From positions 1 to 36,170 of the IMG/VR virus record IMGVR_UViG_3300016649_000229: a stretch of 36,170 nucleotides of DNA; one strand, given 5' to 3'. The notes under the pieces are model-generated. The model searched no databases and was not told where the DNA came from. It saw only the letters and a program-made list of their open reading frames with translations. Of this stretch, positions 1 through 36,170 are shown piece by piece; the stretch's first letter is position 1; the number at the start of each line of letters is the position of its first letter. Made by a program: the position numbers and the translations under genes. This stretch comes from a virus. Lineage: Duplodnaviria > Caudoviricetes.

Positions 1-250
1 AGTTATTTGGCGATGGTACAGGGATTATGAGTTCTGTAGCAAGTATCAATGGCCAAGTTATTACATTAGCTAATGCTTTTGATATCAACAGATTTGGCGT
101 CGGCATGACTTTGCAATTCTGTGCTACTGCAACTGCTGGAACTCCAAGTAACACTGTAGTTGTTACTGCAATGAACAGAACAGCAAATCAAATGACAGTA
201 TCAGGCTCTTTGACTGGTGTGTCTCCTAACTGGTTTGTATTCAGAATCGG
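1..250 (+). repeat. Terminal direct repeat, copy 1 (circular overlap)
   Basis: 1-250 (agttatttgg...tcagaatcgg) is identical to 35921-36170 and lies inside the capsid ORF. Confidence 0.97.
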
Positions 251-818
251 CGACTATGGTTTAACTTTAACTGGCTTAAAGGGCTGGTTGCCTATAGTTG
301 CTCCAACTAGTTCAGATAGTTTCTTTACTCAAAATCGTTCTATTGACGTTGAACGCTTGGCAGGAAATAGACTACAAGCTATAGGTGCAAACGTCCAAGA
401 GGCTTTAATCGAACTTTGTGCATTGATTGGTATTCAAGGTGGAAACCCTGACCACATCATCATGCACCCAAAGAAAGTAGCAGAGTTACAAAAAGCTTTG
501 GGACAACAAGTTAGATATGAATCTGTAGAAATTGAAAACGGTGAAATACCGATAAGTATCAAAGGCTTCATGTTACCACACGAGTACGGTGAAGCTATGG
601 TTATTGCTGACCGTAAATGCGACTTGAACCTAGCTTATGCTTTACAAATGGATACTTGGAAACTTTATTCCATGGATAAAATTGGTCACTTAGTTGACGA
701 TGATGGCCTTGGTGTTCTACGTACTCCAAACTCAGACGCAATTGAAGCTCGTATTCGTTCTTATTTGCAATTAGGTTGCAAGGCTCCTGGGTACAATGGG
801 GTGGTACAACTAGGCTAA
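3..818 (+). CDS. Major capsid protein, C-terminal part
   Basis: Continues the 35539 ORF; capsid-like segments (PDHIIMHP, C-terminal YLQLGCKAPGYNGVV); followed by a strong terminator. Confidence 0.88.
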   Translation, partial: LFGDGTGIMSSVASINGQVITLANAFDINRFGVGMTLQFCATATAGTPSNTVVVTAMNRTANQMTVSGSLTGVSPNWFVFRIGDYGLTLTGLKGWLPIVAPTSSDSFFTQNRSIDVERLAGNRLQAIGANVQEALIELCALIGIQGGNPDHIIMHPKKVAELQKALGQQVRYESVEIENGEIPISIKGFMLPHEYGEAMVIADRKCDLNLAYALQMDTWKLYSMDKIGHLVDDDGLGVLRTPNSDAIEARIRSYLQLGCKAPGYNGVVQLG

Positions 819-845
819 TTTGTTGATTAGCTATATAATCAATGT

Positions 846-875
846 AGCCAAGTACTAAGTTACTTGGCTTTTTTT
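846..875 (+). terminator. Intrinsic terminator after capsid gene
   Basis: agccaagta-ctaagt-tacttggct perfect 9-bp stem followed by a T run. Confidence 0.88.
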
Positions 876-887
876 CTAGGAGGAACA

Positions 888-1340
888 ATGTTACAGAGCA
901 ACCTATATCACCTATACGGTAGCCATGAAAATGGATTAATGGAATTTTACGGGTATGTGAATGCTGATGGGTCAGTTAATGAAGGGTGCACGGGTCTTAC
1001 AATTACTAATGTTAGTGCTGGGACTTATTCCATTGTAGTAAATGATTTTTTACCTATTACTACTACCGAGTTAAACGATTCAAACATGGCACCTAATGCA
1101 AATGGGACTGGTGTGACTAAGACAGTAGCCACTTTCGTATCCCCTATTAGCCTTACTTTAGGCACTAGTAATCCCATAAACAAAGCTAGTTTTAGTGAGG
1201 GTTCTATAAATGCTAATGGTAATTTAGTATTTTCAGTATTAACTTCTCAAGCACCTTCCGCAGGCGGAGCTTCTGCATTACTGAACCTACCTTTTTGTTT
1301 TAGAATAGTTTTATCAACTGTTAAAGAAGTGAGGATGTAA
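888..1340 (+). CDS. Putative virion (decoration or fibre-like) protein
   Basis: ATG 888 after aggagg; beta-rich, AGTYSI motif; follows capsid gene. Confidence 0.55.
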   Translation: MLQSNLYHLYGSHENGLMEFYGYVNADGSVNEGCTGLTITNVSAGTYSIVVNDFLPITTTELNDSNMAPNANGTGVTKTVATFVSPISLTLGTSNPINKASFSEGSINANGNLVFSVLTSQAPSAGGASALLNLPFCFRIVLSTVKEVRM

Positions 1341-1342
1341 CA

Positions 1343-1801
1343 ATGGCTTCAATTGCTTCTCATGTTTTATTTAAATCGTATAATGGGTTACAAACTCAAA
1401 CTGTAATGTTAGAAGCTTCTTATGACCCAAATGGTGGGTGCAAGGGAGGACTTAGATACGTAAGAATATCACCTAATAATCCCGTAGGTGGTGGTACTGC
1501 TACGGGCGTATATTACGTTAGTTTAAAGAACATTAATTCAGTTAAATACAATGTTACTGATATGAACGACGGTAATTTGTCCTTTGATATGAAAAGAGTT
1601 AATTACATTAATGCAGAAATTGTTAGTAATAACCCTGCTACTTTAGGTAATAGTTCAATTAGTACGGCAGTTAGATTCGATTCTGTTAATAATGTGTACT
1701 TAGTATATGTTTATGACGTTACTGGGTTAATAAATGTACCAGCTAATTGTAGACTAACTGTTAGCTTAACTTATACAAAATACTTAACTGGAGGGATATA
1801 G
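1343..1801 (+). CDS. Putative virion protein
   Basis: Tightly packed ORF with gagga RBS; TGVYYV motif similar to neighbours. Confidence 0.55.
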   Translation: MASIASHVLFKSYNGLQTQTVMLEASYDPNGGCKGGLRYVRISPNNPVGGGTATGVYYVSLKNINSVKYNVTDMNDGNLSFDMKRVNYINAEIVSNNPATLGNSSISTAVRFDSVNNVYLVYVYDVTGLINVPANCRLTVSLTYTKYLTGGI

Positions 1802-1802
1802 T

Positions 1803-2216
1803 ATGTTAGGGGGATTATTAGAGGGTCAGTTAAGGAAATGCTATCAATCTAGAACTGGAAAGATTCAATTTTACGTGGATTTTAGTTCTGGAAATCCAGT
1901 TGTAAATCATCCAGATATCAGTATAAGGAATAAAGGAGACGGGGTGTACATAGCTGAGATAGTAAAACCTTATAACAATTGTTTACATATTAATTCACAA
2001 CTAGTTGTGTCTTCAGTCCCTACTGTATTTGCTACCATTCAAACTACGTTCCCTTCCGTAGGGGTTAATACATTGTTTAATGGTCTCGGTAATGCTAACT
2101 CAATGAGATTTACTTTTGTTTACCAGAACTTGGTAACTGGTGCTGTATCATTAGCTCCAAATAACGTAGGAATATACTTTGAATTAATTGTTCAAAATTC
2201 AACATTTGGGTATTAA
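1803..2216 (+). CDS. Putative virion protein
   Basis: ggagg RBS; DGVYIA motif similar to neighbours. Confidence 0.55.
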   Translation: MLGGLLEGQLRKCYQSRTGKIQFYVDFSSGNPVVNHPDISIRNKGDGVYIAEIVKPYNNCLHINSQLVVSSVPTVFATIQTTFPSVGVNTLFNGLGNANSMRFTFVYQNLVTGAVSLAPNNVGIYFELIVQNSTFGY

Positions 2217-2219
2217 AAT

Positions 2220-2912
2220 ATGAGAACTGTGACACTACAACAAATTATGGACTCAGCTAGACAGTATGCAGATATGCAAAATTCCAATTTTATCCAAGAT
2301 TCTGAGCTAATAAAGTACATTAATAATGCTGCTTTGAAGTACTGGAATCTTATAAACGAACTAGAACAAGATTACAATTACAAAGAATATATATTTACTT
2401 TGCAAAATTCGACTACAGACTACCCTTTACCTGCAGATTTTCTTTATTTACGAGGTGTAGACATAAATTTGAATGGAATATCTACTAATCCAGCTACAGA
2501 TAATTGGAGTTCCATTGATAGATTCATGCTTTCTGAGAGAAATACCTACAGAGGTTATGGAATAGTTCGATACACGGGCAGAAATTTCTTGAAATACGAT
2601 ATCATTGGTCAACAAATTCGTTTTATCCCTATTCCTACTGGAAGTCAGAGTTGCAGACTAATTTATACCCCAGTTGTCCCTGATTTAGTAGCTACCACTG
2701 ACACTATAGATGGTATAAATGGCTTTGAGGACTACATCGCAATGAAAGCGGCTGAAAGAATGCTAGCTAAAGAGGAGTCCGATACTACTTGGATAGAAAA
2801 TGAGATAATGGAATTTGAAGCTAAGTTAAAACGTGACACAGACAGAAGGAACAGGGACAGAGGTGACAGGGTTTCGGATATTAATACACTTAATGAGTGG
2901 TATCAGTGGTAA
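2220..2912 (+). CDS. Head-tail adaptor / tail tubular protein A-like
   Basis: N-terminal helices (ELIKYINNA), 'DYPLPADF' and 'IRFIPIP' segments typical of podovirus adaptors; synteny. Confidence 0.7.
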   Translation: MRTVTLQQIMDSARQYADMQNSNFIQDSELIKYINNAALKYWNLINELEQDYNYKEYIFTLQNSTTDYPLPADFLYLRGVDINLNGISTNPATDNWSSIDRFMLSERNTYRGYGIVRYTGRNFLKYDIIGQQIRFIPIPTGSQSCRLIYTPVVPDLVATTDTIDGINGFEDYIAMKAAERMLAKEESDTTWIENEIMEFEAKLKRDTDRRNRDRGDRVSDINTLNEWYQW

Positions 2913-2931
2913 CCCTTAGGAGATATTTAAA

Positions 2932-3513
2932 ATGGCTATGTTATTTAATAGTAATGTGTCTAGTCCTAGTGGTATTTCACAAAATACTAGGTACCTTTCT
3001 CAGGACTTATCTGTAAACTTAGCACAAAATGAATTAAGTAAATCTTTATTAGCTATAAATAGTTCTATTGAAAACCTATCTAACAATGTGTGTTGCGTAC
3101 AATTTAATAATAGTGGTATCTCTGTAAATGTTCCAGATGGTAAAATAGTTCTTAATTCTGTTCTTAGAGATTATTACTCATTGTACAGTATAGATAAGGG
3201 GACTTTTACAGCCCCTAAAGACACATTGCTAAATTTCACTGTATCAATGGTAGCTGGTAATTTATCCGTAGGTTCTCCTTTATCTTTATACATATTAAAA
3301 AATTCTAATTTTAATACCCCCGATTTAACTAATCAGCTATCCGATCCATTAATTTCTAGCTTGATTTATTATAACTCATCGTCCACTCCTACTTGTTTCA
3401 TTAGTGCAAATTGGTATGTATTATGTAAGAAGGGGGATGTTTTCATTTTCTATAAAACTGGAAGCTCCTTTAATGTTCAATATAATAATGCTCAAATAAC
3501 AATGAAATGGTAG
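2932..3513 (+). CDS. Virion protein with C1q/TNF-like beta domain
   Basis: Coiled N-terminus, then 'KIVLNSV...YSIDKGTFTAP..LNFTVS...LCKKGDVF', a C1q-like pattern. Confidence 0.5.
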   Translation: MAMLFNSNVSSPSGISQNTRYLSQDLSVNLAQNELSKSLLAINSSIENLSNNVCCVQFNNSGISVNVPDGKIVLNSVLRDYYSLYSIDKGTFTAPKDTLLNFTVSMVAGNLSVGSPLSLYILKNSNFNTPDLTNQLSDPLISSLIYYNSSSTPTCFISANWYVLCKKGDVFIFYKTGSSFNVQYNNAQITMKW

Positions 3514-3523
3514 GGGGGGTTAA

Positions 3524-6500
3524 ATGGCTGGGTTAGAGAAATCGATAATCGATGTATCATTAGCAGGCGGTATTGACACTAAGACAAACCAAAAATTGGT
3601 TCAAGGTAAACTACTAGAACTCGTAAACGCTGAAATGGAAAACGGAATTATATCTAAGTCATCTGGTTACTCAACATTAGCACAATCGGACACTTCAAAC
3701 ATACCTACTTCTTACTTTCAATCTATTACAACTTCCTATCAAGGTCAACTGCAATTAATAGCAAATAACAGTGTATATTCGTACGCATCAAATACTGATA
3801 AATTGACTAAAACTGGGGAACTAAATGCCGTAGATAGAAATGATTTAGTTTTGTCCTCTAATATACGATATGAAATAAATGACAGCGTTCAGGCTTGGAA
3901 CTCTAGGATTGATAATACTTTGTGTTCTGGGGAATATGGTACTAACTTGGTAGTTGCTTATACAGAGTCCCCTTCTAATGGTAATAACAATATTGTTTTA
4001 TATGGTAATGGAAAATATAATAATATAAGAGTTGTAGATAAAACCGATAATTCAGTAATCAACTCATTTTCTTTCAATCCTTCATATAACACAGTAATAG
4101 AAGAGGTAATATGTTCCCCTTTTAACTTCTGTATATTGACTACTGAAATGAGTAGTCCGTCCATAGTACTTAATGATATATCCAGAAAATTATATTTATT
4201 TCGATACACAGAGACGGCCCCTTTTTATAATAGAACTTTGTTTACCATTTCAAATAAAGACCCTGCAGGTCTCTATGGGACAAATATAAGAGGGGACAAT
4301 CCTGTAAATTATAAAAGACCTGGTTTCTATTTTCATACTATCAGAGGGGTTTATGCAAATAATAATTATTATGTAGCTTACTTAGAACCAAAAGACGTAG
4401 ACAATAACGGTGAATGGTGGGTTCAGTTAGCTGTAATTGATTCTCAATCAGGCACGTTACTCAGTTCAGTAACAAACACATCCTCTATACTAGGGAAAGG
4501 TACAGACGGAATATATGCAGGCAATTATGGTTACAGAAGAGGTGATGCCACTTTTTCATTTAGTATAAGTCATATGATAATAAATAATCAAAGCACTATT
4601 TGTTTGAGTTTAGGTCGATTATCTTTTAAATTATATACAGGAACCAATACTTTAACACTATCTAAAAGTGTCCCTGTCCCACCTTCTTCAGCGTATAGTG
4701 ATGGCGGGACAGATATTGTCATGATGACCTACGATACAGCATATGTGGCGGATAGGAACAGTATAGCTTTACTGTGCCATGGATTCAGAGAAGACCCTAC
4801 TCCTAAACTTGGGACGTCGGCACCCGATGATAAGGAATACTTCCCATATGCCCCTAAAATATTGTTTTACAATTTAACTACAGACGCATGGGATATTAGC
4901 CAATCTCTACCGAGCCTTCCTCTGCATTCCTCTATTAACAATTGGTATCCTTATTTTGGTTATAACTCCGTTGTCTACGGAATTGCGCACATTGCAAGTG
5001 GGATAATAATGATTAATAACGTACCTTGTTTCGTATTATCCTATGCTCCCTATGTTAGTAACGCTAATGATTTCACTACCGACGACCCATTGATTACTAG
5101 GACTTCAGGGAAACAAAGAAGATGTACTTTGTTTTTAATGGATTATAAATATAATGTTATTGATAAAATAGTCGATTATGACGCTGGGTTATTGAAATAT
5201 ATTGTAAATAGTTATACTGATTTAACACAAGCTAGTTTTCCCCTAGTATTACCTAGAAATAGTAGTTCAAAACTCTCAAGTGAAATATCGTTACCTTACC
5301 TAGTAGAAAAGTATGGATATAAATTAGGAGTTACTACCTTTTCCTCTACGCCTATAGACAAATCAGTATACGAATTAAGATTAATTAAGTACAATTGGCC
5401 TAGGATAAGTCCTATATCTAATTTAACTAATAACAAAACTAGTTACATTGTTTCTAATATCATTCGTTCAGTCGATAGTAAATTATACGAATCTTCTTTT
5501 TTTGATTTTCCTCAGTTAATAGTTTCAAAAAGTGCGAACTCTGGAGGCTTAGATTTAACCAAAGTATACCAGTATTGCGCTGTATATGTATGGACTAGTC
5601 CCACGGGGGAATTTGTACGTTCCTCTCCTAGCATTATTCAATCTAGTATAGCTACAACGGGTACTGGTGAATTTAAGGTGATGATTTCGTACCCACCTTA
5701 CTTTTCTAAGAGAAAAGATGTATCTATTGAGGTATATAGGAGTAAAGGAAATGGTTCAGTATTGTATCAAATAGCTACATTAAATCAAGTGCATGCGTTT
5801 GGGGATACTAGCGACCAATCTAACTTAGACTCGTACTGGCAAAGTGTTTTGTACGATTCTATTTCGGATCATGATATAAATGGGAAAATCTTGTATACTA
5901 CTGGTAACATATTACCCGAAATGCAGTTCCCTTCAATAAGTAGGGCTGTTTCACATAATTCTAGGGTGTTTGCAATTAGTAATTTAGATAGGAACACTGT
6001 TTTATACTCCAAAGAAAAGGATGCCGACGTCGCACTAAGTACATTTGCAGGTCTTTCTTTTGTAGTGGAACCAAGAGGGGGTGGTATAGTTGACCTTGCT
6101 TCTTTGGACGATAAATTAATAGTATTCAAAAAAGACTACATTTACTTTGTACAAGGTGACGGGGCTGGGAGAACTGGAGAAGGTAGTACTTTGACAACAC
6201 CAGCTCTTGTAAACTCTCCAGTAGGTTGCTCGGAGCCTAATTCCATTGTTAGGATTCCAGAGGGTTTGCTATTTAAAAGTTCTAAAGGTATCTATTTACT
6301 AGACAGGTCTCTGGTAGTCACTTACAGAGGAGCGGACGTAGAACAATATAATTCTAATACCATAAATAGTGCAATTTCTATCCCAAGTAAAAACGTTGTC
6401 AAATTCAGCACAATTCAGGGTAATTTGATATGTTATAATTACTATTACAATACTTGGAATATCGAAGATAACTTACCCTTCTCTTCTATTAATATATATA

Positions 6501-6946
6501 ACAGCAAGTTAGTTGGTATTCTAAAAACAGGGGGGTTATATCTAAATAACCCATCAATTTTTACTAGAGGTTCTAATCAATATCAAATGAAAATAAAAAC
6601 TTCTTGGTTGAGAGTGACTGGGTTACAAGGATTTCAAAGAGTCTATACATTTAGATTTTTAGGTGATTACAAAGATACCCACGTCATGAATTGCTCAGTA
6701 GCCTATGATTACGATGATACTAGTCTGACACCTCATATTATATCTACTGTGGATACGTTTTCCCCTAGCCAGCCATACCAGTTTAAAGTATATTTCAGTA
6801 GACAGAAGTGTGAGAGCGTCCAACTTATTTTTAGTGATACCCCAAGTAATACTGGACAATCTTTCACTATAACAGGGCTAGCTTTTATAGTAGGAGTCAA
6901 GAATGGTGCAAACAAATTACCAGTTAACAAGTCATCATCTTTATAA
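3524..6946 (+). CDS. Tail nozzle / stabilisation protein (tail tubular B, P22 gp10-like) with large insertion
   Basis: N-terminal 'LAGGIDTK...NAEM..GIISK..G'; C-terminal propeller segments (RVFAI, KLIVFKK..IY, VGC.EPNSIV, FKSSKGIYLL); synteny after adaptor. Confidence 0.7.
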   Translation: MAGLEKSIIDVSLAGGIDTKTNQKLVQGKLLELVNAEMENGIISKSSGYSTLAQSDTSNIPTSYFQSITTSYQGQLQLIANNSVYSYASNTDKLTKTGELNAVDRNDLVLSSNIRYEINDSVQAWNSRIDNTLCSGEYGTNLVVAYTESPSNGNNNIVLYGNGKYNNIRVVDKTDNSVINSFSFNPSYNTVIEEVICSPFNFCILTTEMSSPSIVLNDISRKLYLFRYTETAPFYNRTLFTISNKDPAGLYGTNIRGDNPVNYKRPGFYFHTIRGVYANNNYYVAYLEPKDVDNNGEWWVQLAVIDSQSGTLLSSVTNTSSILGKGTDGIYAGNYGYRRGDATFSFSISHMIINNQSTICLSLGRLSFKLYTGTNTLTLSKSVPVPPSSAYSDGGTDIVMMTYDTAYVADRNSIALLCHGFREDPTPKLGTSAPDDKEYFPYAPKILFYNLTTDAWDISQSLPSLPLHSSINNWYPYFGYNSVVYGIAHIASGIIMINNVPCFVLSYAPYVSNANDFTTDDPLITRTSGKQRRCTLFLMDYKYNVIDKIVDYDAGLLKYIVNSYTDLTQASFPLVLPRNSSSKLSSEISLPYLVEKYGYKLGVTTFSSTPIDKSVYELRLIKYNWPRISPISNLTNNKTSYIVSNIIRSVDSKLYESSFFDFPQLIVSKSANSGGLDLTKVYQYCAVYVWTSPTGEFVRSSPSIIQSSIATTGTGEFKVMISYPPYFSKRKDVSIEVYRSKGNGSVLYQIATLNQVHAFGDTSDQSNLDSYWQSVLYDSISDHDINGKILYTTGNILPEMQFPSISRAVSHNSRVFAISNLDRNTVLYSKEKDADVALSTFAGLSFVVEPRGGGIVDLASLDDKLIVFKKDYIYFVQGDGAGRTGEGSTLTTPALVNSPVGCSEPNSIVRIPEGLLFKSSKGIYLLDRSLVVTYRGADVEQYNSNTINSAISIPSKNVVKFSTIQGNLICYNYYYNTWNIEDNLPFSSINIYNSKLVGILKTGGLYLNNPSIFTRGSNQYQMKIKTSWLRVTGLQGFQRVYTFRFLGDYKDTHVMNCSVAYDYDDTSLTPHIISTVDTFSPSQPYQFKVYFSRQKCESVQLIFSDTPSNTGQSFTITGLAFIVGVKNGANKLPVNKSSSL

Positions 6947-7259
6947 GTCATGGTTTAAAGAATACCAAGGTTGCGAAGTTCTTGAAAAGGACTTTGGTTT
7001 CATGACTTATTCTTTTATAAATGATGCTTGTATTATTCATGATATGTTTGTAGTCGAGGAATACCGAGGTAACAAAGGGTCGGCTAAACTAGCTGATGAA
7101 GTTGCACAAATAGCTAAGTCCCAAGGTTGTCGGCGATTAATCGGATTTGTCCATTTGGGACTAGAGACAACTGATATAAGTTTAATGTGTCAATTGAAAT
7201 ATGGGTTCAAAGTGAAGATGGCGGAAAATAATAAAATTACATTAGAAAAGGAGATATGA
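6903..7259 (+). CDS. GNAT-fold acetyltransferase-like protein (T7 gp13 position)
   Basis: 'IHDMFVVEEYRGNKG' acetyl-CoA motif A and 'KYGFK'; immediately after nozzle gene. Confidence 0.7.
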   Translation: MVQTNYQLTSHHLYKSWFKEYQGCEVLEKDFGFMTYSFINDACIIHDMFVVEEYRGNKGSAKLADEVAQIAKSQGCRRLIGFVHLGLETTDISLMCQLKYGFKVKMAENNKITLEKEI

Positions 7260-8137
7260 ACATGGGTTCCGTCAAATCAGTAGGTAGCGGTTTACAGAGC
7301 TTTTTAGGAGGGTCTTTAGGTACTAGTACAACTGGGGCTGTGAATCCTTATAAAGAGTTTACAGCACAGCAAATAAACTCTAGTAATTTGCAACAAAACA
7401 TAAATCAGCAAGCTAGTCAACAAAAGGAACAAAATATAACGGGGTTTAATAGTGCAATAAATGCCCAAAGAGGAATAAGTCCTTCTTTAGCTGCATACCT
7501 TCAAGGTAATAATCTATCCCAAGCTAACACTATGGCTAGTCAACAAGCCATGAACACTGGAGCAAATATTGATTTTCAAACTCAACTAGCAAATCAACAA
7601 GCAGTTGCTCAAGCCCATCAAATGAATCAAAGTGGATATCTGGGGGCACAAGGATTACAACAAGGTTATAACGAAGGTGCTGCTAACAGGGCACAAGCCA
7701 CTATGGGTGGGATATTACAAGGTGGTGGTGCAGCTCTTGGGTTATTGTCAGACCAAACATTGAAAGAGCCAGTTGACGATTACCACAGTCACATTATGGG
7801 GATGACCGAAATAAAAGGTGCTATTGACCCAAGTAAATATAAAAGTGAAAGTAACAAAGAAATGGAACTCAATGAAGATGATTCCCATATTCATGATTTT
7901 TTAAATTCTTTGACTCCTAATATGTATAGATACAAAGAGGGTAGTGCTGGTGACGATGGCGGCAAGACGCATTTAGGCGTAATGGCTCAAAACCTAGAAA
8001 AAACAGAAGCAGGGCAAGGTATAGTAAATCAGACTGAGCAAGGTAAATCCTTAGATGTTGCACAATTGGCTGGTTCTTTAGCAGCTGGTCTGGGTGCAGT
8101 ACATCGTAGATTACTAAAACTTGAAGGAGTAGAGTAA
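7256..8137 (+). CDS. Gln/Ala-rich virion (pilot/ejection-like) protein with C-terminal peptidase S74 intramolecular chaperone domain
   Basis: 'LSDQTLKE' cleavage motif, 'LTPNMYRYK', 'GVMAQNLEK', terminal coiled coil. Confidence 0.7.
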   Translation: MNMGSVKSVGSGLQSFLGGSLGTSTTGAVNPYKEFTAQQINSSNLQQNINQQASQQKEQNITGFNSAINAQRGISPSLAAYLQGNNLSQANTMASQQAMNTGANIDFQTQLANQQAVAQAHQMNQSGYLGAQGLQQGYNEGAANRAQATMGGILQGGGAALGLLSDQTLKEPVDDYHSHIMGMTEIKGAIDPSKYKSESNKEMELNEDDSHIHDFLNSLTPNMYRYKEGSAGDDGGKTHLGVMAQNLEKTEAGQGIVNQTEQGKSLDVAQLAGSLAAGLGAVHRRLLKLEGVE

Positions 8138-8138
8138 A

Positions 8139-9548
8139 ATGGATGACAAAGTTTTATTAAATACTATAAAAAATCCTTATGCTGGGTTATTCTCTTGGGA
8201 TAATACAGAAAGTCCCAGTACAGTTGCACCTATAAACAACATGGCGGCTAATAATTCAGTAAGCTCTGCACCTACACCATCTACAGGTTATATAGCACCG
8301 AGTGGTATGCCAGTTCAAACCCAACAACAAAGCCAAGTACCTAGTCAGCAACAGCCAATGGTACAAAGTAACCAACAACAACCTACTACGCAAAAAGGTA
8401 TTAATAACATAATTAATCCTAACCCCATGGTACAACCAGCTCAATTAGGTGGCTTGAATCCATATGCAGGTGTAGGATATGGGAATATTAACCCAGCTGG
8501 TTTTCAAAGAGAGCAAGCGGCTTTAAGTGCACAAGGTGCTATATTAGAAAAGGGTCAAAAACAACTAGGTCAGCAAGTAGCAGAAAATGCTGGAAAGCAA
8601 GCTACTGCAATGCAAGGGTTACAAAAACAAAGCACCCAAGCAATGACTAATTATAATAAAGAATCTGAAGAATATGATAAACAAATAAAAGCAGTGCAAA
8701 CTAAATTTCCTAGCTTATCTAGGGAACAAGTATTAGATACCTATAGTACAGGTCAAAAGGCTGTCATGGGTCTTGGAGTCCTTCTTAGTGGTATAGGTGC
8801 AGGGATGACCCATAGTGGTGGCAATGCGGCCTTGGACGTTATTAATAGAAACATAGATTCTGTAATAGCTTCTAATAGTAAAAACTTCCAACAAACTATG
8901 GAAATTTTGAACAGTAAAAGAGCTAAATCAGCGCAAGATTTTGAGTTTGCAAGGCAGCAATTACAAGACTCTACTACTTTGCAAAATAATATCTTTAATG
9001 CAATGCAATCTAAAATAGAAGCTCAATACAAGGCTACTACCGCACCAGCGGCTAGGTTGCAATTAGAAGCTGCTAGTGCGCAAGTGGCTCAAAGAATGGC
9101 AGCCGCTAATCAACAAACCGCTGTTCAAAACCTACAATTACAATTACAAGGTAGACAATGGCAAGCGCAAATGGCCATGAATCCTAGATCTGTAACAATA
9201 GGAACAGACGCACAAGGTAGACCAATTCAAGCAGTAAGTGCTAGTGACAAATCGGCTGAAGTATTAAGGGAGCAGATTCCTCAAATGGATCAGAAGATTG
9301 GAGCTGTCAAAGACCTAATTAATTACATTTCAACTGCACCAAAAACTCAAGGTAGGAATGAAACTTTTATAGGTAAAAACTTAGAGGGTATGAAACAAAA
9401 TATTGCTAAGTTATATGGATTAGACCCTAAAGAAATGCCAGATATTACTCAAACAGTTGGAAGAGACGCTACAGATTTCTATAATCAATTGTTGACTCAA
9501 GCTACTCAACAGAAGCAAAATATCATCAATACTCATACATTGCACTAA
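8139..9548 (+). CDS. Internal virion / ejection protein
   Basis: Gln-rich helical protein with one hydrophobic Gly-rich segment; podovirus synteny. Confidence 0.55.
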   Translation: MDDKVLLNTIKNPYAGLFSWDNTESPSTVAPINNMAANNSVSSAPTPSTGYIAPSGMPVQTQQQSQVPSQQQPMVQSNQQQPTTQKGINNIINPNPMVQPAQLGGLNPYAGVGYGNINPAGFQREQAALSAQGAILEKGQKQLGQQVAENAGKQATAMQGLQKQSTQAMTNYNKESEEYDKQIKAVQTKFPSLSREQVLDTYSTGQKAVMGLGVLLSGIGAGMTHSGGNAALDVINRNIDSVIASNSKNFQQTMEILNSKRAKSAQDFEFARQQLQDSTTLQNNIFNAMQSKIEAQYKATTAPAARLQLEAASAQVAQRMAAANQQTAVQNLQLQLQGRQWQAQMAMNPRSVTIGTDAQGRPIQAVSASDKSAEVLREQIPQMDQKIGAVKDLINYISTAPKTQGRNETFIGKNLEGMKQNIAKLYGLDPKEMPDITQTVGRDATDFYNQLLTQATQQKQNIINTHTLH

Positions 9549-9562
9549 AAGGAGAGTGTTTG

Positions 9563-12559
9563 ATGGCTAATATTAGAGTACTAGACAATAAAAGTGGAAA
9601 ACCTGTAGAAGGGGTTACCGTAGATAACTTAAAGAACTATTTCAATAACCCAGCATACTCTATAGATGGAAATTCTTTAATACCCGTAGAGTCTCAAGGT
9701 AAGCAAGATGTAATCCCAGTAAGTCAGTTCAACCCAGACACCATGAAACTTAAGGATTCTAATTATCAAAGTCCTTATGAGAAATACAATAGCGTAAGTG
9801 CGCAAGCTCAAAATATAGGGAGACAAGCGGCCAATGCCTTGACTCTAGGTGGCTATGCTGCAGTGGCAGATAGGTTTAAATCTGATGAAGAGCTTCAAGA
9901 CGCTAAGTTGAGGGAAGCTTTTAACCCTATTTCAACTTTTGTAGGACAAACTTTACCTTATGCTATCCCAGTAGCAGGGGAGGCATTGGGGGCTTTGAAA
10001 GCAGGGACAACTGCTTTAAGGCTAGGGGAAATAGCAGCGGCTGGTATGCAATCAGGTGTTGCTAAGTCTGTAGCTACTGCAGCTATTGATGGCGCAGCCC
10101 AAGGTTTTACTACAGGAATTAACGAAGCTAGTTTAGATAATAATCTAACTAGGGAGAACCTATCAAATGTGCTTTTTAGTACCCTTCTTGGGGGTGGTGC
10201 TGGTGCTGCTGTTGGTGGAGTGGTCGGAGGAATAAGTAAAGCTAGTTCTTTGTACAAAGGGATTGGAGAAAAACTTGGTTCTGGTGAACCGATACCTACA
10301 GGTACAAAGTTTACTGATGATTTAGCTAAATCCCTTGATTCTCACTCTGCAACAGAGACCCAGCTATCACAGAGACAAGCAAACTTACAATCTTTGGCAA
10401 ACTTATCAGAACAAATAGAATTAGGTGCCAAGCAATCTGCAATGGGTATTAATCCATCATCTGACCATGCCGTAAAGTCTGAGTTATTTGCTGGCTTAGC
10501 GGCCAATCCTAAGTTATTAGATGATATTGTTAATGGGAAAATGGATGCACAGCAATTCTTTGACAATGCAACTAGGTACAAGGAGTTATCAAGAAAAGCT
10601 GGACAGCTTCAAGGGATGAGTGAGTCTAACCCTAGAAACATGATAGCCACTCAACTAAATGACGATGTATCTTCAGTTCAAAGCTTAGTTAAAGAATTTA
10701 ACAAGGCAAGTATAGAGCATGAGAAAATTAAGATTGCGGAAAACGTGGAATCTAGGATACCTCAAAACTGGTCTGAGGGTATGTATAATTCCATATACTC
10801 TGCAGATGAGTCTGTACATAATCAATTTCTAAAAACATTGGATTCCTACGCCACAGACCAAGGTGTGTTTAATAGGCTTAAATCTGTTTACCCAAATGCT
10901 TCTTATGAAACTATAGAGTCATTAGTTAAATCGGAAAAGTCTCTATATGATTCTAAGTTACTAGGTTATTTTAAAGCAGGTGTGCTTAAAGAAGGTGCTA
11001 AGCTAGAAAACATCATAGAACCTAAGATTAATGACTTCTATACATACCTTGACCAATCTTTAACTAGTTTAGATAAGGCATGGGCTGATTATAAAGCTAG
11101 TTTACCACTAGGCTCTATGCCAAGTAAAAACGAAGTGGAATTGTACAGAATATTGAAACAGCCATTCTATGACCAAATTAGTAACCCAGAAGCAGCTAAT
11201 TGGTTTAGCAAAGAGGCTATTAGTAGAGCACAAACTAAAAGAATAAGAGCAGAATTAATAGACGCAACTAACGATGTTAAGAAGTTAATAGGTCAAAAAG
11301 GTGGGGATACCATAGACTTAAAGAAACTTGGAAAATTAAGAAGCTTAGGGATGGGGCAAGGTAACCCAGAAGTTGCTAGGCTAGCTCCAGAAGTATTAGG
11401 TAGGTACTCTGATACTGTGAAAGCGTTGATTCCTAAAATGCAAGAAGTATACTCTGAACTTGATGGTGCAAGTCTCAATGAAATAGTAAAAAGAGCTGAT
11501 TCTATAAAACAAAACTTAAACGATATTTACCTTGTAAATAATAAAAGAGTTACAGACCACTGGAAAGCTACAGAAAATGGCGCAAATGCTGCAATAGGAC
11601 ATGGTGTGAGTACTAAGACAAGATTGATTAGGATGGCTCATGACCTAGCAGAAGGGAATATACTTTATGCTAAAATGCAAGGTATAGGATTACTTACTGA
11701 CAAGTTATCAAGCAAAGTACTAGACGCACTTGGTAAATCAAAGACCCCTCAAGAAGTTATTGTCAGAAGAGTCGAAGCACTAAAAGCTATAAGCAAGGGC
11801 AACAAAGGACTAATGGACAAGGTGTCAGAGATAGGGAAAAAATTAGTTACTGTAAAAGCCACTGGACAAGGAGCATTGGCTAGTTCAGTAGCAAACAATT
11901 TACCTTGGTCAGTGAGACACAGAACCGATAAGTCGAGTCACGAGGAACTAAATAAAAAGTACGAAGAAGCAGTAAAAAATGTAAATGACTTGGTAACAAA
12001 GACAGGAGAAAGACTTAATCAGCTAGACGCTCAAATGAAGGGTATTGGTGTACTAGCACCTAATTTATATCAGCAATTGCAACAAGATATTTTACAAAAA
12101 GCTGGGATATTGACTAGGTCTCTTCCTTTACAAAGCCCAACTACCTATGGCAAGTCACCACTGACTATGACCGAGAAAGCTCACTTCATTGACCAGGTGG
12201 AAGCAGGTACTGACCCTCATAAAATGCTAGATTTAATGGGACAAGGTACAATAACACCCAGTCAACTAAGTACCTTCCAATCCGTCTATCCTTATATATT
12301 TTCTAAGTTAAAAGATAGTGCCCTAATGGAAGTAAGTACAAGTAAAAACCCAATTTCCTCGGTTCAAAAAGCTAGGATTTATGGAATATTCGGTATTCCT
12401 ACTTCCCCTGTGGTAAGTGCAGATAACTTAATGAAAGAATTCATGGCACAACAACAAATGAGCCAGCAAGCTCCTAAAACCCAGCAACAACCTCTAAGAA
12501 CTTCAGGTGCTCAAAAAATGAGCTTATCAGAGAATTATCAAAGGTCAGGCAAGCCCTAA
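9563..12559 (+). CDS. Large internal virion / DNA ejection protein
   Basis: ~998 aa, Gly/Ala-rich membrane-like segments in N-terminal quarter, helical remainder; aaggag RBS before ATG 9563. Confidence 0.6.
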   Translation: MANIRVLDNKSGKPVEGVTVDNLKNYFNNPAYSIDGNSLIPVESQGKQDVIPVSQFNPDTMKLKDSNYQSPYEKYNSVSAQAQNIGRQAANALTLGGYAAVADRFKSDEELQDAKLREAFNPISTFVGQTLPYAIPVAGEALGALKAGTTALRLGEIAAAGMQSGVAKSVATAAIDGAAQGFTTGINEASLDNNLTRENLSNVLFSTLLGGGAGAAVGGVVGGISKASSLYKGIGEKLGSGEPIPTGTKFTDDLAKSLDSHSATETQLSQRQANLQSLANLSEQIELGAKQSAMGINPSSDHAVKSELFAGLAANPKLLDDIVNGKMDAQQFFDNATRYKELSRKAGQLQGMSESNPRNMIATQLNDDVSSVQSLVKEFNKASIEHEKIKIAENVESRIPQNWSEGMYNSIYSADESVHNQFLKTLDSYATDQGVFNRLKSVYPNASYETIESLVKSEKSLYDSKLLGYFKAGVLKEGAKLENIIEPKINDFYTYLDQSLTSLDKAWADYKASLPLGSMPSKNEVELYRILKQPFYDQISNPEAANWFSKEAISRAQTKRIRAELIDATNDVKKLIGQKGGDTIDLKKLGKLRSLGMGQGNPEVARLAPEVLGRYSDTVKALIPKMQEVYSELDGASLNEIVKRADSIKQNLNDIYLVNNKRVTDHWKATENGANAAIGHGVSTKTRLIRMAHDLAEGNILYAKMQGIGLLTDKLSSKVLDALGKSKTPQEVIVRRVEALKAISKGNKGLMDKVSEIGKKLVTVKATGQGALASSVANNLPWSVRHRTDKSSHEELNKKYEEAVKNVNDLVTKTGERLNQLDAQMKGIGVLAPNLYQQLQQDILQKAGILTRSLPLQSPTTYGKSPLTMTEKAHFIDQVEAGTDPHKMLDLMGQGTITPSQLSTFQSVYPYIFSKLKDSALMEVSTSKNPISSVQKARIYGIFGIPTSPVVSADNLMKEFMAQQQMSQQAPKTQQQPLRTSGAQKMSLSENYQRSGKP

Positions 12560-12830
12560 GTTACCGCCTCTCAAAATTTTCATGGTTTTGAAACTTTGTA
12601 GACCTCTGTATTCTCTTTTTTTAATTTAATTCTTCAAGGTAGAAAAACATGAGAGGCATGAGAGGCGAGCTTCAAAAACCTTGATTTTAGCTAATAACTT
12701 TAATTTGAACCATGAGAGATTTGCGCTATTTGTTGATAAGAGGTCATGAGAGGTCAAAGTTTTCCTTATTTACCAATATCCAAGTTGTTACCTTAGTTTT
12801 CAAAAAACATTAATTTGATGAGAGGTGACT
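12559..12830. repeat. Iteron-rich element A (inverted copy of 29836-30101); candidate origin or recombination site
   Basis: Matches the reverse complement of 29836-30101 with perfect tracts of ~34, 40 and 30 bp; multiple (T)GAGAGG motifs. Confidence 0.92.
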
Positions 12831-12858
12831 CTAAATGAAAATATTGAAACCCAGTTTG

Positions 12859-12886
12859 CAAAGTACAAAAAACTTACATATAAAAA
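12859..12886 (+). repeat. 28-bp direct repeat, copy 1
   Basis: caaagtacaaaaaacttacatataaaaa identical to 13344-13371; imperfect similarity extends to ~55 bp. Confidence 0.9.
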
Positions 12887-13343
12887 ATTTTCATTTGATT
12901 CCAAAGACGTAGAAGTACAAGTAGATGAACAAGGTAAACCTTGGTTTAAGGCTAACAACGTTTGTAGTTGTTTAGGTTACGAGGGTAATTTTAGAGACGC
13001 TGTTATTAGACATGTGGACACAGAGGACGTCGTGAAACGCGACACCCTTACAAAGGGAGGAGTTCAACAAACTAACTTTGTTAATGAGTCTGGTCTCTAT
13101 TCACTTATCCTAGGTTCTAAGTTAGAAGGTGCTAAGTTTACTGAGAAAAGACATGCTGATGTAATAAGAAGTATAGAAAGTTTGATTAAATCAGGTAAAT
13201 TCTCAGAATCCAATTTTGAATTGTCAACTTATCAAGGTAAGAGAAGGGAGGAAAAGGTTTATATCTTAGATGAGACCTTTACCACAGTGTTGCTGATGGG
13301 TCTTACTGGTGAATACAAAGTAAACTCAGAAAAACCTAATTTT

Positions 13344-13371
13344 CAAAGTACAAAAAACTTACATATAAAAA
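13344..13371 (+). repeat. 28-bp direct repeat, copy 2
   Basis: Identical to 12859-12886. Confidence 0.9.
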
Positions 13372-13410
13372 TTTTTATTAGATTAACTAGTGGCTATAAA
13401 AATCTTTGAT

Positions 13411-13439
13411 TTGACAAAGTTATAGAATTTCAATATAAA
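13411..13439 (+). promoter_or_regulatory. Sigma70-type promoter for rha-helicase-polA
   Basis: TTGACA-17 nt-TATAAA, 62 nt upstream of rha ATG. Confidence 0.8.
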
Positions 13440-13501
13440 AGAAAAGTACCCAGTTACGTGGTGTTAACTGAGTACCAAACAATCTATCATAAGGATATAA
13501 T

Positions 13502-14218
13502 ATGAGTACCATATCATTAGTCTCATTGCAAGTTATTTCTTCCAACTCAGTCCCAGCTACTACAAGTTTAGAAATTGCTAAGTTCACAGGTAAAGAGCAT
13601 AAACACGTCTTAAGAGATATTGAAACCCTTATAGAGTCTCAAAAATTAGATCAGTCCAATTTTGGGCTGATCTCTTACGAAGACTCCTATGGTAGAAAAC
13701 AGAAGGCTTACGTATTAGACGAGACTTTCACAACCGTGTTATTAATGGGTTTCACTGGTGATAAGGCATTAGATTGGAAGCTAGTATATACCAAAGAATT
13801 CCAAGCGATGAGAGAGAATCTTACTAAGCCTAAAGAACAACTTGAGACTACTTTCAATACCTATATGTGCATTGCGGAGAGACTAGGTCTTAAGAATGAG
13901 CAAGCTGCAATCCATGCCAACTACGCTATGAAGAAGTTGCATAACACAGATGTATTAGCTCTCATAGAATACAAAGTAGAAACTAAGGTATCTAAGAGCC
14001 TCACAGACTGGTTACAAGGTACGGGGATATCAGCTAGGAAAGCTAACTTATTACTTTGTGAATATGGTTACTTAGAAGGCACAACTGGCAATTGGAAATT
14101 AGTTGACAAGGGTTCCAAACTTGGTAAAGTAGTATCTCAAGAAGCTAATGGCAAAATGAGATCTAGTATTGAGTGGTACGAGGAAGTAATCGAAGTTGTT
14201 AAGGCACTTAATAGATAG
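13502..14218 (+). CDS. rha: Rha-family phage regulatory protein with antirepressor (KilAC-like) C-terminal domain
   Basis: 'TTSLEIAKFTGKEHKHVLRDIE...LLMGFTGDKALDWKL.Y..EF..M' Rha signature; C-terminal 'ISARKANLLL...GYL'. Confidence 0.88.
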   Translation: MSTISLVSLQVISSNSVPATTSLEIAKFTGKEHKHVLRDIETLIESQKLDQSNFGLISYEDSYGRKQKAYVLDETFTTVLLMGFTGDKALDWKLVYTKEFQAMRENLTKPKEQLETTFNTYMCIAERLGLKNEQAAIHANYAMKKLHNTDVLALIEYKVETKVSKSLTDWLQGTGISARKANLLLCEYGYLEGTTGNWKLVDKGSKLGKVVSQEANGKMRSSIEWYEEVIEVVKALNR

Positions 14219-14224
14219 GTAAAT

Positions 14225-14260
14225 AAAAAACCTCAATGCAGTGTGTGAGTTGCATTGAGG
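14225..14260 (-). terminator. Hairpin between rha and helicase (terminator-like on - strand)
   Basis: cctcaatgca-10 nt-tgcattgagg perfect 10-bp stem preceded by A6. Confidence 0.55.
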
Positions 14261-14303
14261 CAAAGGAGAGTGTGAGTTCACTACTATAAGGAGAGTAATA
14301 CAA

Positions 14304-15893
14304 ATGAGTATCATTAAGCAAGTTGAAGAAGCTACTAATTTCAAATTATCATTATCTAAGAAAAACAATGAGTTAGTCGTAAAGGATTCTAATAACAAAG
14401 TTGTTTCAGAGTCTGTTTACTCATCATTTTTTAAGATTCTAGAAAACCAACTACAAGTATCAGACTTGAAAGGTCAGCTAGTAGGTACCTTAGTCAATAA
14501 GAAAGAGTTTGCCAGATATGCAAATGTAATGAAGTATGACGAAGAGTATATTAAGAAGCAAGAAAATGACCCCTTCGTAGTTACTCATATAGGAAGTCCA
14601 AATAGGGGATATAAACTTGGTTATTACCCTTCTGGCCATTACAAAGTAGGTAAGACTTTTCAATCTATTGACTTTAAAATAAAGCAACTAGGACTGCAGA
14701 AAGATGAGTCCCCTAAGTTTGAAATATTTTATGCTCTTGAATCTTATGACCCGTTTTCTAGTGATGTCATTTACTTGGACAGTAACAAAGAAGACTACTA
14801 TTTAAATATGTACAGACCATCAAAGTATATGGAAATTTACAGAGGTTACTATCCAGATATCGAGTTATTACCTATTAACAGATTTTCTGAGTTACCTGAT
14901 GTATTGCAAGCTTTCTTTATTCACTTGTTACCAGATAAAAAAGACAGGGAATATTTGTTACAATGGCTTGCTTGGTCAGTATTTGAACAATGCGAAACAA
15001 TTCCTATATTATTTGGGTCTGGAGGTACAGGTAAAGGGACTTTGACAGGCCTATGGTCTAGGATGTTAGGAGTTAATAACTGGGCACCAATGAACGCAAG
15101 TTCTCTTGAAGGTGAGTTCTCTATGGCTCACTTTGTAAACAAAAGAGGAATTAGCGTAAACGAAGGGCAGATTACTAGTGCGCAACAAATGGAAAACTTG
15201 AAAAACTCTACTGACAGATACATAAGAGTTAATGATAAAAATGAGAAGTTTAAGACGGTTAAAAAGACACATAGTTTGATGTATACTGCAAATTTACTAG
15301 ACGCTATTAAGGGAATAGCTCCAGAAGGAGAAAGAAGATTTAGTTTCTTAGGTGTGACAAATGAAAAGTTACCATATGCTAAAGTAACATTGCCAAATGG
15401 GGAGGTGGTTGTGTTTGATAAAGAAAATCTAGAAAAGCTTAATCCGTCAAAAGATACAGAGGGTGAGGTACATGAAACAACATTTGCTTTATTTAGTTTC
15501 TTAGCTAACTTATATAATTCCTGTAATTTAGACCCAAGTGTTAAAAACGTTGCGCATAACAATAAGCAAAAAACTAGGGAAGTTAGCGAGGCTAGTGCTC
15601 CTCAGTGGTTCATGGATATCATGGAAGACTTGCTACAAAAATGCGAGTGGAAAGAACACCACTTACAAGACGAGTTTAGTGATTATGTAACTGTGGATGA
15701 AATTATAATGATATTTAGGAATCAAAACCCTAAGCCAAAGATTATTCCAAGTATAGCTTCTATAGTTAAGCAATTTAAAGTCAGAGAGAATATACACAAT
15801 GATGTATTGATTAAGAATGGAAAGACTGCTAGACAGACTAGGTTCTATTTCAAAAAAGACTTGTACAAGTCAGTTATGGGAGGTGGTGAATAA
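14304..15893 (+). CDS. SF3 (D5/NrS-1/DUF5906-like) replicative helicase
   Basis: 'YLLQWLAW', Walker A GSGGTGKGT, Walker B 'ISVNE', motif C 'YTAN', arginine finger 'ERRF'. Confidence 0.85.
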   Translation: MSIIKQVEEATNFKLSLSKKNNELVVKDSNNKVVSESVYSSFFKILENQLQVSDLKGQLVGTLVNKKEFARYANVMKYDEEYIKKQENDPFVVTHIGSPNRGYKLGYYPSGHYKVGKTFQSIDFKIKQLGLQKDESPKFEIFYALESYDPFSSDVIYLDSNKEDYYLNMYRPSKYMEIYRGYYPDIELLPINRFSELPDVLQAFFIHLLPDKKDREYLLQWLAWSVFEQCETIPILFGSGGTGKGTLTGLWSRMLGVNNWAPMNASSLEGEFSMAHFVNKRGISVNEGQITSAQQMENLKNSTDRYIRVNDKNEKFKTVKKTHSLMYTANLLDAIKGIAPEGERRFSFLGVTNEKLPYAKVTLPNGEVVVFDKENLEKLNPSKDTEGEVHETTFALFSFLANLYNSCNLDPSVKNVAHNNKQKTREVSEASAPQWFMDIMEDLLQKCEWKEHHLQDEFSDYVTVDEIIMIFRNQNPKPKIIPSIASIVKQFKVRENIHNDVLIKNGKTARQTRFYFKKDLYKSVMGGGE

Positions 15894-17773
15894 TGCCTAT
15901 CACTTATTTAGACTTTGAATATAAATACGACGAAGTACTAGGTAGATTTAATATTATCTGCTTAGTAGCTGAAAGGAATTCTAGTGTATTTGAAACATTT
16001 GATACAGAAGAAATGAAAACATATTTTTTAGATAAGCAAGATGATCTATTTATTTCTTGGAATGTTAGCGGTGCAGAGGCTAAAGTAATGTGTCAATTAA
16101 TGGGTAGGGACTTTGTACTAGGGACAAATTGGGTTGACCTATGGACTGAGTTTAAGATGTTGTGCCTAACCCATCCAAAGTACTTTTCTCAAAAAACTGG
16201 CCTATTAGCTGGAATAGAAACACTTGGGTTAAAAGACGAATACAAAGCAGACAAGGGAGAAACCCTTAAGATAATATTAGAAAATGACACTTACACAGAG
16301 GAACAAAAGAAAAGTATTATATTTTATTGTAAAGAAGATGTTTTGGTATTATCCAAGATAGCTAAAAAGCTTGGTGAAAAGTTTAAAAAGTACGATGTGA
16401 AATTAGAAGAAAGGATATCTAGGGGTAATCACTGTAGGAATGTGGCAGTGTCCCAATTCTTTGGTAATGGGTTCCCTGTAGATATTGAATTTGTGAATAA
16501 GGTATTTGAGAATAGGGACAAGATTAAAGCTGCTATATCCGACAAGTGCAATGAATTATCTGGGTTTGAGTTATATAAAAAGAATTACAAAGGTAAAAAG
16601 AATGCTAAAGTTTTTACAAAGCATACATTTAACTTTGAAAACTTTGAGATGTACTTAAAAGAAAAGAACTTGCTAAATAGGTGGAAACGTACAGAGGCAG
16701 GGAGATTACAAACTGACGAAGATTACATGAGTGAGATGGTGTCTTCGTATAAAGAAACTTTAGCTCCTTTGTATCATGCTAGAAATAGTTTAAAGCAATT
16801 AAGTTCTACAGACCTTTCTAAATTAATGAGTAGCGAAGGATATATTAAAGGTGACTACTGGCCATTCAATCAAAAGACTTCTAGGACTAGCCCTAAGCCA
16901 GCTTTGGGGTTCCTATTAAATCTTAGCCCATGGCTCCGTATGATGATTAAACCAAAGAAAGGTAGGGCTTTTGTTGGAATAGACTTTAAGAGTCAAGAGG
17001 TATTAGTGGCTGCAGCTCTGGCTAAAGACTATGCAATGCTAGAAGATTATTTAACTGATATCTATATAGGGCAAGCAGTAAAAACTGGATTCTTACCACA
17101 TGGGGCAAATAAAGATACTCATAAGCCACAAAGAACGGCTTTTAAACCTATTGTCTTAGGTACTCAATTTGGAATGCAAGCTAATAGCTTAAGTATTCAT
17201 TTTTACAATTACTGGAAAGATTTAGGGCAAGAAAAGTCTATGGAGAAGTGCTTGATAGACGCTGAAAGATTTTTGATGAAACTTAAGAAAGCCTATTACA
17301 AATATTACAACTACTTAGACAACATGATTATAAAAACAAAGTCTAAAGGTGCTTATAAACTTAGTTCTGGGTATATTTATTTTTGTGACCAGTACACTAG
17401 GCCAACTCAGTTACAAAATGTACCCTGCCAAGGTAATGGTGCAGATATGATGAGGTACGCTTTTGATAGGTGCGTAGAAAATGGAATCAATGTTATCCCC
17501 CTCCACGACGCTTTGTATTTTGAATGCTCAGAATCAGAAGCTATTGAGTTGTCTAAGAAAGTAAGTAAATATATGGTTGACGCAAGTGTCTTTGTACTTG
17601 GTGAGGAATTTGGAAAACATATGAGTACCGAGACACAAATATTTACTAATGACAAACCTTACTATGACCCTCGTGGAGAAGAGATGTATAGAACGGTGTC
17701 AAAAGAATTAGGGTTTTCTTGCCCTGATAAATTCATAAAACCTAAAGAGATTCCTAATATCCACCTTGCCTAG
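15893..17773 (+). CDS. polA: DNA polymerase family A with 3'-5' exonuclease
   Basis: ExoI 'LDFE', ExoIII 'YCKED', motif A 'IDFKSQE', motif B 'RTAFKPIVLGTQFG', motif C 'LHDAL'; TAATG coupling to helicase. Confidence 0.92.
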   Translation: MPITYLDFEYKYDEVLGRFNIICLVAERNSSVFETFDTEEMKTYFLDKQDDLFISWNVSGAEAKVMCQLMGRDFVLGTNWVDLWTEFKMLCLTHPKYFSQKTGLLAGIETLGLKDEYKADKGETLKIILENDTYTEEQKKSIIFYCKEDVLVLSKIAKKLGEKFKKYDVKLEERISRGNHCRNVAVSQFFGNGFPVDIEFVNKVFENRDKIKAAISDKCNELSGFELYKKNYKGKKNAKVFTKHTFNFENFEMYLKEKNLLNRWKRTEAGRLQTDEDYMSEMVSSYKETLAPLYHARNSLKQLSSTDLSKLMSSEGYIKGDYWPFNQKTSRTSPKPALGFLLNLSPWLRMMIKPKKGRAFVGIDFKSQEVLVAAALAKDYAMLEDYLTDIYIGQAVKTGFLPHGANKDTHKPQRTAFKPIVLGTQFGMQANSLSIHFYNYWKDLGQEKSMEKCLIDAERFLMKLKKAYYKYYNYLDNMIIKTKSKGAYKLSSGYIYFCDQYTRPTQLQNVPCQGNGADMMRYAFDRCVENGINVIPLHDALYFECSESEAIELSKKVSKYMVDASVFVLGEEFGKHMSTETQIFTNDKPYYDPRGEEMYRTVSKELGFSCPDKFIKPKEIPNIHLA

Positions 17774-17864
17774 TCTCAACTCATTTGCTAGCCTATCCTT
17801 ATAGAACCTGCCTAAAAAACCTACACCTAGGTTATTAAAATTAAGTTCTCGATGGAGGCTACAA

Positions 17865-18239
17865 ATGAGTATTAAATTTACTGGTTCCAATCCTTTAGCA
17901 ACAAATCAATCAGCGGCTGCTGACTTTATATCAAGACCTGTTTTAATGGGTATGTTAAATATAATTACTTTTGATGTTGAATTTACAGGGTCTTTCACAG
18001 GTAATTTTTATGTAGAAGCTACCAATAGAGACCAAACAATGGTACAACAACCTTTACAACCTGATACTGGAATATGGAAGCAACTTGCAACTATTGCAGT
18101 GACTAATGGTCAGTCTTCTGGGAACAATTATTGGTGGGCTGAGGTACTTACAGGTGCAAGGTGGGTAAGATTTAGATACGCATTTACCTCTGGAACTGGT
18201 TCATTTTCTTGTTTATCATTTGCTAAATCATATGGGTAA
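17865..18239 (+). CDS. Small beta-sandwich virion protein
   Basis: ggagg RBS; 'FYVEATN...WKQL...ARWVRFRY' pattern; heads the fibre cluster. Confidence 0.5.
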   Translation: MSIKFTGSNPLATNQSAAADFISRPVLMGMLNIITFDVEFTGSFTGNFYVEATNRDQTMVQQPLQPDTGIWKQLATIAVTNGQSSGNNYWWAEVLTGARWVRFRYAFTSGTGSFSCLSFAKSYG

Positions 18240-18248
18240 GGAACAATT

Positions 18249-18860
18249 ATGCCTATTACTTTTTTTCCCCCAAGTGGCGGAGGGGCTGACCCTTCTTCTA
18301 ATGTAGACATTACAGGGTCTTGGACTATTCACGACCCTGTAAATCCAACGGATATCGCTAACAAGCAATACGTAGACAGTGCTATATCTGTGTTAACAGC
18401 TTGGAACTCTTCTACTCCGTACGCTGTAGGGAATTTAGTGTATTATAACAATGCTATTTGGGAATGTAGAGTAATAAACGTAGATTCGGATCCCAGCATA
18501 ACTAATAATAATTGGAGGATGATGAGTAACCTAGATTCCACCCAAAATTGTGTTTTTACTGGTTCCGTTATAACTTCGCCTACGTATAACTTCCCATCTT
18601 CACAATCCGCCGTAATTTTTGATACATCATCTAATGAAATTACAGTAACTATGCCAACAATAACTAATATATCCAGTACTGATACTGTTAATAAAATTCA
18701 ATGGTTTAGATTTTTGAAAACAGGCCAATTTCATGCTTTGACAATAAATTTAAGTGGGTCAGACACTTTTTTAGACAGTACTACAAACTGGAGAATACCC
18801 TCCCCTGGTCTTTATTCTATATATGCTATATTTTCAACTACAAAATGGAGTAAAGGGTAA
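18249..18860 (+). CDS. Fibre-associated protein with CBM5/12-like carbohydrate-binding module
   Basis: 'DIANKQYVD' fibre motif, 'AWNSSTPYAVGNLVYYNNAIWEC' CBM-like motif. Confidence 0.6.
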   Translation: MPITFFPPSGGGADPSSNVDITGSWTIHDPVNPTDIANKQYVDSAISVLTAWNSSTPYAVGNLVYYNNAIWECRVINVDSDPSITNNNWRMMSNLDSTQNCVFTGSVITSPTYNFPSSQSAVIFDTSSNEITVTMPTITNISSTDTVNKIQWFRFLKTGQFHALTINLSGSDTFLDSTTNWRIPSPGLYSIYAIFSTTKWSKG

Positions 18861-19930
18861 TGAGTTATAATCCAATTACTGAGAATTTATCTTTTGACTA
18901 TCAGCCAGACCCTATTACATCAAATGTTACGTTAACTGATTGGCACAGGAAATTCTATGACGTATTCGCTACTAATAGTGATATATATATTATTTTACCA
19001 GATGACCCTTCACCATTTAATAATAATGAACGTGGTTCTTTATTTTTTAGAAGAATAGATGGTAATTCTAATAGAAATGTGACAGTGCAAGCAGTTATAA
19101 ATGGGACTTTAACTGTTGTCCCAATTCCAGTAGAGGCAGACATTGTACACTGGTTTATATCTGTATATGATGGGAGAACCAGTAGTAATACTTTTTATTT
19201 CCAATTAAGTAGTGCCGAAGCAATTAACCAAACTAGGGTAACTAGGTTACCAGCTACTACTCTTTCGCCGAGTAATATCGATATTTTATTTACAAGTTAC
19301 ATAGGTGCAAATATAGGAGGGTGGATATTAGCAGCAGGCGACACAGTTCTAGTAGGCTCCCAGACTAATTCAAAAGAAAACGCTGTTTACGTAGTACAAA
19401 ACAACGGAGGACTTGTTAGAAGACGTGATTTTGAAATAGGAAGAAATATCGATAGTTACATAGTCCCTGTAATAGCTGGTGAATATGCCACTGATATATA
19501 TCTATTCTATAATAAACAAAGAGGCCAAGGGTTTCCTGCCATAGCTGGGTACGACAATATAAACTGTGCTGTATATTTAAATAATGAAAACCCTTTACTA
19601 CTTAACGGATATGAGAAAATAAGATCAGTTGTAGATCAAAATTACGTGGCTTCTAGCGATGATTATGTAATAACTATGAACTTAACAGCTGGTGTAAACA
19701 GGACTTTAACCCTGCCTAAGTTATCTTCTTTGTTGACCCCATCTACTACTGGCATGATGAAAATATATAGAATATTTAAATTAGCACCATCGGGGATATT
19801 AAGTATAGCGTGTACTGCGGGAGATACGTTTGGAGATGGATCAACCTCTACCAGCCTACAAAAAAATGGGGATAATATTTACTTATCTGGTATTATATCA
19901 TCTAATAACTCTTATTGGCTTATAGGATAA
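18860..19930 (+). CDS. Fibre / receptor-binding-type protein
   Basis: N-terminal domain shared with next gene; 'GDTVLVGSQT..ENAVYVV' fibre module; 'TLTLP' module. Confidence 0.6.
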   Translation: MSYNPITENLSFDYQPDPITSNVTLTDWHRKFYDVFATNSDIYIILPDDPSPFNNNERGSLFFRRIDGNSNRNVTVQAVINGTLTVVPIPVEADIVHWFISVYDGRTSSNTFYFQLSSAEAINQTRVTRLPATTLSPSNIDILFTSYIGANIGGWILAAGDTVLVGSQTNSKENAVYVVQNNGGLVRRRDFEIGRNIDSYIVPVIAGEYATDIYLFYNKQRGQGFPAIAGYDNINCAVYLNNENPLLLNGYEKIRSVVDQNYVASSDDYVITMNLTAGVNRTLTLPKLSSLLTPSTTGMMKIYRIFKLAPSGILSIACTAGDTFGDGSTSTSLQKNGDNIYLSGIISSNNSYWLIG

Positions 19931-19935
19931 AAAAT

Positions 19936-21552
19936 ATGGCTTATCTTTCAGTAGTAAACAATTTATCGATGTATTATTCACTTAGTCCTATTACTTCGGA
20001 CACTGTTTTAGATAAATGGAACAGGACTTTCTATGATATAGACGCAAGCACTGGTGATATTCTTATTACTTTACCACCTATCCCAACACCGGCTAATTTA
20101 TTAGATTCGGGTTCTCTGATGTTTAGGCGTATTGACACCTCTGGCAATACAGTACAACTTCGATATACGTTGGATAATATTACTTACTATTTGTATAATG
20201 TAGAAGCAGATGTTACTTACACACATTGGATAATGAGTGTAAACGACCCTACGTTCGACGATCAGATACAAATAACTAGATTAAGTTCTCAGCAATTTTT
20301 AAAGCTGGCTGGCGGAACTATGACAGGTAGCTTAATATTAAACGGGGATCCTACTTCCCCCTTGGAAGCGGCTACAAAAAATTATGTGGACACACAAGTG
20401 GCAGTTAATCAGCCAACAAATGACTTAGGTATTGATCTCGCTGTGTCTATTACAGATGCAGATTCTCCTTACCCATTAACAGTAAACCAAACAACGGTAA
20501 ATGTTGATGCAAGCTCGGGGTCAGTAAAAATAGATTTACCTCCGATAGACAATATATCTACTCCTGTCTTGAATAAGAGATATATAATTAATAGAACTGA
20601 TACCATGAACAGCAATGTTGTTCAAATTAATTGTAATAGTGGGAGCACAGACCGATTCCAACGTACACCTACTGGGTTTAATACATACTATTTACAATGT
20701 GCTAGCACTATCCAACTAGTATCCGTGGTTATACCTGGGGCAAATGTATGGGTAATAGAATCCGATTCTAATCCACAATATCAAAGTATCCCATTTGATG
20801 GTTTAATAACTTCAGACACTGTTTTAACTTACCATGGTTCTTTGTTTACTGTGTATGCCAATTCTAACATCAAAATAACCTTGCCATTGTGCACGAATGG
20901 GGTAGGTTCTACAAAAATTATACGCACAGATCCTAACCCACAATACGATGTTAACCTTGTAGCACCATCAGGCCACACTGTTAACGGGGTGTCCGACGTA
21001 AAATTGCTTGTTAATGGTACAGCTACCGCTAGAACATTGTCTTATGGGGACTCTTCTCTTGTAATAGAGCTGGCACAAAGCTCTTCCGTGGCTGGTTCCG
21101 TGTTAGCTTTGCGCCAAAGTACAGGGCAAACAATTAATAACTCAACCATATCACCAGTGACATTCGACACGAATGATACTGAACTTGCAATAAGTCCTTC
21201 TAATGTAGGTCTAACTGTAACGGGGGGTAATACGTTTACTAACTACACTGGATCAGCAATGACGATAATTATAGCCTACCAGGTACAATGGTCAGCCAAC
21301 GGCGCAGGCCAGAGGCAAGCTTGGGTACAAAGAACTTCATCATCTCAAAGATGTGGAATGGTAACATCAGTACCGCACACAGGGGGGGAAGGTACAGTAC
21401 AATCTTCATCTACTACTTTTTCGTTGGCGAGTGGGGATGGATTTAAAATATGTGTAAACCAGAGTAGTGGGTCTGCCTTAGTTTTAAATGGTGGTGGGGT
21501 GGGCTTACCAACGGGGTATGCTGGTAGATTACAAATAGCTAGAATCATATAG
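19936..21552 (+). CDS. Tail fibre / receptor-binding protein
   Basis: 'LAGGTMTGSLIL.GDPT...AATKNYVD' fibre motif, repeated 'DAS..I.I.LP' modules, C1q/TNF-like C-terminus. Confidence 0.7.
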   Translation: MAYLSVVNNLSMYYSLSPITSDTVLDKWNRTFYDIDASTGDILITLPPIPTPANLLDSGSLMFRRIDTSGNTVQLRYTLDNITYYLYNVEADVTYTHWIMSVNDPTFDDQIQITRLSSQQFLKLAGGTMTGSLILNGDPTSPLEAATKNYVDTQVAVNQPTNDLGIDLAVSITDADSPYPLTVNQTTVNVDASSGSVKIDLPPIDNISTPVLNKRYIINRTDTMNSNVVQINCNSGSTDRFQRTPTGFNTYYLQCASTIQLVSVVIPGANVWVIESDSNPQYQSIPFDGLITSDTVLTYHGSLFTVYANSNIKITLPLCTNGVGSTKIIRTDPNPQYDVNLVAPSGHTVNGVSDVKLLVNGTATARTLSYGDSSLVIELAQSSSVAGSVLALRQSTGQTINNSTISPVTFDTNDTELAISPSNVGLTVTGGNTFTNYTGSAMTIIIAYQVQWSANGAGQRQAWVQRTSSSQRCGMVTSVPHTGGEGTVQSSSTTFSLASGDGFKICVNQSSGSALVLNGGGVGLPTGYAGRLQIARII

Positions 21553-21731
21553 AAAGGCAGGGATCTATAAACGAATCTGGTAGTTTTTCTTTTAGCTCAT
21601 AGTGACCGTATAGACTTTTTAGGCAAGTCCCTAATTAATCACGGGTAATAAGTTTCATTGACCCTCTTTAATGTGTAATCTACAAATAGGTTATTAGATT
21701 ATAAACACTTAGGTAATGAGAGGGTTATAAC

Positions 21732-22058
21732 ATGGTGGGTATCGAGGTGATCCAAATGCAAATAGGTTCAAAGTTGAAATCATTATTGTTTTTTTCATTG
21801 AAGAGTAGATTTACTCCTACAGTTCTAAGTATTTTAGTAGGAGTTGTCTTTAATTCTTTTCGTCAAAGAGATAGGGATATGTATATAGCTAGTATCAATG
21901 ATATGAAGGAAACCTTGTCTGCAAAGATAGATTTACAGGAGGCGAGAAGTAAAGAACAAATTGAAAGAGAAAAAGCTAAAATTGCAGTTTATGAAAATGT
22001 GTGTAAGAAATTTGAAGAAAAAACAGGTTATTCATGCGTTGGGAGTAAAAAGAAATGA
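21732..22058 (+). CDS. Single-TM coiled-coil protein (holin or spanin candidate)
   Basis: Hydrophobic segment then coiled coil with C-terminal Cys pair. Confidence 0.4.
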   Translation: MVGIEVIQMQIGSKLKSLLFFSLKSRFTPTVLSILVGVVFNSFRQRDRDMYIASINDMKETLSAKIDLQEARSKEQIEREKAKIAVYENVCKKFEEKTGYSCVGSKKK

Positions 22059-22291
22059 CCAGTTATTTTAATTACTTTTCTGTACTATTAATTATAGCCA
22101 GTATTTTGATAGCGGACTTAAAGGATAGTATGCGAGTCAAACAAGCGGAAAGTGAATATTTGTCTTTGTTATCCAAGGCTGATAAGGTAGATTTAATCTA
22201 TACTAACTGGGCTATATTTTATAGCAAGTATAGTAAAGAGAGGATTAGCCCTATGTTAAAAACTATTAGTGATTATAAGGAGGGTAAATAA
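22055..22291 (+). CDS. Small membrane protein
   Basis: ATGA overlap; N-terminal TM segment. Confidence 0.5.
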   Translation: MTSYFNYFSVLLIIASILIADLKDSMRVKQAESEYLSLLSKADKVDLIYTNWAIFYSKYSKERISPMLKTISDYKEGK

Positions 22292-22428
22292 TGCCTTTGA
22301 AGAAAAGTGCGAGTAAAAAGGCTGTAGGTGAGAACATAAAGAAGGAGATAGCGGCAGGTAAGCCTAAAAAGCAAGCTGTGGCTATAGCTTTAGAGACTCA
22401 AAGAAAGGCTAAGAAGTCAAAAAAATAA
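22291..22428 (+). CDS. 45-aa basic protein (not in ORF track)
   Basis: aaggagg RBS, TAATG coupling; MPLKKSASKKAVGENIKKEIAAGKPKKQAVAIALETQRKAKKSKK. Confidence 0.8.
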   Translation: MPLKKSASKKAVGENIKKEIAAGKPKKQAVAIALETQRKAKKSKK

Positions 22429-22457
22429 CCATTAACACGGTGCAAAAAGGAAAGATT

Positions 22458-22724
22458 ATGGCTAGGTCAGATATCGCTAAAGACTTTGTAGAGAAGGGGG
22501 TAAGATTAGATAAACTAAGTTCAAATCATGTTTACACTATCTTAATTATTGCGGCGTTTGGGTCACTAAGTTATTATTGTATTAGTTCTTTTTCGGAAGC
22601 AAATGATAAACAAAGAGCACAAATAAATGAGTTAGCTAAGGTGATAAATAACCTAGCGGAGAAAGTAAATTTGTCTAGTGGTTGTAATATAGCTAGGTCA
22701 CTTTCCAATGAGCTTCCCAAGTAA
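22458..22724 (+). CDS. Single-TM coiled-coil protein (holin-like candidate)
   Basis: aagga RBS before ATG 22458; TM 'VYTILIIAAFGSLSYYCI'. Confidence 0.45.
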   Translation: MARSDIAKDFVEKGVRLDKLSSNHVYTILIIAAFGSLSYYCISSFSEANDKQRAQINELAKVINNLAEKVNLSSGCNIARSLSNELPK

Positions 22725-22831
22725 TTTGTCTATCCATAGCAATAACAACATCATTAAGTCTAAAAATATATGTATAAAAATATACCCACCTACAAGTATC
22801 AAAATTCCGTAAATTATGTATTCAAACATTG

Positions 22832-23350
22832 TTATTTCCTTATCATAAACCCAGTTTTAAAAGAATTAACTTTAAAGTTATCCATATCTACACTAGATAT
22901 CCAAGCAAAGTTGTCAGTAATATTTACCTCTGATACTAGTTCATATTTTATAGTAGAACCTGTGAAATTAGAAATAGAAGTATAATCACTAGCAGGTAAC
23001 AGGAACCCGATACCAAGAGTAGGGATATGAACTCTACTTTCCTCAAGATTTTTTTCTTTGGTCGTAGTCTGAGAAACCTCATTAGAAGTAATATTCGTAA
23101 CATCATTTGATTTTGTGCTCTCATCAGTATTTTCATTGATTACTTCCATTATTTTACCTGTGTTGGAATACTTTGTAATAGTCCTATATACAACTTTAAC
23201 TTGAGACTTTGTTTCTTCTTTCTTTGTTTCTTGGTGAGTTTCTTTTTTGTTATCTATTTCTTTGATAACTATTTTATCTTTTTTACTGAGTCTACCAAGA
23301 AAAAAGAACAAAGATAACAAAGAGATTAACCCTATTATCTTTGTTTTCAT
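22832..23350 (-). CDS. Membrane-anchored lysis accessory (spanin-like) protein
   Basis: N-terminal TM, Thr/Lys/Glu-rich linker, beta-rich C-terminus; ATGA-coupled to endolysin. Confidence 0.45.
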   Translation of the reverse strand: MKTKIIGLISLLSLFFFLGRLSKKDKIVIKEIDNKKETHQETKKEETKSQVKVVYRTITKYSNTGKIMEVINENTDESTKSNDVTNITSNEVSQTTTKEKNLEESRVHIPTLGIGFLLPASDYTSISNFTGSTIKYELVSEVNITDNFAWISSVDMDNFKVNSFKTGFMIRK

Positions 23351-23835
23351 ATTATGCGTTCCCCCCTGTATAAAGCCTGTTCTTTCTTTCTCCTACGCAC
23401 AAGGCCGCCTAGTTCTTGACCACCTTGGCAAGTCCAAGTCTTACTAAGGAACTCTCTAGCCGCCTGTGCATAGTCACCACGGATATGGTAATCTAATAAT
23501 TGGCTTTTAGAAAAGTTTCCATATCCTACTTGGTAACAGAATGAAATTAAAGCCCCCAGTTGATAGTCTGTAGTCTTTGCACCATTTAACTTTGACTTAA
23601 TATATTCCTTTCTTTGCAACCAAAGTTCAATAAACATTAGTCTGGCTTCTGTTTCTGTCAGAGGTTTATCATCTATCTTAACCTTGGTGTTATTTGGGTA
23701 ATAAGTCATCCCATATCCAGTTGTGACTATGTTCTTTTCCCTTTCTAAGCTTGTTGCATAGTACGGCTTTGGTTTAAAAGTCTCCTCAGAAATACAGATA
23801 TTGAATCCTTTTTGCTCATTTTCATTCATTATCAT
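23347..23835 (-). CDS. Endolysin, GH24 lysozyme family
   Basis: Catalytic-region 'EE.F..KPY...TTGYG', 'ALISFCYQVG', 'GLVRRRKKE..LY'. Confidence 0.9.
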   Translation of the reverse strand: MIMNENEQKGFNICISEETFKPKPYYATSLEREKNIVTTGYGMTYYPNNTKVKIDDKPLTETEARLMFIELWLQRKEYIKSKLNGAKTTDYQLGALISFCYQVGYGNFSKSQLLDYHIRGDYAQAAREFLSKTWTCQGGQELGGLVRRRKKEQALYRGERII

Positions 23836-24112
23836 TTCTCTCCCCTTTGCGCTTGTTAGAAGACTTTGAACAGTCTATTAATCCTATTGTTTCTATTGCA
23901 ATGTTGTTACCCCAGCTGTCTGGCATATAGACAGGCTCATTATTAACATCCCTGTTTTTACCGTGTTTATCGCAAATTCTATTTCCATTGTACAAACTCA
24001 TAAATACCTGACTACAACGCAAGCAAGTTCTCAGTTTTGTAGTGTCTTTGTACCTAGCAGCTATCATAATGTTTTCTTGACTACCTTTGTATCTATAAGA
24101 ATGATTACCCAT
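23822..24112 (-). CDS. Zinc-finger protein
   Basis: 'RTCLRC...F.S...GNRICDKH'; aaggag RBS. Confidence 0.6.
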   Translation of the reverse strand: MGNHSYRYKGSQENIMIAARYKDTTKLRTCLRCSQVFMSLYNGNRICDKHGKNRDVNNEPVYMPDSWGNNIAIETIGLIDCSKSSNKRKGERNDNE

Positions 24113-24130
24113 GACTCACACTCCTTTTTA

Positions 24131-24355
24131 TTAATTTCTTGGTGGTGATAACTTGTTACAAACTTTCAATACTCTACGTCTACCTGTATCAATTTCTTCT
24201 AAAATATAGAAAAAATGTATAACATCTTTGTTAGCAAAGAATCTTTCTTTTATCAAGCTTTCTGCCTTATCCTCGGCAGCTGTCCTCCCAGTAGCATTAA
24301 AACTATGTTCAAAAATATCAGAATTACTCTCAAATACAACTTTGTATGTTTTCAT
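24131..24355 (-). CDS. Hypothetical protein
   Basis: aaagga RBS, in - strand operon. Confidence 0.6.
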   Translation of the reverse strand: MKTYKVVFESNSDIFEHSFNATGRTAAEDKAESLIKERFFANKDVIHFFYILEEIDTGRRRVLKVCNKLSPPRN

Positions 24356-24386
24356 AGAATCCTTTCTTATTCGTTAATATAGTTTA

Positions 24387-24620
24387 CTAATTCTTTGATT
24401 GAATCGATACTTTGTAATGTAATTGGGTGATATATATATATGCATCCCAGAAATTATCGTTTTTAAGTGTAATATTAAAATACTTGTCATCAAGGTCTCT
24501 GCATATTGTTTTTATTTCGGATATATTTATAAGTACTGTACTTGAATCTACTGGAATATCTATTTTACCCATTGCTTGCCCTTTTAGTCTAGCAGCTAAA
24601 AATTTACTCATTTCTTGCAC
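24387..24620 (-). CDS. Hypothetical protein
   Basis: Fills operon gap; ggag RBS near start. Confidence 0.5.
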   Translation of the reverse strand: MQEMSKFLAARLKGQAMGKIDIPVDSSTVLINISEIKTICRDLDDKYFNITLKNDNFWDAYIYITQLHYKVSIQSKN

Positions 24621-24690
24621 TCCCTTATTAAAATAAGTATTGATATATAGATAACTATTGCACTAACAATAAATAAGCAAGCTAGAGTGT

Positions 24691-25062
24691 TCATTTTTTC
24701 TTTATATCCTGTTTAGTTTTCCTCGAATGACAAGGCTTGCAAAGTACTTGCAATAAACTAGGTACAACATCTAGATACCTTAAGTAATTCAATAATGAGT
24801 TTAAACTATCTACCTCACCTGATTTACAAATAGCTATTACATGGTCTACTTGGATATCACCGTAACTAAAAGTTTTACTGCAACTAGCGCAAATGTGCTT
24901 AGGCATTTGGCTAGTCCAATCTGACGCTCTCGACTCCTTCAATACTTGCTTTCTTATCGGTGAACTTCTAGACCAAATATACCTAGCTTCTTTAGCTAAA
25001 GTTGCGTAGTACTTTTGTTCACTAGACTTAGCTTCTTTAACAGATTTTGTTTTTTTAGTCAT
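24691..25062 (-). CDS. HNH endonuclease
   Basis: 'HICASC...QVDHV...LQVLCKPCHSRKT'. Confidence 0.85.
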   Translation of the reverse strand: MTKKTKSVKEAKSSEQKYYATLAKEARYIWSRSSPIRKQVLKESRASDWTSQMPKHICASCSKTFSYGDIQVDHVIAICKSGEVDSLNSLLNYLRYLDVVPSLLQVLCKPCHSRKTKQDIKKK

Positions 25063-25304
25063 ATTAGTTTATCTTCCTCTCTTTCACCTTGAAGCCATTT
25101 GGTTAAGTCATATATTTTATAGTTATATGAGCCTAAGTTTTCTAGGGTGTATGGGACACCATATTTTTTGCAAGTCTTGGAAACTTGCGCTTTACTATAT
25201 CCAGTAAGTTCTACAATTTCAGTGGCACTATATCTACCATTGAGTTCCGACAAGATTTCTTTTAATGTAGGTTGTAGTTCTCTTTTCTTAGTCATTTTCA
25301 TCAC
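25059..25304 (-). CDS. Helix-turn-helix DNA-binding protein
   Basis: 'YSATEIVELTGYSKAQVSKTCKKYG'. Confidence 0.65.
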   Translation of the reverse strand: MMKMTKKRELQPTLKEILSELNGRYSATEIVELTGYSKAQVSKTCKKYGVPYTLENLGSYNYKIYDLTKWLQGEREEDKLI

Positions 25305-25470
25305 TCCTAATGTTAATTACTATGCGATTATGTACAGCGTCGTACCTAGCGGCCACTGGAATAAAGTTTGCGCCCTCGTCTGCACAATAAAACTCTAATT
25401 CTATTGTAGTGTCGTCAATGATATTCTTATTTTCTTCGTAAACCTTTAATATATCGCTAAGTCTTCTCAT
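25288..25470 (-). CDS. Hypothetical protein
   Basis: aaggag RBS, overlaps both neighbours. Confidence 0.55.
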   Translation of the reverse strand: MRRLSDILKVYEENKNIIDDTTIELEFYCADEGANFIPVAARYDAVHNRIVINIRSDEND

Positions 25471-25813
25471 GGTAAGCTTTCTCCTTTGATTGATAGTAAT
25501 TTTCTACATCTTGAACAAACTTTTCAAAATGTTTATTAATAATCATGCAGTTTGTAGCTATGCAAATATGGTGCGGTGTTCCAGATTCTTGGTCGTATAT
25601 TTCTCCTTTATTTAAAGCAATTGTGTGTCTAGTCAACGAATTAAGAGCTTGTTCTATTAAATTGTCAAAGTTCCTCCAATAATTAGGTTTTCCATCTACA
25701 TCTGGGTATTTAGGTTCAGACTTTTTCATATGTTCTAAAATTTGTTCAATAAAAGTCCAATCTATTACACTAGGTCTAATTTTACCTTGATTCTTTCTTA
25801 TTTCTATTGTCAT
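25457..25813 (-). CDS. dATP/dGTP diphosphohydrolase-domain protein (DUF5664-like)
   Basis: 'K.R......KY.....NY...SLTRH.....GE..DQESG.PH..CIATN' pattern. Confidence 0.7.
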   Translation of the reverse strand: MTIEIRKNQGKIRPSVIDWTFIEQILEHMKKSEPKYPDVDGKPNYWRNFDNLIEQALNSLTRHTIALNKGEIYDQESGTPHHICIATNCMIINKHFEKFVQDVENYYQSKEKAYHEKT

Positions 25814-25826
25814 ATTTTTATTAACC

Positions 25827-26807
25827 TTATTTCAAAGCCCATTGAGGTAAGCTGATTACTTTGCCATATCCCTCACCATCTGTTCTCGCCCATTTACCAG
25901 AATCCTGACAATCTTTAATTTCTTTTAAGATTTCCAATCTCCTAGCTTTGAACCATGCAATTGAATGTGGGTCTAGGTGAAACATACCGCACTCATAGGG
26001 CGGCTCTTTACTTACAAAGAGAAAAAAGAACTTCTTAAACCTAGAATGACCTTCAATCAAATTACCTACTTCTAAGTACTGAGCATGTTGAAATCCATAT
26101 CCAAAGTTACAAATAGACTTTATTACCTCAGTCTCGGAAGCGTCTTGGCAGCTTTTTAAGTCTATAAAGTAATCGTGACCTCTAGCGTCCCCTCTGATAT
26201 TAAGAAACAAGCCAGTGACAGGGCACTGTGCAACCCCAGATATTTCAGGAACAGAGTTTTCAAGTAATGCAGACGCTCGTTTATGAGAGAACACTGATTT
26301 TTGTATAGCTCTCAATGTATCCATTTCTTCTTGCTTTATTACAAAGAATTCTTTGCCATCTTTTAAATATTGACCATCTTTACCTTTGTGTACTATATAC
26401 TTTGTTTCTTTCTTCTTTGATTTTTTCTCTGAGTCAACAGGTTCTAGGCTTGGGATTGGTGTACCAAATTTCTCATCTATCCAATCCTTAAATGCTGTAG
26501 TTCTTTGGTCTAAGTTGCAAACTATTACAGAGTTTTCAAACTTCTCCTGTTCTAATATAGCTAAGTGTATCAAAGTACCCATTAAAAAATTAGGATTACT
26601 TTTGTTAGGTACTGAGCGGACTATATACTTTTGATACCAATTCCATGGTGAATTTTTGTGCCAGTACTTTATTTGGCTTGCACTAATAGCCTTCATGCTA
26701 TGGTGCTGTTCGTTAGAAATTTCTGGTAACCACCTATTGGTGATATCGTTTTCGTAGGGGCTAGTTATCAAGGGAAACGGTGTCTTTGATAAACTTGGGT
26801 GTAGCAT
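25827..26807 (-). CDS. PD-(D/E)XK exonuclease VIII (RecE/DUF3799-like)
   Basis: 'ISASQIK', 'GTLIHLAILE', 'PEIS...RGD...FIDLKS', 'YGFQHAQY', 'FLFVSKEPPY'. Confidence 0.85.
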   Translation of the reverse strand: MLHPSLSKTPFPLITSPYENDITNRWLPEISNEQHHSMKAISASQIKYWHKNSPWNWYQKYIVRSVPNKSNPNFLMGTLIHLAILEQEKFENSVIVCNLDQRTTAFKDWIDEKFGTPIPSLEPVDSEKKSKKKETKYIVHKGKDGQYLKDGKEFFVIKQEEMDTLRAIQKSVFSHKRASALLENSVPEISGVAQCPVTGLFLNIRGDARGHDYFIDLKSCQDASETEVIKSICNFGYGFQHAQYLEVGNLIEGHSRFKKFFFLFVSKEPPYECGMFHLDPHSIAWFKARRLEILKEIKDCQDSGKWARTDGEGYGKVISLPQWALK

Positions 26808-26885
26808 GACTTTCTTCTCTCCTAAGTTAAAAGTGCAATGTAAGCTAGCAACTTGCTAACTTATCATTGAACCCTTAAGGTTCAA

Positions 26886-27404
26886 CTATCCGAAAGGATT
26901 TTCAGATTTAAAGTTATTAGCTTTAACTGGTTCTGAAGTCCTACGAGCAGGTGCAGCGGTTGGTTGTCTAGCAGGTGCTGGTTTCGCTACTTGTTTAGGT
27001 TCCTCTTTAGCACCAACTGCCTTATCGCATAGGTCTAAAATTTCTTGAGTAGGTTCAAAGCTGTCGTCTACTTGCACATCGTATTGAACTATCATTTTAC
27101 CTTTGGCTAAGCCTTTAGTACCTTCAAATCTACCAGTCAAAGTAACTTGAATTCTGTCACCTATTTGGTAATAAGGCATTTGCTCGTCAATGGACTTGCA
27201 AGAAAACACAATCAATGGTGCATAATCTTTGTTTTCGTCTAAGAAAATATAGTGTTGTTTATTGTATTCTTTGCTTGGTGCAGTGAGACCAGCAAATATA
27301 CCTATGAAACTGTCACCAATTTGGTTGTTTTCTCTGCCACCAAATGCTGGGTACCCACCGTTGCCATTGTTTGCTTTTGGTGCTCTGCGTGTAAAATTTG
27401 TCAT
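26886..27404 (-). CDS. Putative single-stranded DNA-binding protein
   Basis: OB-fold-like core ('IGDSFIG.F','IGDRIQVTLTG'), Pro/Ala linker, C-terminal 'NPFG' tail; adjacent to exonuclease. Confidence 0.65.
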   Translation of the reverse strand: MTNFTRRAPKANNGNGGYPAFGGRENNQIGDSFIGIFAGLTAPSKEYNKQHYIFLDENKDYAPLIVFSCKSIDEQMPYYQIGDRIQVTLTGRFEGTKGLAKGKMIVQYDVQVDDSFEPTQEILDLCDKAVGAKEEPKQVAKPAPARQPTAAPARRTSEPVKANNFKSENPFG

Positions 27405-27431
27405 AGTGAAATCTCCTGTGGTTTGTTGTTA

Positions 27432-27599
27432 TTATTTTGACTCGTGATAAGTAGCTATTCCTAATCTAATAAACAATTGTGTCATTTCATTTTGTAACCT
27501 AATGTAGTTCTCTATATCATTTTGTACCCCCTTCAAATCTCTTTGCTCTCGCAACTCATCAAGTTGCTTAATTATTTGTTCTTTGTTAAAGCGTGTCAT
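27432..27599 (-). CDS. 55-aa hypothetical protein (not in ORF track)
   Basis: ATGA overlap with upstream ORF; MTRFNKEQIIKQLDELREQRDL...YHESK fills the gap. Confidence 0.65.
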   Translation of the reverse strand: MTRFNKEQIIKQLDELREQRDLKGVQNDIENYIRLQNEMTQLFIRLGIATYHESK

Positions 27600-27874
27600 T
27601 CTTCATACTCCTCAAATAATTTAATTACTAAGTTTCTAAGATTTTCATCATCTTCAACTAAGTCCTTAAGTGACTTTTCTAACTCTTCTAAGGTTTTGTT
27701 TAACTTTTTTATAGCTGTATCATATTCTTCTACTTTCGCAGCTATTAAAGCAAAACTATGTACACGTTTTCTTAGTTCAATTTCAGCGTCGTAAGTTTGA
27801 GTACCTTTGTAAGTATTTTTACTGAGGTTAGCTAGGAACTGGTCAGCTAAGTGTTTGTTTATCTTAATTTTCAT
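27596..27874 (-). CDS. Coiled-coil hypothetical protein
   Basis: gaggag RBS. Confidence 0.65.
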   Translation of the reverse strand: MKIKINKHLADQFLANLSKNTYKGTQTYDAEIELRKRVHSFALIAAKVEEYDTAIKKLNKTLEELEKSLKDLVEDDENLRNLVIKLFEEYEE

Positions 27875-27886
27875 AGTTTATTCTCC

Positions 27887-28162
27887 TCATTCTTTAACAT
27901 CGATTACTTTGCCCTCTTTGTAACAAAGTGTAGTACTTCGATAATTATAAGCCACTTTTCCACCATTACCATGACAAATACTTTCAAAGCTATTAGGGTT
28001 GTTAGGTGGAATAAGCTTAGGGGGGTCTATAATAATCATTAATACAAAGTCAGCTATTAAAACTACTACTCCAATAATAACCGAATAAGCATTATTAAGT
28101 ACTAAACCTAAAAACATTAGTAAAAAGCTTGCAACAAGTAAGGCTGTTATAAATATTATCAT
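27887..28162 (-). CDS. Two-TM membrane protein
   Basis: Two hydrophobic helices and a C-terminal Cys pair. Confidence 0.6.
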   Translation of the reverse strand: MIIFITALLVASFLLMFLGLVLNNAYSVIIGVVVLIADFVLMIIIDPPKLIPPNNPNSFESICHGNGGKVAYNYRSTTLCYKEGKVIDVKE

Positions 28163-28165
28163 AAC

Positions 28166-28390
28166 TCACCCTTTCTTTTTGAAATCTTTGATAATCTTAG
28201 CGAACCTAGCACTATATACCTTGAACCACGTTTTCTGAGTAGCTGTACGTAGACAATAAACTCTGTAACCTTCGTACTCAGAGTCGCTTAGGCTTAGTAC
28301 CCAGTCTAACCTAGTGTCTTTAGGTATTCTTTGGTCATTAAGTGCTTCAAATAGTTTCTTTAGTTCTGACTTAGTTTTCTTGGTCATCAT
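28166..28390 (-). CDS. Hypothetical protein
   Basis: gaggtg RBS, ATGA coupling. Confidence 0.6.
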   Translation of the reverse strand: MMTKKTKSELKKLFEALNDQRIPKDTRLDWVLSLSDSEYEGYRVYCLRTATQKTWFKVYSARFAKIIKDFKKKG

Positions 28391-28614
28391 ACTGTCACCT
28401 CGTTAAAGTAAGTTACTATCACCTCGTTATCTATGCTTTCTAACTCATACTCCAAAACAACCTTGACCACTAATCTACTAGTATATAAGTTCCCTCTGTA
28501 TATTAAATGGTCATAGTTTCTAGCACACATTGGGAATGAGTTACCGTTATCTAAGGTTATTATGTATCCACTATGCTTCATTTGTAGCGTCCACTTTCCA
28601 TAAAATAGGTTCAT
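28387..28614 (-). CDS. Hypothetical protein
   Basis: Packed early-operon ORF. Confidence 0.55.
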   Translation of the reverse strand: MNLFYGKWTLQMKHSGYIITLDNGNSFPMCARNYDHLIYRGNLYTSRLVVKVVLEYELESIDNEVIVTYFNEVTV

Positions 28615-28813
28615 ACTCTTTAGTGCTTAGCTTGTCTTTGATAGCTATGTTTATTGCACTAATGCGTTTAGAGTAATTATCTAACTGAGATTTATTGTGT
28701 CCTATTAGTTCCTTATCTAAAATGTAATTAATTTCAGCTTGATAGTACTCTCTTGTTTTGTGCAATGTACTTAGGTTAAATGATTTATAATAGTTAATGT
28801 AATTTGTACTCAT
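28571..28813 (-). CDS. Hypothetical protein
   Basis: Likely start ATG 28813 after aaggga. Confidence 0.55.
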   Translation of the reverse strand: MSTNYINYYKSFNLSTLHKTREYYQAEINYILDKELIGHNKSQLDNYSKRISAINIAIKDKLSTKEYEPILWKVDATNEA

Positions 28814-28817
28814 TTTG

Positions 28818-29045
28818 TTATTCCCTTTCATAAATAACTTCGTTACCATAGTCTTCAATGGAATCAAAGCAGCCATCAGTAGTGAATACGTGGCTTATTG
28901 CTATCTTGTTAATCAGAAGATTCTTAGCGTAGTCCTTGACCATACTTTTAAGTACTTTAATGTTCATTGCTCTCATAGTTACTGAAGTGTCGTCACTTAG
29001 GTCAACTATGTACTCATATGAATAGATTCTTTGTATCATTGTCAT
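28818..29045 (-). CDS. Hypothetical protein
   Basis: aggag RBS, ATGA coupling. Confidence 0.6.
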   Translation of the reverse strand: MTMIQRIYSYEYIVDLSDDTSVTMRAMNIKVLKSMVKDYAKNLLINKIAISHVFTTDGCFDSIEDYGNEVIYERE

Positions 29046-29239
29046 ACTACATCTCCTACTTCCAAAGTTATCGAAGTCACCTCAAAAGTATTAGTGTCAT
29101 CGCACTCAGGGCACCAAAGTTCAATTCCTAGCTTACCTTCACTTAGGTGCTTTATACTGCAAACTTCCGCATAATAAGCATTAATCGCACTACCACAAGG
29201 GCAAAGCATGTAATTGTCTAGTTCAATCTTAGTTTTCAT
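29042..29239 (-). CDS. Zinc-ribbon protein, first gene of leftward operon
   Basis: aaggag RBS before ATG 29239; CPC...CPEC. Confidence 0.6.
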   Translation of the reverse strand: MKTKIELDNYMLCPCGSAINAYYAEVCSIKHLSEGKLGIELWCPECDDTNTFEVTSITLEVGDVV

Positions 29240-29292
29240 AGTTACACATACACTCCTTAAGGTTATTAATTCAAACACACACACATAAATCA

Positions 29293-29533
29293 CATTGTAT
29301 CACTAACACATTAGCTCTAAGGTTATCTATGTTAATGTTTAACGTCCAGAACTACTGGACAACCTTGTACTACAATGTTTCAGTGATATCAATGGAATCT
29401 AAGTCCATATATTAGGCTAGTCTCATAGCCATAAGGTCAAACCCTCTGTAGCGTGGTTCCCTTGTGCTTGTCTAAGCTCCATTCGCAGCACTTAGACCCT
29501 CTCGGTTACTTAGAAACCCTATCGAGCTTCCAT
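29293..29533 (-). ncRNA. Candidate structured 5' leader or ncRNA
   Basis: ORF-poor, GC-richer tract just downstream of a promoter, with several stems (gtctaag/cttagac, gtccag/ctggac, cattgatatcact/agtgatacaatg). Confidence 0.35.
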
Positions 29534-29539
29534 ATAATT

Positions 29540-29568
29540 AAAATACCTTAACTTGGTTTCATTGTCAA
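29540..29568 (-). promoter_or_regulatory. Sigma70-type promoter for leftward early operon
   Basis: - strand TTGACA-17 nt-TATTTT. Confidence 0.65.
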
Positions 29569-29835
29569 CTAGTTTTCTAATTATTTTTTGTCACTATGAT
29601 TTTCAGTGTTCTATTTAGATACTGAGAGGCGGGGTACTAGGTTCTGTTACTTTATGAAATTTTATTCCTCTTGTGATACCAACGATAACTAAGAACACGC
29701 AAAAAGTTTCCCTGTTCCAAGTAACATATAAAAATTTGGTAAAATGATAAGTGTTATTTTAAGCTAATAACTAAAATCGTGTAAAAAATATCATTGTGCC
29801 AGTTGAATAAAAAATTTGGTAAAAGTATAAGAAAA

Positions 29836-30101
29836 AGTCACCTCTGACCCATTTTCAATGTTTAAAAACTAAGGTAACAACTTGAGTATTGGTAAATAAG
29901 GAAAACTTTGACCTCTGATGACCTCTTACCGCGGAAAAGTGGCATACCTCTCATGGTTCAAATTAAAGTTATTAGCTAAAATCAAGGAATTTGAAGCTCG
30001 CCTCTCATGCCTCTCATGTTTTTTTACTTCTAAGAATTAAATTAAAAAAAGAGAATTGAGAGACTTTGAAAGATTGGGTCAAAAAGTGAGAGGTGGTGAC
30101 T
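29836..30101. repeat. Iteron-rich element B (inverted copy of 12559-12830); candidate origin, pac or recombination site
   Basis: Reverse complement aligns with element A; CCTCTCA repeats; in the divergent region upstream of terS. Confidence 0.92.
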
Positions 30102-30200
30102 TTGTTCAAAATGTTCAAATAAATTCAGTATAAGTCTTGTTTCAAGTATCTCTGATGATTAAAGTAGCAATAGGAGACTAAGAATCGGAGGATAGATTCA

Positions 30201-30665
30201 ATGGATGAGCTAGTCAAAGTCGATGAAAGGGATTTCTGGGAACCAACTCTCGAGGAACTTGAAAGAATCGAGGAACTAGGATTTTATGGAATCTCAGACC
30301 CAAGACAAATTTGTGCTTTGTTGAATGTTGAAGCTAGGCACTTGGCCTATGCTTCTTTGTTTGGTGAAGCTTTGAAATTTTTTAAACGAGGAGAGGCCAA
30401 GGCTCACTTAGCTTTGAGTCAATCTTTGATGAACATGGCAATTGGAACCCAGAAAGCCGAAACTGCAAGACACTTGGTCAATAAATTCTTGCTCCAATCT
30501 AGATTTCAGTACGATGAGGCCTCTGCGGCAACTAGAAGCAAAGAGAAGATAGAAGCAACGAAAATCAAGCTTGCAAAGAAAATACACAGGGATAACTTGG
30601 ACTTACAGACAACTAGGTTAATAGAAACCTTGAAAGAAGACGATTTGCAAAAAGTTTCCAAGTAA
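30201..30665 (+). CDS. terS: Terminase small subunit (putative)
   Basis: HTH-like N-terminus, 'KRGEAKA...SLMNMA...FLLQSR' pattern; directly upstream of terL; ggagg RBS. Confidence 0.7.
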   Translation: MDELVKVDERDFWEPTLEELERIEELGFYGISDPRQICALLNVEARHLAYASLFGEALKFFKRGEAKAHLALSQSLMNMAIGTQKAETARHLVNKFLLQSRFQYDEASAATRSKEKIEATKIKLAKKIHRDNLDLQTTRLIETLKEDDLQKVSK

Positions 30666-30715
30666 ACTCACACAACATAATGGGAGTTATCATAACTGAA
30701 ACTTAGAGGGCTAAG

Positions 30716-32212
30716 ATGAGTTTGACCAAGAAGCTTTTACAGAGAAAAGCATTACAAAGACTAGAGAAGATTGAGATTAGAAAGCGCAATGATAACCCCG
30801 TCATTGTTCTCGAGGATAGATTGATACCTCAACAACTTAATTTCATACGTTCAAAATCCAGATTCAAAGTAGCAAGGTGTTCAAGGCGTGCTGGCAAGTC
30901 CACTGCACTGGCTTTTTATTTACGAGACACAGCACTTGCAGGTACCCAATTTCATTGCGCTTATGTTGGAAAAACCATCGCCGTAGCTGTCAAGACAATC
31001 TGGGACGCTATAAAGTTATTAGTGACTGAATCAAAGGACAATGTGAAAATCAATGAGACTGAACATTGGGTTTATTTCTATGATACTAAGTCATACATTT
31101 GGTTATTTGGTGCCAACGACTCTAAGCAAATAGAAAAGATACGTGGATTATTCTTTAAGCTAGCTGTTATTGACGAAGCACAGATGTTCCCAGCTTACTT
31201 AAAGAAGCTAATAGATGAGGTAATTGACCCAGCACTTGGAGACTTGCAAGGTACTCTGTGTCTCACTGGTACACCTAATCCCAGTTGCTCTGGAGTCTTT
31301 TACGATTCTGACAAGTCAGAGGGCTGGGAATCTCATTACTGGACGTGGCAAGATAATCATTACTTTGTTAACAAAGCTATGGGACAAAATCCTTTACTCA
31401 AAGAACCTTTAGATATCATGCGAGAATCTTTGAAAAGACGTGGAGTATCTGAGTCTGACCCGATAGCACAAAGAGAATGGTTTGGAGTGTGGGCAAAGAG
31501 CGAGGACTTACAAGTATATAAGTGGACAGAAGCTAATCACTTTGAACAACTACCTAATTTCCAATTTAAATGTGTACTTGGTGTCGACCTTGGCTTCAAT
31601 GATAGCGACGCAATCGTAGTTCTAGGGTTCAATGAGGACTACAGAGAGACATATGTTCTCGAAGAATTCAAGTGCGCAAAACTAGATATTACTGCACTAG
31701 CACATGAGATACATAGACTCAAGGCAAAGTGGAATCCTTATTATATGGTCATCGATGGTGGGGCACTAGGTAAAAAGATTAACGAAGAGCTAAATCAGAG
31801 ACACAATCTATACCTAGACTCCGCTGACAAAACCAACAAAGCAGCGTTTATAGAATTATTGAACTCTGACCTTAGACTAGGGTATGCAAAGATAAAAAGA
31901 AACAGTGGGCTAGCTAATGAGATGGTCAAACTATGCTGGGACGAAGAGGACTTTGAGGAGGGCAAATATACCGAGGATTCTTATGAAGACAATCACCTTT
32001 GTGACGCTTATCTATACGCTTGGAGATATGTGTACACTTACGCTTGGAAAGAAAAGCCACCAGAGCCTAAGCCTGATGACGTTGGTTACTCTGATTACAT
32101 TGCTCAGAAACAGTTACAAGACTTCGTTAACAAAAAACAAATAGAAAGGGAGAAAAGGGACAATGAACAGCATTGGCAAAATAATTCATGGGGATTCGAT
32201 AGCTGGAATTAA
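30716..32212 (+). CDS. terL: Terminase large subunit
   Basis: Walker A 'SRRAGKS', Walker B 'AVIDEAQ', motif III 'LTGTP', nuclease 'GVDLG..D' and 'NHLCDAYLY'. Confidence 0.95.
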   Translation: MSLTKKLLQRKALQRLEKIEIRKRNDNPVIVLEDRLIPQQLNFIRSKSRFKVARCSRRAGKSTALAFYLRDTALAGTQFHCAYVGKTIAVAVKTIWDAIKLLVTESKDNVKINETEHWVYFYDTKSYIWLFGANDSKQIEKIRGLFFKLAVIDEAQMFPAYLKKLIDEVIDPALGDLQGTLCLTGTPNPSCSGVFYDSDKSEGWESHYWTWQDNHYFVNKAMGQNPLLKEPLDIMRESLKRRGVSESDPIAQREWFGVWAKSEDLQVYKWTEANHFEQLPNFQFKCVLGVDLGFNDSDAIVVLGFNEDYRETYVLEEFKCAKLDITALAHEIHRLKAKWNPYYMVIDGGALGKKINEELNQRHNLYLDSADKTNKAAFIELLNSDLRLGYAKIKRNSGLANEMVKLCWDEEDFEEGKYTEDSYEDNHLCDAYLYAWRYVYTYAWKEKPPEPKPDDVGYSDYIAQKQLQDFVNKKQIEREKRDNEQHWQNNSWGFDSWN

Positions 32213-32606
32213 GAGCTTATTTATGAATGCCTATATACACAATGTTAAAGTATTTAATTTCTATAAGAAGATAGAAGATAAGGAAAAAAGATTGAACTTA
32301 GTTACTAATATAGCAAGTGACTTGTCAAAGAAATGCAAGTTCTTATTATACATTGATTCAGAGTCTTCTAATGTTATATATTCAATTATAGCATATACTT
32401 TGATAGATGGTAATCTAAAAATTTATTTTGCTTATACAAAGTATAGCTTTAGAGGCTACGGATTTTGTAAATTGTTATTAGAGCACTTAGAGAAGGAATC
32501 TAAGGTTCTTAGTCATTGTGTACCAAAGAAATTAGAGAGGTATTCACTATGGTCAAAGTACGTTCAAACGAGTCCTTATTACCCAGTAGTTTCGAGGAAG
32601 TCTTGA
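32163..32606 (+). CDS. GNAT-fold protein
   Basis: 'IYFAYTKYSFRGYGFCKLLL' acetyl-CoA motif A. Confidence 0.65.
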   Translation: MNSIGKIIHGDSIAGIKSLFMNAYIHNVKVFNFYKKIEDKEKRLNLVTNIASDLSKKCKFLLYIDSESSNVIYSIIAYTLIDGNLKIYFAYTKYSFRGYGFCKLLLEHLEKESKVLSHCVPKKLERYSLWSKYVQTSPYYPVVSRKS

Positions 32607-32785
32607 TATTGTTAAATAAGTACAATGTTACTAAGTTCAAGTGTGGTGAGTTTGAGTTAGAGACAGTTCCACTTGCGCCTGTAAACAATAACGTCAAAGT
32701 TATGGACGATAGGGAGAAGCAAGCGTTAGAAGCTGCAATGGTACAGAATAAGAACAGTGCACTATTTGGCATTTGGGGTGAATAA
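32549..32785 (+). CDS. Small hypothetical protein
   Basis: gagagg RBS before ATG 32549; between terL and portal. Confidence 0.6.
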   Translation: MVKVRSNESLLPSSFEEVLILLNKYNVTKFKCGEFELETVPLAPVNNNVKVMDDREKQALEAAMVQNKNSALFGIWGE

Positions 32786-32787
32786 AC

Positions 32788-34761
32788 ATGGAAATAGAGA
32801 AACCTAAAACTAAGAAATCAAAGAAAGAAAAGTATGTTCCAGTTGATATGGAAGTTAAGCATGTAAAGAAGATAAAAACTAGGCACAAATATGACGATTC
32901 TGAGTATAGCAGCCCTTGGTGGATTGCTGATAAGGACAATGTACATGGCGAAGTATTTGGGTGTGTTAGACAATATAAATCTAGGTGGTTTGTAAACTAT
33001 CAGGAACTTATTAAGCATGTAAAAAGGTACGAAGATAGGAATTATTACGGATACTTTGCAAATGACCCTTATACTAAATTCGCTAACAATGACAATCTAA
33101 GTCTCAACATTACTGCAAGTTGCATTGACACTTTAGCCTCTAAGATAACTAAGAACACGCCACAAATTCAATATATAAGTAACTCAAGTGACTATGTAGA
33201 AGAAAGAAAAGCTAAGGAACTACAAAAGTTTATTCAAGGTCACTTTAAATTTACTAATGCCTATGAGCAAGCTGACACTGCTTTTATTGATGGATTAAAG
33301 CTAGGTACTGGTATTATTCACCACAAAGTAAAAAATGACCGAGTACAGCACGAAGTAGTTAAGGCATATGAACTTTTATATGATTGGCTAGACGGTGTAA
33401 ATGGAGTACCAAGTGACTTGCACATAGTGAGACTTAGAAATAGGTACGATGTTATAGTTGAATTCCCAGAGTACAAAGATATCTTATTAGAAACAGGAGT
33501 AACAAACCCTGTATATACTAGTACAAATTCATTTAACAGGGATAACATAGTTGTCGTAGAATCTTATAACAAGTATGCAAAGAGGCACACTATTTGTGTA
33601 GAAAATTGTACTTTGTTAGATGAGGATTGGAACTTAGTAAACAAACATGGTGAGTTTGACTTTCCTTTGACTGTGTTCAAGTTCAAAGACGCTGACCGAG
33701 GTTTCTTTGGTATTGGTTTAGCAGAGGAACTTAAAGCTATTCACTTGGAACTAAATAGATTGGTAACAGTGGCACAACGTTCTAGCTATTTGCTGTCTGT
33801 ACCAAAAATCTTTGTTCCTGAATCTTGCAATATTGGTATTAGTCAGTTGAATAATGAAGTAGGTGGCATAGTTAAATTTTCAGGTATGTCACCTCCAATA
33901 GCAGCTCCATTAGGCAGGCCACCCGTAGAACTTTATGAACAAATTAACCTATTCTATCAAAAAGGCTATGAGATAGCAGGTATTAGTCAAATGACGGCAG
34001 CGTCTCAAATGCCAGCTGGGTTACAGCAAGCAAGTGGCAAAGCACTTGAAACCGCGTATCAAATTGAAAGCGATAGGTTTCAAACTGTAGGTAAACGCTT
34101 TGAACAAATGATTATTGATATGCAAGAAAAAACTATCATGATGATGAAGATGATAGAAGAAAATGGTGGGGATGTTGGTAATGCTAAGTACTATGACCAA
34201 GACCTAGCTAAATCAATTAATTGGTCAGATGTTAATATGAACAGAGACCAATTTGACTTGCAAGCTTTCCCTGTAAATATGTTACCAAGTACCCCAGAAG
34301 GCAAATTTGCATTTATTCAAGATATGATGATGAGTAACTTAATTGACCCTGTAGCCGCTAAAAAGCTATTAAGATTACCAGACACAGATGGTTATTTAGA
34401 TTTACAAAATGCCGAGTATGACTTCGTATTAAAGCAAGTAGGTGAAATGTTACTTGGTAACGAAGTAGAGCCAGATATAAATCAAAACTTCGATGTTGCA
34501 TTGGATCTAGTACAGAAATCCTACTTCTTATATAGTACAAAAAACATTAATCCTATTGCATTGGAATTAATGGACAACTATATTAAAGCTATAGAAAGAA
34601 TCAAAATTGTCAAGGCTGCAGAGCAACAGCGTATCATGCAGCAAGCAATGATGAATCAGGTTCAAATGCAGTCAATAGGAGGACAGCAAGGTGGAAGTAA
34701 CACAGACCCAAGTGGATTCGCAAGCAACGCCCTTGGAGACACAGGAACCCCAATCCAATGA
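32788..34761 (+). CDS. Portal protein (P22/podovirus-like)
   Basis: 657 aa after terL; 'DGLKLGTG', 'FFGIGLAE', 'EIAGIS', 'SGKAL', Gln-rich barrel C-terminus. Confidence 0.85.
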   Translation: MEIEKPKTKKSKKEKYVPVDMEVKHVKKIKTRHKYDDSEYSSPWWIADKDNVHGEVFGCVRQYKSRWFVNYQELIKHVKRYEDRNYYGYFANDPYTKFANNDNLSLNITASCIDTLASKITKNTPQIQYISNSSDYVEERKAKELQKFIQGHFKFTNAYEQADTAFIDGLKLGTGIIHHKVKNDRVQHEVVKAYELLYDWLDGVNGVPSDLHIVRLRNRYDVIVEFPEYKDILLETGVTNPVYTSTNSFNRDNIVVVESYNKYAKRHTICVENCTLLDEDWNLVNKHGEFDFPLTVFKFKDADRGFFGIGLAEELKAIHLELNRLVTVAQRSSYLLSVPKIFVPESCNIGISQLNNEVGGIVKFSGMSPPIAAPLGRPPVELYEQINLFYQKGYEIAGISQMTAASQMPAGLQQASGKALETAYQIESDRFQTVGKRFEQMIIDMQEKTIMMMKMIEENGGDVGNAKYYDQDLAKSINWSDVNMNRDQFDLQAFPVNMLPSTPEGKFAFIQDMMMSNLIDPVAAKKLLRLPDTDGYLDLQNAEYDFVLKQVGEMLLGNEVEPDINQNFDVALDLVQKSYFLYSTKNINPIALELMDNYIKAIERIKIVKAAEQQRIMQQAMMNQVQMQSIGGQQGGSNTDPSGFASNALGDTGTPIQ

Positions 34762-35521
34762 TAATCAAAATTTCATAGACCCTAAGTTACAAGAGGCTAG
34801 GGAGCGTGAAAGACTTAGATTATCAAGAGAAGAAAAACTTCGTAATGAGCTAGAACAAACTAGGCTTGAGTATGAAAAGCTTGAACAAGCTAGACAAGCT
34901 TTGATTAGCAATGGTTGGGATATAGACACTTTGCTTACTGTAAAGAATGGACAAAGTGTAGAAACCACTAGTCCTGTTATCGAGGAACTTAAAAAACAAA
35001 TAAATGATTTAAAGAATAATTTAACAGCTAAGGAACAGGAACAACTTAACGAAAAGAGGAGGAGAGAAGCATCATCATTTGTAAAGGAAAATGAAGATAG
35101 ATTTGAGCTTATTAAGGCTCACGAGCTTGAAGGTGAGATAGTATCTTTAATTGATACTCACTACAAGAAAACTAAGAAACTCTTAAGCTACGAGGAAGCT
35201 GCAGAGAAGATAGAACAACATTTAGAAGCCGAAACTGAGAGACTTTTGAACAAAGTTAAAAGTACTAAGAAAATAAAAAAGGTACTTGGTGACGTATCTG
35301 CAAAGGATATCGAAGTTTCAAAGTCAGCTGGTGTGTCAGTTAAACAAATCGAGAAAGTTATCGATAGCACAGAGAAAGAAGTATTAGATTTGAAGGAGAC
35401 TGTTAAAGCACGTTATCAATCAATGCCTAAGAAAGTTTCAGAAACTCCAAAAAGATCTGGGGTTAGTAAGTTGTCAGCTAGGGAACAGAAATTAGAAGAC
35501 TTAATGAAAAAATACTCTTAA
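34691..35521 (+). CDS. Capsid scaffolding protein
   Basis: Highly charged coiled coil between portal and capsid. Confidence 0.7.
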   Translation: MEVTQTQVDSQATPLETQEPQSNDNQNFIDPKLQEARERERLRLSREEKLRNELEQTRLEYEKLEQARQALISNGWDIDTLLTVKNGQSVETTSPVIEELKKQINDLKNNLTAKEQEQLNEKRRREASSFVKENEDRFELIKAHELEGEIVSLIDTHYKKTKKLLSYEEAAEKIEQHLEAETERLLNKVKSTKKIKKVLGDVSAKDIEVSKSAGVSVKQIEKVIDSTEKEVLDLKETVKARYQSMPKKVSETPKRSGVSKLSAREQKLEDLMKKYS

Positions 35522-35538
35522 TATAAGGAAAAATATAA

Positions 35539-36170
35539 ATGGCTAATCAAACAATGTTATCAGCACAAAAGATTTTAAAGGAATACTATGTAGAAGGCGT
35601 ACCATTAGACCTTGCATACAGAGACCGTCCATTAATGGCACTTATTCCTAAGGATGAGTCCGTAGAAGGTAAAGTTCTACCAGTACCAGTTACATATGAA
35701 AACCCACAAGGGACAAGCTCTACTTTTTCAGCCGCTCAGAGCAATGAAACACCAAACCAATTTGGTAGTTTCTACCTAACCATGCAACCTAAGTATTCAT
35801 TGGCTCAGATTGACGCTCAGTTGTTAAAAGCAACAAAGACTAGCCGTGGTAGCTTTGTTAGAGAAGCACAATACGAAATTGACAAGTCCTACAAAGCACA
35901 CAGTAACCAGATTCACACTGAGTTATTTGGCGATGGTACAGGGATTATGAGTTCTGTAGCAAGTATCAATGGCCAAGTTATTACATTAGCTAATGCTTTT
36001 GATATCAACAGATTTGGCGTCGGCATGACTTTGCAATTCTGTGCTACTGCAACTGCTGGAACTCCAAGTAACACTGTAGTTGTTACTGCAATGAACAGAA
36101 CAGCAAATCAAATGACAGTATCAGGCTCTTTGACTGGTGTGTCTCCTAACTGGTTTGTATTCAGAATCGG
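35539..36170 (+). CDS. Major capsid protein, N-terminal part (not in ORF track; continues across the join to 818, ~399 aa total)
   Basis: RBS aagga, then ATG at 35539 (MANQTMLSAQKILKEYY...HTELFGDGTG), open to the window end and in frame with ORF 27..818; directly follows the scaffold gene. Confidence 0.88.
   Translation, partial: MANQTMLSAQKILKEYYVEGVPLDLAYRDRPLMALIPKDESVEGKVLPVPVTYENPQGTSSTFSAAQSNETPNQFGSFYLTMQPKYSLAQIDAQLLKATKTSRGSFVREAQYEIDKSYKAHSNQIHTELFGDGTGIMSSVASINGQVITLANAFDINRFGVGMTLQFCATATAGTPSNTVVVTAMNRTANQMTVSGSLTGVSPNWFVFRI
35921..36170 (+). repeat. Terminal direct repeat, copy 2 (circular overlap)
   Basis: Identical to 1-250; implies a 35,920-bp circular or circularly permuted unit. 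Confidence 0.97.

Follow-up and report, generated by a model that had tools for sequence, protein, structure and literature searches.

Two inverted origin-like modules in an uncultured phage genome: candidate paired replication origins read by an SF3 helicase

Why would a phage genome carry two copies of a non-coding element, inverted relative to each other and nearly half a genome apart? The question is raised by an uncultured phage, IMGVR_UViG_3300016649_000229, whose 36,170-nt record was analyzed as a whole and is called the window below. Its last 250 bp (35921..36170, + strand) repeat bases 1-250, and the genome is thus a 35,920-bp circle. The original prediction, made from the sequence, proposed paired origins and/or an invertible segment. 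The role of a second origin in phages such as SPP1 has been modelled, and few systems stand behind the model.

Anatomy of the two modules

The left copy (12558-12830) and the reverse-complemented right copy agree in 226 of 276 alignment columns (82%), which bears out the presence of two inverted, non-coding elements of ~270 bp. The core found by BLAST pairs 12604-12830 with 30062-29836 (86.5% identity, E 2e-72) and scores 268 bits, versus a best score of 50 bits in 20 shuffled genomes. The perfect tracts reported for the pair were recovered: one of 40 bp (12679-12718, the reverse complement of 29948-29987) and others of 34, 30, 25 and 20 bp. The arcs between the copies measure 17,273 and 18,647 bp, as in the predicted ~17.3 and ~18.6 kb. 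The window has three ORF-free gaps of at least 180 bp, and the modules occupy two of them. The left module (12559..12830, + strand) lies within the virion gene run, directly after a 999-aa ejection gene. The right module (29836..30101, - strand) sits where early and late genes diverge, upstream of the gene for the small terminase; gene and family annotation gave the same layout around the modules as had been described. A contig from sequencing run X5, of the same study as the possible source run, crosses the right copy from outer to inner flank and has the same arrangement as the window; this speaks against a misassembled right copy.

Although correct in its sequence tracts, the earlier description overlooked a short repeat, TGAGAGG, of which nine of the 11 occurrences in the window fall inside the two modules. 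Both copies follow a common plan, with one or two reversed repeats, a T/A-rich core, a tandem pair of repeats 9 bp apart and further repeats. The left module has a reversed repeat at 12567, a core at about 12605-12647, the tandem pair at 12650 and 12659, and other repeats, exact or with one mismatch, at 12713, 12737, 12747 and 12819. The corresponding elements of the right module are reversed repeats at 30087 and about 30057, a core at about 30020-30056, the tandem pair at 30010 and 30001, and others at 29947, about 29922, 29912 and 29841. The distance from reversed repeat to tandem pair is 83 and 77 bp in the two copies of the window, and 83 and 80 bp in those of the related phage G001. Sequence comparison, together with contig joints in runs X2 and X3, delimits a divergent spacer in the left copy (12719..12736, + strand).

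Neither module contains a strict IHF or DnaA box, as judged by consensus sequences; an IHF-like motif fitted only when the consensus was loosened post hoc, and was not counted. No Rfam match to a non-coding RNA was found, and no RNA holder was listed. The RNA fold of the right copy (z -2.1) was one of three folds tried and is not taken as evidence. In the left copy, no stable DNA hairpin was detected on either strand (z -0.9 on both). GC skew, suggested as a check on origins, did not bear them out: the raw skew tracks gene direction, and four-fold degenerate sites show no origin signature. Just to the right of the right copy, the four-fold-site skew was -0.32 +/- 0.10, with the sign opposite to that expected.

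Replication genes and a predicted initiator

Downstream of the left module, on the + strand, lie genes for a Rha-family regulator (13502..14218; family annotation), an SF3 helicase of 529 aa (14304..15893; DUF5906, P4/D5-type, E 3.6e-13) and, directly after it, a family A DNA polymerase of 626 aa with an N-terminal proofreading-type domain (15893..17773; annotation and structural matches). Promoter-like sites precede the rha-helicase-polA genes (13411..13439, + strand) and the early genes (29540..29568, - strand). The TTGACA words noted at 13411 (+) and 29568 (-) are present, but the promoter scan listed only the second site (10/12 match). The scan gave 4 sites versus 3.2 expected in each region, and promoters beside the modules are plausible on sequence.

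The recombination proteins suggested earlier were a RecE-like exonuclease plus an SSB. Family annotation identified the former, a RecE/exonuclease VIII-like nuclease (DUF3799; 25827..26807, - strand), but the candidate SSB-like protein, a 172-aa product that adjoins the nuclease and is conserved in relatives (26886..27404, - strand), had no family match, including in a protein atlas. The probable small terminase gene (30201..30665, + strand), 100 bp from the right module, was named by its position before terL and had no family match. Separate initiator, loader or DnaB-type helicase families were not found among the 46 window proteins, none of which could be placed in an annealing recombinase or resolvase family.

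The helicase is predicted to be the initiator that reads the TGAGAGG iterons. Its residues about 421-527 have a predicted winged-helix fold that aligns with ORC1/Cdc6 winged helices at a middling level (Z about 7, rmsd 3.6-3.9, about 90 residues). The model aligns only with the C-terminal region of NrS-1 (model residues 145-517, Z 9.1, rmsd 8.6, 231 aligned), and its quality over the ATPase is low (pLDDT below 50 at 258-350). The protein also matches TIGR01613, below the cut-off of that model. No prim-pol domain was detected in its 529 residues, and the protein atlas offered no primase lead for residues 1-200. Six-frame searches with three primase families gave no match in the window or relatives (0/5 records each); this holds for the profiles used, which a sufficiently divergent primase could escape. 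The helicase had no match among cultured phages by tblastn or in metagenome contigs by alignment.

The best Foldseek matches of the polymerase are Aquifex Pol I and the apicoplast polymerase, with Taq and Bacillus Pol I nearly equal and identities of 17-19%. Its motif B3 position is presumably Leu422, as matched by numbering. By contrast, the Aquificae/apicoplast-like PolA group (Hot Spring clusters) keeps Phe at this motif (PMC10201439). The polymerase did not serve to name a host: its sole match among cultured phages, Silvanigrella phage CP017838, covers 112 residues and is too weak. A single 15-residue match in genome contigs was set aside.

Module pairs in related phages

Of the 12 related records tested, three (G001, G004 and G012), all phages with this polymerase, have matched module pairs, and the repeat is a different one in each. 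Single copies in relatives would have pointed to a one-off duplication; the closest relative carries two. G001, whose helicase is 54% identical to that of the window, has two inverted copies with the repeat CAAGAGA; they are 69% identical and share no perfect tract beyond 14 bp. In G004 the two copies carry the repeat ACTGTGA. The pairs of G004 and G012 are direct, giving, with the window, two inverted and two direct pairs. Within-genome copy identity is 82% in the window, 66-69% in G001 or G004 and 84% in G012. Paired 7-mer clusters like those of the window, G001 and G004 appeared in 0/30 shuffles of each. The G012 pair was detected by alignment, not by the 7-mer test, and its module is partly self-complementary, with the direct orientation fitting best (94% vs 69%). 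In G004 and G012, the two 40-mers with the highest AT content genome-wide fall within the copies.

The other nine records (G008, G009, G011, G016, G017, G018, G019, G024 and L005) gave negative or unclear results in the pair tests, and two recognizable copies are not universal among relatives; pairless G008, G009 and G016 carry polymerases 46-51% identical. The count excludes fragments unable to show both sites (G006, G007, G021, G023, L024, L033 and L034) and G005, which is the same phage as G004. Two candidates were rejected: the two repeat runs of G019 are 2 kb apart and differently built, and the inverted repeat of L005, which lies around an integrase, is a feature of another kind. A search with tandem-repeat words returned three unrelated viral records, two of which were checked and share no gene set.

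A module site before the terminase is common to the window, G001, G004, G006 and G007; the G012 copies lie before the helicase and beside a capsid gene. The second copy always interrupts virion genes, at four different junctions 28-48% of the circle away, and in G001 no replication genes adjoin it. G004 and G006 share a repeat and have helicases 69% identical and different virion genes. Conversely, G001 and G004 have polymerases 78% identical, helicases about 20% identical and different repeats. Judged from these two sequence comparisons, which are partly confounded in that the small terminases most alike are likewise those of G004 and G006 (46%), repeat type tracks the helicase lineage, not the polymerase.

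Paired origins and competing readings

We think that the two inverted modules are probably two copies of the phage replication origin, read by its own SF3 helicase. The iteron and AT-core anatomy, the predicted winged-helix tail and the pairs in three of 12 relatives support this half of the original prediction. The tail would bind the TGAGAGG repeats of each module, and the helicase, loaded at each side of the T/A-rich core, would open it; forks would start there and be extended by the family A polymerase. Because neither copy has lost any part of the anatomy and orientation varies between relatives, each would most likely work bidirectionally and both could fire, which would roughly halve the distance per fork. 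Since no phage primase was found, we propose that primers come from host primase or RNA polymerase transcripts, the least certain step. The inverted layout would be a by-product of where the second copy was placed, and would permit occasional recombination between copies. What we observe is how both copies are built, which genes are present, that three relatives have matched pairs and that repeat type follows the helicase; binding, melting and firing at the modules are inferences.

Distant sites that share iterons are known from phage P4, whose ori1 and crr differ in build and are read by a P4-family helicase, the primase-carrying alpha protein; crr is needed in cis and is not known to be an origin itself. 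The window likewise has two distant iteron sites and a P4-family helicase (TIGR01613, below cut-off), but its two sites have the same build and no primase was detected. The individual modules resemble SaPI origins, in which iterons face each other across an AT-rich centre and a C-terminal winged helix reads them (PMC9371898; bioRxiv 10.64898/2026.10.17.759575). SaPI Rep1/PriRep5 origins are, similarly, ~300 bp long with short opposed iterons, an AT-rich centre and a self-loading SF3 helicase with a C-terminal winged helix, which is predicted here. The published minimum of two iterons per side (PMC9371898) is reached by the right copy; in the left copy, a single reversed repeat is found when one mismatch is allowed. 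In SaPIs, one origin lies directly downstream of rep and a primase gene is beside or fused to rep, whereas the window has two modules, upstream of or far from the helicase gene, no detected primase, and 7-bp repeats, of which one side has only one or two.

The closest precedent is SPP1 oriL/oriR. [quoted passage not shown] Both phages have two similar repeat-plus-AT sites many kb apart, the second interrupting late genes with extra genes, and both encode a 5'-3' exonuclease. In SPP1, origin binding falls to a separate protein, a loader and a helicase of DnaB type are further components, and polymerases and primase are those of the host, whereas the window has one SF3 helicase as predicted reader, its own family A polymerase, and copies that lie outside genes, are 82% identical and are inverted. 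New with respect to this precedent are the lack of a detected primase and signs of recombination between copies; the literature searched, with few subscription papers, gave a single mitochondrial paper and no primase-less dual-origin or isomer-forming phage.

The SPP1 work also offers a fork-stall model (PMC6316719, PMC3485210), and a variant of paired origins, not exclusive of the above, would give the copies unequal jobs: one fires, and helicase at the other stalls the fork, whereupon the RecE-like nuclease switches to concatemer production. We hold this to be possible, though not what we expect. SPP1 has two similar origins, and a RecE-like nuclease is encoded in the window and in all six relatives checked (G001, G004, G008, G009, G012 and L005); yet neither copy has lost its T/A core or its opposed repeats, families of annealing recombinases or resolvases were not matched, and a polar barrier predicts a fixed orientation, at odds with two inverted and two direct pairs. 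The same mixed orientations make it unlikely that each inverted copy starts, continuously, one strand only, with strand-displacing forks that converge: G004 and G012, likewise without a detected primase, have direct pairs. This would be a stretched-out version of IncQ RSF1010, whose oppositely oriented ssiA and ssiB lie together in one oriV and use a plasmid primase (PMC6925257). Two oppositely oriented start sites and possible strand-displacement synthesis recall the IncQ design, and the inverted copies of the window and G001, of the same helicase lineage, have the same direction relative to genes. The lack of a primase family in the window and relatives also fits, but the dedicated primase and hairpin priming sites of IncQ were not detected (left-copy z -0.9), nor was a skew signature.

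A reader other than the helicase, either the small terminase or a transcription regulator, is improbable. In the window, G001, G004, G006 and G007, one copy is found just upstream of the small terminase; the window and G001 have Rha/AntA genes beside their second copy, and in G001, G004 and G006 the first copy is followed by HTH-like genes. These HTH-like genes, however, have no match in the window and are 29% identical between phages with the same repeat, and neither G012 copy precedes the terminase. Somewhat less probable still is a one-off duplication, in which the origin was copied along with a helicase-polymerase move and one copy is now an idle relic. It would account for the greater similarity of the window copies (82%) than of those in G001 or G004, and for the helicase-polymerase block, which lies behind the left copy here and behind the pre-terminase copy in G001, G004, G006 and G007. 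Against it, both copies in G001 and G004 keep repeats and spacing while the intervening DNA diverged, and the second G001 copy has no adjoining replication genes.

The yeast 2-micron circle, in which Flp acts on inverted repeats and a segment inverts, is the analogy for a flip-flop genome, in which the pair would exist for inverting the 17-kb segment. The window pair similarly splits its circle nearly in half, perfect tracts reach 40 bp (about 105 bp in the strain of runs X2 and X3), and, starting from a gene order like that of G001, one inversion between copies plus a second inversion would yield the order of the window. We nevertheless regard this purpose as very unlikely: pairs are direct in two of four genomes, the copies are imperfect and in G001 too diverged, the exchange seen in runs X2 and X3 is not reciprocal, and the lack of a recognized site-specific recombinase, as noted earlier, was borne out (Phage_integrase PF00589 and Resolvase PF00239, 0/5 records each). 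Among the joints listed in seven runs, none changes strand at the elements; contigs break at the 40-bp tract and cannot cross it. A rare second isomer may occur at low frequency.

Recombination between the copies has left signs. In runs X2 and X3, the left-copy spacer also occurs joined to the right copy's inner arm and flank, and this one strain variant shows a one-way, non-reciprocal exchange. Recombination between copies has probably also moved the helicase-polymerase genes to the second site in two lineages. More speculatively, and with considerable doubt, in phages that have a self-loading SF3 helicase and a family A polymerase and lack a primase and a lagging strand, two full, opposite origins might start strand-displacing forks that converge and complete one another's displaced strands; the origins would double as recombination points that move these genes between sites.

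With three repeats matched to three helicase tails, both orientations and just two phage enzymes, this group is a small test set. It could reveal if firing, blocking or assisting is the job of a second origin, and what primes a phage with its own polymerase and no recognizable primase; the three helicase-repeat pairs could help define how the winged-helix tail reads its repeat. A minor feature beside the left module is a Bro-N/Rha hybrid ORF (12825-13409, + strand), around which 54-bp direct repeats (12847-12900 and 13332-13384) bound a segment, 12847..13384, that is likely an optional insert.

A pair of repeat modules in the window and in related phages

The phage genome in the window is a circle of 35,920 bp, as indicated by a 250-bp terminal repeat and by its virus record, which lists direct terminal repeats. 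It encodes an SU10-like capsid and adaptor, internal virion proteins, terminase, lysozyme, a RecE-like nuclease, an SF3 helicase and a family A polymerase. The two repeat modules are located where the original prediction had placed them, the left at 12559..12830 (+), behind the gene for a 999-aa ejection protein, and the right at 29836..30101 (-), upstream of the small terminase gene. They are identical in 226 of 276 aligned columns and have perfect tracts of 25, 34, 40, 30 and 20 bp in common; their alignment scores 268 bits, compared with at most 50 bits in 20 shuffles. The modules divide the circle into arcs of 17,273 and 18,647 bp. In X5, a sequencing run from the same study as the possible source run, one contig contains the right module from its outer to its inner flank (inner being towards the 17-kb segment between the modules), arranged as in the window.

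Related phages were gathered by helicase, terminase and polymerase searches, and 12 non-redundant records of at least 31 kb were tested for a pair. A matched module pair was found in three, G001, G004 and G012. In G001, whose helicase is 54% identical to that of the window, the pair is inverted, its copies are 69% identical and built on the repeat CAAGAGA, and the repeats within them are spaced nearly as in the window. Copy 1 likewise precedes the small terminase gene, and copy 2 falls between a pair of ejection genes, at a position one gene earlier than its counterpart in the window; a gapped pattern built from these modules matched only those two places in the viral collection. G004, which has virion genes of another type, carries two direct copies with the repeat ACTGTGA (66% identical, 12.8 kb apart). 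G012, whose polymerase is 33% identical to the window's, likewise has a direct pair: the copies, 84% identical, are separated by 18.7 kb, and one directly precedes the helicase gene while the other is beside the capsid gene. No pair was seen in the other nine records, including G008, G009 and G016, which have 46-51% polymerase identity to the window. G009 has an AT-rich gap before the helicase and a long gap before the terminase, and no match between these gaps was demonstrated. The module pair is real and is kept in part of the phage group. Its copies are separated by 48, 39, 28 and 48% of the circle in the four genomes that have it, and this spacing leans towards opposite sides of the circle, although four cases, all at virion-gene junctions, are little evidence of a rule.

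Module anatomy and the replication proteins

Each module, read in its own direction, runs from a reversed repeat through a T/A-rich core to a pair of TGAGAGG repeats spaced 9 bp apart, which are followed by four more exact or one-mismatch copies of TGAGAGG. Nine of the window's 11 TGAGAGG words fall inside the two modules. The closest anatomy is that of SaPI origins, which are described as ~300 bp long with opposed iterons flanking an AT-rich centre, and whose helicase binds the iterons via a C-terminal winged helix and loads unaided (PMC9371898; bioRxiv 10.64898/2026.10.17.759575). The window phage is not a SaPI-type member because no primase like that of SaPIs was detected. A single copy of the 10-bp word TTATCGTTGG is present in each of the window (29679-29688, -), G006 (15041) and G009 (6999), every time within or adjoining an origin-like region; the word is absent from G001, G004 and G012.

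The 529-aa helicase has a DUF5906 match. Its predicted model, which has a mean pLDDT of 70 and is poor in the stretch 258-350, aligned in structure comparison to the C-terminal region of NrS-1, a region without the prim-pol domain. Residues ~421-527 align to the winged helices of ORC1 and Cdc6 with Z ~7, a middling score backed by many winged-helix matches. No primase family was detected among the window's 46 proteins or in a selection of 133 proteins from five relatives (ORFs of at least 105 aa, with many virion genes omitted), and three primase profiles run against the six-frame translations of five records gave 0/5 each. PHROG labels the helicase 'DNA primase', but the labelled stretch spans its ATPase part only. 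The polymerase was modelled confidently (pLDDT 91) and is most like the Aquifex and apicoplast enzymes, other Pol I enzymes following closely. Residue 422 of this protein (window 15893-17773) is a Leu, invariant in 31 aligned homologs, at what we take to be the counterpart of Pol I position 762 in motif B. The polymerase gene is interrupted at about residue 425 by an HNH gene in G001 (34394-37024) and is split at the same place in G007 (2876-5503), possibly by an intron.

The repeat tracks the helicase rather than the polymerase or virion genes, as judged from two comparisons. G004 has its repeat and build in common with the fragments G006 and G007, and their helicases are 69% identical (tails 60%), whereas the virion genes of G006 and G007 resemble the window's and not those of G004. 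G001 and G004 have polymerases that are 78% identical and helicases that are only ~20% identical, and their repeat and build differ. These sequence comparisons suggest that repeat type goes with the helicase. The small terminase weakly follows the same split (46% vs 31-38%). Separately, one early-gene and polymerase set is combined with two unrelated virion modules, SU10-like short-tail in the window, G001 and G006 and Dit/baseplate-type in G004 and G009, and with two helicase lineages ~20% identical.

Probable origin function and apparent recombination between the copies

The original prediction offered paired origins, an invertible 17-kb segment, or both. The first reading gains support: the SaPI-like opposed iterons and AT core, the winged-helix helicase model and the pairs in relatives argue that the modules are probably twin origins, and both would most likely be read by the phage helicase. 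Each module would probably fire in both directions, since the core is flanked by opposed repeats and the orientation is not the same in all genomes. Counting against origins, no skew signature was present at four-fold sites and one segment had the wrong sign; the lack of a pair in most of the distant relatives counts against twin origins. The main alternative retains the same binding sites but would make the second module a fork barrier, as proposed for SPP1 (PMC6316719; PMC3485210). SPP1 oriL/oriR is the closest layout to the window pair, but the window phage is not an SPP1-type member because the SPP1 initiator set is absent. Other comparison systems are P4 ori/crr and the 2-micron circle. 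In open-access main texts we found no paper dealing with these phages or with a dual-origin phage that has no primase.

Inversion is probably not the purpose for which the pair is kept, because no tyrosine or serine recombinase was found in five records, orientation is mixed (inverted in the window and G001, direct in G004 and G012), and the G001 copies have diverged to a longest identical run of 14 bases. The two copies do seem to recombine with each other. In X2 and X3, which come from a different study than the possible source, the contig carrying the right copy's inner flank runs on into the left copy's spacer (the ~18-nt divergent stretch, 12719..12736), and this left-type spacer is also linked to the left inner arm. 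The spacer-bin depths computed for X2 and X3 (20.0 and 48.6) match those seen (20.3 and 48.7; 71% and 85% of runs read), leaving no room for a right-type spacer. X4, from the same study, retains that spacer. The joints read as a one-way exchange in the X2/X3 strain, which would leave ~105 bp identical. No strand-changing joint was listed among the run contigs, which end at the 40-bp tract and could miss a rare inverted isomer.

Gene order and possible mobile elements

The helicase and polymerase genes lie behind the pre-terminase module in G001, G004, G006 and G007. In the window they lie behind the left module, among virion genes and between two genes adjacent in G001, and in G009 between homologs of both genes flanking G004's second module, so the same move to the second site was made in two lineages, via either inversion between copies or duplication and loss.

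Contigs from the right module onward (window 29994-31100) were deeper than inner ones (11200-29800) in X1 (10-12 vs 8), X3 (58 vs 41-44) and X4 (10.8 vs 7-8); this step would be consistent with packaging that starts close to the right module, although contig depth cannot demonstrate this. A Bro-N/Rha hybrid ORF at window 12847-13384 is bounded by 54-bp direct repeats. By contig depth, a coarse measure, it reached 20.7 vs ~99 for its neighbours in X2 and 9.1 vs 44 in X3, which suggests an insert in part of the population only. Rha/AntA genes vary in number from one to three or more, and also in place and orientation, and are often beside a module (G001 16011-17328, 23878-24651 and 31416-32168; G004 23817-24533; G009 5911-6564 and 44050-44670); they behave like mobile cassettes.

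A tRNA-like sequence was noted by eye straight after the second module of G012 (~4160-4235). G011 begins with a tandem array of ~15-17 short repeats (1-605), and G008 has eight ankyrin-repeat genes in a run (143-8268), beside ribonucleotide reductase and thymidylate genes. L005, the Silvanigrella phage CP017838.1, also codes for a DUF5906 helicase, a family A polymerase and a RecE-like nuclease. In this record a 268-bp inverted repeat (34326-37986, 95% identical) encloses a gene for a tyrosine integrase together with a 615-aa gene without family, and there is a 3,258-bp exact duplication (22520-25777 = 31582-34839) that may reflect isomers or misassembly.
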